From: Lepidodermella squamata
Taxonomy: Eukaryota > Animalia > Gastrotricha
Direction of reading: 5' to 3'
Length of the DNA: 64,000 nucleotides
NCBI GenBank assembly: GCA_047495785.1
Contig: JBLDXI010000046.1
Location: 1,178,001-1,242,000 of the forward strand
The notes under the pieces are model-generated. The model worked only from the letters and a program-made list of their open reading frames with translations, made no database searches and was not told where the DNA came from. This document shows, one piece after another, positions 1 through 64,000 of this stretch (the stretch's first letter is position 1; every line of letters starts with the position of its first letter). The position numbers were made by a program, and so were the translations under genes.

Positions 1-471
1 GCTAAACATACTTTCCCGACCTGAAAGTATTTTCAGACTAAGAACTCGGTTTTCTCTCAACAGCGAGTATTTTTTACTCTGGAATACCATTTTTGCCTTC
101 GAGGAAGTGAGAATTTGAAGCAACTAACCAAGAATTCGTTTGTCTTTATCACCGAACCAGACGGCCGTGAAGCAGTGACCTGCTATTAGACAAATTCTAC
201 AAATCCGCCCCCGACGGCCGTGGCCGAAACAAGCGTTACTACATTGGTTCATTTGATGGTAAAGAGCGTTGCCCGGTCGAAGCTATTCGGTTCTATTTTC
301 AACATTTTTCACCTGATCCTGACAATTTTTCGCAATTTTCTCTCTGATTTTCCTTTGACTGGACAAAAAGGTAAGGTATGAGTGCAAGAAATACCAAATT
401 AAAAGACGGATTGCCCAAATTTATCACACTACAATTTAATCGCCCTCTCCAAATTAAAAAAAGAGAAAATG

Positions 472-1208
472 CTAGCTGAACTTACGAGATACAAGCTCCG
501 AGCCTTCCGATTTGATGCCATCCGCTAAAAGGTGCTCTGCTATGGTGAAAGCAACATCTTGGCGACTGACAGAATCTTCAAGAAAATCGATGGAAAAGCC
601 CTTCGAACGATCCAGGGCAACAGCCAGCAGGTGGGACGAAAAGCACTCAGGAAGGACTGATTTCTTGGCTGAGTAAACCATTTCGAAATGATCAGAGCAG
701 TTCAAACAAGCGGACAGGTATAGCGCAATCGCATCCAACGGTGTGAATTGCGCCAATGTAGCTTTCGATTCCGCAGTCCATTGCCTTATCGAGCAATACT
801 GCAGCCATGAAAAAACGTGCGAGTCCAATAGATCATAACTCTCAACCACAATTCGATGGCAGCCGAACATGTAAGGAAGCAGGAGTTGCGAATTTTTGAG
901 AGCGCAGCATTCAGAAAATGATTTGTGGCTACATGTGACCAGAGAAATCTCCTTGGGGTCACAGCCATGAGATTTCACAGAATCGACGATTAGCGATTGG
1001 AGAACTCGAGGGATTGAAGCTAGAAACTCAGGATTTTCAATCGAACAAGAATCGGCCGACTTGCTGTTGCGGCAACCCAAATCACTATGATCCACCTTAA
1101 TCAAAGGATTCTGAAAAAAATCGGAATATTAGGGTGAAATTAACATATCAAAAATACCTGGTCACGTTTGCATAATTTTGAAATTTTTCGAGGCGGCGAG
1201 TCAGACAT
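472..1208 (-). CDS. Uncharacterised ~229-aa protein; its first exon resembles exon 1 of the neighbouring TRIM-like genes
   Basis: Exon 1 1158-1208 (MSDSPPRKISKLCKRDQ, 17 codons), GT..AG intron 1111-1157, exon 2 472-1110 in frame with the 210-aa ORF. No recognisable domain. Confidence 0.65.
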
Positions 1209-1285
1209 TTTTTATTAGAAAAATTCTAGGAAACAAAATCATGAACAATTTAAGCTATTAACAATTTAAAGTTAAGCTAGAACAA

Positions 1286-4200
1286 TTATTCAAAAATTCC
1301 GTTTTCTTCGAAAGTTTTGATGATCAGCCGACGCTTTAGGTTCAAGGCCAGAGCCATGGGAGAAAAAGCCTGCCGATTCTTCATTGCAATGAGCTCGGGG
1401 TGATTTTTAAGAAAGAACTGCACACCTTTAACCCAATCCTCCTCAACAGCGATATGCAATACGGTGTAATCAAAACAGGCCTCGTCGCCTAAAAACGGAT
1501 TTGCGCCCTTTGAAATGAAATATTTGACTAGTTCGAGGTTTTTGCACCAAGCAGCCAAGTGGAGGGGTGATCGGCGGAATCTACTCAGCGAATTGACTGA
1601 AGCTCCGTATTTTTCAACCAACCGATTTGCAAGGAACGAGAAGCCACTTTTAGCAGCTAAATGCAATGCGTTGAAGCCATTTTCTTGATCTAAAGTATTT
1701 TTCGCTAATTCAGGGTAATAGCCCAAAATACAAATCGCTTGGTGGAAGTAGTTTTTCTTGATGGCTTTACACAGTGATTGCGTTACAACTTCAACTTTCG
1801 TATCGGATTTAACACTTTTCGTAAGTTCAAGGCACTGACCAACTATTGAGGTTTCGCCTCTATGAGCAGCTTCTTCGAACAAACTTCTCTCGTTATTTTC
1901 AATTTTTCCAAACAAGCACTGCTCTCTTGAATCCTCTGAATCGGCAATCAAATCCAAGAATCTTTGAAAGCCGTAGTAATCTCCTTCCTGTATTGCCCGT
2001 TTCAATGCGAACATGTTGAATTTTCGCTGGAAATTTAAAAAATTGAAACAATTGAATGGTGGATTTAAAATAAACCCCCCCTAAAAGCTACGTTTTTCAA
2101 TAATTAGGAAAATAATGATAAATAAGTGATTTTGGGTGATTGGAATCGTATAGAAAAAACTTGAACAACGATACATCATTTTCACGGCAACCACAAAAAT
2201 GGTAGAAAAAATAAGGTCGAAACATTTGCACCCCTACAAATGGGGTTCCAGCACCAAATTTAAGCGTCTCAAAATTGAATGTCTTCGTTTATTTGCGATT
2301 TTGGCTTTTCCTAATCGGCGTTGATACCGCGATATTTCTTCTGGAAGTCTTTGGCGGTGGGTAGAAATATTTTAAATGCTGCTCTCTGCTTTCCAAGAAT
2401 CGAAACTACTATCGGAAAATATCCAAATTTTCAGTTTTACATTGGGAAAATCGAAAAATCTCAAGGAGGGGAATTTTTTCATTTTTTGGAAGCGATGTGT
2501 TCGAGTGCAAAATTTATAGTGCGGAACCCCAGATTTGCCGCATGGCACTTGGCGCACAACAAAATATATCCACGACGAAATTCCCGAATCAATTTTGAAA
2601 TTAGCGTCCGGAGCATTAAGGCCTCATCTACTAATCCTATTTAATTCGATCATCGACTCAGGTTCGATTCCTAAACAATGGAAGGTAGCAATAGTTAGCC
2701 CGCTACACAAAGGTGGCTCTAAATCAGATGTAGGAAATTTTCGCCCGATTTCGATTCTTTCACCGATCTCAAGAACATTCGAACGCTGCCTTTCCATCCA
2801 AATTAAGGAACATATATCCGATATCCAATTTTTATCAACTAGCCAATTCGGTTTTCGCAAATACCACTCAACAGACAGTTGCTTAGCAAAATTGACGAAC
2901 GACTGGCGTAAGGCCCATGAAATGGGACTAACTACTGTTGCTGTTGCTATTGACTTAAGTAAGGCGTTCGACTCATTACATCATGACGGAGTCTACAAAT
3001 CACTCGATAGCGCTGGTTTTTCCTCCGAAGCTGTAGGCCTCATCAGAAACTATCTTTCGGACCGATCTCAGTTCACCAAAATTAATAGCCTTTTATCAAA
3101 CCAAGAGCCAATTTTGTACGGAGTACCACAAGGTAGCGTACTAGGACCGTTATTATTTACATTATACATCAACGAGATGGCCTCAATTCCTCGTTTTGCT
3201 AAATTAATTCAGTTTGCCGACGACACCACAGTTTATCACTCGGGTAAAAATGTCGAAAAAATTCAGAGGGAACTTCAAGACGATTTGAACCGTCTGAGCG
3301 ATTGGCTTGCTTCAAATAGCCTTATGGTCAATGGTAAAAAATCCCAGTTGATCGTGCTACCAACTGACTATAACACACTTTCCCCACCAAAATTCGATAT
3401 CAAAATTGAAAATTGTCCGATTGAAACAACATCGTCGTTCAAAATCTTAGGTTTCACTCTTGATAACAAGATGTGCTTCAAGGATCATTTGAAAGTGATT
3501 AGGAACAAAACTCGTAGTGGTCTATTTGCGTTGAGAATCGCTGCCAAATATCTCGACCGAAAAACGCTAAAACTGATGGCAAATGGTCTCATTTTCTGCC
3601 ACCTGACGTATTGCGACACAACTCTATCGCAATTGGCACCTACGAAATTAAAGAAACTGCAAAGGCGCCAGGACCAGGCTGTCCGAATAATTTGCCGCGC
3701 TCCAGCGAACGCCGACCCGGTACCGCTGCGACAAAGTCTGCGTTGGCTAGATTTGGATGGGAAGCGTAAAGTCCATCTGGCTACCTTGATCTGGCGGTGC
3801 TTAAATGACGAAGCACCGGTTGCAATCGCTGCTTTTTTTACCAAGCAAACCGCGACGGGCTCCACTCGAAGCCAAACAGCCAAGAAAACTATGAGCTGTC
3901 TCCTTAAAATGCCAAAGACAAAGTCCAAGACCATGGACCGTTGTCTTGAACACCACGGGGCAGTTTTTTGGAACAGTTTGCCCGACGCAGTGCGCTCTGC
4001 AACAAGCGCAGATCAGTGCAGGAACTTGGTCTACAACTACCTATTAAGTCTGGCTCCCAACACCAATCTCAACAAAAAGCCAGCAGCCTGAAATGAAACC
4101 TATACTCCCATATTTTTCTACCATTATTGTTGCTCAATTTTATACTGATTTTTGTCAACTTATCTAACATGATGTTTTATAACTACATAATCTTGTGTAC

Positions 4201-7095
4201 AGTTTGATCAAACCCTAACTAATCCATTGTCTTTTTTTACAGCTGAGCTTTCCAACTTTTTCTAAAAACGGATGAATGGCTCCTAAATAAAATAAATAAA
4301 TAAGCCAAACGCGAGAAATTTCCTTATCATGCAGAGCGTCTAAATTTCAGCGGAATACAATTTCAAATTCGTCGAAAAATGCCCAACCAATTATCAGAAT
4401 TAAAAATAAATTCCAAGTAGCCAGTAACACTTCTCCCCAAAAGTATGTTCAGTATTTCTTCAAACCTCTCCGTCCGCTTCGCTGTCATTCGTAAGTTCGA
4501 AGTACGGGTCAGAAATCCCCTCCAAAGCGTCGCTAAGTTTGAACTCTTCTTCCCTGATATTGCTTGTAATTCGGCTGATATTCGTCGATGTGTTCTCAAT
4601 CTTTTCCGAATAAAAAATAAAATAAATATATAAATGTTATATAATTAAAGGGTGTGCCAACTGCACCTACCTAAATAAAGACTCCAGCACTAAATTTGGA
4701 GCTCCAGCACTAAATTTGAAAGTCGCTCCCACTAATCCTATTTAGGACTAAATAAGCAACTCTAGCACTAAATATACAAAGCCACCACCTAATTCATGGA
4801 TAGGAATGCCATCATGTCGCACTGGCGAGGCCGCTGGATAGCAGTTACTTCGAGGATCAGCCAAGCGACCGGGGGCCTATTCCCTGTACCCTATCCCCAA
4901 GCAAGATGAATCAACCATGAAAAATTTCACACTAAGTAACCACACATTTGGTTGTAATGTTATTCCGCCGCTGATCGCAAGCAGGTTCACGCATCACTGG
5001 CAGGTCAAAGGTCAAAAGTTTGCCAGGCCGTAAAAAATAAGCTCCTATGCAAATAAGGCAGGGTGTTGAAATCTAAGTTACGTTGAGAAGGCCTCTTTTA
5101 GGAGGGAAGCATTAGTCTACCATAGTCTACCATAGCCATGGGCAAATAGCACTATTTTAGTCTTTGCTACTAGCCGCTCGCCTCCTGCTGAAACGAGACG
5201 TGGCAAATCATGACAGTCCCATCTATATCCTATCCATTTCATAAGGTAAAAGCCGTCTGTTACCATGCATTATTGCGCAACGCCTAACCTTTAAACAATG
5301 ACTGCGATAATAGAGATTGCAATGTCTCAATTAGCTCTAAATGATTATTGAAGCTCTGATAAGTTTTCGGAAGAAGCCACCGAAATACAGTCCATAGTCC
5401 ATACTGTAACTCAGTGTCCCACCATGATGGTCCCGCGTAAAAGAGCCAATGGCGGCGTTCGGAGCAAAGTTGTCGGCAGTGAGCAAAAGAGTGTATCATA
5501 ACGCGATGCTAATCTCAACGTCATGGCTCATTTGCATAATAGGCCTTATTTTCATGTCTGCCATTAAGCAATCAAGCTAAAATTTCAGAATCTTCATTTT
5601 TATTTAAAGTTGAATTTCTCAAAACGGATATAGAACATGCATATTTGAGGTAGGCAACCCAACTGTTGTGACGATACAAAAACCGCTTTTTTACTACGAT
5701 TTCATTTATTTTGATGAGATCAAGACTGAGGAGCAATTGCCCACCTCAAATCTTATATATACCACATGAAAGAGCAGCTCGCGTTCTACATGCTTTCAAA
5801 ATTTGTTGAACAATGGAGAAGCGCTCGATATAATTAGGCAAATCAAAATTTCTGCTTGAGTGCTTATTCTGGTGACTTTTTCTCTATATGGGAATACGGT
5901 AAAACCCTAAGCATGCATGGTCTGAAGACGCGTGGTCGAGAATGCCTGAGAGCCTCATCTGGTCTTAACAGCAGTAATAGACACTGAATGCTGATATTTA
6001 GTGCTGGAACTCATATTTAGGTGCCCAAATAATTTAGTGTAAGCTGTTTGCAAATTAGGTAAACGTACTCTCAAATTTAGTGCTGGAACCTTATTTTAGG
6101 TGGTGCACTTATTTAGACCCATAATTAAAACATCACCTTAGACCAAGTGGAACCGATTTTTCTGCGAAACTCGGCGATTTCTGACATCTGCTGGTCGAAA
6201 ACTGACTTTGACGCGATCACATCCGCCTCAGCCAGCAGTTCTTGATCAACTCGAAAAGAAGCATTTTTGCTGATCGTTTTGCGCAATTCATCCGCCATTT
6301 CATCAACACCAGACTCGAAATTGCTCTTCCCCAATTCGATAGATTGTTGATATTTGGATTCGGTATCAATCAAAAACGACTTTAACTGCTCTTTCAATTC
6401 GGAAACTTGCGATTCGACAGATTTTATTCTGCTGTTCACTTTCGCTTCATCGGTCAAATCAGAAACCTTCTCCTCAATCTATAAATTGATGCCAAAAATT
6501 AGCGAAAATTATTTGATTAAAACTAACATTTTTACTTTGATTTTCAAAGCAGCGATTTCTTTCCGCATATTTTCAGCGTGGAGGTACCGACAGCCTTCAC
6601 AAAAACTACGCTGGCAATGCGAACATGTTACCGAATCAATCGAGACTGATAGATGAAAGCAATGGTCGTTTTTTGACACATCGAAATCACCTTTGTTTGA
6701 CGGCCGCGATTTTTTCGGCACTTTGATAGAATCAATTGTTCGCGTTAATGAGATATTTCGAGTTAGACCTATGAATACAAAAATTATTTCAGAATTTTCA
6801 GGGTGAAAATAACCTCTAACGCCGTGTTTTGGTAGGGTAGAAACAGTTCGGCATTCCGGGCAGGAAATCGTGGTTTTATCGGCGTGGGCTTTCACGACTT
6901 GAAAAATGCATTTGAGGCAGAATGAATGGCCGCAAACTGGTAGGAATCGAGGATCCAGATAAAGCTCGTGGCATACCGGGCACGATGCCGACTGGAATAT
7001 CGCAATAATAATGAATTTTTAAAGTTTTCGAAAATTGAACCAACTTTTTCAGCCGAGCTCATTTTGCGTATTTTACTAGGTGGAGAATTACTCAT
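1286..7095 (-). CDS. TRIM-like E3 ligase, RING + B-box-like + coiled coil + ankyrin repeats (TRIM-ANK copy 1)
   Basis: Exons approx. 7045-7095, 6814-6991 (RING: CPVC..CGHSFCLKC..CPECR), ~6536-6768 (CFH..CSHC..FCEGC..H), 6137-~6478 (coiled coil), 4466-4600 (45 codons, IENTS..DGE), 1286-2026 (ankyrin: ALHLAA, SPLHLAA, TVLHIAV). All junctions GT-AG and frame-consistent; the last two introns are expanded by mobile elements. Confidence 0.8.
2571..4303 (+). mobile_element. 5'-truncated non-LTR retrotransposon (CR1/L2-group LINE), RT domain and 3' end, antisense in an intron of TRIM-ANK 1
   Basis: ORF to 4091 with RT motifs WKVAIVSPLHK, FRPISILS, QFGFR, DLSKAFD, GVPQGSVLGPLLF, FADD and the C-terminal WNSLP motif; 3' UTR ends in a (TAAA)n tail at ~4284-4303; no endonuclease present. 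Confidence 0.93.
4650..6120. mobile_element. Non-autonomous Mutator (MULE)-like DNA element in an intron of TRIM-ANK 1
   Basis: Perfect 9-bp direct repeat ATAATTAAA at 4641-4649 and 6121-6129. Imperfect TIRs GGGT...TGCACC..CCTAAA..TCCAGCACTAAATTTG at both ends, with repeated CCAGCACTAAAT subterminal motifs. No transposase ORF. Confidence 0.75.
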
Positions 7096-7388
7096 GGAAC
7101 ATTAATCCGAAAAATTCTAGAAATAAATCATTTGATAATGGAAAATGTGTATTGCTCGTTTAATCATCGTAAATTCGAAAGAAATTTACCCAAGAATTTT
7201 GAAATAATAATATGCAAATCTGATCAATATCAGACCAACAAACCGACTATGGAAAGAACCGTTGCAATCGTAAGAAAACATATCAGCTAACGTGAAACTA
7301 GAATTCGATAATAATTATATTAAATTTCACAACTTTGCCAAATAGTCGCGATTCAATATTCACATAACATACGAAAAAAATAAAAATG

Positions 7389-10220
7389 TTAATTCAAGCA
7401 TGAACATTCAACAGTGTCGACTTGCATGCTTTGAATGCGATCCAACGCCTCGTCGAAGAAGTCTTTCTCCTGTTCGCCTCGCAAAACTATCCGTTCGATT
7501 AAATGAGATTTCGCCTCAACCTGCAATCGAAAATAATATCGTTTTATGACCCCCATAAATCGATAGCTTTGAGGAAATTTTCATATTTATTCCTTTGACA
7601 TTTGAAATGAAACTAACCTCAGTCCACAGATTGTTCGCGTTCACCCATAAATCCGCAACTTCTTCGAGCTGACAGTCCAAAATAGACTTTGCAGCGAGAA
7701 CTCTTGATTTCTCCAAGAAGCCATCGTCAATTTTGAAACAGAAGGCGTCTTGAGCATCAAGCTGCATTTCTTCAGCGATTTCATTCACATCAAGTTCCAG
7801 GTATTTTTGCTTCTCTTCGATAATTTGCTGGAAATTTTTCGCCATCGACGCAAAATAGTCCTGTATTTCAGCCTTGGCATCGCGGACGATTCGGTCGATT
7901 AGGTCCAACTTATCATTCAATTTGTACTCATTCGCATTTTCAGTATGATTTGAAACCTGTAAAATTATAATCATAAATTCCGTGTGTTCCATTAGTTCAG
8001 TTTCATTCAGTTGTTCAGTTCATAGCGCAACGAATCGACTATAAAAAGCTTCTTGAAACTATCAGCCCTGGAAAAATGACGACAGTTTTTCCTGTCCTTG
8101 GTTTGAGACTAAACGTGGCGAGGCTTCTAAACACCAAAAAACCCGAGCAACCCCAAAAATAGGTTTGATTTCATAATCTTTCCGAACTTTTTCTTTACAC
8201 GTCGCCGTAAGACTCGGCTGATACAATTGCTTGGAAAAATGTGAAATTTGCGCAATTTCTCGCCTATATTTGACAGCCCGCAAAGCAAGCTTTGGCTATT
8301 TCTGACTTGTCGAAAATCAAATGGAACTCAGATGACCGTATCTTGCGAAACACATTTGCTGATCTATTGACCTTCACAATGAAAAATCAATAAGTGAAAC
8401 TGGCCGATTCTGTGCTCGCCGAATTTCAAGTTTGACCGGCTCAAGAAGCATGAATCGGTGCCATATAAACGGCAATTCTGCTTGAATTCAAAGAGCGAGT
8501 GACAACCTATCAATCTGGCACTCAACTGCGAACACTTTGCTCTCGGTTACCGTTCATCTTGCGCAGCTCAATGATCAAATGAGCTCAAGTCCTCAATGGA
8601 AAATTTTTGGCGACTTCGATCTTACTACGCTGCCCCTGTACTCTTCCGAAGCGATGGACCTGATCTTCCGCCAAGTTTCTAAAACGTATCTGGTGTGACT
8701 CTGCAACTCCTAAGCAAACGGAGGTTTGTCGGAGTGATGACATATCTGTATAAAATAATAGTGGCAGGAAGAGGCACGCCACAAATTCGGTCAAAATTCG
8801 CCAAGATTCGAAAACAGCGGATGAGAAGCCGAGCGACCGCAAAGAAACACTGGCATCAAATCAGCCTGCTTAAAAAGCCGTCGACCAGCGACACAAAGCC
8901 GTACAGGCGAATGCTGGAAATCGAAAAATGGAATAACATCCCGAGAGACGCCTTCCCTAACTTTGTTGATATAGAATTGTTTAAAGGTCAGATGAACGAT
9001 CTAGGCCACCACTGTTAACATCTGTGTGGTGCCGAAAACATGCTATATATATATAAAAAATCGTTCAAAAGTTCGGTCCAAAGCTCAACGGCCAAGGTTA
9101 AAAATTCAAGAGCACAACGGCTGAAAATATTTTGCCTGCACCCAACCACTGAAATATCCACAATCGATCTGCCATTTTGCGCTGGCTGCGACTTGGAGAA
9201 GCTATTGAAATTTAGCCCCACTTCGCTTCATGGGCGGTCTAGCGGTTGTCTGCGATTCCTAATGATTCGTGAGTCGATTTTCAACCTGATCAATTGTTTA
9301 CTGTTGATCGACAGTGAACACTGTGCGATAATTCAACATGAGCTCAGCTACTGGTCTTTTCAGATTAAATTTTGAAATGAGTACGAACTAGTTCGACCAT
9401 GCAACATACCAGTGATCAAAAAAATGACTGTAAGGCCTGCTGATGAAAACTTTCACCGTATATTTTCCAATTTTAGCCCATTTACTGATAATCGCCAATC
9501 GAACCATCCCTAAGCCCAGGGTTGAGGGGTCAAGTCGGTTCAAAAACATCAAAAAAAGTTGTTTGAATTTTCAAAATTTCGAGGTGGTGAAAATAAAAAT
9601 ATAAAGATTATAACATATTTGAAGAGAATTTTGAAAATCTGAGTCAACATACCTTAGAAATGATTTCTGCAATGTCTTTCCTCATTTTCTCAGCGTGAAC
9701 AAATTTGCACCCCTCACAGAAGTACAAATCACAGTGAAGGCATTTTTCTGGATTCGTAGACACCGCAACATGCGAGCAGCGATCACCGCTAGCAGCACTA
9801 ACAGCAGAGTCAAATTTATTCCCAGTCGGTATTTTCGTCTCAGAAATCGAGTCGATCATGCGGGCTAGAGAAATATTTCGGACAAGATCTATTCAAAAAA
9901 AATTGATTAAATTTTTATCGAAATTTAATATTTTTAGTTTGCCTTTAGTTCCTTTCTTCGGCAGAGGCGAAACCGTTCTGCATTCCGGGCATTCGATGTT
10001 CAACTTATTTTCACGGGCCGTCACGACTAGTTTGATACATTTCAGACAGAGCGAATGGCCACATTTTGGCAGGTAACGAGGGTCCGTAAAAATTCCGTGA
10101 CAAACGGGGCAAGTAGCTGACTAGAAAAAAATTTAATAGAGGAATTTCAAACAGGCTGATCTGACAAACTTTCTCAATTTCGCTCATTCTAGGCATCTTC
10201 GCTGCCGGAGAGCCATTCAT
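7389..10220 (-). CDS. TRIM-like RING + B-box-like + coiled-coil protein without a C-terminal domain
   Basis: Exon 1 10170-10220 (MNGSPAAKMPRMSEIEK), RING exon (CPVC..CGHSLCLKC..CPECR), GC-AG intron 9889-9942, B-box-like exon (CSH..CLHC..FCEGC..H), ~1.7 kb intron, coiled-coil exon ~7618-7956, last exon VEAKSH..CSCLN* ending at 7389. Confidence 0.75.
8600..9060 (+). mobile_element. Degraded 3' fragment of a LINE ORF2 within a TRIM intron
   Basis: ORF 8695-9018 (LQLLSKRR..YLYKII.G..H..WNNIP..FK) follows the L..RR..LYKI..WN.LP..FK pattern typical of LINE ORF2 C-termini; followed by a (TA)n/A-rich tail at ~9044-9060. Boundaries approximate. Confidence 0.6.
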
Positions 10221-10333
10221 CGTCGAATAATTAAATCCTAAAAACAAAATTTCCAAAATCATCGTTTTATTCATCATGATTATAAACCGCAACAACGAAC
10301 AATTTAATTTGGTAGAAAAATGAGGTAATTAAA

Positions 10334-12660
10334 TCAAGATTTTACGCCATTTTCCTCTAGAAAAGCAAGAATCTGAAAATTATTGGCCTGTTTAGCGACG
10401 TCGTAGGGCGTCTTACTGAAGCGATTCTTTTCGCTGCTCAAAAATCGAGCATTTTTAAATATCAATTTAACACCAGCGAGCCACTCTTCATAAACAGCCG
10501 TATGCAAAATTGTGTTATCAAAGTAGGTCATATCGACGGCTTTCGCATTAGCGCCTTTCAGTAGCAAATATTTAACAGCAACAAGAGATTTGTTAATAAC
10601 AGCCGTAATTAAGGGGGTCCTCGAAAATTTATCCTTCGCCTCGATTAACGAGCCGAACTCCTCGACCAGCATCTTTAAAATCGCATCCGATGTCGTAATA
10701 GTTGCTGCGACGTGAATGGGGAACATTTTTTCGCCATTAGCATTAATCCAACCAATTAGCGACTTGTCATAGCTGAGTAAATATCGTACGATATTGCAGC
10801 GATTATTCGAAATGGCGAGAAACAACGCATTCGCCAACACATTTTTCATCTCGTCCAAATCCGCGAATTTCGAGAATAAACATTTCAAAACTCCGAGATG
10901 GCCACGTTGCGATGCCTGTTCCAATATCGTTAAATTATGATCATCGCGATCTTCGTGGAGTAGTATAATTTCATCGCAGTCGCGATTCTCGTCCTCGAGT
11001 AATTTTTCCAGAGCTTCTCGATCGCCAATTTTTACAGCAGAATGCAGTTTAAAAATATGAATTAAATCCTGAACATTTAACCAAAAATCAAGATTTAAAA
11101 TAAGGAAAATTTTTGTACGTAGGGTTCCAACACTGAACCTGAGGCTCCAGCCCTAAATTTTTCCAAAAACTGGTTTTCAAGTCTTACTCAGAATCTTAAT
11201 ATCGAATTTGAATCTGAATTTGCGCTATCGCCAATATCGATTCGAAGTATCGATTTTATACAAATCAGTGATTTTTTCGATAATCTGCAATCTTGAAATT
11301 CTTCTACCAACCTGATGGTACAGGTTAGCTAAAATCCTAAATTTAGAGCTGGAACCTCGAGCAAATATTTAGAACCCTAATCAAAGACAAACGTCATCAG
11401 TTTCCTCGGTTGTCTTGAGACTGGTCTCCCATTTCAGCTGGAAAGTTTTCAGCTTTTCTAGCTCGGCTATTAAATGAGCTTCGAGGGACTCGAATTTAAC
11501 AACAATTCGACCAGTATACCTCGATTGCTCATGCACCTAAAGCAATTAAAATATTGATTCCACCTTATTTCCCTCGAAATAAAGACCTTTGTGTAAATTG
11601 AGCTCAGAAGTATCCTCAAATCGGCAATATCATTGAGAGGGCAATCCAGGACTGATTTCGTAATAATCTGCTGAGCCGCATCAAGAGGGGACGAATCGAT
11701 TTGGAGAGCTAAATTCCTCTCGATCATTTGATGCCTTTTCCACGAAATTTCCAGAACTTGATTGCGCAGCGCATCTCTAGCGCTTCCAATAATATCATTG
11801 ACTCGGGCAACAAAAGACTCAAGAAACGAGTCAATCCCTGAATAAGCCACGATCATTTCTTGATCAATTTCTTTCCGGCAATTTGAAGCCTCATTTTCGT
11901 CTTTCAGGAATTGGACGCGATTTTTAACCTAAAAATAGCCAGTTATTTAATTCCTAGAATATGGCGAAATAATTAAAGACCTCAGCAGCTATTCGAATAA
12001 TTTCTTGCTTCATTTTCTCAGCGTGCCTGAATTGGCAACTCTCGCAGAATCGCTTTTGGCAATGATTGCATACAACAGCCGATCCACTTTCGATCAGCCA
12101 ATGGCTGCATGATTCATCGAACGAAGCCATCAACGGGTCACTCGGTGCCTTCTTTTCGCCAGGTTTCTCCGCCGATGAAGGCATAACAGCCTCCTTGAAT
12201 GAATCGACAGCTCGAGCTAGCGATATATTAACTTGAAACCCTAATCGAATGAAACTTTGAATTTTTCATGAATCTCATGAAAGACATATACCGTTGAGAC
12301 CTGCCGGGGGGACTTGATTAACAACGCGGCATTCAGGGCAACACATTTTTGACTTATCGGTTTGACTTGATAAAATAGTCCCGAGGCATTTAAAGCAAAA
12401 CGAGTGACCGCAGTTTGGCAAAGACCGGGGGTTCTCGTAGAAGCCCAAGCAAATCGAGCACGAAAAAGACTGAAATATCAAATCCGCAGGTAAATTCGAA
12501 ATCCTAAAAAACTCATCAACAAGTTTACCTTATGAACATCTGCTATCTTCGATACTTTAGCTGGAGGACCATCAGGAGACTGCGAGAGGAAATGGCAACG
12601 AGTATTGCCACTTTTCATAATCACTCGTAATATTTGATTTCTAACACAAATAACCAGCAT
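10334..12660 (-). CDS. TRIM-like E3 ligase, RING + B-box-like + coiled coil + ankyrin repeats (TRIM-ANK copy 2)
   Basis: Probable ATG CTG micro-exon at 12660, then SPDGPPAKVSKIADVHK exon, RING exon (CSIC..CGHSFCFKC..CPECR), B-box-like exon (CSH..CNHC..FCESC..H), coiled-coil exons, linker exon ending ..WETSLKTTEETDD, phase-0 intron, then ankyrin exon 10334-~11068 (DLIHIFKLHSAVKIGD.., TPLITAV, TILHTAV). Start is uncertain. Confidence 0.8.
11122..11377. mobile_element. Small MITE-like inverted-repeat element related to the 4650-6120 element
   Basis: Ends GGGTTC...GAACCC flanked by TA; internal inverted CTCCAGCCCTAAAT / ATTTAGAGCTGGAA motifs similar to the CCAGCACTAAAT motif at 4683-4716 and ~2245. 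Confidence 0.5.
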
Positions 12661-13171
12661 TGCATAAGTTTGACAACCGCGGCAAGAAAACCTTAAATAA
12701 TCTGTCTAAAACATCTGAATCGTTATCAAGATTCATGACAGTTCATTTTCTTTCAAATCTCATCACTTCAATGGAAAAATCAGGTCTTTTGCACAGATTT
12801 ATCGGAAGCACTTGAATCCAAGTTCAGCTTTCGATCGGAAATCAAATCGCAGAAAGATTATAGTCCGAATATGGTGACTTCCCATTCAATCCGATTGAAA
12901 AATTCAAACTGAGACTGAGAATAGGATAATCGCGATAAGACGACTAAAATCATCAATATTGGCCAACTCAGTGCTAAAAAATTATCAGTAGGTATCAATT
13001 TATTCACATTTTTTTAGATAATTCAAGGTTAGAAGTTTGAAAGCTTTACTATCGTAACAACGGATGGAGTTTTGTATGTTTTCCACATGCAATCACTAGA
13101 TTTATGTAGGCGAGATATTCATACATGGGAATACGTGTAAAAAAATGAAAGTTCGGAACGATAAATTGTCA

Positions 13172-15345
13172 CTACACCGAATTTTCATGCCGATGATGCT
13201 GGTGGCGGTTGCACTTGTGAACATGGTGGTGCTTCCTGATAACAAAAAGTGTATTCGATAGCTAACTTTAGTTTTACAGTCATACCCGTGTTTCTTCTCG
13301 AACTCTGCCAATCGCGCGTGCTTTGAACAGCAGTGACCATGTACCTTTGGCTTCTTCGGGTCCGAAAGGGCGCTGTTAGGAGTCTAGAAATCAACCGAAA
13401 AGGGTCATTTGCATTCATTGAAAACAGTAATGATTACCTGAAGAGGGCGTTTGAGAGTTTGAGGCGGTTGAGTACCAGATGTACCAGGAGTGTCCATTCG
13501 TGATTGTTTAATCTCTTGTTGCTTCAATTTCGCCTCCTTCTCCAGCTCTTTCACGATTGACTCGTCGGTTTTCGAAGGGTCAACCCATAGTGAGCATTTT
13601 GTACACTGTTTGCACGGTTTTCCTGGTTCGCGGAAGTGTTGACAGAAGTGATTGTAGCTGATCTAGGTTAACAATTTAGTCACTTATTATTCAGCCCTCG
13701 AGCAAATTTCAAAGAATCTGGTCGAAAATAAATGAAAAATTGTATTTACATTTGGAGTTCTGCAGACATAGCAGAGTGTACCGCCGCACGAACACTTCAT
13801 TTTGTTGCAGCCTTCTGATTTCACGATTCCAGTGTTGCACTTTGGGCACTTCCTAATTACAGCTTGCGTCATTTTTTCTTCAAACTGCCGACGAATTCGC
13901 GTTTCTTCGGTTTCACCAGAAACCTCGGCGCAGGTTTTTCCAGCGTGTTCTTTCCACGGCTCTTGACATTGCCGGCACGAGGTGTGTTCGCAGTTGTTGC
14001 AGGCTAGAACCTGGATTTCTGGGTCCAGCTGAAACTGGGCTTGGCATTTGGGGCATCGCACCAAGTCGGCAATCCCAGATACGTTAACATTGTACGAAGC
14101 GATCCGCTCCTCCAATTTCTTCAGCTGTTCCGCCGAAATGCAGCTCAAAGAAGCTCGTAAAATTGCTGCTTGACATTCATTTTCCATGCATTCTAGATAG
14201 CCACGCTTCACTCCGACTTCGATTTGATTCTTTACGTACTCGACCAAGCAAGGTTGACAAAATAGGTGACCCTCGGCACATTGAGTCATCAAGTCGAATT
14301 TAGCTTCAGTAAAACAACATTGGCATTCGATTCCATCACTTTGCTCACTGGTCGATGCAACAGCATCAGATGTGGATGGTACGTTAGATTCCGAAGAATT
14401 CGATTCGCCGTTGCTTGCTGGTCGATCATCAGGCGGCGTTGGAGGTAGGCGCGCGTTGTTGATGTCATTGATTTCTTGCAATAAGATGCGATCGGCTACT
14501 TGAATGCGTCGCGTTGGTCTAGCAGTTTGTAACAATCGGAAAATGGTACCATCTGATGCGAAATTAGTGAATAAAATCTCGCTAGATGGCAATATCAGCC
14601 CCTACCTTGGTGATGAATGATTCTGGAATGGCCGCTCCATTCCGTATTTAGCAGCGTTTTGCGCACCTCCCGAGGGTATAGAGGAGCTAATGGGTCGACT
14701 GTATCGAGATTAAAATCGCCCAAATGGCCTCGAATCGCATCGCGTAAATAATTTCGCGCATTCGTGTAAGTAACTTGTCTACCAAGAGCCGAGTCGATCG
14801 CGCCAACATAAAGCCATGGAAATTCATTTCTAAGCACAGCTTTAGCTTCGGGTCGATACGGCTATATATGAGCATACATTTCAAGCTGCTAATTTGATGT
14901 AAAAAAACTTTACATAGCTTCCGTAATAATAGGATGGAACTTTGGGGGCATCCCCCGATGCGATCTCTTCATTGGCATCGACGTCGGAATCGTCATCGGA
15001 GCCGTCGTCAGAATAATTGTGGGCCCGGCGGGTAGGTAAATCGCCAAAATCCACCTCCTCGTCTTCGTCACTATCTGGTTCATCCGGAGCGTGAACTTGG
15101 TCAAGTTCTGTTTCATTAGGTGCATTAGCTCGAGGATATGCTTCATTAAGTAACCGATCGAGAACAAGATTGGTGAATTGTTCATTCATTTCAACGGGAA
15201 TGTCAATGTTAGCTGGATCTTGAAACCGCAAGTCATCATCAATAACACCGAAATCAGCTGCCATAGCAACTACCAGACTCTTCAAGTATCGAGCATTACA
15301 GTCCGGCACTATCTCTTGTACGGCGAGATATATTCGTTCAGCCAT
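13172..15345 (-). CDS. RNF216: RBR (RING-IBR-RING2) E3 ubiquitin ligase, RNF216/TRIAD3-like
   Basis: RING1 CQCCF..CAEGHLFCQPCL, IBR (RCPKC..CNNC..CRQC..H..C), EEKMTQAVIRKCPKC..KSEGCNKMKCSCG..CYVCR, then YNHFCQHFREPGKPCKQCTKCSLWVDP, which is characteristic of RNF216; inferred His-rich last exon ending at 13172. Confidence 0.85.
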
Positions 15346-16701
15346 TTAAAAAGTGCAAAATATACTATTACGAAGATATCAACAGAAGTAATAACTGATA
15401 AAATTGCAGGAATTACTTGGACCGTGAATACCGAGTCGTCACGAACAAACCACCGATATAAGTATTAATACAGGCGAAGCCAGCGATCATCGATCATGCA
15501 ACATTCCGTTTTCAAAAATGTTGCCAAGTCAAAATCCCATCATTCAGCCATTAGGATCTAACTACTAACTGCTAAAAGTAAAATACTAAATTAGCTTCCG
15601 AGTTCAAATACTGAGGTAAGTATGTAGTAAGCACGGTAGACGGTATGTGACATGAAACAAGGAATTGCGCTCAGCGCTTTAAACTAGAAATTTAGAAATT
15701 CCGTCTGTAGCCTCCGAGGGCGTCTCAATTTTGGTTTACTAAGGCTACTCAGAAGCAGGTCCTGCAGTTGGTAATCCGCAGGCCGTCGACTCGTCCACTC
15801 GTCACCAACAACCAACAACCAACAACCAGCAACCAGCTAAAGCGGTAAGAGGTAAGAGGCTGACTTCAAAGAAAGTCGGAAAAGTTCGGCGCGCCAAAAA
15901 ATTGAAAAGGACACAAGTCATGGACAAATTGGTAACTATTTTAAAATACGAATTATCATCAAAATAAATTATGAAAAATATAATTGATAACATATACGTA
16001 GTCAAGCAGGTTTATTGGTAGCAGTGTGTTTTGAATTTTGCAGAAGTTTTTTCGTGTCGTGCGAGTCGTGTTGTCCTTAGTCTCTTTGGTCTCATGTCCT
16101 GCACTCTTCAACTGGACTTCAATGACTGGGATTAGGAATAGAGAATTGCCTGTTATTATTCTTATTAGGGCATGATGGGGGCCTGCCGTCCCACCGTCCA
16201 CACGTAAGAGATGAGTTAACAATTTGGTTGAACTCCGCGCGAGATCTTTCTGAGCTGCCCTACCCTTCTCTGGCTAAATGTCAGGGGTATAAAATTCTGG
16301 CGAAAGCTCTTGAAGTTAGGTCGAAATAGTCTTTGATGCGCGAGTGTAGTTGCAAAGAATGTGTTCATCAAAATGTGATTAATAAGCGAAAACGTGAAAA
16401 GCTCATGTAGGCTTTGCTTCCTCGAAATCGATGGCTTTGATGGCGGGTGTGATTGGGACGATAAAGATTTTTACGTAAATTTACGATTTCATGACTTCAA
16501 ACAAGGAATATAATTGCACATCAAATGACTTATTTATTTCTTAAAAAATGACCTGAACTGAAACGATGAAGGGTGAAAGTGTTATCTTGCAATATAATAT
16601 CGTACGTAATTATAATAATAAAATTCGTAATTATAATAAAATACGGGCATTTCTTACCATCCCGTGAGGCATTTTATTGCTAAATACATTGAGCTTGTGT
16701 G

Positions 16702-19345
16702 TTAAATAACAGTTGGTGAATAGCATTTGAGCCAGTCATCGTAAAACCAAATTGCAATGCACAACCGAAAAGCAACCACTAGAGGTATGGTGAAGACGGC
16801 AAATAGCGGCCAAATCACATTGCCAACGTCGAAAATTGCTGGCGAGAAAGAGTGAAACGTCGCCACAGCGTCGCCAATGCTCGAGGTGTGCAACTCGAAG
16901 GCAATTTCCAGCGCCCACGCGATTAGTGACGCTGTTAGAATGAACATAACCATCGAACGCCCAGGTTTTCGATTCAATTGCTTATCTGTCAAAGCAGTCC
17001 GACAATCAGCCAGCAATGCAACACATACCTTACGAAAGAACAAATCAATTTAAGAAATTGCTTCGAATATTGGACATACTTGAGCGATAGCCAAGAGTAT
17101 CGAAGAAACTGCACGACCTATCGCTAGCGATGAGGCAACTATAGACTGAATTGTAATCGTTGGCGATGACGTCAACACGTATACAGAATCTTGATCAGCG
17201 GATTTATGTGCTGTTGATCCGTCGTTCGAGGTACCCGGGCATACTAGGAAAAACACACCACCAGGCCTAGAGGTAGTCGTAGTGACAGATCGCTGCGTTG
17301 TAGTCGTCCCTGAAGTAATACCTCCATGCTGAGCAGCTGCGCTGCTCTTATGACCATACCAGTAATTTATGGAAGATTGAGCCAGTGAAGCTGAGTGAGC
17401 AATGATAATCGCCAGGTAGTAAATAATAGCAAATGCTAGTGTAACCAGGGTGACTAGACACCTAGCCGCGTTGTATTGATGTACCGACCGACGAGGATCG
17501 GGCGAAGAGTCACGATGCGGGACTCGATCCAACTTGTAAAGACCTCGCCAAGCTAATGGAACCGACAATATAACAACCGAATTGATCGCTATTTGCGCTG
17601 TGTAGTAAGCAAGTCGAACTGTCGAGCTCCTCATCGGATTACCCGGTTCGTTCGATTTCGTTATAGTCTCAGTGGTTGGTGATAAAAAGTGGGCAGCTAA
17701 AATCAACGACGCAAGGGCGAGGATTATAAACATGTTCACAAATATTCCTTTGTTTGAATGTCGGCAGTCGCAGGTGATGTCGCCTTGAGTTCCAAGGGAA
17801 CTGTAACGGTCGTTCAAAGCCGCGAGTCGAACGTCACCAATCGCATTGTCGTCATCATCGGTTTGTTCGGCACAAGTTGCGAAAAGGAGTCGCAGCAATG
17901 GAATACTGACCAGAATAAGAAAATGAGAAAATAATGGGTAGAGAAACGGAGCTGCTTCTGTTGAAGCCCGGCGTATTGTTGTTGAAGCATCGAAACACAG
18001 GTTGTACGAAGGATTTGTTGAGTTCAGCCCTGCTGAAGTTACGATCAGAGGCCGCGGAAGGGTTGAATTCACGGGGTAGTAATCAAATATAGCTGTTGCA
18101 GTCCTAAAATGAAACCGGCTTGTTTCTACCGAAAACATTTCGAACCAGGTCGCGAAATTTGTTGCCAATAAATGTATTAAAGCAAATCCAGAGGTCAACG
18201 GATAACGGCGAGAATAAATCTAAAGCGCAAATTTAGGAAAACTACCAGAACTATTTTGTCCCAACTTACGCGACCGTACTTGAAAACAAAGTAAGCTTGG
18301 ATTGGAATGAGGATGATCAATAGACCAAACTGCACGATCTCGATTTGCGGTGTTAGACATCGACTCGCTGATGCTGGCTGCTTGAAAGAATGTTTCTCAG
18401 CAGCGACAGCCAGCCGGAATACAGCGTATAGCATTGATGGGAACGATAAAGCTGATCAAAATATTACAAATTGCTTCATCAAGAGTCATCAGAATAAATT
18501 TCTTTTACCTATAACAAATAACTTTATAATTAGATTGCTTATTTCTGGCAGAACAAATAGCTGCTCGGTTGGGGATTTCAGGCCGCCAATAATTTGCGGA
18601 ACCGGGTGAGAATGCCTCGAATTTTCCGCCTCATCCGAGGTTCTTCTCCTCGGTTCCATAGCAATTGGAGTTGATGCCAAAAATGGCCACACCCGTTCAC
18701 GGCCTCGTAAAGAAGACAACAGCCCTGTAAGACGTGGGAATGGTTGCTGTTGACCATTATTCAATGTATTTCCATTGTGAATCGGGGGTAAGGTTGTTGA
18801 GGTCTGACCCGGAATTCGCGTGCTAAGCTGGCTCACTGGCAGTGACGTCGAATTATACGGCAAATTATTCGTTAAACCAGGCAGGGCATGAGCTCCGACG
18901 GGAATATGATGCCGAGGTGGTCTCGGAGGTGGCGGGGAAGGTCGCGATGCTCTCAACTCCTCTCTTTCCCCAATATTATCGGGCCTCTCTTGCATCGCAT
19001 GATGTTGGAAAGAAGAAACTGTTGATAACATAATATCATCGCTAATACCGTTTTTCTTTCGTTTTCCCTTCGAGTAAACCAGGGTGAAAAACAGGATTAA
19101 CATCAACAGAGAAACTGCGTAGATCGTAATATAAAATACCTGGGAAAAATCGAAAAATTAAGGTGGATTACTAGTTTTCGCGACATTCTTACATTTTTCA
19201 GCAGAAGTAATTCGTAACAGATCGTGCTTGAGCAAAGCGAGGCAACCCCACATAGAAGGATTGCCAGAGAACCGATGACTAGGGCGTAGGCAATTCGTAG
19301 CAGCGATGCTGCTAGTCGCGAATCAGAAGTCAATTGAAGCAGCAT
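16702..19345 (-). CDS. Divergent otopetrin-family multipass membrane protein
   Basis: Multi-exon hydrophobic protein with otopetrin hallmarks: IQAYFVFKY, FALIHLLATNFATW, APFLYP, DCRHSNKGIF, RKPGRSMVMF, W..FTIPL..R..W..Y. Start codon uncertain. Confidence 0.75.
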
Positions 19346-20738
19346 TATTTGAGTGATTTAAGACAGCATATCGTGAAATTCGCAATGCGTGTTTTGTAGT
19401 AACAATATTCGAGTAAACTTGCTCTCGTTTATTGGCGATGTGGCGGTGTGTATGTGCGAGGGGCGAGCAGGCAGGTAGCCGTCATTAGCATTCCGCTTTG
19501 GCACGCCGGTGGTTCCTCTCTCATCGCTGCGGTCCCACAAACAACTAGTGGACGCGCGTACACAACTAACGCAAAACTGCGCCTCGGATGAACCGGCGCG
19601 ACTTGAATTAACATTATGCAAAGCCGCAAAAGTAAATGAACCCACGTAGCGTATTTTCTAATGTTTCACTCCAATGTTCGCAAAAAATATCTATACCACT
19701 CCCTGTAAATGCTTGAGGCATCAAATTTTTTAGCAAATCAATTTCAGCAGATAACATTTATATCAACTGATTATGATAATTGCGATATTATTTCACGGGC
19801 TGCCCTTCCTCGAATCCGACCTTGAAAATTGTCCCGGTCGATAATAAATGTATCGCTCCCTGTCTCATTTGCATAAATTTGAGCGCAGATCAATTTGAGT
19901 CAGTTTGCTCAGCTGATGGAATTGCTATTTTTAATCTGAAAATTGAAATTTCGTTTTTCGATTTTTCCTGGGTTCGCATTCTGGTAGATGCCCCAGAATT
20001 TAGTTTTTGGTCCGAGGCTTTATAGAAAACAGGAGAAAACACGCTAAGAGTACTCCCAGTTCGGGTCGTAAATAATGCCAACAAATCTCGAAAATTCAGC
20101 ATAACATTTTTATTTTTAATATATCTCCCTTTCCAAAATTAAAATAAATTTCTATAACAAATATACCCACGTGTATGTTTTCGAGAAATAATGCAATTCA
20201 TAAATCTCCCAAAATTATTTGAATTTGCTTGAGCCTTGTTGAATAATTCTATAATGAATACTTCTATTTTCTATTTTTCAAACGAGAAAATTCAAAAATT
20301 TGATTTAATGCCCATTTCAGCTTTTTAATCGCCGCGATGCTATTCCATTAAAAAACTTGTATTCGATAAAAATGTTTTATTTTAATAAATACCAATGATA
20401 TTTTGCACGGTTACAGTAGTAAATAATGTTCGACAGCTTTCATGCAAAGATCTTGAAGCTAAATTATGAAATTCATCAGATCTCAACAACGGATCAGACC
20501 TCAATTGTTCACAACCACGAATGAGAAGTAGTCAATAGCTTCGTTTTTCACAACCATGTTTCCAGGCTTGGGCAATGAACAGATAAAATGTTTGATATTC
20601 GTAGTAGGTAATAATAACATGCTTGGTCATAAAGCGGCAAAACAAGTCGTAAAAAATTTGTAAAAAGTGCAACACAACCATTATTTGCTTAATATTATAG
20701 CTGGAAGCAACTTCCATTGTAGCAAGTTGATACATTTT

Positions 20739-21659
20739 TCAGACTGTATCCATGTCTTGATCGGTGTACCCTGGGTCCATGCCAGGAGCGGCATAACCCG
20801 GGGCGCCGTAACCCGGTTGCGGGTAGGGCTGATACTGCTGGACTGACATAGCCGGCATCAATTGCATTTGACTGCTGGCCATCGAATGGAAGTCGGTATA
20901 AGGACGCTCGGTATACAACTGGCGAATATCGTCTTGTCTCAGCGAGATGTAGCAAAACAGAGTCATTATCTACAATCAAAATTTCATTTATAAACAAAAA
21001 CTCAAAATAATCTAACAATTTTTTACCGTTCCGGCAGTTCGAAGAATCCAGAACAAAAACTCGACGCAATTAAAGGCAAGGCGCTAAAAATAGAATGTTT
21101 AATATAGAGTACCGCATTTTTAAGAATTAACTTACGCAAGTGTTGATTCCGTACCACGAGTACTGGTAAACTGAAATACCGATTTCGCCGACCATGTATC
21201 CAATCAAGCAGATTACGTACCACTTGGAATAATGGATACGAACATACAGAGGCTAAAATTTAACAGTACAATAATAAAACTGCTGCGTAAGTGTAACAAT
21301 TCTTACAAAATCTCCTCGAAGGTACCAAATGAAGAACGCCGTCATAATAATAATGATCGTATGGGTAACTAGCATCCAAATTGTGGTTGCCAGCCAGCCT
21401 TCCCAAACGTGCTGGCGCCATTCCGGCTTGAAACGTTGCGGAATTTCGAACGTATTTGTGTCTCGGTCGATTTCGTCATAAATCACGATTATCAACGCAA
21501 TAATTGAGGCGGCCTGGTAAAAAAATTCAGCATTTAATAGTAAAGAGACATGTATGTTTGACATACCAGCTGGAAAATCGCACAAGAAAATGCTCCGTCG
21601 GGCAAGTTCCAACACAACCATTTTCGAAAAATTGGTCTATCATTGCCCTTATAACCCAT
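20739..21659 (-). CDS. Small four-TM membrane protein, paralog A (LAPTM/tetraspan-like topology), Pro/Tyr/Gly-rich tail
   Basis: Exon 1 MGYKGNDRPIFRKWLCWNLPDGAFSCAIFQL; exon 2 ..IPQRFKPEWRQHVWEGWLATT..; last exon ..YPQPGYGAPGYAAPG..DTV*. Same exon structure as the adjacent paralog. Confidence 0.7.
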
Positions 21660-21962
21660 TTTCTAAATCTCTAAACAGGAAACCAAATAAAGTACAAATA
21701 ATTCATTTGATTTAAAATTGTAAATCGGCGCAAATCACCAGCATATGGATCAAAAAATTACCCTTAGATTGAAATCAAATTTTAGCAATTTAGCATTGTA
21801 TATAAATTTTGCAGCAAATATAATGCATTTTCACAACCATGAATAAAAGACCAGAGTCGTACTGACCAGCAAGCAAGAATGTAAAAAATTCGCAGCAGCA
21901 ACAGGCTAAACAAGTAATAAAAAAGATGTAAAAACGATAGCACCTCAGTATAATCTCTCAGT

Positions 21963-22859
21963 TCAAACAGCGTCGCTCTCTTGGTCCGACAGTCGTTGCT
22001 TTGCGACAGGAGAGTATGGCGTATTTTTGGCATCAGATATCTTTGGCATCAACTTCATCTCACCATATGCATCAGGATCTTCAACATCTTCTGACTCTAG
22101 TTCAGCGTTCCATTCACGAACCAACCAAATGTAGCAAAGTAAGGTCAACATCTATAACGATAATAGGTGTCTTAAACTTCGACGGTCCAATGACCAAATT
22201 AAATTTACCGTGCCGCAGGTACGCAGAATCCAGAACAAGAATTCGAAGCAATTGAACGCAAGGCGCTGATAGGAGCAAACAAATTATCAAGCGAAGGAGG
22301 GAAATCGCGAAACTTACGCAAGTATTTTTTCCGTACCAAGAATATTGAAAAATTGAGATGCCCGACTCGGCAACCATATGACATATCAAGCAGAACACGT
22401 ACCACTTTGAGTAGTGAATTCGAAAAAACACAGCCTAACGAATGCAGTTATAGCCACTGGACATAAAGGCTCAATAGCTACTTACAAAGTTTCCTTTGAG
22501 GTACCAGATGTAGAAAGATGTCATTATGACGATTATCACCCGAGTTAAAATTAGCCAAACGGTACAAGCCAGCCATCCTTCCCAAACATGCTGGCGCCAC
22601 TCCGGTTTGAAGCGTTGAGGGACCTCCATCGGCTTAGTGTACAAGTCAATTTCATCAAGAATGACAAATGCTAACGCAATGGTCGTAACAATCTGAAAAC
22701 CAATTCTTTATCTTTACCTGTGACATTCATTTAAAAGCTTACTAGCTGATATATAGCGCATGAAAATGCGCCGCTCTGTAAATTCCAACAGAGCCATCTG
22801 CGATGAACAGGCCTGCCTTTCCACAGCCATCGGAAACATCTATTCCATGGATCACACAT
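21963..22859 (-). CDS. Small four-TM membrane protein, paralog B (tandem duplicate)
   Basis: Exon 1 MCDPWNRCFRWLWKGRPVHRRWLCWNLQSGAFSCAIYQL; shares QRFKPEWRQHVWEGWLA and YGTE/SSFCSGF segments with paralog A; ends ..DQESDAV*. Confidence 0.7.
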
Positions 22860-24388
22860 TTTATAATCCTATTGAGTGCGAAAAATTCATTAGGTCAGTA
22901 AGAGCCAGAACAAGAAAAGCCGCACAAACAGCGCATCATAAGCTGAGAGCTGCTGCGTGCTGCGGCCTCGCCTTTAGGAAGGCAATTATTGATCTTTTGG
23001 ATCTTGGATATTGCATAAGTTTGGCTTTCACAGCTTTTGTGAAACACTGAGACTCACGTGAAAATCACAGCAGAGCATTGCGGATTCTTACCTTCCTTTC
23101 TTTGCTCTTTTCGAAAGACACAAGCCATAAGCCCATCGCGGATCGCGGCATCATTGCCTACTCTGCCGGCGTAAAGGCTTTTGGCTCGGCGCCGAAGATT
23201 TTTGAGCCTCAAGGTCATTTTGTTGTGAAATAATATACTGTGAATTTTTGTGTTATCAGTTGTTTTATCCAAAATTACAATTGTATGTTAGATATTTCAT
23301 AATTCCTCGAAAAAATATCGGGCGCATTCATGCTTCGAGCGCGCTTTTTTTGCCGGTGCGCGCGCTGAAGTACCAAACGCAAGCCAGCCTTGCAGCCCCG
23401 AACTTTTACGGTTGGAATCTTGTTGCCCTTTCCCGTCCGGGCGCATCTGGCGCGCTTCACTGTAACCGTAGCCTGGAACTTGGGCAGGAGGTTGCTGGCG
23501 GCGACCGTTGCCCGTCTGTCTCGGAAACCAAAGGAGCAGGCGCTTTCAGATTTCAGAATGTGTAGGAGCGTCTACCGGTTGACGTTTCTGCGGAGGGCGG
23601 CTGTCAGCTGGGCTGCAAGGCCGTCAAGTTTTTTTCCTTCATTGCTCGTTCTCGGCCTTCAGCCACGCTGTGTTGGCATTTGGCATATGCCTGAACTCAC
23701 AACATTAATTGCACCGATTACGTTGTTCGATGCCGATACTAGTTCGCTCTCGGTGCTCGATCGCGCAGGGTAGCCGTCCTGCAGCTCCTTCTAAGCCGCG
23801 TCGCTGCTGTACGATCGCCAACTGCTCTCGCAGTTCGACGACCTCTCGTGCCATTTCTTCTATCATCGCGTGGTCAGGAGCGCACCCTGCGGTGGCGGGT
23901 GTGCCGCCATTCCCGCTGGCTCATCCGCATGGCAGTCTTGGTGTTGCAGGGGCTTAGATCAGTGCCATTGTTAATGATGAACTATTAATGAACTATTGAA
24001 GGGATTTTCACAAATTTCAACCGCTGCTACTAATGTAACGTAGACGGTTGCTTAATGGCAGAGGACTAGATGTATAACCCAAAGTATTGCTTCTGTTGCG
24101 GGAGTAATTGATAGCGCTGGATGGAGTGCCAATGATCTTTTTCGAGAACCGAAGCGGCTTGAACTGTCTCTTCACCAAATGCGACAAACCGCATTCCCTC
24201 TGTTTTGCACTGTTTCTGTTAACTGACCATACGGATAATGGCTTTGGCTGCGTTGATAACAAGCTGTTAAACCAGATGAAACTCTGTAGTTTGATAGGTT
24301 TTGATCTTCGAAGGCTTAAGGCTTCTTAGCGATTACCAGAATGCCTGATTGTATTGATTGTATATATTTCTTAGGTCTATTACAAACA

Positions 24389-24899
24389 ATGAGTGTCAGT
24401 GGTAGCAGTGGGGACGAGCAAGTCTCCCCCTCAACCCCTGTCGGCCAGCAGCATGATGCAGATCGTGGTGAGATGGTAGACGATGCCGAGCAATATGGCG
24501 GTGAGGATACTGACGAGCTCAATGAAAAGCGTCGACTTATTCGAGAAATCCTGGAAATGCAGGCAACTTTAGAAGGTATTCTTTCTTATATCCCTGGCTT
24601 CGTTCTCATATTGTTTTGATTTGCTAGCATTGAGTGGTCGAGTCGACTCTGTTCGGGAAGAAAACTTGCGTCTTCGGTCCGAAAATCAAGTTTTGGGGCA
24701 GTATATTGAAAATCTCATGCAAGCTAGTCAAGTCTTCCAAGCTATTCCCCCGTCGAAAGCTGCCGGCGGAGCATTGCCTGGAAGGTCTAATATGCCACAA
24801 AATCAGCAATCAGCGGGACGTTCGGGTAACAATCGCTCAAACGGAGGTTCTAGCGGCCCTGTTCGTGGCTCAAGAGGCGCCCTAAATGGCTCTAAATAA
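24389..24899 (+). CDS. SCOC: Short coiled-coil protein (SCOC/UNC-69)
   Basis: [17 protein letters not shown]-[intron ~24576-24628][38 protein letters not shown] matches the SCOC coiled coil. Confidence 0.9.
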
Positions 24900-25106
24900 C
24901 AGACAATCGCTTATTATTGAATATGATCTATTGTTTCATCGATCTACTGTGTAATAGTCGCATGACTTGATGGCTTATTGTGTTGTCAGCTCTTTTTCAG
25001 TGTGAATTTTTCTTTTATCAATGAAATATAGTTATTTATTGTGTTGTCAATACAGAATGAATCTTTGAATAAGTATTTCAATTTTTATTATTAGGAGTTT
25101 TAATTA

Positions 25107-25310
25107 ATGCTGAATAGCCAATCTCCTGCAGTGCTTTACCGAGCGCTTATGCGGTATAGCAACCAGCTGAAACTAACTGATAAGAAGTTTTTCCGCCAAA
25201 AAGTTCGCTCGAAGTTTGAGCTATCGAAGCAGTACGTCGATGATCAAGATGAATTGAAGCGGTTGTTCGATCTTGGGTGGAAATTGATAGCTAATGCGAA
25301 AGTTTTATAG
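25107..25310 (+). CDS. LYR-motif microprotein, AltMIEF1 (L0R8F8)-like mitoribosome assembly factor
   Basis: 67 aa with LYRALMR..QLKLTDKKFFRQKVRSKFE, matching the LYR..L..TD..F....R..F pattern of AltMIEF1-type LYRM proteins. Confidence 0.75.
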   Translation: MLNSQSPAVLYRALMRYSNQLKLTDKKFFRQKVRSKFELSKQYVDDQDELKRLFDLGWKLIANAKVL

Positions 25311-25357
25311 AGTGCTAAATCAAGTTTTTTTTCACTATTTTAGAGTTGTTTCTAGTC

Positions 25358-26069
25358 ATGTTGGGTCGGCAGTTGTTAATACGTGGCCAGGAGCTACTTG
25401 CTCCGATCTGCTGCGGAAATCTGTTGACCAAAGTTGTGCAAAACCAGCAGGTTCGAAATGCTGGATTCATGCCAAAATTGCCGCGTGGTCTCTTCCGCCA
25501 GTTTCGCCCATCGAAACCGACCGAATTCTTGCGCTATAATGAGGTCGTTTACCCGCCACTAGTCGACGGCCCTCGTCGACCGGCTGAGGTGTGTCACCAA
25601 AGGCCGAATATTAAAGGCAGCCCTGATAAAGCGTGGTACCTTTGCGCTATGATTCGTGGCATGTCGATTGATGAGGCAATCAAACAATTGTCATTCCACA
25701 AGAAGAAAGTGGCGACTGATTTTGTTGAAGTTCTTAAGGAAGCTCAGGTTTTAGTCATTTCTACTTTTTATCGATTTTTTAATGATTCATTGAACGTAGG
25801 AAATGGCTGTGAGAGATTTCAATGTTGAATTCAGGTCGAATATGTGGGTTGAATCGGCGTATCTAGGCAGGGCGCCTAACGTGAAAAGCGTCCGGCGAGG
25901 CGCTCGTGGCCGCGTCTCAATTCTCGAATATCGCTATTTCCATCTGTTCGTCCGGCTCCGAGAGGGCCAACCACCAGCCCGCTACTACCCAGGGCAGCAG
26001 AACGGCTTCGACGCTGCTGCTCGGTTCATCGCCGAAGAACGGTCCCGCTCAATTGATAAAGGACTCTGA
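25358..26069 (+). CDS. MRPL22: Mitochondrial ribosomal protein uL22m
   Basis: YNEVVYPP..RRPAEVCH..NIKGSPDKAWYL..IRGMSIDEAIKQLSF, intron 25749-25799, then EMAVRDFNVEFRSNMWV..YRYFHLFVRLREGQPP. Confidence 0.93.
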
Positions 26070-26160
26070 AAAAAATCATTATTTGTTTAAAAGAGTGCCG
26101 AGTTTTAAGGAGGATTTTTTCAATTTTATTTCTAGATTTTTTAAGTGTGTAATAAGTGTT

Positions 26161-28530
26161 ATGTTGCGTTGGGACGCCGCGCGAAATGAAGTCCAGCCCT
26201 GTGAATTACCGCCCTGGTGGCTCAACAAAGCTGGGTTCGACGGAGCCGAACAGCTGATTGAATTCATCAAATCTTACGATGGACCGAGGAAAACAGATCA
26301 CCAGCTGGTTGAGCCAGACCTGCGTCACTCGATTATTCAGCTGAAAAACGATATTTTCAACGTTGAGGGTGATGAGCAGTCCGGCAGCCCGGAGTTTGGC
26401 GAACCGGGTCGGCCGAGCCGTTCGCCGATTCCTATGGCTGAAAAGGAGCGAATTCGCCGCGCTCGTGCTGCTGTTAACCCGTTTGAACAAATCGGCCGTT
26501 CGGTTTTCATCAACCGAGCTGCTGTTAAGCTGGCGAGTATCGATGCGGCTCTGGGTTTTATTCTGTCTGAAAACAACCCCCAGCAGCGACTCTCTTTCGC
26601 CGATTTATGCGGCGGACCCGGTGGCTTCACCGAGTACATTATCTGGCGTCTTTCCGGTCTAGCCAAAGGCGACTCGCTCAATCCTTCCGACCGCGTTCGT
26701 GGCTTCGGGCTCACACTAAAAGGCCGCCACGATGACTTTCAGCCCGGCCACTGGTGGTCTCTTCAGAAACTCAAGGGCGATCTTCCTTTCCAGGCCATTT
26801 ACGGCCCGCATCCTGATTCGGATGGCGACATTACTGTTGAGGAGAATCGCAGTATTTTTATTGATACTGTCCGATCTGCTGCTCCTAATGGTTGTGGCCT
26901 TGTGCTGGGCGACGGCGGCTTCGACATGTCAGGCCGCGAGGAGAAACAAGAAGTTCTCATTTCCAAACTCCTCGCCTACGAATTCGCCACTGCCCTTCCG
27001 CTGCTTGCTCCTGGTAATAAAAAAATATAATTTCAATGAAATCCTCCTTAATTATTGAATTTTTCCAGGTGGCAATTTTCTGTGTAAATTGTTTGATGTT
27101 GCTTCGCCTGTTACTGCTACTCTTCTTTACGTGCTTTCTACCTTTTTCGAGAAAATGACTATTGTCAAACCAGTCACATCACGCCCGGCTAACGGAGAAC
27201 GGTGAGTGCCATCTTATTTTAGGCTGGGCCGATTTACCTTAATGTGGTGTAACTTTAGAATAAACCATTAATAAAAAAATCAGTCTAAATACAAAAAAGT
27301 TGATATTTTGGGGAAGATACTTAATTTCTGATTTGTCTGCAAATTTCGGCGAATTTTCCCATGTTTTTGGCGGTTTCGAAAAAATGTCTCGGAACCAAAT
27401 TTCAAAATTGTGCACCCAACGGAATTTAAGAAACGTTTTTTAAATGAATCCTGGAAATTTTAACTGGCGTATTTGGAAAGAATATGAGCAATCACTTATT
27501 CAAAATTGAGTTCCGCTTGCGGTCAAGTATTGGTTTGCTAGAAAAGAGGCCCATTTAAACAGTTTTAGCGTTAAGTTGGATAATTGGCGGATAATAATTT
27601 CGAACGCTTTGCATAACAATATATTCTCAAATTCGCTACTGACCCGTGTAATTTCGTAAAAATTATGAAGAGCCTCGGAATAAAAAATACGAAATTTTTT
27701 ATATTCGCAAAAGCAAAAAATGACCCCAAAAATGAACTTAACTTCAGGTGGATGCCCTGCTTGGTTGGCTTAATTGTACGAAAAAGAAAAACACCTTAAA
27801 AAATAACTATTTTTGCGTTTTTCCCTTTCGCAGTTATGTCGTCTGCACCAATTTTTTGGCACCGGACGCTGTTTCGGTCGTCGATGAGATGGTGTCGCTT
27901 TTGACACGTGCTGCTAATGCAATCGACACGGCCGATGCGGACGCCGAGGCCGCCGCGCGCAGTTTCGCCGGCGTCATCCCCGCCGAGTGCTTGCCTCACG
28001 ATTTCATCGTCTTTCTCCAGAATCTCAACAACGAAATCGCCGCGCGTCAGAAAGCCGCCTTAACCGAACTGCTCGCCGAAGCACGTGACCCGACGCGTCT
28101 CAACGCCATGTCGCCGGCTGCCGCGCTCAAAATCGCCAACGAATGCTCAAAGCTGTGGCACCTGCCGCCGGTCTCGCAAACCAGCCCGCCGGGTACGAAC
28201 GGGTCGAGGCCGTCCGGTCTCGGCAGCAACTCGACCCCGCGTCAAAGCGCGATGTTCGACAGTGCTTCGTCCGTTTCGGACTGGCGGGCTCAAAAAGCGA
28301 CGGCTAAACCCACCCCGCCCCAGCCTATCCAACAGTCCTGGCAACGCCCGTCCGGTCTAGCGAATGGCATGCCGTTCTACAACCAGAACAATCAAAATCA
28401 CAACGGCAACGGCGGCGGGTTTTTCTCGAAAAGCACGCCTCCGAATGGCGGCGGCGGCATGTGGAACTCGAAGCCGCGTGGAATCGCCGACTCCGTTTCA
28501 AGCTGGCGCCGTCAGTCACCTGCTCAATGA
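26161..28530 (+). CDS. CMTR1: Cap-specific mRNA 2'-O-methyltransferase 1 (FtsJ/RFM domain only)
   Basis: NPFEQIG..FINRAAVK, FADLCGGPGGFTEY, GFGLTLKG, DGDIT, GDGGF, GNFLCKLFD, KPVTSRPANGER-YVVC (K-D-K-E tetrad); three exons (26161-27013, ~27070-27201, 27834-28530). Confidence 0.85.
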
Positions 28531-29037
28531 ATTGAATGAAAAAACTGAACTTAATTGACAGATCAAATGATGATTTTTCTCCTTCTCTTTTGCTCTCTCG
28601 CGCTGGCACTCGTCATTTGTATTTTTTTTACTCTTTTGCTCATACTCTTTCGTTGATACTTAATTTCGGGCTTTGACAGTCCGTTAAGGTGGCGGTCATA
28701 ATAGCAACCGTTAGAAGCCTCCGCAAACACGGTTCTTTTTTCAACCGTGAGATTTTCTGGTCCTCCCTAATATTTGATTGACGCTAAAACCTTCCACCCA
28801 GACTTCCTATTTACGCATAATGATTATACATATGGTTCTAAATTTGCAGCGATTGATGCAAAATATTTCTTCAGATTTTTTCCCTGATTTATGAGAGCTT
28901 GTATATCAAAACATTTTTTGACGATGCAAACAAAATAAAACTGATTATTTTCTAACAATTTTATTGCGAAAAGTCATGATTACAGTAAATCTGATGATAA
29001 AGTTATAGGTGAAAGAGAAATGCAACAAGCGAGGGCA

Positions 29038-30279
29038 TCATGCAGTTGATTTGCTAATTTCTTCGACATGGCCAAGTTTGAACACCCTGAACTGGCCAAT
29101 AACGCTTTTCAGTAATTGTCCATCGGGTTTGAATGTGATTGAACCGATTGCAGCTGAAGAACCTCCGGGCTGTTTTAGTTTTTCAAGCGCTTTCACCTTA
29201 AAAATGACAAAAAAGAATAAAGAAACATGCATAAAAAAAATTATCTTACCTCATCGTCACGATCCGAGATCTTTTTGTGCAGCTTAACAATTTCAGGCAG
29301 AGAACAAACAAGGACAGATTTAGATTCCAGAGTTCCGATTTCGGCGCCAATTTCGCGATCAAATTGTGACTTATCCCCCACATTTTTCACCACAACCTTC
29401 AAATGCTCGACCCGCTTTTCGGCGAATGACCGAACTTGTTTCAGCAAAGTTTCTCGCTCCTGATCGATTTGAGTCCTAACAGTCGATTCTAACACGTCGC
29501 AAGCATCTCGAATTTTCGCCTCGATTTGCTGCAAATTTTCCGCGACAATTTTCTGAATTTCTTCAATTTTTCCATCAGCCCCGTTCAGGGCCGATTCAAC
29601 CCGGGTGGGCAGCAACCGGCCTCGTTGAATGATTTCCATTTTCAGGAATTCTGAATGAACAATCTGACAGCGGTCGCAAAATTTCGAATTGCAGTGTTCG
29701 CAATTGACGGCGCTGGCGCTGGTCAAAAAGCTCTGATGCGGGCAGTACTGAAAACTGCTATCACTGGGCTTCGAAAAACTCTGAAATGCGGTGGCCTTCG
29801 CCGAATATTTCTTCAATGCCTCGGCACCACGCTGAAGTTGAATATTCGTTTTAAAATCTGATAAAATGAATTTTTAAGGAGGAATTTTTCCGAATTCCGA
29901 AAAAATTACCGTTGACACCTCCGATGCCCAGGAAACTTTGAGCCCGGCAATCAGGGCAGGTGACTATCTGCTTGTTCGTCTCTCGTTGTGTAACCTGTTG
30001 CAGACAGGGTAGGCAAAAACAATGACCGCAGTTGGGCAGATTTTTCGGGGTATTGTAAGTATCGAGGCAGATACTACAAGTGAACGCCTGAAAGGAAATT
30101 TTTTAAACTTTCATTTTTAGATAATTTTAGTTCCTTACAGCAGTTATATCATCTTCCGCTTTAGAATGAGGCTGAGTATCAATAGAGGGCTGAGGGACCT
30201 TGAAAGTGAAATTGAAAGGAATCGGAACAGCGGGGACAGCTGGTATCGCGCTAGCACCGGCAACAATCGGGCGAGACAT
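29038..30279 (-). CDS. TRIM-like RING + B-box-like + coiled-coil protein without ankyrin
   Basis: Exon 1 MSRPIVAG..DITA, RING exon (CSIC..CGHCFCLPC..CPDCR), B-box-like CPH..CEHC..FCDRC..H, coiled coil, short last exon ending ..SKSTA*. Confidence 0.78.
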
Positions 30280-30357
30280 TATAAATTACAAAAAGGCCTA
30301 AATAAAATCGTTCGAAATCACATACAAAAATTGCCTCGATTCATCAAGTACAAATTT

Positions 30358-32004
30358 TCAGTCAGTAATACATCCGAAGTTCATCGATGAAAGACGGCTT
30401 AAAATGTTGCCAACCAACTTGGGATCCTCTCGAAATACGATACTACTCGCAACTGACGTTAGATCAGCATTTTTCATCGATTCAAGATTCGCCACCTTAA
30501 TAAAAAAATTCAGAAAAATATATTAAAAATTAAAAAAATTAACCTCCTCAATACGCTCGGAAATTTTTAGGTATAAGTTTGTTAAATCTTCGAGCTGGCA
30601 ATGCAGGACAGATTTGGAGGCTAATCGGTCCATTTCTTTGAATAATTCCGAGTCCTGCTGACGTTTCGTTCGAACATCATCAGCAGCCGTGACGAACTTG
30701 CTCAGTTGTTTCTCGCTAATCGAGTTGACAACGCCTATCAGCGCGGCGTATTCTCGATCGATCGCCGCTATGATGGCGGCTTTCAGGCCTTCTCGAGCTT
30801 CAACAACTTTCCGCTCGGCCTGCGATCGATTTTCTTCAACGGCATTCGTCACGGCTACGATTTTCTCGTCAAGCTTTTCCAACGCGTTTTCAACACGCTT
30901 TTCAATCTAAAAAATGAAATGAAAGAAAAAACAGCGAAAAAATGATAAGAAAAAATGGGAGATAAGGCAGTGGCAATAAGAAATTACCTCATCTTTTTGC
31001 GAGATAATTTCCAGCTTCATTAGCTCCATGTGTGAAATGAGGCATTTTGAACAGAACCTGCTGTTGCAATGGCCGCATAGCACCGCGCCAGTTGAGCGCG
31101 AATGCGGGCATCTATCCGATAGACTCGGCCGTTTTTCGTCGACTGGCAAAACCGGCGAAGGCGGCTCGGAGACAGGTTTCGTCGGAGCTTGAGCCATTTG
31201 TTTACGCAAAACTTCAGCGCCTCGTTGCAGTTGAATGTTAGTCTTCAGCTCAGCGATGCTAACATGATTGACCGAGCGGCAATCAGGGCAAATAATGCGA
31301 TTGTTAGCACCTTCTCGTAGGGCAGTTCGTTCGATGCACGTTAAGCAGTAACAGTGACCGCAGCTTGGCAAGTTTTTCGGCGTTTTGTATAAATCCAAGC
31401 AGACACTGCACGTGAAAACCTGAAAAAATAGCAAAATTAAAAAATTAACCTGAATTTTGTAAAAAGAAATCCTCCTTAATATTTAAAAGGGACAACTGTG
31501 TTTTCCAATGGTTGAAAATCAGCCTTATAGTTTCAAAAATTTTGTAATTTCAACCAAAGATGGGCAAGGTGATTCCTGAATTTCGAGAAATAAATCGATT
31601 TTACCCGATTTTTAGCAATTTTAAATGATTTAATTAACGTTTAATTTTTGAAGCTCATTTGCATATGCAAGGTGATTTTTGCGTGTTTCAAATTTACAAT
31701 TTTTATGATATTTTTTTACAAAATTTGCACTCACAGTTTCCATTTCTGGCTCGGGATCGGGAAAAATCGCGTTAGCGGGTCGAGCAGTCTCGCGATGCTT
31801 TTCGCTAGGTTTTTCGACTGGCCTGTCGACGTAAAGAAAATCAGCGCGAGACTGAGTGTACCGTCTTCGATTGTTAACATACGCTGGGTTTACGGGACGC
31901 GATCGTTGCGGCGCGAACAGCGTCATTCCTCTGCTCAACTCTTGCTCCTCGCCTGGAACCCTGCGTGCCGTCGACGTTCCAACACCCGGACCAGCAAATA
32001 TCAT
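30358..32004 (-). CDS. TRIM-like RING + B-box-like + coiled-coil protein without ankyrin
   Basis: Exon 1 MIFAGPG..PEMET (GTGAGT donor), RING CSVC..CGHCYCLTC..CPDCR, B-box-like CPH..CGHC..FCSKC..H, coiled-coil exon ~30545-30906, last exon VANLES..CITD* ending at 30358. Confidence 0.78.
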
Positions 32005-32114
32005 TACAATTTATCAACAAATGTGTCTATAGTTGTTAGATCGAGTAGATATTTAATGCAAAAACCTCAAAAATTGATTATATAACAATGATGACGATGG
32101 AACGTGCAAAAAAA

Positions 32115-33694
32115 TTATGTAGATTCGTCCAAGTTGTCTTGGGCGCCGTTGTCGATGAGGAAATCTGCCACATCGCTGTCTTCGTCTTGGGACGCTAGAC
32201 GAAGAATGGTTCTTCCTTCAGGTCCCAAAGCGTTGATGTCCGCACCCTTTCCAATCAAGAACTCCAAATTATCGATCCGGCGATTAATCACAGCCATTTT
32301 CAGAGGTCGGAACCAATCACTGGCCCAGTGCTCCCGAGCAGCCTGATTCTTCTCAAAGAAATATTTCAAAATTTCAACATTCGAATTTGCAGCGGCTAAA
32401 TCAAGTGGCGTGTAGCAAAATGGTTCTCGGTCTTCTGCGAAAATGTCCGCTTCCATTTCCTCGACTAAAAATCTGACCAGGTCGATTTTGCCGGATTCGA
32501 CGGCATTGTGCAATAACGTACGATCGAAATCCTCTTCGTCTTCGTGACTCAACAGATCATCTATAACTTGTTTAGATATGTTGGGCCTGGTGAGGTGATG
32601 CTTAACCATCTCAGTATCCCCACCCCTCGCGGCATTATGCAGCTCGAACGGCAGCCGCACTTTCATCTAAAAACATCAAAATTAAAGTTTTTCCGCAATT
32701 TCGAAAAAAATTTACAATTTCTTCCGTTTCAGACGTGTCCTTCCATTCAACTGGTTTGTCTTCGAAAATTAATTCAGCCAATTCATCACAAAGCTCAGAA
32801 TTTGGTTCCACGTCAATAATGCCACCGATGAAACTTCGCTCAAATTGTTCGGCATGTTTGCTGATTTCGTCGGATTTTTTCGAGATCTTCCCATACAAAT
32901 CAGCGATTTCAGTGGTGCACAACTTGGCAACGGGATTCTCGCGTAAAATAGCTACTTGCCGCCTGATTTCGTCCATTTCTAAGCCAGCTGTTGGAGATTT
33001 ATTCTTCAACAAACCCATTTCATTCAGCTTTTTGTAGTAAATCGCGTCAATTGTCTCGAGCAGATTTTCGTACCTTTTATCCAGTATAACAAGCAGGTAC
33101 TCTTCCATTTCTTTTCGATCTCGATCAGCCTTCGCGATGGCTTCGTATCTTCGTTCTTCCAAATAACGCTCTGCCGTTCCGACTCGACCATTATCCCGCC
33201 GTCTATCGTCAATTTTCTCGAGAGTTTTGATAATTTCAGCTTTAAGCAACTCTGAATGAACCTTTTGGCAACTTTCGCAGAATTTCACCCCGCAATGAGG
33301 GCAAGAAGGCGGCGTTTTTGTCAGGAAGACGTGATTGCAATGATCGGACAGCGTCTGAATCCTGGAAGCATCGCCAACTTTTTGAGCATTTTCGAACTCC
33401 TCAATCGCTCTTTGGAGTTGAACATTGGTTTTCAGGGCTCCAATACCACCTGGGCCTAGACGACTCAGCGTATTACAATCAGGGCATTTGACTGATTTGG
33501 CATAGCCAAATCCTTTCAGTAGGCAGTTCGAGCAGAACGAATGCCCACAGGCCGGCAAAACTTTTGGAATCTTGTAGAGACTCGAACACAACTGACATTT
33601 GAAAGCCTGGCGTTTCAGTAGAATAAAAAAATGTAAAAAAATGTTGAAATATTTTTACCGATAACACTGAACTTGATGCAGCAGCTTCAGTCAT
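32115..33694 (-). CDS. TRIM-like E3 ligase with C-terminal ankyrin repeats (TRIM-ANK copy 3)
   Basis: Exon 1 MTEAAASSSVLS; exon 2 AFKCQLC..CGHSFCSNC..CPDC, B-box-like CNH..CPHC..FCESC..H, coiled coil ending WKDTSETEEI; short phase-0 intron; ankyrin exon 32115-32666 (LHNAARGG, LLHNAVESG, TPLDLAA). Confidence 0.85.
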
Positions 33695-33814
33695 GATAAG
33701 AACACTAGAATCAATCAATATTTGCACAGAATTTATTTTGCCTTGAATAATCACATTTGAATCATATTCTTTGAATCACATCTCTAACAATTCAATAAAA
33801 CAGTCTTATACATA

Positions 33815-34972
33815 TCAAATGTCAGCGAATTGAGCAATGAAAATTGAAGACGACTTTGGTTTTGCGCCAATCATTATCGGGAGGGTCGGGTGGTGAGCAA
33901 TGAAGCTCTGTTTTTCCAATGATATTTTCGAGTTTTTCAAGTTTCGCTTCGTGAAGTTTGCGTCAGAGCCGGAAGAATAAAACAAAAACAAATCGTCAAC
34001 GCCACAGCTCAACAAGAAAGAATTTTTCACAGTTGGATGCCAAATAGGCCGTAGATTTCGGGAAGAATCCGGAAAGCACTTGATGATTTTGAGATGGGCA
34101 AATGAAGGTTCCAAACGGTACAGGCGTAGAGCATCGTCGTTACAGTTGGCAAGGATAAAACCAGGATCCATAGGGTTGAAATGAGCGTAATTTGCCGATA
34201 GATTGCGATGATAGGCTGCGGCGATAGGCTGCGACTCATCATCGAGACCGGATTTAAGCATTCTCGAGTCCCAAACAGCGATTGTAGGGTCGCTTGCATC
34301 CCATTTCGTCAGCGGCGAAGTCGTGCATATCAAGCTCGTGCATGGGAAGGTTGAAACCGAAGCTAAAGGCGACCGACAGGCAGCAAAAGTTTCGAAGCCA
34401 CCAGAACGAGAATCAAACCTGGTCAGTTTTCCATCACGTTGACCAAGCCATAGATTGCCATTCTCTCTCTGGCTCAATCCGGTGAACGGCACTTTATCCT
34501 TATGAACGTAAACAGTCGTGACACATTTCTCAAGCTCATTTTGATAAAGCTGGCCATCCGATCCGCACGACAGCAAGTTAGAATTCTCAAAGGTAATACC
34601 GGTTACGATCCCTTTGTGGGAGGCCAACTTTTGCATCCCATTTTCAACAAGAACCACGACTTCACCCGACTCACTGCCAGCAGCAAAAATTAGCTTCGAA
34701 ATCGATGGATGGATTCCAAGGGCACTGACTTGATCAACCAGGCTAGATTCGCAAACAGATATCGCTGCAAGTTGGAGATTTTCAGGGCCCGGAATTTGAT
34801 TTATTTTACTAGAATATTCGGCAAAACTTGGTGGTGCTTCTTCTGCAGGCTGTGGGTAACCTTCGTGATTACCACTAGCAACATGCTTATCCAACGGTTT
34901 ATCAGAAATGAAAGGATTCACGAATTCTGGTTGAGCCCAATCGCCATAAGATAAACTTTCCGATTCTGTCAT
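33815..34972 (-). CDS. WD40-repeat protein, WDR76/CMR1/DDB2-like
   Basis: Intronless ORF with VSALGIHPS..AAGSESGEV, HKGIVTGITF, TIAVWDSR, AHFNP, RPIWHP, HHPT motifs resembling the WDR76/DDB2 propeller; likely start MTESES at 34972. Confidence 0.65.
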   Translation of the reverse strand: MTESESLSYGDWAQPEFVNPFISDKPLDKHVASGNHEGYPQPAEEAPPSFAEYSSKINQIPGPENLQLAAISVCESSLVDQVSALGIHPSISKLIFAAGSESGEVVVLVENGMQKLASHKGIVTGITFENSNLLSCGSDGQLYQNELEKCVTTVYVHKDKVPFTGLSQRENGNLWLGQRDGKLTRFDSRSGGFETFAACRSPLASVSTFPCTSLICTTSPLTKWDASDPTIAVWDSRMLKSGLDDESQPIAAAYHRNLSANYAHFNPMDPGFILANCNDDALRLYRLEPSFAHLKIIKCFPDSSRNLRPIWHPTVKNSFLLSCGVDDLFLFYSSGSDANFTKRNLKNSKISLEKQSFIAHHPTLPIMIGAKPKSSSIFIAQFADI

Positions 34973-37900
34973 CTCAGAAAGTATCAATTGAAAATTATGT
35001 CTAAAGGTGAAAAGGACAAAATTCAATGAAAGATTGTGGTTATTATCTCTCAGGTCAAAGAAGCCGTAAACCACTTAAGTTCAACCCAAACATATGACGC
35101 TAAGGATAGCCGAAGCATAAAGACGACAACTGAGCTGAATAATCTCACTTTAATGGAGATATAAAGATCATGGACCTTGAAAAACGAAATGACCGGCGCC
35201 CGTTCACCAAGATCCAAGATGACACAAAGATCTCTGATCTGAGAACACAGTATCGCTGTTTTTTCTGTTTCTCCCTCTCACCTTTAAAGCGGAGGATTTC
35301 AAGATTAACACAAACTCCGGAAAATACAACTTCTTGAACGAACCGGTCATCAGCAAGTTCTTTACGAATGAAAGCCAGATAACATTGGATTTTGGCACAA
35401 CTGCGAGAGGATCTCGATTAGCGCGCAACAATTTTGAATTTTTGCCTCGTGATCTCAGTCAAGGACATCTTAATATTTTAAATTGTAAGGCTCCAATTTA
35501 TTTTTTAATGCTTCGTCTCTCCATTCATAATAATTAAAAATAAAATTTAGCAGCGCGTTTTAGTTGGAGCGTCCGTGGTTACCGCCGAGGCTTTTCAGCA
35601 GCGTGGAATGTAACGACGAAGTTTTACATTAACGGCTACATGCTGCCAAAACTATCATGGTTGTTGGCATGTGGGTTGCATTGATTGATAGATATTTTCA
35701 TGCTGAGTAAGAATACGACATCAATATCTTGCTCTGGTGATGTATTTTTCACTTCTTTACTCGTGCCCTTATTGGGCTAATCCACTGCTCCGCACGTACC
35801 TGTCGGGATTTTCCCTTTTACCGTCTAAATAGGCACATTGCGGATAAGGAAACTGAATTAAATCAGAAACTGGCAATCAAAGCTAACAGGAAGGCTCCGA
35901 AGACTGAAAAAGTCGATGCTGCTGCTGATGGGGCGCCATTATGGAGAACCATAATTATATCAGCGGCGAAGTTCTGGAATCTCTGCCGTGGCCGAAAAAT
36001 ATTTATCATGATCGTAACCATGTTTAATAAATCGAAATTATATCTCAAATCTACGAAACTATTCCTTGAAGATGAATCGAGATAGATTTCACGCTACTTA
36101 TGCATTGAAATAGAGCTCAAGTGACCAGCTGAGCCAAGTTCGATTGCTCAGAAGCAGCAAACTTGCACCTGATACTCTTTTATAAACGGGCAAAATGGGA
36201 CCAAATGCTTCCCGAAACAGCAATTTTCACGTTCCGAAACATCGTCTCCGCATGCTTTTCGCTGTTTTCCGATGAGCCGTTCAGGCAAATTAACTGCACC
36301 CAAGGCCTATCTATTGTTGAACACCAGATCACAACATTCCTTACATTTATGGGCAATAATTGAAGTTATCGACCCACGCGACATCCAGGAGCACAAAATT
36401 TACCACTGCGAAAGTAAAATAACATTGAATAGCATCGACTTTATTTCCTCATTTAAATGCAGAAACTTTCGTTCGACCGTAGTAATATAAGGCTGTTCAA
36501 CTGAAGCTGAGAAACGTCAAATCTCAAATTTGAACATCAACAAAGTTTACTCGTTCAATTTTGTTTCCTGTTAAACAACTTCAACGTCTCTTATCGCGCT
36601 GAACTCTTACGGATTATTTACGGAATATTTTGCATGAGTTTGCCTCATACAGTTGCTGAGTAATTTCACCATTTATAATAAATATTGCCGCCGTATAACT
36701 TCGGTCGTGAAAATTAAAAAAAAATGAACTAAAAATGCCAACAAAAACGACAATGATGATGAGCGAGAATGAAGTTTGGTAACCTTGGTAATAATTTTGT
36801 CCCATTACAATGTCGAATTTTGATAATCAAGGGCGCTGATTTACTTTGAACAGGTTTCTTACCAAGAGTTTTAGACATGGAAATTCTTTCTATTACGGTG
36901 CGATGAATTCCTTAACCTTACAACCGTAAAATTATTACTTATGCGTGACCATCCTCGATTATTTCATTAACGAGACAAAAGGAGCGATGTGTATCGGTTT
37001 TCGTTTAGGCGATGTAAATTTTCAAGAACGCACGACCCGGAATCGTAATAGGGAGTTGCGGCTTTCATTTGTCGCACCGCCGTTCAAGTGCGACGGGCAA
37101 TAAAGATAAAAGTCATGCGTTTAACAGGTTTCCGGAGCCGTGCCTCACGAGACGGCGCGCGGGTGCCCGCGGGCGCACACCGAGCGCATCGAACAATAGG
37201 ACACCCTGTTACCTGGGTTCACTCGGCGAGGCGTGCGTGCGTGCGCGCCGATTTGCAACGCGTAAAACAAAGGCGTTAAGGCCATGCGAAACATGATGAC
37301 ACGCTATAAAGTCGCGTTCACGAACATCAGGGGCTTTATTACCCATTACTACTAGTACCAGTTGCGCGGTGTTAACCGGCGGGTTTCGCAATTTCTCCTA
37401 CGCTGCTAAAAAGGTTGTTGAACAAAAGGGACCCAGAGCGTCGCGCGCGCGCTGGTGTCACCCCCGAAACAGGTAGCCTAGCCATTTATCACATTTTCCG
37501 CGTTTTGTTAAAGTTGAAACGCGCTGAGATTGGCGTCGCCTCTGTTGCCTTTTGTCCTTATAAGCTGCTGGTACTGTCTGAGGCACCAACCTGCCTCATC
37601 TATGTTTATTGCCCGCCGTCGGCTATTGTGCGCGCGCGCAGTTCTGTTAATAAACATTTTAAACAGGTGACCGGGCGTGCGACAAGAAATACATATATTA
37701 CTACTACAAGTTAAACCACGCCGTAATGCAGCGCGCGCAGGTTAATTTTACCTGTGAGCATTTTTCTACGTCTTCTTCCCATTGTTGCGGCGTCGCTAAG
37801 TCATACGATGCGTATCTTTTCTTCACCGCGCGCTGCTATATATGTGTATAATAATTGCGCGTGCGTGATTGTTTCCAGCGCGGCGGCGGCGCCACCAGCT

Positions 37901-40238
37901 CAAGGCGCCAGCTCCATAGCTGCTCTCGCAATTGCCGTCAATGGCGCCGGGCGACCGCCTGACTCTTGTTTCTTGCCTTTGTGTCGAGTGCTAATGACTC
38001 GAACGCCCTGGCTCCTATCTTCGTTGTGTAGCGTCCTTTGTTCCGTCGTCGCCCTGGCGCGCGTCACCACCAGCCGCTTCATCACGCGTTCTTTTATGAC
38101 ACGCGCACATTTCTGGGGGACCCCGTCCATTTAGCGCAAAGCTCAAACGACGTCGCACAACATTACGACAGTGCCAGCAGTAGGAAGATAGATGGGCTCC
38201 TTTACTTCTTAACTTCTGCATGCCGCCTTAAAACAGCAGGCGGTCGTGTCTCATAAAAGCAGGCGCTTCCTTTGCATCGCACAGCGCCCCTACTTGACAT
38301 GTGGCCGGGCGATATTTTATCTTGATGACGCCTTAAATAGCGCACCGAACATCCGTCATCCTGTCCATTAGACTTCCAACCGCGCATAAACTCGCATTTT
38401 ATCTTATTTTAATACCTTTAAATCCTACAATTTTAAGCTGGACTTTATTTCGTTATTCGATTTTGCACCGCGCATCACACATCCGCACTCCCTTTCGCGC
38501 TTGCGGGCTGAAAAATTTCGAAAAATGTGGTGTGTATTAACTCACGGTGCGTGTTGTTGTTTTTGCGCTCAATTTTTGCGTGACCCTGTTTGCCGAGTCG
38601 CCCCCAGCAGCGCGACGAGACGACGTGAGCATTTTTTTATTTGCCTCGCGCCTCGGGGCCGCACCTCGCCGTTGCCGCGCGTAAAAAGAAGACAGCAACG
38701 TCGTCGTCGTTGTCGTATTTGCATTATTTGACACTAGGCGTCGTGCGGCTTTTTATCATCATCATCGGTTGGTGGTTATACGAGCGCGTCGCGCCCGCGC
38801 GCGCGTCCTCGCTATAACCACGACGATGCGCTCTCGCTCACTCGCTCGCTCGGGCTGTATAAACTTTTAGTGCCTGCCTACTTTTGGCTGGCTGTTCTAC
38901 AAAATGGGTAATATAACAATAATAATAAAAGCATCAGGCTCGAAATGAGGTTTTTATAGCAACAAGGTGCAGTAGTGTTGTAGTGTTTGTGGTCTATTTA
39001 AAACGCACAGTAATATAACCACGCCGTAAAAGTTGACACAACACGACGCGCTCCTCCGCCCCGCCGTGCGCGCGTGAGGCGAGTCGACGTCTCGTCCGGC
39101 GTGCCTCGACATCGTCTTCGCGCTTCTTCATTATCATCATCGCCTCGTGTTTGTCTGTGTTTATCAGCCCGCTGCTGCCATGGCGAAATGCGTCGACAAG
39201 GCGAGGACACCTAGGCGCTCCTAGGGCGACGTCGGGCGTATAACGATGAACACCGCCGCTTGGGCGTCATATTATTGTTATTACTGTTCAGCAGTAAAAT
39301 TGTTGTTGCGCTCATATTGTGTTGTTATTATTGTTATTACAGACCGCTCGCAGAGAGCCAATGAACGAATGCGAGGCGAACGAACGAGCGAGGCGAGCGC
39401 GACGCGTCGGCGACACGCCGCAGTGCTTCACGCGCGCGCGCCGGTGTGTCCCAGCAAATAGACGGCGGCGCGACGGCTAACTTCACGGCTAACCGCCGGC
39501 CTCCTTTGCCACTGCACACCGACCGCTCTTCACCCATCCTCATCCTCCTCAAGTTTTTAGCCGTTTTTTCCCATCCCATTCAAGTTGTTCAAAATTAAAT
39601 TTTATTAAGGAGGATTTTTACAAGTTGAAAATCGTGGTTATTCATGCAGGGCGAGGAAACACTTCTGAACTTTTTATGTGAGTATTATAGGGCGAATGTG
39701 GGCGAACCCGCTGCCTGTTTTTTCTCCTCTCATCGGCGCGTTTTTTCACTCTCTCTCCTTTCTGCCGGCGCGCGAACAAAGGTGGACCCATCATCCTTGT
39801 TGAACCCTGGTAGTCGTAGTACGACGTGAGTTCTCTCCCTGAACATACTTACTGCCGTCATTTTTTATGCCCACAACCACCACCGCCTCTTTTCTGCATG
39901 TGCCAACTCGAACGACGAAAAATTTGTTTAACGCTACCGAGCCACGCGCGCCGCTCTGCCTCACCTCTGCGTGTCTCTGATGTGTCAGAAAGGAGTGTTT
40001 CTTTTCATCATTCATCGTCTTTAACATGTAACAAACGTGCTGCGCCTTCAAACTCGCTTGAAGGGGCCGGTTATTCGAACTTTACGGAATATGAAAAAAA
40101 AGCCAAGCCTAGCTACTGCCGTTGTTTCACGTTGTGTTGAACTCCTCAACGCCCTTTTCCTACTACGCCGTCGTACGTTATTCATTCAACGTAAATTATT
40201 TCGTTTAGGAAGTACGATTTTTTTTAACACAAATTAAA

Positions 40239-42373
40239 ATGGCAAGTGAAGTTGAGTCTTACATGCAGTCGACGACCCCACCGCCTCTCGATCTCTCAGC
40301 ACCCGCCCGTGGACCCGCCTCAGGCCCCATCTCCCTTAAAGGGAGCGACAAGGTCGAAAATCTTCACATTCAGTCAAGTGAGTTATTTTCCTAATTTAAT
40401 TTTTGAAATAAAAAATCAATCATAAACATTTTGAATAATTTTGAAATTTTTGAAATTTATTTAATTTTTTTTGAAATTTTTGAAATTGAAATTCATAGCT
40501 AATTTTAAATTTTGTTTTGATTTTAGGAGCTCTTAAGCGTCGCTATCATGAAACAATTGCCGCGGTGGACGATTGTGACGACAATGTCTCAGTGGCGTCA
40601 TCGGCACGTTCGAACTCGTTTGAAGGTGAGCCGGACACGAACGGTGCCGCCTCGAATTTGGCATCACTCGCCGCTCAAAAGTCATCACTCCTATCGTCAA
40701 CGAGCGCGCTCAGCCTCGCCATGCTTCACCAGCAACACGCGCAAAACAAGGCGCAACAAACGAACAAGCTGCTAGTCGACAAGCTCATGTCCACGTTAAT
40801 GCAACAGCAACAACAGCAATCTCAGCCGAACTGGGCCAACCCGGCCGCGCTACTCCGCCAAATTCAACCGCAACAGCAACAACCGGACCCGCAGCAGCAA
40901 ATCGCGGCGGCTGTAGCGGCTCTTATGCAGCAGAAACAGCAACAGCAGCAACAACAAACCCCGCCGCCTACCACCCCGTCCAACCCGCTCGCCCTTCTCG
41001 GTCTCAACAATCAATTCTCGTTTCCAGCCTCATTCCCGCCTCACCTCCAGCCAGTTTTCGAGCAAATGTTAACGCTGATAACTCAATTCGCGGCGAATGC
41101 TGGCCAGGGCGGTAATGGTCTAGCGGCCTCGCAGCAACTTATCGACGCTTTTTTCGCGAATTTATCCGACGCCCTGCCGGAAAGTGGCGCCTTCGTGTGG
41201 TTGATGCAGACGCGTCTCGCGAAATTTTGCGCCGAACTCTCGCAAAATCTCGACCGCATCCAGCACTACGTCACGCGGGCTGAAATCGCGAAATTTGTCG
41301 CGAACAGCTACGCCGAGGCGCAGCAGAATGTTACGAACGATCTAGCGGCGAGTTCTCGTTTTCAAAAACCGGTCGTGAAGCAGCAACCTGAACCAGCGGT
41401 TTTGTTTAAGCGACGCGGTTCAAACACCCTGGTCGATGTTAAAACGCCCCTGAGCCCTGTTGACGTCAAGCCGACCCTCACGCCGCCGAGTTCGGTTGTC
41501 AGCCGGTGTTTGGACCTGTCGAAGCCGACGCCCGGCTCGCCTGAGCCGCCGCGGTCTTGCGACGAGGACGACAGCAGTGCGGCTGATGTGATGAGCAATG
41601 CGAGGCAAACAATCAATCGCGGCACGGCTCGATCGAACAACAGCAATAACAACAATAACAACGGCGCTGCTGCTAAGGCATACAAGTGCCCGGTGGAAAA
41701 TTGCGGCAAATCTTACGGCAAATCGTCACACCTCAAGGCGCACATCGATACTCATACCGGTAATTTTTTTATTCAATTATTTTTGCGGCTAATATGCATA
41801 ATTTATTACCACCCCTTGTTTTTGTTTGTACTAAATCGATTATTTTATTTGTGTTTAGGTGAGAAACCTTTTAAATGCCCATGGGAAGGCTGTCCATGGA
41901 AATTCTCGCGCGCCGATGGTCTCAATCGCCACGTTCGGAAACACACCGGCCACCGCCCTTACCAGTGCTCCAAGTGCCACCGCACCTTCAGCCGCTCCGA
42001 CCACCTTAATCTCCACCTGCGCCGCCACGAGCGCGAGGGTGACGTCGGGGTGATGCCGTCGACCCCTGGCGCCGAGTCATTCGATATGCGCACCTCAAAA
42101 CTAGGCGCGTCTCAGTTCGCCTTCGCCTCGCCGGTTATGATCGGCGGTGGTGGTAGCAGTGAGGACAGGCTGAGTTCGGTCGGCATGGGTGAGGATGATA
42201 TGGACGACGATCTGGAGGTTGGCCCGACGCCGGCGAAAATTTCGCGCCGTCACTCGACCACATCGGACGATATGCAAGACGAGGCGGTCGATCTGGCGTG
42301 CGGGCGTAGCATCGGCATCTACGACGAGCCGACGTTCCGCATGACAGCCGAGGCTGGTGAAGCGACACATTGA
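40239..42373 (+). CDS. Kruppel-like factor (three C2H2 zinc fingers) with PLDLS CtBP-binding motif, KLF3/8/12-type repressor
   Basis: Exon 1 40239-40377 (MASEVES..PPLDLS..), exon 2 Gln-rich, ZF1 [19 protein letters not shown], intron 41760-41858, ZF2 [21 protein letters not shown]3 [17 protein letters not shown]. Confidence 0.9.
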
Positions 42374-45013
42374 ATGTAATCATCTCAACTCCTCATCATC
42401 TCTGATCACTTTCACTTTTGCACAAAGATAGTAATATACTATATATAGTATGAACAAAAATAATTGCCAATTTTTTTGTCGGAAAAAAACATTCCAAGGT
42501 GACTGCAAAACTTGCCACTCTTTGTATTAATATATTATTACCTGTAAATAGACACGCGCTCATTATTTTTCTACTAATTATCTTTTCTCGCTCTTGCCCA
42601 GAGTACGACCAAGTGCAAAACTGCTGAAATTGCTGTGTATCATAGTAGAAGTCGCTGAATTTTTGAAAGCGCACTGTAATTAACTTATTAATTAATTTTA
42701 CCGCCGAGGCAAAGTGCATGAATGTATAGGCGCAAAATAGCGCGTTGTTTTTGTTGTTTTGACATATTCCGTTGTGGCTTTCAAAGCCGCCTTGTATTGT
42801 TGAAAATTATTTTATTGTTTTGATGATAGCGTCGACATGCCCGGCATGTTTCATGGCTAATAATGACAATTAAATGTACCTATATTATGATTATATTATG
42901 CAAGTCCGCATGATTTCCCGGCACACGTCTGAAAAGGAACGAAAAAATTTGTTATATATTATAATATCGAAATATGCAATATTTAAATGCAATAATTGAT
43001 TAATATATTATTATACCTAAGCTGCTATTTATTGTTTTATCAACATCATCATCATCATCTATTCAAATGATATTTCGACGATGCTTGTCAACTGCTGGTT
43101 TGAAGAATATTCAATCGTTAAAGGCAACTCTCTGCGGTGTCGGAATTACATGAATGAACAAAATTATGACGAATAAATAAAAAAAAATGAATTTCTTGCC
43201 AAAAACTTACGTCTTTTTCTTACAAAATTATTGCTGGTTTCAAATTAATGACATGGAGACATGGAAAAATAAGGGAGCCCTTCGGGTCGCCGGATTCGCC
43301 TCGGGGTTTTAGATCGCAGAAAATTGGATTTCTCCGCCTTGATCCAATTCCTATATGCGCACAATACGGAGCCACCTTTTGGGATACTTCTGTGAAAACT
43401 TCTGTGTGAGTGATTAAACAAAAAAAATAAGTGCGCGCGCTCAACAAAATTAAAAAGTTAATCTTTTTAAAAGACGCCTTTTAATCCGTGTCCTGCCAAA
43501 TCGTAGCCGTCTTCCAAATCGAGGCTTCTGGATCGTATCCGGACCGTGAAAATAGCATAACGAATTTAAATAAAAATTCTGCCTTAACATTTTTAGAGGA
43601 ATTCAATTTTTCCCTTTTGCTCGCGTACAGAATTTTCAATAAAGTGTCAGCACTATTAAGACTAATGTCCCATTACTATACCTACTTCCTCTCAGAGGAT
43701 TTACATTTTATAATTCCAGTTTATCTCCCAGACCAGGAATTCACATCGGAATGGCCTTGATGGAAACACGAAATCGTTCTTTCCTGGAAAATCAGCTTGA
43801 AACCCATAATATTTATAGGTATTTTCCAGCAGCCGTCGGGTCAATGAATATCAGTCCGCCTTAAAAATTCTATTATACTGCACTATCGGGAACCTGGGAA
43901 TTTCAAAAGGCAATCTTCAACAGGCATATTTTATTATTCAAAAAAAGACGCATGTTGTTAATGTTTTAGGTAGTAGCAACATTGATATCGGTATTTAACA
44001 TGCCAATTACAGATGTTATCCTAATATTATCGCTCAAAACGTACCTATACAAGACATTTATCAGGTGTCAGCTACACGAACGCAAGGCTAAATTTTGAGT
44101 GCGATTCTAGTTTCCACGGATATTAATAATAATAGCAATATATTACCGATAAAATTATCAAAATTCGCGATAAATCCACAACTTTTTATCGCAATATCAA
44201 GTGCAAAAACGACTTGCGATAACGGAACGGATTTTCGAGGACACTGAAGTAGTAAAATAAGCCGTAAAACAGCAAACTACATACACAAGATTAAATCCAC
44301 AAGCACAAGTAAATATATTATATACGGAGTAATATAATATCCGACCATAAAATCTTCGAAGAAAAAAACAAACAACAAAATATTTGAAATGTAAATAAAG
44401 AGAGAGACAGGTCTACCGACGTTCTCGAAAAATCTAAATCTGGCACACACACTCACACATGCAAACACACGTTCCACGCAAGTTAAGCAGCACAGCTAAA
44501 GATATATTAATATAATTTTTTATAGGAAAAAGCGGAATAATAAAAAAATGACGCGTCATCCACAATATAAAAAATCCTTTAATTATAGCGGAGAGAAGCG
44601 CACATGGTGTGGAGCGAGGTATATAATAATTTTGCTAACGGAATTTTGTGATGAAAAATTGCACAGTTTCAATAATAATAATTTTATTAATAATAACAAT
44701 GTGCATGCACAACCGCTCGAATGATGTCATAAAATTTATAAAGGTAAATCAATTTTTTTCGTATCAATAATTATATTTCAAATATGAAAAAGAAAGCCGC
44801 TAATGAAGTAAAAGAAACACAACCACATGAAGAAAAGTGTAGTTATTCTCTCCCTCTCTCGTTCTTTCACAACAGAAAAAATTGGTTCCGAAAAAGCTGG
44901 TAGGTAAAGCCCAGCAGTTTTGTCGAGTGTTTGCGCTATTAAGGCAGCGTTGTTTACTCAGCAGCTAAAATTTATACTCAAAGAACTAACAAGGAGATCT
45001 CATACAAAAAATC

Positions 45014-48000
45014 CTAGATATATGGATGATTCGACAACGACGACGGGTTCAAATATGTGTAAGGATACACTCTCTTATCAGCCTCTTCGACTAATGTCCG
45101 CTCCATATTTCGCAACTGAGTGTTCAAATCATCGGCGGCTTTTCTGCAAATCGGGTCCCATAGATACGTGATAGGAAAATGGGCGAATGGGCAAGGAACG
45201 CCGGGTGATAAACATTTGACCGTCACTATTGTTTGCATGACGGTCGAACGAGGTGGCAGGGTGGATAAAACATCAACCTCGTCATACTCGCGTTTTTCGC
45301 TTGGCGGTCGGCCGCGTAATTGAAGCGGGTAGCAGGGCGGGAATGCGTAGTAGTCATACAGTAAATTTTTGTATAACGAATAGCTAATCGTTGCTTCGAA
45401 CAAAATTCCAGTGACAATTTGCATCACGTCATCCGGCCGTCTCACGTTGCCGTTATTAGGCAGGCCGTCCAGGTGAAGCCCGCCGTCGCGTTTTCGATCG
45501 GTCAACATGCGCAGGAACGACTGCAGTTCTTGATCCTGCTGCACTGACGCCCAATCGCGGTAGTAATGCGCGATTATTGTCCGAACATATCTTTCGATCA
45601 TCGAGTACAGCGCGAGTGCATCTTGGCTGAAGCAGTATTGACTGAGAATGTTCGGCTCGTAAATCTGAAGAAAAAATAAAAAGTTTGAATTTTTTAAGGC
45701 GGACTTTTTATTTATATTTTTCGTTTTTTCCCATAAATTTTTCACGAATAATTTCTCCAAGCTAAAAATTCAGCTTTTGCTATACAAATTCTGAAATTTC
45801 GACCATAAGGTGGGAAATAATATTATTGATTTTCAGGCAAAATTTGAGAATTTTTCTGGTTTCAACTGATTTTCGGCAATTTAAGGTGTCCAATTAGCTG
45901 GTGATTTAGGACGCTCATTTGGGGATTCAGCGACCTTGCGAGTTTCATATACTATATGGCTCGAAATTTTAATTAAATCAAATTGTCTTATTTTAGATTC
46001 GAGATTTCTATTCAACTCCCATGCCAATTTTCATTCAAAAATATTGCATCATCACAAAAATATGAGGAGGTGGGCCCAATTACCCCGCGTTACGGTAAGG
46101 GACGAATGTGAATTTTCATTTACATCTAAAATATTTAATGATGTCACTTTAAGAGGTAATTTATCGCTCATCTGGTAATTACAGAATTTCAAACTGGTAA
46201 GTAACAATGTTTACCTAACCTATTCACCCCGGTCAGCATGCGACACTTAACTTGGTGTTATTTTTTTTCTAGAATGCTATGATGGAATTTGCCGCTTGCG
46301 CTTTAGCCTAGATAATTACAAGTGTTGGTGACACTACGCGGTGCAAACTTGATTATCAGTCATTAATCGCAGCAAATGAATCATGATTCACTCGACTCGG
46401 CTCGTTATTTTTACGCAGTCACACACTTTATATCGCGTGGAGATAACCCACACTCGTATTATTAGTTAGTTATGCATACTTTCCCCTTCCCCCTTTCATC
46501 GTATAATGCAAATGCACTCGGCGCGAGCAGGATAAACAACGCAAACATGCACCTTACTGCCATAAACAAGCAGCACCATATTACTGGTATAAAGGATGGT
46601 CAGAATAAAGCAGCGACATGTCACGTCGGTGCCATTGCTCCTATTTACTTACTGCCACCAAAAAGTGCCTGATGATCGTAAAATCTAGTGCACATAACAC
46701 TCACCCCACGCTTGAACATGTTCGCCGGCAGCATCCCGTCGGTGTCGAAACGCCACGAGCTGATACTAAGTGTCAAAAACAAACAAATTAAACAAAAATC
46801 CCACCTTAAAAAAGTCAAAACTAACCCTCGTTTTATCAATTCGATAAAACCCTGGCGACCAAGATACGTGTGCTTATCGACGAAATTTCCCTCTTCAAGT
46901 AACTGCGTAGTTATATTTCGATTAACCGCGAAAATGTCTTTGAAATGTGGCACCAGGATTTTGTAAATCGGATGTGACGGCGAAAAGCAGCGGTGTAACG
47001 CGATAGCAATACCCTCCAGCATTAAATGCGTCCTTCCCAGGTAATTGACTGCGAAACTGTACGTAGCATCGGCGAGGTTGAACCACATTTTAGCGAGAAG
47101 CCAAGTGTATGGCGCATCAGTCGGCATATAAACCGGGTTTTTCTCGCCCGGTTTCTGGAAGAGCTGAATTGCGATAGGAAGCAGATTTTTCTCGCCATCT
47201 CGGTAAAATAATGCAACAGGTGCCGGGAACGGGTAACCCACTGCATTAGTCAAACCGTCCAATATCGATAAATCAACTACGTAGAGCCGTTTCGCTGAAA
47301 GAACGTGTTCCAGCCGCCAGCCTTCGAAGAAAGGACTCAACATTGCTTCGTCCACGTCCATGTTCTCTGGTAATTTATCAATCGTCCTTAGGGCGACTGG
47401 ATTAGGCCCACACAATCGCTGATGGCCAAATTTAACATCTTTTGTCCAGTCGATAACGCCCCACGGGATTGGCACACCGTGGTCGTCTTTATAAAATTCT
47501 TCGAAATCTTCGACCCGACTCCAATCACTGGAATCGTCGGCGACAACTTGTAGCCAAGTTGAGCTTTCGAGGAGGTCGTGTTTAAATTGACTAAATTCTT
47601 CCATGAGCGAATCTGTAAAGCGCTCGAAGTCTGGAATCGACTGAATTCGAGGGGGTAGTTTGTCATCATACCGGTCAACGACGTATAAATCCCTTAGGAG
47701 AGCGAGTTCAGCGTCCCGAACTTCAATACATCTCGAATACTGAGGTAATAGGCCTTCGAAGTTGGTGATTACATAGTGGAAACCAGGTATTAACCAGCGA
47801 CCAACAGGAAATGAAAATAGATTGCGATCTTTCTTATCGTTAAGATCAATCTTTTCAATAAACCATTCAAATTTTATGGAGCCATTTGATTCGGCCCAGA
47901 ATTCGAAAAACTGAACGGCTGTTTCGAGTTTGACTGTATTAATGGTGTAACGCATGTAACCATCTTCTCCTGGTCGGAACTGGCCAATATTTTCGAATCG

Positions 48001-48126
48001 TATCACATCACTCTGGCCGCGCTCGCCGTGGATGATTACACAAATAGTTGTTGATTCCGGTAGATGCTTAATATCACCGCTTTTAATTTTGACAATTAGG
48101 TGGTTCTTGCCGCCACTGTTGCCCAT
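45014..48126 (-). CDS. PLAT + lipoxygenase-fold protein with non-canonical iron ligands (probable pseudo-lipoxygenase)
   Basis: N-terminal MGNSGG (myristoylation-like), PLAT domain (FPVGRW), LOX motifs W.KD..FGHQRLCGPNP, LLPIAIQL, WLLAKMW, HPIYKIL.PH, YPYTYLNP..I C-terminus; exons 46824-48126, ~46704-46765 and 45014-45664 (approx.). Confidence 0.88.
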
Positions 48127-49427
48127 TTTTTTGCTGAAAAAAGGCATCTGATGACTGTGAAATTACTTAATCATTCAAAAGCCTATAACAAGAAAGAATA
48201 TGTTACTTAGCATAAACATGAAGCGGCAAGACGCGCAAATAAGCCGATGAATCAAACGGATACGTAATAGCTAATATCTGCTCTTTCACACTGGGAACCG
48301 ACATAGGTAAGGAATGATCAGTCCGAAACGCATGCTCAGGTGGGTGAAAATGTTGCGTAATTACCGAGACAATCAGGTTCAAGATTCAGCTTTTGGCCTC
48401 TTAAAATATATAGTCACGCTCTTCCTCAATTTTTCATTTTAGCTCTCAAAGATCTACTCATAGTATGTTAATACTAAAATGGCTGTGATTCGAAAATGAT
48501 GAAAACACAAATTTACTACAACGTTGGGGTTGGACTCGCGAGAATGGCATGCAAGTCTGGACCCAGGAGACGAAACTTTTGGTTTTAAGCTTTTAGTAAA
48601 TGATAAATATCATATATCATCGCAGATGCGAGTGACATGATCGTGCTAGATACGCAATCGGAGATTAACAAAAAAGGGCTAGAAAGTTAGGTTCTAGCGC
48701 ATTCATTGCTAACGGCAATTCACAATCAACCAATGCAACTCAAGCAATTCCAATTTAAAAACTAATAAAAACCGGATGGATCGAAGCTTGCTGTTGAATA
48801 TATTTAATATCCAAATATAGCGCTTGAATTCGAAAGGAGAAAGGACAGACAGGTGCGTACGTTGCACCCGCAGCGGACTGGAGAACTTAGATGTCGCACC
48901 TGAGTGAGGTGACGCCAGGTAAGAGAAACTTTTAGAAAAAACGCAAAAAGCTTGATGCTAAAAAATAGCACAACAATTGTTGTATGTTCAGTAATTATAT
49001 CAGGCTACTTAGAGAAAAATTTCGGATCGTCATTTTTTGACGTGAAAAACAATTGGTCCTTGAAATTTCACATTTTGGCGCGGACTGTTTTCTCTGGGTT
49101 TCAAAAGTCCACGTTTGATGTGCTGGCAGTGACGAGCTTCGAGCTTCCCACTGTGTTGTAAGGGTAGCACAAGAGGATTCCGGCTCTCCTTCAATTTCTG
49201 TACTACACGTCATTCTACGTGTCTATTTGTGGCTTCTATCCTATTTAATTGCGTTATGCGTTATTGCGTTTCGTGCATTGTCCACCAGATAAGTCTCGCT
49301 GCCCTTTGTCCACCTGCTCCGCTCTTTTCTTTGTCGGCGATCTCCTTTAAATTTATATTGAATTTTTGTGTGTTTAGATGAAATTAGATGAAACCACCAT
49401 TATAACAGTTGAAATATCAAAATCTTG

Positions 49428-50310
49428 ATGGGTCATATTCTCAGCTTGATTGCATCCGAACATCATGGGAGTAATGCCAATATGGCGGTTACGTCCTTTC
49501 AGGATCTTAGGAAGCTTCCACCAGAGGTGGCACTTCTGATCCTGTCCAAGCTGAATGCCACTGAATTATGTCTAGCTGCTTGTGTGTGGCAAGAGATGGC
49601 GAACTGCGAATTATTATGGCAGAATCTGTGTTATCAGTCATGGGGTTATGTGACCGTTTATTACTCAATGAGCAGCCGGCAGTTAAGCTACAAGAAGTTG
49701 TATATGATTCTTGATGAATGCTCAGTCATGTTCAATGTTGACCCGCAACGAGGACTTCGGATGCTATTTGATCAAAATTTACTTGTGGATGATGCAAAGG
49801 AGATCGCGAAGTTTGTTCATTCTACTCGAACATTGCGGGCGGAAAGCAAGAGACAACTGTTTAAACTGAGGCCTGAGATCCTAGACGAAATCGTCCAACT
49901 GCAGAGCTTCGAAAACGAGTTTCTACCGAATGCTTTGAGGCTGTTCTTCTCATTATGTGGCACACCCAGTGAGAGAGACTCATTTCTATCGCGATTGATT
50001 GATCGTTTTTCAGAGAGATTTCTAGTTTGCAACCCGAAAGTGCACCTCAATAAAGGTAAACTTGAAATTTGTGTCAAGTATGATGATGTTTATAACAATT
50101 TTTCATTCAGATGCTGTATATTTACTTTGCTATTCGTTGATTTTGCTCTCGGTTGATCTCCATAGCCCGCATGTCAAGACGAAAATGAGCAAACGAGAAT
50201 TCATTCGAAATACCCGGAATGTAATTCGAGATTTAGACACTGACTTCGCTGGGCATTTGTACGACAATGTTTGGATTCAAGGCCATCTAGCTCCAAGGCC
50301 TCGTCAATGA
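49428..50310 (+). CDS. FBXO8: F-box only protein 8 (F-box + Sec7-like domain)
   Basis: LPPEVALLILSKLNATELCLAACVW F-box; FENEFLPNALR.FF, DRFSERF, [intron 50056-50110] DAVYLLCYSLILLSVDLHSPHVKTKMSKREFIRN. Confidence 0.92.
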
Positions 50311-50826
50311 CATTTATGCAAAGCTAATCTTTATTGAAATAAACTATTATCATTTTCAAACATCAATCACAGTGCTTGTGTTTTTCTATTTTTGTCAACT
50401 ACTAAAGCCGAAGCTTGCGCCTGTATTGATTATAATGATAGATATATTCTTACAAATCATAGACTATTTAATTTTTCACGTTGATATGTTCGTTACTGTG
50501 CAAAAATTTAGGCGGATTGTTTTCCGGCTATTAGAGCGTGCGTGTGGTTTGTTCACCAAGCACTGATTTCGCGAAAACGGTGATTTTGGATCTATATTAT
50601 TTCTATTATGCATTAGTCAATGAATGAGATATAACTTTTGAGACCCTTCCTTTTAGTAGTTTCCCGTTTCGTTCGTCTGACTGGTTCACCTGGATAAAAG
50701 CGGCTATTATCTTGCTTTTTACGATGTTTGTTATAAAAAAGAATAAACCGGATGCAAGTTAGCCTCCGAAATCAATCGAAAAATAATTGATTAATTTTTC
50801 ATTAGCTCGGGTTTTAATTTAAACAA

Positions 50827-51280
50827 ATGGAAGTTGAAGAATCATCGACCAGCAACACTGCGGTGAGCGATGGCGCTGGAAGTGCGGTCGGAGGCGGTAA
50901 CAAGAAGCGGTTTGATGTGAAAAAGTGGAACGCTGTTGCGTTGTGGTCGTGGGACATTGTTGTCGACAACTGCGCCATCTGCCGTAACCACATCATGGAC
51001 CTTTGCATCGAATGCCAAGCTGACCAGGCGAGCGCAGCCACTGAAGAGTGCACTGTTGCCTGGGGTGTTTGTAATGTAAAGCCAAATTTCAACCAAGTTG
51101 AACCCACCTTAATTTTTTCTCTGAATAGCACGCTTTCCACCTCCATTGCATCGCTCGCTGGCTCAAGACCCGCCATGTTTGCCCGCTTGACAACCGTGAA
51201 TGGGAATATCAAAAGTATAGAAGAAAATGTCCACCTTAATGTTTTAATCGCCTTGTATTTATTTTAGGTACGGAAAGTAA
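50827..51280 (+). CDS. RBX1: RING-box protein 1 (cullin-RING ligase subunit)
   Basis: [49 protein letters not shown]|[29 protein letters not shown]|YGK*; two short introns. Confidence 0.97.
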
Positions 51281-51471
51281 TTTGACGCCGATTTTGTAAA
51301 CGAAATTGCCGGTTTAACCGTTCTCTGCTATCAACTGCAGCGTGAAAGCTCTTTCACATTTCATTCTAATTAAATTAGTTTAAATTCCGGTTGAAATATG
51401 ATAATAAGACAAATAAAGTAAAACTGTTTGTTAATCATCTAATTTTTCGTAGAATTTATTTCAATTGAAAC

Positions 51472-51959
51472 ATGACCGAATACACTAAGCCGTACCAGTT
51501 TGGCGTTCCGGACCGCATGGTCGCCAATAAGTGCCCGGGTAAATTGAGCGAAAACGCGAAAGCTCACCCGTTGGCGGATGGCAAGCCGGCGGAGTTGTTC
51601 TCGGACGAATCGCACCTGCGCCGAGTTCGCGCCGATTTCGGCCTGCACATGGCCCTCCGCCTGGCTATGGAACGCTCCATTGTTTCTGGCGCGTTCAACT
51701 CGCCGTCGGGCATTGGCGGCCACCGCCTTCACACCGGCTGCCTGCCGCCATCGCACGCCCTGGTTTCCAGCTTGACCGGTCAAGATCTCGAATTCGGCTT
51801 CAAGGACGTCCTTAATCGTAAATTATTGAATTTCGTCATCTGCCTTGAATTTTTTTTCGATTTTCAGCTCCTGAATTCGCTGAGCAACTGCGCGATCCTC
51901 ACAATTTCGGCGAAGTCGATATGAAGATGAAAAAGCACGCCAATGCCGGCTTTATTTGA
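51472..51959 (+). CDS. POMP: Proteasome maturation protein (UMP1/POMP)
   Basis: HPL..FGLHMALRLAMER..L.PSH....LTG.D..FGFKDVLN-[intron]-PEFAE..DPH, the UMP1 family pattern. Confidence 0.82.
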
Positions 51960-52153
51960 ACGCTGATTATTGACAACCACTGAGAATCAGTGGCTAAAAA
52001 AATTCCGGTCCAAACACTCGATTGGTGATAGCGAAAATTGCAATTTCTGCTCTCTTTGTCGTTATTATTCTAGAATTAGCAATAAAAGAATCACGCTGAT
52101 TGTTTTTTTTAATTTTACTCTAGATATTTTGCTGTGTTATTTCTACCGAATAA

Positions 52154-54614
52154 ATGTCTCAAAAGACAGCTGATTCCAACGGGGTAAAAGCCGGAGAAAA
52201 TCGCTGAAAATCGAATTATTAAGGAGGATTTTTTATTTCAGGGTTTGACCTGCTACGTTTGTTCCAATGTGTATTCCCACCCGAAGAATCTGCCGCAGTG
52301 CCACCACACGTACTGCGCTTCGTGTCTTCGAAAATTTCTCGTGCCTATCTCCCAACAGCAGTTTACCATCACTTGCCCCGAGTGCAAGCTTGTTAACTCG
52401 ATCGGAAAGGGCGGTATCGAAAAATTGCAACCGAACCACGCCCTAGAGAGAGCGATTGCTTTCATGCGCAAGGTTGAACAACCCCTGGAGGTGAAACCGA
52501 CGAATGACTGCCCGCATGCTAAATTGTTTGCCAACTGTACTACCTGCCCTCATTGCCATGGAAAATTCTGTTCCGGCTGCATTTTCTTGCACATGGAAGG
52601 CCTTAAACTCGATATTGGATGGATTGGAAGTGGAGTAGGCTTTGAATTTTTTTCGAAAAATGCCTCCTTGAAATTATTTTCATGTTATTTTAAAGCTCGA
52701 GGAGCGATTGACTAAAATTGAGAAAGAGGTTGACGAGGCGAAGGCTGAACAGGTGGTTTCCAAGCAATTGGCGGAGGCTGAGCAAGAAATTACGGCGAAA
52801 TGTGAAGAAATGAAAAATTCCATCAACGAAAAGTTGGTCGAGCGCTGCAAGAATTTGATTGATCAAGCTCGTGCGTCAGCGGCTGCTCAGGTCAAAAAAT
52901 TCAGCTCTGGTGCGAATCTAGTCAAATACAAGTCGGACGTCCAAGCTCAGCTGCAAAAAGTGCTCGAATCATCTGTCTCGCATACGTCCATCGAAGAACT
53001 CGTCTTCATTTTCAACAAATTTTCCAAATTCGATAGAGATGTGAGGAATTTTAAGAGAATTTATTGAAATAAATATTCCGATTTTGATTTTATTTTTCTA
53101 GCTTGGTCACATCGAGGCAATCAACGAAGGCCTGAAAGCTGGGAAGTTTGGAGAAACTCACCTGCAGCTGGCTAAACTGCCGAATTTCGAGAAGCTTTTC
53201 GCCGATGGCGATAAATTCATCTGGAAAGACGTGGAAATCCAGGAAAAGGTACATTTTAGCTTCTTTTCTTAGAATTTGCGATCAAAATCAGCATTTTCTG
53301 AGCAGTTAAGCCGATATCGATTTTCGGTATCGATTTGAAAAATCAAGGATTTTTCCGATTTTAATTAAATTTTGTCTACATACTTGAATGTACCAAGTGG
53401 CTTTAATGAAAAATTCCTAGATTTTAGGGTTTATCGATCAAGAGAGAAAACATTTGAAATTGCAAAAAATCTGAAAATTTAGTGTTGCAAATATTCAAAC
53501 TAATTTCAATTCCGCTAATTAATTCCAAACTCCTATAATTTATAAAAAAAATGTCTTGATTGGATTGAAAAAATCTGCCGCCTTAAAAATGAATTCATTA
53601 CATTTTTCATTATTTTTTTACTAATTTTTACAGTACAAAGGCGAGCTCGCTAAATTCACCCACGCCCTGGAGACTGAGGACATTGAAGCCGTGAAGGAGA
53701 TTCTCACCCGCCCTACCCTATCCCCCTCAATTCGTCGCCACATTCTCGACCACGACGTCTACAGCCGCCAGCAGCTCATCAATCTCGCCGCTTCAATCGG
53801 CGATTTGGACCTCGTGAAACAGCTGGCCAACAAAAAGGGCGTTTCCCTACTGGAACCTACCCACAAAGCCGCGTCCAAGGGTCATTTGAATGTGTTGGAA
53901 TACTTGCTAGCCGAAAGGCCTCCGCTGCTGGAGAAGTGCGACTGGGCCGAATCGACTGTTCTGGTAACAGCGGCTGAAAACGGCCAACTCGATGCTGTGA
54001 AATACCTAATCGAAACGAAAAAGGCTAAGGTCAACCCGCCGAAGTTGCACTCGCCATTCCTGTGCGCTCTCCGCGAGAACCACTTCGAGGTCATTAAGTA
54101 CCTGCTGGAGAAGGGCGCCGATCTGAACGTGACGTCGCCGTCTGTTAAGGAGGAAGATCTCGTCGAGGATTCGATGTCTGGCATTCATTTCGCAGCTAGC
54201 CGTGGCCTGCGCGAAATCACTAGCTTTCTGCTATTGACCAAGCCTGATTTGGCGAATTTGAAGACGCCGAAGCTGAACACGCCGCTGCATTTCGCGGCCG
54301 GCAATGGCCATCTCGAGATTGTGAAGGATCTGATTAAGAACTACAACGCGAATCCTGAGGCGAAAAATCGCGATGGGAAATCGCCGCTGGACTTCGCGGT
54401 TGATGGCGATCATCTAGAAACAACGGTCAAGTTTTTGACTGAGTTGAAGAATGAGGCGAAAAAGGCGGCGCCGGTCGTCGAAGATCAGCCGAAACCTGCC
54501 GAGGTGCTAATTGACATTACTGTGGAAAAACTGCTCGAAACAGTGGGGGAGCAACAGCTGCCGGTTGTAACTGCTGAGGCTGCTTCCGCTCCGGAAAATG
54601 TTTCGTCGTGCTAA
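52154..54614 (+). CDS. TRIM-like E3 ligase with C-terminal ankyrin repeats (TRIM-ANK copy 4)
   Basis: Exons 52154-52183, 52242-52634 (RING CYVC..CHHTYCASC..CPEC; B-box-like CPH..CPHC..FCSGC..H), 52696-53040 (coiled coil), 53102-53248 (..WKDVEIQEK), 53634-54614 (ankyrin repeats: HKAASKGH, TAAENGQ, TPLHFAAGNGH); phase-0 junctions in frame. Confidence 0.87.
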
Positions 54615-56066
54615 ATGCTGGTTGGAAAACGCGAAATCGCGGCTCAATACAACATGACTTTTAATGACATGGAGAATTCGGTGCTCAATCATTGTGTATA
54701 CTTTCTATAGCAAAATCACATTGCCGGTCGCATATATCTGCCTACGTCGTGTTTACTCTCATTGTTACAGCCTGTCGAATCTCCGTCGTATTTACTCTTT
54801 ATCTGTTGCAAAATAAAATTACAGTTCACATTCATTTGCGGTCGGTATCAAATTCATACAGCTTTTCGAAAAGCATGAAATCTGCACAAGTGAAAAGTGG
54901 AATTTGGCGAACATTTGAACATGGTAAGAATTTGATATCGCTTTCAAAACCAATTAACGAGGATTCGAAGGATATCAAAAAGAGGTTGATAGTCATCAGG
55001 GTTGCTGAGAAATTTTGCTTTAAAATGTACTGGTACAAATTGCTGATTTCGACAAAAAGAGTCTGAAAATGTGATTTTGCATTGCACCAATTAAAAACTT
55101 TATTTTCTTTTGCGCTGTCGACGTTTACAGGGCGATGGAAGGTGGGGAATTTCGCCAAGTTATTCAAAAATTGTGGTGGAATCAAGCTAGTGTCTCCACG
55201 TGAATTGATAGGACTTTCGGGGGCACTTAGGAGTTCCCTGTCTTTCAAGGAGAATATTAGGAGCCTCCTAGAGGTCTGAAATTTGAAAATTCTCGTGAAT
55301 TCACAAGCCGGTCAAGATTTTCTCTCTCATCTTGCGAAAGAGCTGTTGGGTGACCGACAGACCATCGCTGAAGACCGCGTGGTTGTAGAATTTGCCAATA
55401 TTCCCTCAGGCTTCTACTTTTCCCTATAATCTTCGCGAAATGGCTGCAAGTCGGAGTTTACCGGAGAAATCGCCTCATCCATCTACTCATGGATGATATT
55501 AACCTCCATTATAGGAGAAATCTGGTTCCGCTAAAAGTAAGATGTTTTAAAGAGACAAATTCTGAGCATCTAATTTTTATTCGAGACTTGGAATAACCGG
55601 CATGAAATTTGCCCAAACTCAAACGTTGTCGTTCATCCCTGCTCAATCGCAAAGCCTACGAACCTGAAATTCAGTCGGGTTGATTCAAACCACCGCTCTG
55701 ATCGATTCCAAAACGAGGAATTTTCTGCGGAACCTATGAGTTGACAGAATCGGGACTTGTAACCCAACGACGTCCGACGTCCTGTAACCCAAAGAATTCA
55801 TGCTGTTCGAAAGCCTCATTTTGAAAGTTGTTTCTAACTCAAAAAAATTCCCAAATCGTATGGCTCTTTGCCGAAGAAATATCGACTTCGGAATTACTTG
55901 ATATCAACGGGCCCTCATTCAGTTTCATAAATAGCCGAAATTCCGTGAAACTTACTTTCGAGCATTTCGAGGAACAATTATTACTGCCGGATGTTTAAGT
56001 CACATATTAGGTTGTCGCATGAAGTTAGTTGCATCATTTTATTCTCGATTTTCGATTTCCTAGAAT

Positions 56067-56672
56067 TTATAACGAAAGAACGGAATTCTTTTGTTGTGAT
56101 TCATTCCAGTCATATTTCCATAGCATAATGACTTTCGTCGTTTGACGATATTTGTTCGTCTGAAATGAGCTAATCCTGTTTGACGGCGTCGTCGAGGGTC
56201 TTGGAAGTTTAGTGGCAGGTTGATTCGCCTCAGATGAGCCGAAGTCGACATTCAAAAGAACGAACATTGCGATAGCAAATAGGAGAATCCCGACGAGAGC
56301 ACCTAACATGAAGTAACCCACGGTTTTGCAAATTTTCCTGCGCCGATCTTGTCGCTGCGTTGTCACCGTCCGTGTCACGACGGGTAAGATGATTTCATCA
56401 GTCTTGGGCGCTTGTAAAACAGGTTGAACACCACTTATTGGTGCTGGCTGCTGTTGATAATACGCTTGACTGGTCGATGGGTCGTGGATGCTGTAAGGAG
56501 GCGGTTGATAGAAGCTGGTCGTAATCAACGGCGGCGCGCTGGGTATCGCTTCGACATGAGCTCCATTTCTAATAGAGCATCAATTTTTTTGAAAATTTCA
56601 GAAACATAAAATCACTGTTAAAATGCCATACTTCTCGGGGAGAAAATAATGAGGATTGCTGCTCGAAGCCAT
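56067..56672 (-). CDS. Single-pass (type II-like) membrane protein with N-terminal PSAPP and PPPY motifs; 3' end uncertain
   Basis: Exon 1 MASSSNPHYFLPEK (56672), exon 2 NGAHVEAIPSAPPLITTSFYQPPPY..RRRKICK + hydrophobic VGYFMLGALVGILLFAIAMFVLL; downstream exons not resolved. Confidence 0.6.
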
Positions 56673-57034
56673 CTAATATTTTGCTTGTTATTTTGCCCAC
56701 ATTAATGCATTAATAGGAAAAAAAATAAAATAATTTTGTTGACAATTTTTTATCAATGACGTGTGTTGAAGGGGCGTATTTGGAGTCTCGCCAAGAACAG
56801 ACCATTTTTGCTTCCCGTTCGGGTTTTATTCAAATATGCCGTATGTGTCCGAATGATTTAGGGCGGTGGGACCTGCCAATATGGGATGACTTTGGCCCAT
56901 TGATTAATAGGTCTTTGGCCTATCGAAATTCGAATGTGGCAAGGTAGACGTCATCATGAGTTTGGTACGGATGAATAGCCTAAAAGAAGACTAATCTGGA
57001 TGTGTAAAATTCTCGAGTTATAATTATCGCTATA

Positions 57035-57401
57035 CAGCGTGTCCCAGAAGTTGCGCGACTATTTTTCGATCGGCACATTTTTTAGGAAATTCAATTTCAA
57101 TTCAATTTTTTTAATTAAACCTACCGAGAGAATATTCCGAAGATTTAACCGAAAAATCACAATTTTACCGGAGAAAACGCGTAAAACCCTGATGGTAACT
57201 GGTTCGGTAATTTTCGGTATTTTAACCGGTTGGGCCAAATTTTTTACCCCATTAACAAGTGACATTCTTGATTACTATTCTCGGGATTTTTTAATTTTTT
57301 TTAATTTTCCGGTCTTGAGATATAACTTCGTCTCTCATTTTGGAGCTTCTGAACCCTGTTTCGTGTATTTTCTATGCTTGTGTTACTTATGGGACACACT
57401 G
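57035..57401. mobile_element. Tc1/mariner-type MITE
   Basis: TIRs CAGCGTGTCCCAGAAGT / ACTTATGGGACACACTG, flanked by TA on both sides; no coding capacity. Confidence 0.75.
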
Positions 57402-58460
57402 TATACTCGAACAATCGAATTTTGAATAAGTATGGACCATTTTATACGGCGTATCAAATACCTATGTGAAATTCGATTACACAGACAGGTCTATTACTTA
57501 TTTTATTCCGCTGAAATGAAGAAGCAATAAAAAAGTCAATTCAAGTTGGTAAATTATTTTATTTCTGAAATTTCAACACGTACGTGAACAGATTTGCATG
57601 ATTTATTTATGTATTTACACATGCTCTCCAAGTGTATGTATTTTCACTCATTCAATCATTCGTTCAACAGGTACAGCCCAGGAAAAAGAAAGCATCTTCC
57701 GTAGTTTCACTACACAGGAGGGTATACACCAGACAACGTAATTGTTCGCGTTTATTTTATCTAAAATAATTGGCGATTTTAGTCACGGAAACACAAGGCG
57801 ATAATAAAAATATCCAGCTTAATAAACTCAGCTCTACAACTCTCACAATGATAAAATTTTCTAGAGTTAACATTATTATTCGGAATATTTTAGTCATTTA
57901 TTCAGGCAGATTTTCTCGAGTTATAATTATCGCTATAATAGAGTTCATTCACAACAAAGGTACACGGCTTTTTAATATGTGCAGATAAAACCACGAGAAG
58001 CCGAAAAACAATGGTGGTATTGATAATAATATTAAGGTTTTGAACCAAAAAAATAACCTGATTTTCTGTGAAGCAAGATCAAAGCAAAGTGTAATCATGC
58101 GATCAAGTTTCTTTGTTCTTCAGCTGCTTTTTCGAGTAGACTAAATTGGGTACATTGGATCACCTTTGAACGTGATTAGAAACGCTCGATTTACAATATT
58201 AGTCTTAAAATGTTATTTTGGACTATAGAATTACAGATCCGGTGGGTAAATTTGGCTATAATCAATTCGCGCGGTGAGCCTATTATATCACAAATCACAT
58301 CCTGGCGCTTGACGAACTGTGTGTATTACCTGAATCATCCGAGATTCATCGACCCGAAATTACGTCGTGTATAAGTAGTTTTTAGAATAATAAATGCGTT
58401 ATTTATCAAGGCAGTTATATTTATTCAATAGTTTTTTTTTTGTAATTGATGGTCTTTCTT

Positions 58461-60989
58461 TCACTCGGCTTTTGTGGTTTTCAGCATCGGGTCGGCGTCA
58501 GACTCGCACGCGCCGCTGTCGATGTCATCGGTGGAGGCATTGAGTTGGGCTCGAGAGCCTTCGCTGACGCTGCTCGTTTGACCGGGTTCGGCTTTCTTGA
58601 CACGGGCACGGCCGTAGACGCGTTTTTGGCGCATGGATTCGGGCAGGAATCGGCGGATACGGGGCAACACAATAATCGCTAGTACGGCGAGAATGTGCGG
58701 CCAGAAGTAGAGAGTTCTGAAAATTAAAAAAAAAATTTAATTTAGGCGATTATTTTCAAAAAATTCCACCTTAATAATATTAATTATAGGAATAATTGTA
58801 AAAATGCCTTTAACAATGAGAAATTATTTACTGTTACTAATCGATTTTTTCTGACGTTTAAACTGAAATAAATCTACCTGACCCCATCGCAATAATTCCC
58901 CTGTAAATCAGGCGAACTAAGACAAAATTTTCGCTACCGAGAAAAATTACGAAAAACTCTTCATAATCATTTATCGCAATCCAAGACTCTTCGAACTAAC
59001 AAATTCACTGAAATTCCATTGATTTTCGCTCGGGCGTGTTAAAATCCTCTCGGTTTTATCTAATATGCAGGCAAAACTCAGCTTGAAATTTTTTGTAAAT
59101 GATGTCATAGATCTTTCAGCAACAGCTTCTAGCGAAACCTGAATCGTATGGAATCTCACGGAACCTGTCCAATTAGCTACTGCAATTTCACATTTAGCTA
59201 TCCATTACAAAATTTGCCCGTCTACACCCAAGCTGATTAACCTTCTAGACAGTGCAAATCAACGTAAAACTTACTTGTAACATTGGAACGAGGCAGCGAG
59301 GGTCATCATGAGGAAGGGAAGAGCCATGTAAGCCGAGGCGAAGCGGACCAGCGTGAAGGCCATGGCGTCGTAAAAGAAGCGCGACGGCTTCTTCAACTCG
59401 CAGAGCGGGCGCAGGGTCGACCTGACCATGCGGACGGCCTGCAGGAACAACGTCGCCGTTAGGAAGGCAATGTAGTAACCGGGGTAGAAGCCGTGCCACA
59501 GCGCCGAGGCTGAGAAGGTGAGCAGGGTCGGGTGCCAGGTGGCGCGGTCGTAAATCATGAATCGCAGCCAGTTTGACGTCGATTTATTCCAGGCATTAAT
59601 ATGAACGGCGAAACGGGTTCCAAACTCGAATTCGCGAATATCGATGTTATCAGTCAAACGCCACAGCGCAACGCCCTGCTTGGTAATGCCGGAGTAAGAC
59701 AGTCCAGCGAATATGTTGATGGCATCCGAGAATTTCCAAGCGAAATAATAACGCTGCTTTGTGACAAAAATGAACGCCATAATGTAGAACTGCTTATACC
59801 AGAACGGGTTCTTCTCGTGAAACGTCGGGTCAGTGAGGTTTCCGATCGGGAACAGCGGGGCCAGGGTCATCATTAGAGTTCCGCAAACCACAGCGACGAA
59901 CAGGCTCTTCAACCCAGCGATCATTGATGAGTTGAACAACTGCTGGGCGTTCAGAGGCAGCTCGGCTGATTTGTGATCTTTAGGAGGATGCAGAACTTCA
60001 ACGCGAACGGTGGCGATTTCACTGGCGGGGCGAGCTTGGTTGCCAATGACGCCAGTTTCCTCGTTTTCCTCCTCAATACCCTTCGCAGTTGGCATGAGAA
60101 AACGGGTGTAGTTGCGGCCTTCAATGAACGAAATGTAATCGGCATAGTGGACGAAGGGTCCGCAGAGAGCGCCGTGGAAATAGAAGGTATAGCTGTAAAA
60201 CTCGAGCAAACTCGGGAAACGACTGTAAACATCGAAATTACATTAAAACGTTGAATTAAAAACTCTTCCACTCACGTAACAGCGAAGAATTTCTGGTCAT
60301 GAGGAAGAGTATCAATGACCTCCGTGAAACCGTCATGAACAGAAAACGCGAGGCTAGTCAATCGCTGAGTCAACATCATCAATGGACTGAAAGCAAACGA
60401 AATTCAAAAGTTCAATTCGATTAAATGAAGAAGGATTTACAGTGTAACATCCATGGTGTATCCACCGTAATCGTAAATTTGACGGATGATGTGAGTGGCC
60501 GACAAATAGGTGAAACAGAAGATGAAGACAGCGATGTGGCCGTACTTCGGGGGCGCAAATCGCATGATCAAATAAGTGATGGTAGCCTGGAGGAATACGT
60601 AGATTATTTGACTGAAAAACAATTTTAATTATTATAAAGCTTCTGATATATAACAGGTTACTTACTCTCCGAAACAAAAGTAGACCAGCGCCACGCCGGC
60701 AACAAGCTCGACAAGATGGCGAAATACGGCATTGGTGCGTCCGAACAGTATGCGGAACAAAAAGGCCAACACCATTGATGCCAAGAGGCTGACTAAGAAG
60801 TTGATCTTGATAAATAGCCCATTTATGTCGAATCAGAGAATACTGTTCGAATGAACTAACCTGGTCAATGGCCATACCAGATGAATCAGCCAGAGGCTGT
60901 AACAACTTTGAGCCGGCATAAAATGAGCTGGCTTCCGAGGAGTGAGCCGTAAACGTGGTGCTTCTTTTCAAATAATCAGAAACACCCAT
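58461..60989 (-). CDS. Membrane-bound O-acyltransferase, MBOAT1/2 (lysophospholipid acyltransferase, oysgedart-like)
   Basis: YAGSKLLQPLA..AIDQ|INF N-terminus, YDYGGYTMDVT, CGPFVHYADY, RYYFAW, WNKSTSNWLR, SALWHGFYPGYY (catalytic His), last exon LYFWPH..KTTKAE*. Confidence 0.9.
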
Positions 60990-62871
60990 TTTGAGTTTTC
61001 TAAACAAAATATAATAATCAAATCACGATTAATAGTTGAGCAATTGAGATTTGAGAATAAAGGAATGGCACGTCAATGAGTAACGAGCCCAGATACATAC
61101 TTGCCCATTGACCAAGTAGTCCAGGACTATATGTTTTTGGCAGATAAAAAAAAATACATTTTCCATTTTTAATGAATTAGTTTAATTACGCAATCCAAAT
61201 GATAATCGGCATCGCGTCGAGCACTTTAAGCTGCCAAGAAGAAATAGCAGAAATAGCATTAGTTGAAAACATTTCAGCAATTGCACCGCAAGTCAGACAG
61301 ATTTAGACATACAGCCTAAAATCGTGGGCTTTCTATATAAACCTATGAAACTCCATAGCCGGCTCAAATAAAATCCTTCACTAATGGCTGTTTAGATATG
61401 CTTTTAACCTGAAGTCCACAACAGGCCAACTTAGTACGATTGATTGCTGTTGCAACTCACCGACCATACTTACGTTTTTTGTTATCACATACACTTCCAC
61501 ATCAAAGCTCTCATAACCAAAAGAAGCAAGGTACTTTATACTAAACATACTTACGAGAAGAGCAACTGAGTTCAATTTTCAATTCCTATCGTGAATCGTG
61601 AATATAATAGAAAGTGGAAAGAGAAGTGGGTAAAATGTTTGAAAGTAATTGAGATATCAAAATACAGTCGCGATATTGGAGCATACACAAAAAGGCTTGA
61701 GAAATTTGCATAAGCTAAACATGAAGTCTGAAGTCTAAAGGCTAACTTCGCACTAGGCACTAGTACAACTTGGGCAAACCTCAAACATCGTTTCCACTCA
61801 AAGATTTCGCCCGCGGGTGGGACGATGACCGTTCGATTCCGCGGAAAATATATGTCAAGGTTAAACCTGCGGATAATAAACAATTCTATTTTAGGACTAA
61901 GTAAAAATTTAAAATAATAGCTGAAAAACTGTGCTTTAATTAACAGGGTTAATGGTGGTAGTTTTTCTTTCGATTTTCTTTTGATTTCTCGATCGTCGAT
62001 CGTGGGGCAGCATAAGGTCATAATTCATTTCTTTACTCGAAAACCATCAAAACTTCACTAGAAAAACAGCAAATCGTTCTTGGAATCGATTCATGAAGTT
62101 TTACATGTTGCGCTAATTTAGGTGATGTTTAGGGTGGCGTTAATTGATACCGTTCGATATTAGTCGCACTAATAAATGAACTGTGCTTTCGCATGTAATA
62201 CAATGCGAGTGCGTGTGTTCATAATAAATGGATAACGCTGTTAACGTATAATATATGATTAGTGCGTGTTTGCAATGGTAGCGCATTTGTATCGAGGGCA
62301 GCAGGCGCGGTAATTTGGTGTAACGGGTGAAACCAGGAATAATTCATTGTCACTCACACTAAAAGTGGCCCCGAGATGAACCATAGTTTCAGAATCCAAT
62401 GATGATGTAATTTTAATTGAAAAGTCTTCAAACGAAACACTATTTTCAACAGCCCAAGCCGAATCGGTTTCGTTGCTGCTATTGAACATTATGAAGGCCT
62501 GCCATCAAATGGGTAAATCAAATAAAATCAGCACCGAACTATGTATCGCGGAGAGGAACGAAACAGTTATATAATAATTCTTAGTTTATTTCCATCCTTC
62601 ATCGATAACTGGTGAAATTATCATAATATTCTGTTCTCGAGCAGTTTAGCAGTGAAGTTTAGATTATCTCCCGAACTGCATTGCTAGACATAGGAGCGAA
62701 TCCGTGTAAATCTTTGGATATTTATGGCCTAGTTCGGCTCGGAAACCATCCAGGATCCAGGGTACACGGTAAAGCCGTTGAAATGGCCTGGCATACCAAA
62801 ACCAGCCCGACTTTCGCAATAGCTACTTTGTTCCACACGGTTGGAATCCGCACGGTTATCACCTACATCAC

Positions 62872-64000
62872 ATGGTTACCCGGCTCGGTCTCACCGTCCT
62901 CGAGTCCGCCCCGACTCACATCGATCTCCGCACTGGCTCCCTCTCGACCCTGGATGTCTGGGTGGTCAATGACGCCGCTTTACAGTTTCTCCGCGGGGGA
63001 GTTACCGTGGGTGACCGCCTCAGCAGCGACCACTTCAGCACTTCGCTACGCCTCGAAATACCCGTGATCGGGGCTCGTCGTTTGCTGCCTACTCCCGACC
63101 CCGCCCCGCGGTTCGATATATCTCGTGCCGATCGCCGAGGATTTCAACGAACGCTGTGGGACCTCCTGGCTGCTATCCCTCTTCCGCAGGTTGGCAACCC
63201 TCTGGACCGGCTGCTTGCGTACCGCCGTGCCATCAATGCCGCCATCGTCGAGGCGCGCCGCCTTCACGTACCTCTATGCGACCGAAGTGAATTACGGAAG
63301 CTCTCAATGTCTGCCGATATGCGGCTGATCCTAAAGCAAAAACGTGTCCTGGAGCGCGCGATTGGTCCTCATTGTGACCCACAGTTGGCTGTAGAGATAA
63401 AGCGACTCGACGGCGCGTTTCGCGACGCTAAGCAACAGCACGAGTTCCGCCGCGATGTGGCCAATCTGCGTACGGTAGAGGCTCTTTCGGGACAACTTCG
63501 GTATCGCGAGGCGTGGGTCCGGCTACGGCGGCTCGACCGACATCAGCCGCAGCGCTCGAGTGGACACATGAAACTGGACGATGGCACTGTTCTGGCGCCG
63601 TCTACTGCGCTCGCTGACCAGTTACTTACCCATTTCACTTTGCCGATGTCACCCTACTGCGACCCGACCGCCGACGACGCCCTGCGCCGGCATTGGCTCG
63701 AGCTTGAGACCCTGATGGCCACCGATCCTGGCCTTCAAAGCACGGCTACGATTCATCTGCCAGGCCCTGCCGACTTCAGTGTCAGCCAACGTATGCTTGC
63801 TCAAGAGATCGACCGTCTGCAACCGTTTAAGGCCCCAGGGATCGATGGCGTGGGTAATGTCTATTACAAGTGGGGTGGCGCTCCGTTGCAGGCTCACCTT
63901 CGGCGCCTCTACAATATGTGTCTCGGTAGCCGATTCGCCCTGCCCGATTGGAAAGAGGCGGTTGTTGTCGCTGTTCCCAAGCCGGGTAAGCCGTCTGACG
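62872..64000 (+). mobile_element. Non-LTR retrotransposon ORF2 (end of APE endonuclease, linker and start of RT; Jockey/I-like), runs off the window
   Basis: Uninterrupted frame from 62872, absent from the ORF track because it has no stop in the window: PTH..STLDV..SSDH (APE C-terminus), then KAPGIDG..LYNMC..WKEAVVVAVPKPGK (RT start); abrupt rise in GC. Confidence 0.9.

Follow-up and report, generated by a model that had tools for sequence, protein, structure and literature searches.

The window, a stretch of 64,000 nucleotides of Lepidodermella squamata DNA, contains seven intact neighbouring genes that share a RING, a zinc motif resembling B-box2 and a coiled coil (together referred to below as RBCC), followed by a short linker. 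Genes 1 to 6 lie on the minus strand and gene 7 lies on the plus strand. Genes 1, 3, 6 and 7 go on to one terminal ankyrin exon, and the phase-0 intron before it lies at a homologous position in all four. The genes and their exons are as follows.

1286..7095, minus strand: gene 1, RBCC-ankyrin, predicted 559 aa, intact ORF with all introns GT-AG; exons 7095-7045, 6991-6814 (RING), 6768-6536 (B-box-like), 6478-6137 (coiled coil), 4600-4466 (linker) and 2026-1286 (ankyrin).
7389..10220, minus strand: gene 2, RBCC lacking ankyrin, predicted 311 aa, grouped by the tree as sister to gene 1; exons 10220-10170, 10120-9943, 9888-9653, 7956-7618 and 7520-7389.
10334..12660, minus strand: gene 3, RBCC-ankyrin, predicted 596 aa; exons 12660-12529, 12469-12292, 12240-11981, 11928-11587, 11536-11393 (linker, with W-containing acidic end) and 11068-10334 (ankyrin).
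29038..30279, minus strand: gene 4, ankyrin-less RBCC, 361 aa, intact ORF with three introns seen as cDNA-type joints; exons 30279-30139, 30087-29910, 29857-29250 and 29196-29038.
30358..32004, minus strand: gene 5, ankyrin-less RBCC, 380 aa, intact ORF with four introns seen as cDNA-type joints; exons 32004-31883, 31822-31735, 31419-30988, 30906-30544 and 30495-30358.
32115..33694, minus strand: gene 6, RBCC-ankyrin, 492 aa, ankyrin splice seen in a cDNA-type contig; exons 33694-33659, 33606-32716 (RING, B-box-like motif, coiled coil and linker together) and 32666-32115 (ankyrin).
52154..54614, plus strand: gene 7, RBCC-ankyrin, predicted 631 aa, with a syntenic homologue in L002, from another assembly; exons 52154-52183, 52242-52634, 52696-53040, 53102-53248 (linker) and 53634-54614 (ankyrin with an acidic, proline-rich tail).

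A tblastn search with the window's own exons found exactly seven units of RING plus zinc motif and four ankyrin exons (1286-2026, 10334-11068, 32115-32666 and 53634-54614). The RING of gene 7 starts near 52230 on the plus strand, and the minus-strand RINGs start near 7006, 10132, 12481, 30093, 31434 and 33621. Pfam gave E values of 4e-9 to 3e-6 on five RING exons, from genes 3, 5, 6 and 7, and of 1e-15 to 1e-38 on the ankyrin exons; the RING exons of genes 1, 2 and 4 were assigned by tblastn and alignment. The ORF was intact in all seven exon models. The first-pass annotation had described seven genes sharing these three RBCC parts, and the tblastn, Pfam, alignment and ORF results bear this out. 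Three of the genes had been said to end shortly past the coiled coil; genes 2, 4 and 5 do so, with stops exactly in the linker. Genes 3, 6 and 7 do contain the quoted W-containing acidic linker, and it recurs in the homologue L001 from another assembly. Splice sites were GT-AG in all introns but one, a GC-AG intron between the RING and B-box-like exons of gene 2, whose donor lies at 9942. Another intron of gene 2 measures 1.7 kb, and the final two of gene 1 measure 1.5 and 2.4 kb. The genome is a small-intron animal genome.

Two public runs were compared with these models. Run X1 was cDNA-like: each of its nine joints was of the CT..AC type, and it included an end with a SMART adaptor; run X2 was a DNA run and contained none of the joints. 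Contigs of X1 showed the joint at each intron in genes 4 and 5 and the 32716/32666 joint of gene 6, which spans the following feature.

32667..32715, minus strand: linker/ankyrin intron of gene 6, 49 nt, phase 0; in one X1 contig, CT..AC, with 57 nt on the shorter side, and not in X2.

The RBCC part of gene 6 is thus spliced to its ankyrin exon. All four proposed ankyrin junctions were reproduced at phase 0, 32716/32666 confirmed by the cDNA-type contig and those of genes 1 (4466/2026), 3 (11393/11068) and 7 (53248/53634) staying predictions. If the ankyrin ORFs were separate genes instead, the fusions would be artefacts of the gene models. By coincidence, the gene 6 ankyrin exon opens with ATG, and the introns before the ankyrin exons of genes 1, 3 and 7 (324-2,439 nt) are long for this genome, both of which would suit separate genes. 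However, the joined linker and ankyrin in the X1 contig refute this for gene 6, in genes 3 and 7 the head of the ankyrin exon offers no usable start codon, the intron position and phase are the same in five genes, L001 included, and in the L007 homologue a single continuous ORF encodes the coiled coil, the linker and ankyrin. We consider separate genes extremely improbable.

An N-terminal C3HC4 RING of the TRIM type is present. Its best solved relatives by sequence were TRIM2 and TRIM3 (TRIM2 RING E 6e-8), and the fold matched the same two proteins (Foldseek TM 0.84; VIA Z 11.2, rmsd 1.0 A over 71 residues). In the alignment, all seven genes conserve the pattern of zinc ligands and, at the E2-contact position, the hydrophobic residue of C-x-[IVL]-C, and a basic residue follows the last Cys pair in six, the exception being gene 6 with Asn. 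The second module is an invariant zinc motif, C-x-H...C-x-H-C-x4-C-x2-C-x3-H-x-E, found in all seven genes with eight Cys/His residues at B-box2 spacing and lacking the last B-box histidine.

33223..33354, minus strand: zinc motif of gene 6 resembling B-box2, with C, H, C, H, C, C, C, H and E as its invariant residues.
30997-31125, 29622-29759, 11990-12124, 6545-6676 and 9662-9793, minus strand, and 52497-52619, plus strand: counterparts of this motif.

Taken alone, the motif did not reach significance with Pfam PF00643 (B-box), yielded no B-box in Foldseek or VIA fold searches, and was negative or weak in the PDB profile search and hhalign (a weak profile match). In context, its ligand columns aligned to B-box2 of canonical TRIMs (profile-profile, 99.3%), it aligned onto the Pfam-positive B-box of protein P0014, and its protein language-model neighbours were RING plus B-box clusters. 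The whole RBCC aligned to canonical TRIMs at 99.3% and E 2e-20 over 177 columns, which run from the RING through the B-box2 ligand columns into the coiled coil. An AlphaFold model had a confident RING, a confident zinc module, a 90-residue helix (111-201) and then return helices (207-223, 231-263 and 272-281). The model thus places a predicted coiled coil after the B-box-like motif in TRIM order and spacing, and the profile alignments to TRIMs also extend into it. In a wide VIA search with the complete model, RING matches took up the list, and nothing specific to the coiled coil emerged.

The RBCC half is closest to TRIMs of the NHL class (TRIM2/3, Thin-like), and the RING matches TRIM2/TRIM3 in fold too. 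This class VII comprises TRIM2, TRIM3, TRIM32, TRIM71, Drosophila Thin/Abba and C. elegans NHL-1. The window RINGs are 33-34% identical to that of TRIM2 and share its fold, down to the helix that follows the domain; both groups then have one zinc module, B-box2-like in the window genes, and a coiled coil, and the Thin-like matches share the window's C-x-H-C ... H-x-[D/E] variant of the zinc motif. The window genes differ in the missing last B-box histidine and in giving no score with the Pfam B-box model. They also differ at the C-terminus, where NHL-class proteins have an NHL propeller and the window genes have neither NHL nor filamin but ankyrin, with about 5-8 repeats as estimated from exon length. 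No NHL match was found in any of the seven genes, whose C-terminal exons are ankyrin or absent.

A profile search of 1.84 billion representatives gave 12,645 matches. Many of the best 150 were 1,000-1,350 aa long, and those checked (P0013 and P0014) were RING...NHL proteins. Ankyrin was found in none of these best 150 of 12,645, which are ORF-level calls on unspliced contigs and hence uninformative on this point; in the contigs of the best representatives, ankyrin lay downstream in L001 and L007. L001 and L003-L007, contigs of other public assemblies, come from other species or from other loci of the same species. The L001 copy has the same phase-0 intron, W-containing acidic linker and downstream ankyrin, and in L004 a phase-0 intron of 57 nt stands between an RBCC and a Neuralized exon. 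An Atlas search with the coiled-coil-ankyrin ORF of L007 matched only generic ankyrin clusters, below 0.9. Homology searches with the 318-aa gene 6 ORF (no match) and with a 25-row alignment (only canonical TRIMs among at most 8,000 candidates) do not show absence of the design elsewhere. Our literature search found no paper describing a TRIM-ankyrin class, and ankyrin occurs zero times in two TRIM surveys (PMC2533329, PMC3503706), in agreement with the first-pass statement that it is not a standard TRIM C-terminal class. The RBCC-ankyrin design is real, transcribed and rare, and the proposal of a TRIM-derived RBCC family with ankyrin on one terminal exon behind a phase-0 intron is supported.

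On the tree, genes 1 to 3 grouped as (g3,(g1,g2)) with support 98/94, and (g4,g5) was nested in an ankyrin-bearing group; branches in this tree, which was built with exon rows merged per gene, are very long (0.7-1.9 changes per site for the terminal ones). The ankyrin-less genes 2, 4 and 5 are better read as secondary losses, probably at least two and independent. TRIMs without a C-terminal domain (human class C-V type) likewise end shortly past the coiled coil and linker; genes 2, 4 and 5 would differ from these in deriving from ankyrin-bearing ancestors within one local family, as the tree indicates. It is highly unlikely that these copies are decaying pseudogenes. The GC donor and 1.7-kb intron of gene 2 fit decay, and gene 2 may be defective, but the ORFs of the ankyrin-less genes are intact, genes 4 and 5 are correctly spliced in the cDNA contigs, and the differences of these two genes from the public runs amount to 23 synonymous and 7 non-synonymous (13:4 in gene 4 and 10:3 in gene 5). 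Genes 4 and 5 at least remained functional after ankyrin loss, given their intact ORFs, spliced transcripts and mostly synonymous differences.

The ankyrin-less genes had also been proposed as partners or decoys that form coiled-coil heterodimers with ankyrin-bearing paralogues. They retain the RING, zinc motif, coiled coil and linker, they adjoin ankyrin-bearing genes, and genes 4 and 5 are transcribed. In the nearest pairs, however, the coiled coils are only 24% identical (sister genes 1 and 2) and 23-25% identical (gene 4 or 5 against gene 6), compared with RINGs that are 40-64% identical, 64% for genes 1 and 2. Such a difference between coiled coils and RINGs would be expected if each paralogue paired with itself. 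The ankyrin-less genes also hold the RING ligand pattern and E2-contact positions, and so could be ligases themselves. The decoy proposal was not borne out, and we regard such pairing as improbable.

Identity between paralogues was 22-64% per domain, with 27-36% in ankyrin and 22-36% in the coiled coil. Between genes 1 and 3, the ankyrin exons matched at E 3e-23, in line with ankyrin loss in gene 2. Because protein identity is 25-35%, synonymous sites are saturated between paralogues. Between the public runs and the window, genes 4 to 6 showed 28 synonymous and 8 non-synonymous differences (from 40/97 displayed). Genes 4, 5 and 6 are transcribed and under purifying selection. Gene 7 was compared with its syntenic copy in L002, a different genome (73% nucleotide identity in the syntenic UMP1 exon); the copy was 35-40% identical, compared with 82% for the adjoining UMP1 gene. 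This one case agrees with the description of the family as rapidly diverging, but the domain identities do not support ankyrin as a specially diversifying part.

We also weighed whether the genes form a diversified intracellular recognition system, antiviral or anti-transposon, in which ankyrin would be a fast-evolving sensor like the PRY-SPRY of TRIM5 or finTRIM. The PRY-SPRY immune TRIMs (TRIM5/22 cluster, fish finTRIM) likewise form tandem arrays of many diverged RBCC copies whose C-terminal recognition domain varies. The tandem arrangement, the low identity of the paralogues, the divergence of gene 7 beside a conserved UMP1 and the swapped or lost C-terminal modules all favour this possibility. 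Nevertheless, the C-terminal fold is another one, the ankyrin domain has not diverged further than the coiled coil, the copies are old by their terminal branches and not recent products of birth and death, and gene 7 is kept at a constant locus between the window and L002. By these domain identities and the 28:8 ratio, which are crude and not site-wise measures, we saw no diversifying selection centred on the recognition domain. The suggestion of an immune role was thus not upheld, the differences being mostly synonymous, and we think it unlikely.

Other ubiquitin ligases, namely Mind bomb, plant XB3/XBAT and the ankyrin-SOCS-box (ASB) proteins, use ankyrin as the substrate-binding part, and by analogy the window family most likely works like these ankyrin-plus-RING and ASB ligases in substrate binding. 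Mind bomb and XB3 have the opposite domain order to the window genes (RING first, ankyrin last), no B-box or coiled coil, and an unrelated RING. Membership of the Mind bomb/XB3 type was rejected, as ankyrin is C-terminal to the RING and the Pfam XB3 RING model scored the window RINGs at 15.7-24.7 against a cut-off of 50.

Taken together, these data make it probable that the seven genes are old, diverged paralogues of a lineage-restricted TRIM branch that came from the NHL class (TRIM2/3/32, Thin, NHL-1 type) within the TRIM ubiquitin-ligase superfamily. In place of the NHL propeller, a single terminal exon that follows a phase-0 intron would have come to supply an ankyrin-repeat domain. Working as in other TRIMs, the RING would recruit E2~ubiquitin, the long helix would form an antiparallel dimer, and the linker would fold back, bringing the ankyrin domains onto the rod to bind the substrate; E3 activity, dimerisation and substrate binding through ankyrin are all predictions here. 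Even with the ankyrin exon lost, at least genes 4 and 5 would still function, like TRIMs that have no C-terminal domain. The terminal phase-0 intron may make the recognition module exchangeable, as Neuralized stands at the same place in the relative in L004.

A further reading, which we hold to be doubtful, is that, in this animal lineage, the RBCC and its terminal phase-0 intron are a plug-in platform for a large tandem ligase repertoire with swappable modules (ankyrin, Neuralized or none) for intracellular surveillance of viruses and transposons. If true, this repertoire would be an invertebrate counterpart of the vertebrate SPRY-TRIM expansions with a different sensor fold.

The C-terminal domain is the basis of TRIM ligase classification. 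New from the window are a transcript-proven junction, a probable history of losses, a syntenic copy in another assembly and a Neuralized variant. An expressed, selected family with an ankyrin tail indicates that a repeat-type binder can be fitted to the RBCC scaffold, and the ankyrin-bearing, ankyrin-less and Neuralized-tailed genes offer a natural series on the C-terminal module and TRIM substrate choice.

Searches of the 64-kb window by tblastn with its own exons recovered exactly seven units of RING, zinc motif and coiled coil (RBCC) and four ankyrin exons. These are the same seven units in which the first-pass annotation had noted a RING, a B-box-like motif and a coiled coil. Exon borders were set by open segments, splice signals, and homology, and were then checked with script-assembled coordinates, according to which all 7 genes have one intact reading frame.

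Gene models in the window
Gene 1: 1286-7095, minus strand, 559 aa, with ankyrin exon
Gene 2: 7389-10220, minus strand, 311 aa, no ankyrin exon
Gene 3: 10334-12660, minus strand, 596 aa, with ankyrin exon
Gene 4: 29038-30279, minus strand, 361 aa, no ankyrin exon
Gene 5: 30358-32004, minus strand, 380 aa, no ankyrin exon
Gene 6: 32115-33694, minus strand, 492 aa, with ankyrin exon
Gene 7: 52154-54614, plus strand, 631 aa, with ankyrin exon

Pfam E values were 4e-9 to 3e-6 for the five RING exons scanned and 1e-15 to 1e-38 for the ankyrin exons, which encode about 5-8 repeats as estimated by length; for genes 1, 2, and 4 the RING is based on tblastn and alignment. Very short introns (about 45-61 nt) occur in this genome. 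Every intron of the seven genes is GT-AG except for one GC-AG intron in gene 2, the RING/B-box intron (GC donor at window 9942-9943), and the homologous phase-1 intron has GT in genes 1, 3, and 4. The last intron of gene 1 (2.4 kb) owes its great length to a retroelement, as a 518-aa RVT_1 reverse-transcriptase ORF (2535-4091, plus strand; Pfam E 7e-34) sits antisense within it. The first exons of genes 1-3 (7045-7095, 10170-10220, and 12529-12575) are short and have in common a basic P-x-K-rich stretch; those of genes 4-7 are unrelated to them.

Two public sequencing runs cover 29000-34000. Contigs of run X1 contained nine joints, all bounded by CT..AC, which reads GT..AG on the minus strand, and a SMART cDNA adaptor at one loose end, and the DNA run X2 covered the same bases with zero joints; X1 behaves as cDNA. 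One X1 joint corresponds to a 49-nt intron (32667-32715) connecting the gene 6 linker with the ankyrin exon, which shows that gene 6 is an RBCC-ankyrin fusion. Because the joints also include all introns of genes 4 and 5, these genes do end with a short final exon. Transcript support covers genes 4-6, and genes 1, 2, 3, and 7 are predicted models. All four linker-to-ankyrin junctions proposed earlier were reproduced in the exon models, each in phase 0, and that of gene 6 was also present in cDNA. Further support for the joining comes from a contig of another public run (L007), in which coiled coil, linker, and ankyrin start lie in a single uninterrupted ORF, and from a metagenome scaffold (L001), in which ORFs for RING/zinc motif, coiled coil/linker, and ankyrin lie in a row, with a 63-nt phase-0 intron at the position equivalent to the linker-ankyrin intron and a W-acidic stretch at the linker end resembling the one in genes 3, 6, and 7. 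Likewise, a start codon is absent near the head of the ankyrin exon in genes 3 and 7, and the four ankyrin exons align from the first residue onward.

The idea that the terminal exon is modular fits homologues elsewhere. On a second metagenome scaffold (L004:4464-6499), the RBCC homologue P0003 is followed by a 57-nt phase-0 intron and a Neuralized exon (Pfam E 1.7e-11). Contigs L005 and L006 encode an RBCC with an acidic tail in which no domain was recognized, and a RING...NHL gene (L001:212-3148) lies directly upstream of the L001 RBCC-ankyrin gene.

A maximum likelihood tree was built from the RBCC parts of the seven genes, L001, and seven representative proteins from a profile search (P0001, P0003, P0006, P0013, P0014, P0021, and P0035). 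It placed gene 3 beside the pair of genes 1 and 2 (98/94 support for this pair) and genes 4 and 5 together within a group with genes 6, 7, and L001, a topology taken as indicative given its long branches and partly moderate support. Homology between the gene 1 and gene 3 ankyrin exons is clear (E 3e-23), and intron position and phase are common to all ankyrin exons. The simplest explanation of the ankyrin-less genes is therefore that the ankyrin exon was lost at least twice. The last exon of each is homologous to the linker exon, and tblastn found no ankyrin remnant downstream of them.

The single-exon RBCC of gene 6 matched TRIM2 and TRIM3 best among solved structures (E 6e-8), in an alignment that covers the RING and continues into the zinc motif. 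In an AlphaFold model built from the seven paralogues, both the RING and the zinc module are predicted with confidence, and return helices come after a 90-residue helix; the model RING superimposed on TRIM2 (TM 0.84; Z 11.2, rmsd 1.0 A, 71 residues). The seven-paralogue profile had 12,645 matches among 1.84 billion representatives. The top matches were short fragmentary ORFs of the same kind, and many of the rest were 1,000-1,350 aa, those checked being RING...NHL proteins of the Thin type. Eight Cys/His residues of the zinc motif are invariant across the paralogues. The motif fell below the threshold of the Pfam B-box model, and fold and profile searches with the isolated motif did not find a B-box. 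In context, the profile alignment superimposes it on the B-box2 that Pfam recognizes in an NHL-TRIM, and comparison with canonical TRIM profiles (99.3%, E 2e-20) pairs the B-box2 ligand columns one for one, the last histidine excepted; we would therefore call it a putative B-box2 variant that Thin-like proteins also have. The family is TRIM-derived and nearest to the NHL class but outside that class proper, since it does not have the NHL propeller that class members carry. Full-text literature searches turned up no TRIM class described as carrying ankyrin, and the word "ankyrin" occurs zero times in two TRIM surveys (PMC2533329, PMC3503706).

Counting was based on the 40 displayed differences that separate the window from the public runs; 36 of them were in coding sequence of genes 4-6 (28 synonymous and 8 non-synonymous), indicating that purifying selection acts on ankyrin-less genes also. 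Paralogue identity was 34-64% for the RING, 32-55% for the B-box-like region, 22-36% for the coiled coil, and 27-36% for ankyrin, so that ankyrin is not the fastest-changing part. The sister genes 1 and 2 are 24% identical in the coiled coil versus 64% in the RING, which would argue against the suggestion that they pair through their coiled coils. Synteny with the gene 7 locus is seen in contig L002 (L002:1-1520 versus window 51685-53040). The last exon of the neighboring UMP1-type gene is matched by bases 1-255 of L002 (73% nucleotide and 82% protein identity), yet the gene 7 counterpart in this other genome is only 35-40% identical; gene 7 is thus old and has stayed in place while changing much faster than its housekeeping neighbor.

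Gaps between same-strand genes are only 78-113 nt (genes 6/5, 32005-32114; genes 5/4, 30280-30357; genes 3/2, 10221-10333). One cDNA contig of gene 5 departs from the genome at 32028 (site 32026-32030), where an AG precedes the ATG by 22 nt, and runs into 25 letters with no match anywhere in the window. The cDNA end and the close spacing may reflect operon-like organization and a trans-spliced leader. Two other ORFs of the window belong to the ubiquitin system, an RBR-type ORF with two IBR matches (13687-14592, minus strand; E 2e-9) and one with an F-box and a Sec7 domain (49425-50156, plus strand).

An immune role for the RBCC-ankyrin family is possible but unlikely. The RING would bind E2~ubiquitin as in other TRIMs, given that all 7 genes of the alignment retain every zinc ligand and the hydrophobic contact position, and 6 of 7 retain the basic residue that follows the last Cys pair. 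Dimerization would be antiparallel, through the long helix, and the linker and return helices would place the ankyrin domains at the rod, where they may bind substrates.

What the first reader, a model, noticed from the sequence alone, without database searches (positions are those of the whole stretch)
45014..48126. Lipoxygenase with iron ligands replaced: pseudoenzyme or Tyr-ligated metal site
Established knowledge: LOX iron is bound by two His in H-x4-H-x4-H (e.g. ..HE..SHLL.THL), His and Asn in QHAAVN, and the C-terminal Ile. Seen here: ADATYSFAVNYLGRTHL (first ligand His to Tyr, second His kept) and FEATISYSLYKN (His to Tyr, Asn to Lys), with the terminal Ile retained (..NHPYI). The frame is otherwise intact, with PLAT domain, splice sites and an MG myristoylation-like start, which suggests purifying selection. 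Inference: a membrane-targeted, non-catalytic lipid-binding or scaffold protein, or one with novel Tyr/His metal chemistry.
Basis: partly seen in the sequence, partly recalled or inferred. Interest (0 to 1): 0.7.

Follow-up and report, generated by a model that had tools for sequence, protein, structure and literature searches.

The report
Iron-free lipoxygenase-like protein, conserved
A small invertebrate (earlier notes say a gastrotrich) has a single lipoxygenase-type gene that has lost all four iron-holding side chains yet is strongly conserved in three species, so it is most likely a working non-catalytic "dead enzyme", and similar losses sit unremarked in other animals' gene lists.

Summary
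The gene is real. It has three exons on the minus strand (48147..45014, about 677 aa) and encodes a PLAT domain plus a lipoxygenase (LOX) domain.

**Ligands.** Alignment to solved LOX structures and to 99 relatives shows that all four side-chain iron ligands are replaced:
- His to Ser
- His to Tyr
- His to Tyr
- Asn to Lys

The second-sphere Gln (to Leu) and the Gly/Ala "Coffa" site (to Ile) are also replaced. The C-terminal Ile is kept.

**Selection.** Two orthologues exist, one in metagenome contigs (77% aa) and one in a Logan contig (85% aa). The 77% orthologue carries the same Ser/Tyr/Tyr/Lys; the other is a 5' fragment that ends before the sites. Silent sites are saturated (pS 0.85-0.90) against pN 0.10-0.16, so this is not a pseudogene.

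**Context.**
- It is the only LOX catalytic domain found in the 121-Mb genome.
- The "MG" start is probably internal. An upstream ATG (MPFF..) is conserved in all three species, and one of them has no internal Met.
- Eleven of 99 related cluster representatives, from ticks, a mite, a scorpion, flatworms, a nemertean and amphioxus, also lack two or more ligands, apparently through independent losses.

The parts
46826..48147 (-). Exon 1, from the upstream ATG (48145-48147, MPFFSKK..). The internal ATG of MGNS is at 48124-48126. Encodes the PLAT domain and the first half of the LOX domain.
   Evidence: ORF and Pfam; donor G|GTTAGT at 46825; the upstream ATG is conserved in L001 and L029.
47785..48093 (-). 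PLAT/LH2 domain. It is divergent: 26 bits against a cut-off of 23.
   Evidence: PF01477 covers residues 19-121 of the ORF from 48147. The loop aligned to N-D-F-E of relatives reads F-R-P-G.
47026..47070 (-). Former iron-ligand helix, DATYSFAVNYLGRTH. The Ser codon 47056-47058 replaces the first ligand His. The Tyr codon 47041-47043 replaces the second ligand His. The His codon 47026-47028 is the conserved non-ligand His.
   Evidence: Alignments to 11R-LOX 3vf1 and 8R-LOX 3fg1, to 13 relatives and to 99 representatives. The motif is identical in the orthologue.
46912..46914 (-). Ile at the Gly/Ala (Coffa) position that sits by the oxygen path in active LOXs.
   Evidence: This column is Ala in 52 and Gly in 29 of 99 representatives. 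Both the window and the orthologue have Ile.
46766..46825 (-). Intron 1: 60 nt, in frame, without a stop codon. It is absent from the orthologue and from all relatives.
   Evidence: GT..AG with a pyrimidine tract. The orthologue reads straight through..KRGIKTWRFD...
46705..46765 (-). Exon 2, 61 nt (..ISSWRFDTDGMLPANMFKRG).
   Evidence: Matches the orthologue and relatives; donor GTGAGT at 46704.
45665..46704 (-). Intron 2, 1040 nt.
   Evidence: The acceptor ..ttttttcttcag ends at 45665. The orthologue has a 73-nt intron at the same place.
45014..45664 (-). Exon 3: second half of the LOX domain, the C-terminal Ile codon (45017-45019) and the stop codon (45014-45016).
   Evidence: PF00305 positions 457-602; PDB matches down to the C-terminus.
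45359..45382 (-). Second former ligand motif, YSLYKNLL. The Tyr codon 45380-45382 replaces His. The Lys codon 45368-45370 replaces Asn. The Leu codon 45359-45361 replaces the second-sphere Gln.
   Evidence: Alignment to 5mee and to relatives. A 20-residue stretch around the motif is identical in the orthologue.

Best explanation
This is a selectively maintained, iron-free member of the lipoxygenase fold: a pseudoenzyme.

Shown:
- The gene is intact and spliceable.
- All four side-chain metal ligands, the second-sphere Gln and the Gly/Ala oxygen-path residue are replaced, while 79% of the family's most conserved columns are kept.
- The same replacements are fixed in the one orthologue that covers the sites, a species so diverged that silent sites are saturated.
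- It is the only LOX catalytic domain found in the genome, so it cannot act by modulating an active paralogue.

Inferred:
- It cannot bind the catalytic iron, and so cannot abstract hydrogen from or oxygenate fatty acids.
- The Lys that replaces the Asn ligand supplies the positive charge that iron gave. It would pair with the still-buried C-terminal Ile carboxylate, which would explain why ..NHPYI is kept. The two Tyr and the Ser fill and hydrogen-bond the former site.
- The conserved ex-active-site helices (83-90% identity between species) suggest that the hydrophobic channel is still used. The likeliest use is to bind a fatty acid or other lipid, or to present a surface to a partner protein.
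- The protein is probably cytosolic rather than acyl-anchored.
For: - Domains.
- Ligand mapping against solved LOXs and relatives.
- Orthologue L001-L004 (77% aa): same Ser/Tyr/Tyr/Lys, Ile at the Coffa site and ..NHPYI end; syntenic UMP1, RBX1-like and F-box/Sec7 neighbours.
- Third species L029: 85% aa over 211 codons, a fragment that ends before the ligand sites.
- Selection: pN 0.145 against pS 0.90 over 672 codons, and 0.10/0.85 and 0.16/0.87 for the other pairs.
- Introns lie at different places in each species, yet the frames stay open.
- 21 of the 23 departures from conserved columns are shared with the orthologue, and the ligand losses are enriched (p about 0.001).
- The tree shows a long stem (1.6 changes per site) followed by short tips (0.26 between species), the pattern of a shift followed by constraint.
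- No second LOX catalytic domain turned up in the 121-Mb assembly, searched with the Pfam model and with a canonical LOX.
- 22 metagenome LOX loci all keep the first His pair, and the 9 in which the second motif was recovered keep His..Asn.
- A basic residue sits at a ligand position in 6 of 11 other ligand-poor LOX representatives.
Against:
- The Lys-carboxylate pairing and the survival of the channel are therefore untested.
- Two Tyr plus a carboxylate could in principle still hold Fe(III) or another metal.
- The genome searches give lower bounds, so a very divergent second LOX cannot be excluded with certainty.
- Conservation of the core helices is also what a purely structural role would give.
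- The K/R pattern was noticed post hoc, and some of the alignments behind it are uncertain.
Confidence: 0.7

Rival explanations
1. A LOX-fold enzyme with a new metal centre. The two Tyr and the C-terminal carboxylate, with Ser or water, would bind Fe(III), Mn or another metal and support a different redox or isomerase chemistry.
For: The Tyr, Tyr and terminal Ile are strictly conserved in the orthologue that covers them. Tyr-rich iron sites exist in other protein families (my own knowledge: intradiol dioxygenases, transferrins).
Against: - No His is left in the site.
- A conserved Lys occupies a ligand position and would compete with a cation.
- The second-sphere Gln and the oxygen-path Gly/Ala are also lost.
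- Other animal lineages lose the same site with quite different residues such as Gly, Trp, Arg and Phe. That fits loss of the site, not redesign.
Confidence: 0.08
2. A metal-independent catalyst or carrier that still works on lipids in the old channel, for example handling dietary or microbial oxylipins, rather than a purely binding or scaffolding protein.
For: The channel-forming helices are the best-conserved parts. It is the only LOX-fold gene in the genome.
Against: No candidate catalytic residues have been identified, and no precedent was found in the papers searched.
Confidence: 0.1
3. A decaying pseudogene or unexpressed relic whose open frame survives by chance.
For: All catalytic residues are lost, and no RNA evidence was obtained.
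Against: Silent sites are saturated while the protein stays 77-85% identical. The frames are open in three species despite intron gain and loss. The derived residues are themselves conserved.
Confidence: 0.03
4. An N-myristoylated, membrane-anchored LOX-like protein, translated from the internal ATG after spliced-leader addition at the TTTTTTCAG just upstream.
For: - The internal ATG has a strong context (A at -3, G at +4) in the window and in L001.
- 36 of 99 related LOXs start with MG, and the nearest relatives start MGNS or MGNCC.
- Earlier notes report spliced-leader acceptors just before start codons in this genome. I did not test this.
Against: - The upstream ATG and the MPFF.KK peptide are conserved in three species.
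- Similarity begins exactly at that ATG.
- L029 has Ser-Gly instead of Met-Gly, so there the upstream ATG must be used.
Confidence: 0.25

Closest known systems
Canonical animal lipoxygenases with solved structures: coral 11R-LOX (3vf1), coral 8R-LOX (3fg1), human 5-LOX (3o8y), human ALOX15B (4nre)
   Same: The same PLAT plus helical catalytic-domain architecture, alignable end to end (E 3e-44 to 1e-35 for exon 1). Shared features include the WLLAK helix, PIAIQL, SHP and the C-terminal Ile.
   Different: All four side-chain iron ligands, the second-sphere Gln and the Gly/Ala oxygen-path residue are replaced. The PLAT loop that aligns with the N-D-F-E-type loop is also changed.
Tubulanus polymorphus (nemertean) 'allene oxide synthase-lipoxygenase protein-like' XP_074651881.1 (P0022)
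   Same: The nearest non-orthologous relative found among 1.84 billion representatives: 39% identity over the whole of exon 1, a similar length of 676 aa, and an MGNS.. N-terminus.
   Different: It keeps His, His, His, Asn, Gln and the terminal Ile, so it looks like an active enzyme.
Ligand-poor LOX-like predictions in other animals: Ornithodoros XP_064482113.1, Tropilaelaps OQR69394.1, Centruroides XP_067140418.1, Macrostomum PAA89542.1, Heterobilharzia CAH8480629.1, Tubulanus XP_074652900.1, Branchiostoma XP_078689697.1
   Same: Full-length PLAT-LOX proteins with one to three ligand positions replaced. Most have an MG start, and several carry Lys or Arg at a ligand position.
   Different: They use different replacement residues. 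They do not group with the window's protein with support, and the tree needs at least 9 separate origins. Most keep at least one or two ligands. All are annotated automatically as lipoxygenase-like, and I found no study of them.
ALOXE3 (eLOX3) and fungal manganese LOX
   Same: LOX-fold proteins that depart from ordinary iron dioxygenase function (my own knowledge; Mn-LOX 5fno appears).
   Different: Both keep a full metal-ligand set and are catalytic, as a hydroperoxide isomerase and a Mn dioxygenase. Here the ligand set itself is gone.

Membership tests
Lipoxygenase family (Pfam PF00305 with an N-terminal PLAT domain) | PLAT domain followed by the LOX helical domain, over Pfam's cut-offs | tested here: met
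   PF00305 scores 84.8 and 40.6 bits (cut-off 23.6). PF01477 scores 26 bits (cut-off 23).
Lipoxygenase family, as an active enzyme | Two ligand His in the H-x4-H motif on the long helix | tested here: not met
   Ser and Tyr occupy these columns, which are His in 85 and 88 of 99 representatives.
Lipoxygenase family, as an active enzyme | Third ligand His and the Asn/His/Ser ligand in H-x3-N | tested here: not met
   Tyr and Lys occupy these columns, which are His in 88 and Asn in 81 of 99 representatives.
Lipoxygenase family, as an active enzyme | C-terminal Ile (or Val) whose carboxylate binds the metal | tested here: met
   The protein ends ..NHPYI in the window and in the orthologue.
Lipoxygenase family, as an active enzyme | Bound Fe or Mn and PUFA dioxygenase activity | not testable with these tools
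   Needs purified protein, ICP-MS and activity assays.
Pseudoenzyme (a conserved non-catalytic homologue of an enzyme) | Clear homology to an enzyme family with the catalytic residues missing | tested here: met
Pseudoenzyme (a conserved non-catalytic homologue of an enzyme) | Maintained by purifying selection across species | tested here: met
   pN 0.10-0.16 against pS 0.85-0.90 (saturated) in three pairwise comparisons. The derived residues are shared.
Pseudoenzyme (a conserved non-catalytic homologue of an enzyme) | Expressed as RNA and protein | not tested
N-myristoylated protein | Gly at position 2 of the translated protein | tested here: inconclusive
   An in-frame ATG 7 codons upstream is conserved in three species, and L029 lacks the internal Met. 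That argues against the feature, but the 5' end of the mRNA was not seen.

The most novel reading that the evidence does not exclude
Iron-free LOX-fold proteins would be an unrecognised, repeatedly evolved class of animal proteins. Loss of the metal site has happened independently in this animal's lineage (probably gastrotrichs), arachnids, flatworms, a nemertean and amphioxus. It often comes with a Lys or Arg put where the iron sat, and the fold is then kept under selection for a lipid-binding or signalling role. In this animal such a protein is the only LOX-fold gene left.
Probability: 0.35. Interest if true: 0.6.

Novelty: new variant of a known kind. Interest (0 to 1): 0.45.

Why it matters
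Lipoxygenases are treated as obligate iron (or manganese) dioxygenases, and automatic pipelines label every homologue "arachidonate lipoxygenase-like". Here a homologue with no metal-binding side chains is strongly conserved and is the only family member in its genome. That shows the fold has a selectable function apart from catalysis.

It also warns against inferring eicosanoid or oxylipin pathways in invertebrates (ticks, mites, flatworms) from such annotations.

If the retained pocket binds lipids, these proteins would be natural "substrate-trap" versions of LOX. They could help in studying how the fold recognises fatty acids and which non-enzymatic roles have been proposed for mammalian LOXs (mentioned in PMC9682198).

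Tried and rejected
- **Structure of the metal pocket.** This needs the three exons joined. All searches were done exon by exon by reference, and dN/dS was pooled from per-exon codon pairs.
- **Word-based search with exon 3**. It found only the known orthologue fragment.
- **Metagenome scan**. It gave 22 LOX loci, all with the canonical first His pair (the second motif was recovered in 9, all His..Asn), and no further orthologue.
- **Literature.** Five searches for LOX pseudoenzymes or ligand-less LOXs found nothing relevant. A search for the sample accessions found nothing.
- **Rejected: pseudogene.** Selection rules it out.
- **Rejected: regulator of an active paralogue.** No paralogue was found.
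- **Rejected: a single ancient "dead LOX" clade shared with ticks and flatworms.** The tree gives no supported grouping, and starred branches force at least 9 origins. Long-branch effects make this tree weak evidence either way.
- **Organism.** I did not verify it. "Gastrotrich, probably Lepidodermella squamata" comes from earlier notes only.
Full report
**1. What is there**

The region holds one gene on the minus strand. The large ORF 48147..46645 and the ORF 45760..45014 carry PF01477 PLAT (26 bits) and PF00305 Lipoxygenase (84.8 and 40.6 bits).

Reading the sequence gives three exons:
- Exon 1: 48147..46826, donor G|GTTAGT.
- Intron 1: 60 nt, in frame, 46825..46766.
- Exon 2: 46765..46705, donor GTGAGT.
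- Intron 2: 1040 nt, 46704..45665, with a pyrimidine tract and CAG.
- Exon 3: 45664..45014, ending ..NHPYI and TAG.

All searches were done exon by exon by reference. The joined protein was never built or submitted, so no fold of the whole protein was made.

**2. The ligand positions**

Exon 1 aligns to coral 11R-LOX (3vf1, E 3e-44), coral 8R-LOX (3fg1) and human 5-LOX (3o8y).

In those alignments the ligand pair y-H-qmit-H-llrc-H-l of 11R-LOX lies over Y-S-FAVN-Y-LGRT-H-L. This means:
- The first ligand His is Ser.
- The second ligand His is Tyr.
- The retained His is the third, non-ligand His of the motif.

Exon 3 aligns to Cyanothece LOX 5mee (E 5e-24) and to ALOX15B and 8R-LOX. There pq-H-aav-N lies over IS-Y-SLY-K, so His is Tyr and Asn is Lys.

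A MAFFT alignment with 12 ligand-intact relatives, and another with 99 full-length representatives, give the same columns:

| Position | Canonical residue, count of 99 | Window |
|---|---|---|
| Ligand 1 | His, 85 | Ser |
| Ligand 2 | His, 88 | Tyr |
| Non-ligand His | His, 93 | His (kept) |
| Ligand 3 | His, 88 | Tyr |
| Ligand 4 | Asn, 81 | Lys |
| Second-sphere residue, three after the Asn | Gln, 81 | Leu |
| Coffa position | Ala 52, Gly 29 | Ile |

No ligand His is left.

**3. Targeted loss, not general decay**

Among 112 columns that are at least 11/12 identical in the intact relatives, the window protein keeps 89. The 23 it changes include all four ligands and the Gln. The chance of that is 0.0014 for the four ligands and 0.00025 with the Gln, by the hypergeometric count.

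The fold's signature stretches (PIAIQL, TWLLAKMWFN, SHP, FPP.YP) are intact.

**4. Orthologues and selection**

*The 77% orthologue.* The word search found one close relative, P0001 (77% identity), on four ENA metagenome contigs.
- Its locus has the same neighbours in the same relative order: UMP1, an RBX1-type RING gene and an F-box gene, divergent from the LOX gene. In the window the corresponding genes lie at 49425-51924, where the F-box gene also carries a Sec7 domain.
- It lacks the window's intron 1, has a 73-nt intron at the place of intron 2, and has an extra intron near the 3' end.
- It encodes the same Ser, Tyr, Tyr, Lys, Leu, Ile and ..NHPYI. Of the 23 departures from conserved columns, 21 are identical in both species.

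*A third species.* P0028 / L029 is a genomic Logan contig that is 85% identical over 211 codons. It has yet another intron position. It is a 5' fragment and ends before the ligand sites.

*Nei-Gojobori counts, pooled from per-exon codon pairs:*

| Pair | pN | pS |
|---|---|---|
| Window vs L001 (672 codons) | 0.145 | 0.90 |
| Window vs L029 | 0.10 | 0.85 |
| L001 vs L029 | 0.16 | 0.87 |

. Silent sites are saturated, so dN/dS cannot be estimated, but it lies well below 0.2.

In a small tree the two long sequences share a stem of 1.6 changes per site and differ by only 0.26. That is a burst of change followed by constraint. A pseudogene is excluded.

**5. The N-terminus**

Seven codons upstream lies another ATG (MPFFSKK-MGNS..).
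- The same ATG and peptide occur in L001 (MPFFGKK-MGNS..). Three of the four nucleotide differences there fall at third codon positions, and similarity begins exactly at that ATG.
- In L029 the peptide is MPFFKK-SGSS.., with no internal Met at all.

So the conserved start is the upstream one, and the Gly is internal.

The inner ATG has the better context and is preceded by TTTTTTCAG. Earlier notes of this scan say the genome (probably the gastrotrich Lepidodermella squamata) adds a spliced leader at acceptors just before start codons. I did not test this, so use of the inner ATG in this species is not excluded (I give it about 25%).

The nearest relatives do start MGNS or MGNCC, and 36 of 99 representatives start MG. 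An acylated N-terminus may therefore be ancestral and masked here.

**6. Genome context**

The Pfam LOX model finds only the two exons of this gene in the 121-Mb, 151-contig assembly. A canonical LOX (P0022) used as query matches this locus over its whole length and elsewhere only through its PLAT domain, residues 10-125.

Within the limits of those searches, the animal has no ligand-bearing LOX. The common pseudoenzyme role of regulating an active paralogue is therefore unlikely.

**7. Wider picture**

The exhaustive HMM search gave 2104 relatives. I ran it because the claim of restriction rests on absence.
- The best non-orthologue is Tubulanus polymorphus XP_074651881.1: 39% identity, fully canonical, with an MGNS start.
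- No further orthologue with Ser/Tyr/Tyr/Lys turned up in that search, in the two word searches or in the metagenome scan. The 22 metagenome loci all keep the first His pair, and the 9 in which the second motif was recovered keep His..Asn.
- Unexpectedly, 11 of 99 full-length representatives have two or more ligand positions replaced. They come from Macrostomum, Heterobilharzia, Centruroides, Tropilaelaps, a second Tubulanus gene, Branchiostoma and unnamed Logan assemblies. A tick (Ornithodoros) protein has one ligand position replaced.
- One unnamed representative, P0105, also has all four replaced (Gln, Lys, Asn, Ser).
- Eight of the 11 start MG, and six carry Lys or Arg at a ligand position.
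- In a quick ML tree they do not form one supported group. Starred branches force at least 9 origins, and the window protein sits unresolved among them. These fast-evolving sequences invite long-branch artefacts, so I treat "independent losses" as likely but not proven.
- Five literature searches found no description of ligand-less or pseudoenzyme LOXs. A review mentions possible non-enzymatic roles of nuclear mammalian LOXs (PMC9682198).

**8. How it most likely works**

*Shown:* loss of every metal-binding side chain, of the second-sphere Gln and of the small oxygen-path residue; retention of the fold and of the C-terminal Ile; strong purifying selection on the new residues.

*Inferred:*
- There is no iron, and hence no hydrogen abstraction or oxygenation.
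- In active LOXs the Asn ligand and the C-terminal carboxylate bind the same metal ion, so their ligating atoms lie a few ångströms apart (established knowledge of LOX structures). A Lys at that position can reach the place of the metal and neutralise the buried carboxylate. That would explain both the conserved Lys and the conserved ..NHPYI end. The recurrence of Lys or Arg at ligand positions in other ligand-poor lineages is consistent with this, but I noticed it post hoc.
- The ex-ligand helices and the PLAT-catalytic junction are the best-conserved parts (83-97% in 30-residue windows). I therefore favour a retained pocket or interface function, meaning lipid binding or a protein scaffold. 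The same pattern would arise from structural constraint alone.

My probabilities:
- About 0.8 that the protein is iron-free, non-dioxygenase and functional.
- About 0.35 that its function is specifically lipid binding in the old channel.

**9. Verdict**

This is a real and clearly ligand-less LOX homologue, a new variant of a known family and not a new kind of system. Interest is moderate:
- The single case is a typical pseudoenzyme story.
- The correction of the ligand assignment removes the "novel Tyr/His chemistry" attraction.
- The sole-copy status and the repeated, unremarked losses in other animals make a testable small theme.

Noticed in passing
P0034, P0039, P0042, P0056, P0059, P0061, P0069, P0078, P0096, P0105 (database proteins): LOX-like predictions with replaced iron ligands occur in Macrostomum, Heterobilharzia, Centruroides, Tropilaelaps, Tubulanus and Branchiostoma (two or more positions replaced) and in Ornithodoros (one). 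All are auto-annotated as lipoxygenase-like, and they appear to be independent losses.
   Followed up: partly
99 full-length LOX representatives: 36 of 99 invertebrate-type LOX representatives begin with MG, and several begin MGNCC. This suggests an N-myristoylated or palmitoylated LOX subfamily that I have not seen described.
   Followed up: partly
Ligand columns of ligand-poor LOX representatives: Six of eleven representatives with two or more ligands replaced carry Lys or Arg at a former ligand position, as the window protein does. This may be a cation mimic for the lost iron. The pattern was noticed post hoc and is not corrected for shared ancestry.
   Followed up: partly
window 46766-46825; L001 7718-7790 and 8327-8386; L029 654-706: The three orthologous genes have short introns (53-73 nt) at largely different positions; only one is shared, and there the window's intron is 1040 nt. 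So intron gain and loss is fast in this lineage while the frames stay intact.
   Followed up: partly
window 49425-51924 (+) and L001 3206-5379: A conserved gene neighbourhood lies beside the LOX-like gene: an F-box gene (with a Sec7 domain in the window, FBXO8-like), an RBX1-type RING-H2 gene and UMP1/POMP, three ubiquitin-proteasome genes in a row.
   Followed up: no
window 48127-48150: Two acceptor-like sites, CATCAG just before the first ATG and TTTTTTCAG before the second, fit the spliced-leader acceptors that earlier notes report for this genome. Which one is used decides the N-terminus.
   Followed up: no
G000 C20:2418641-2427497: A dense run of PLAT-domain matches, at least ten within 9 kb, probably a PLAT-repeat (LOXHD1-like) gene. 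It was seen only as a by-product of the paralogue search.
   Followed up: no
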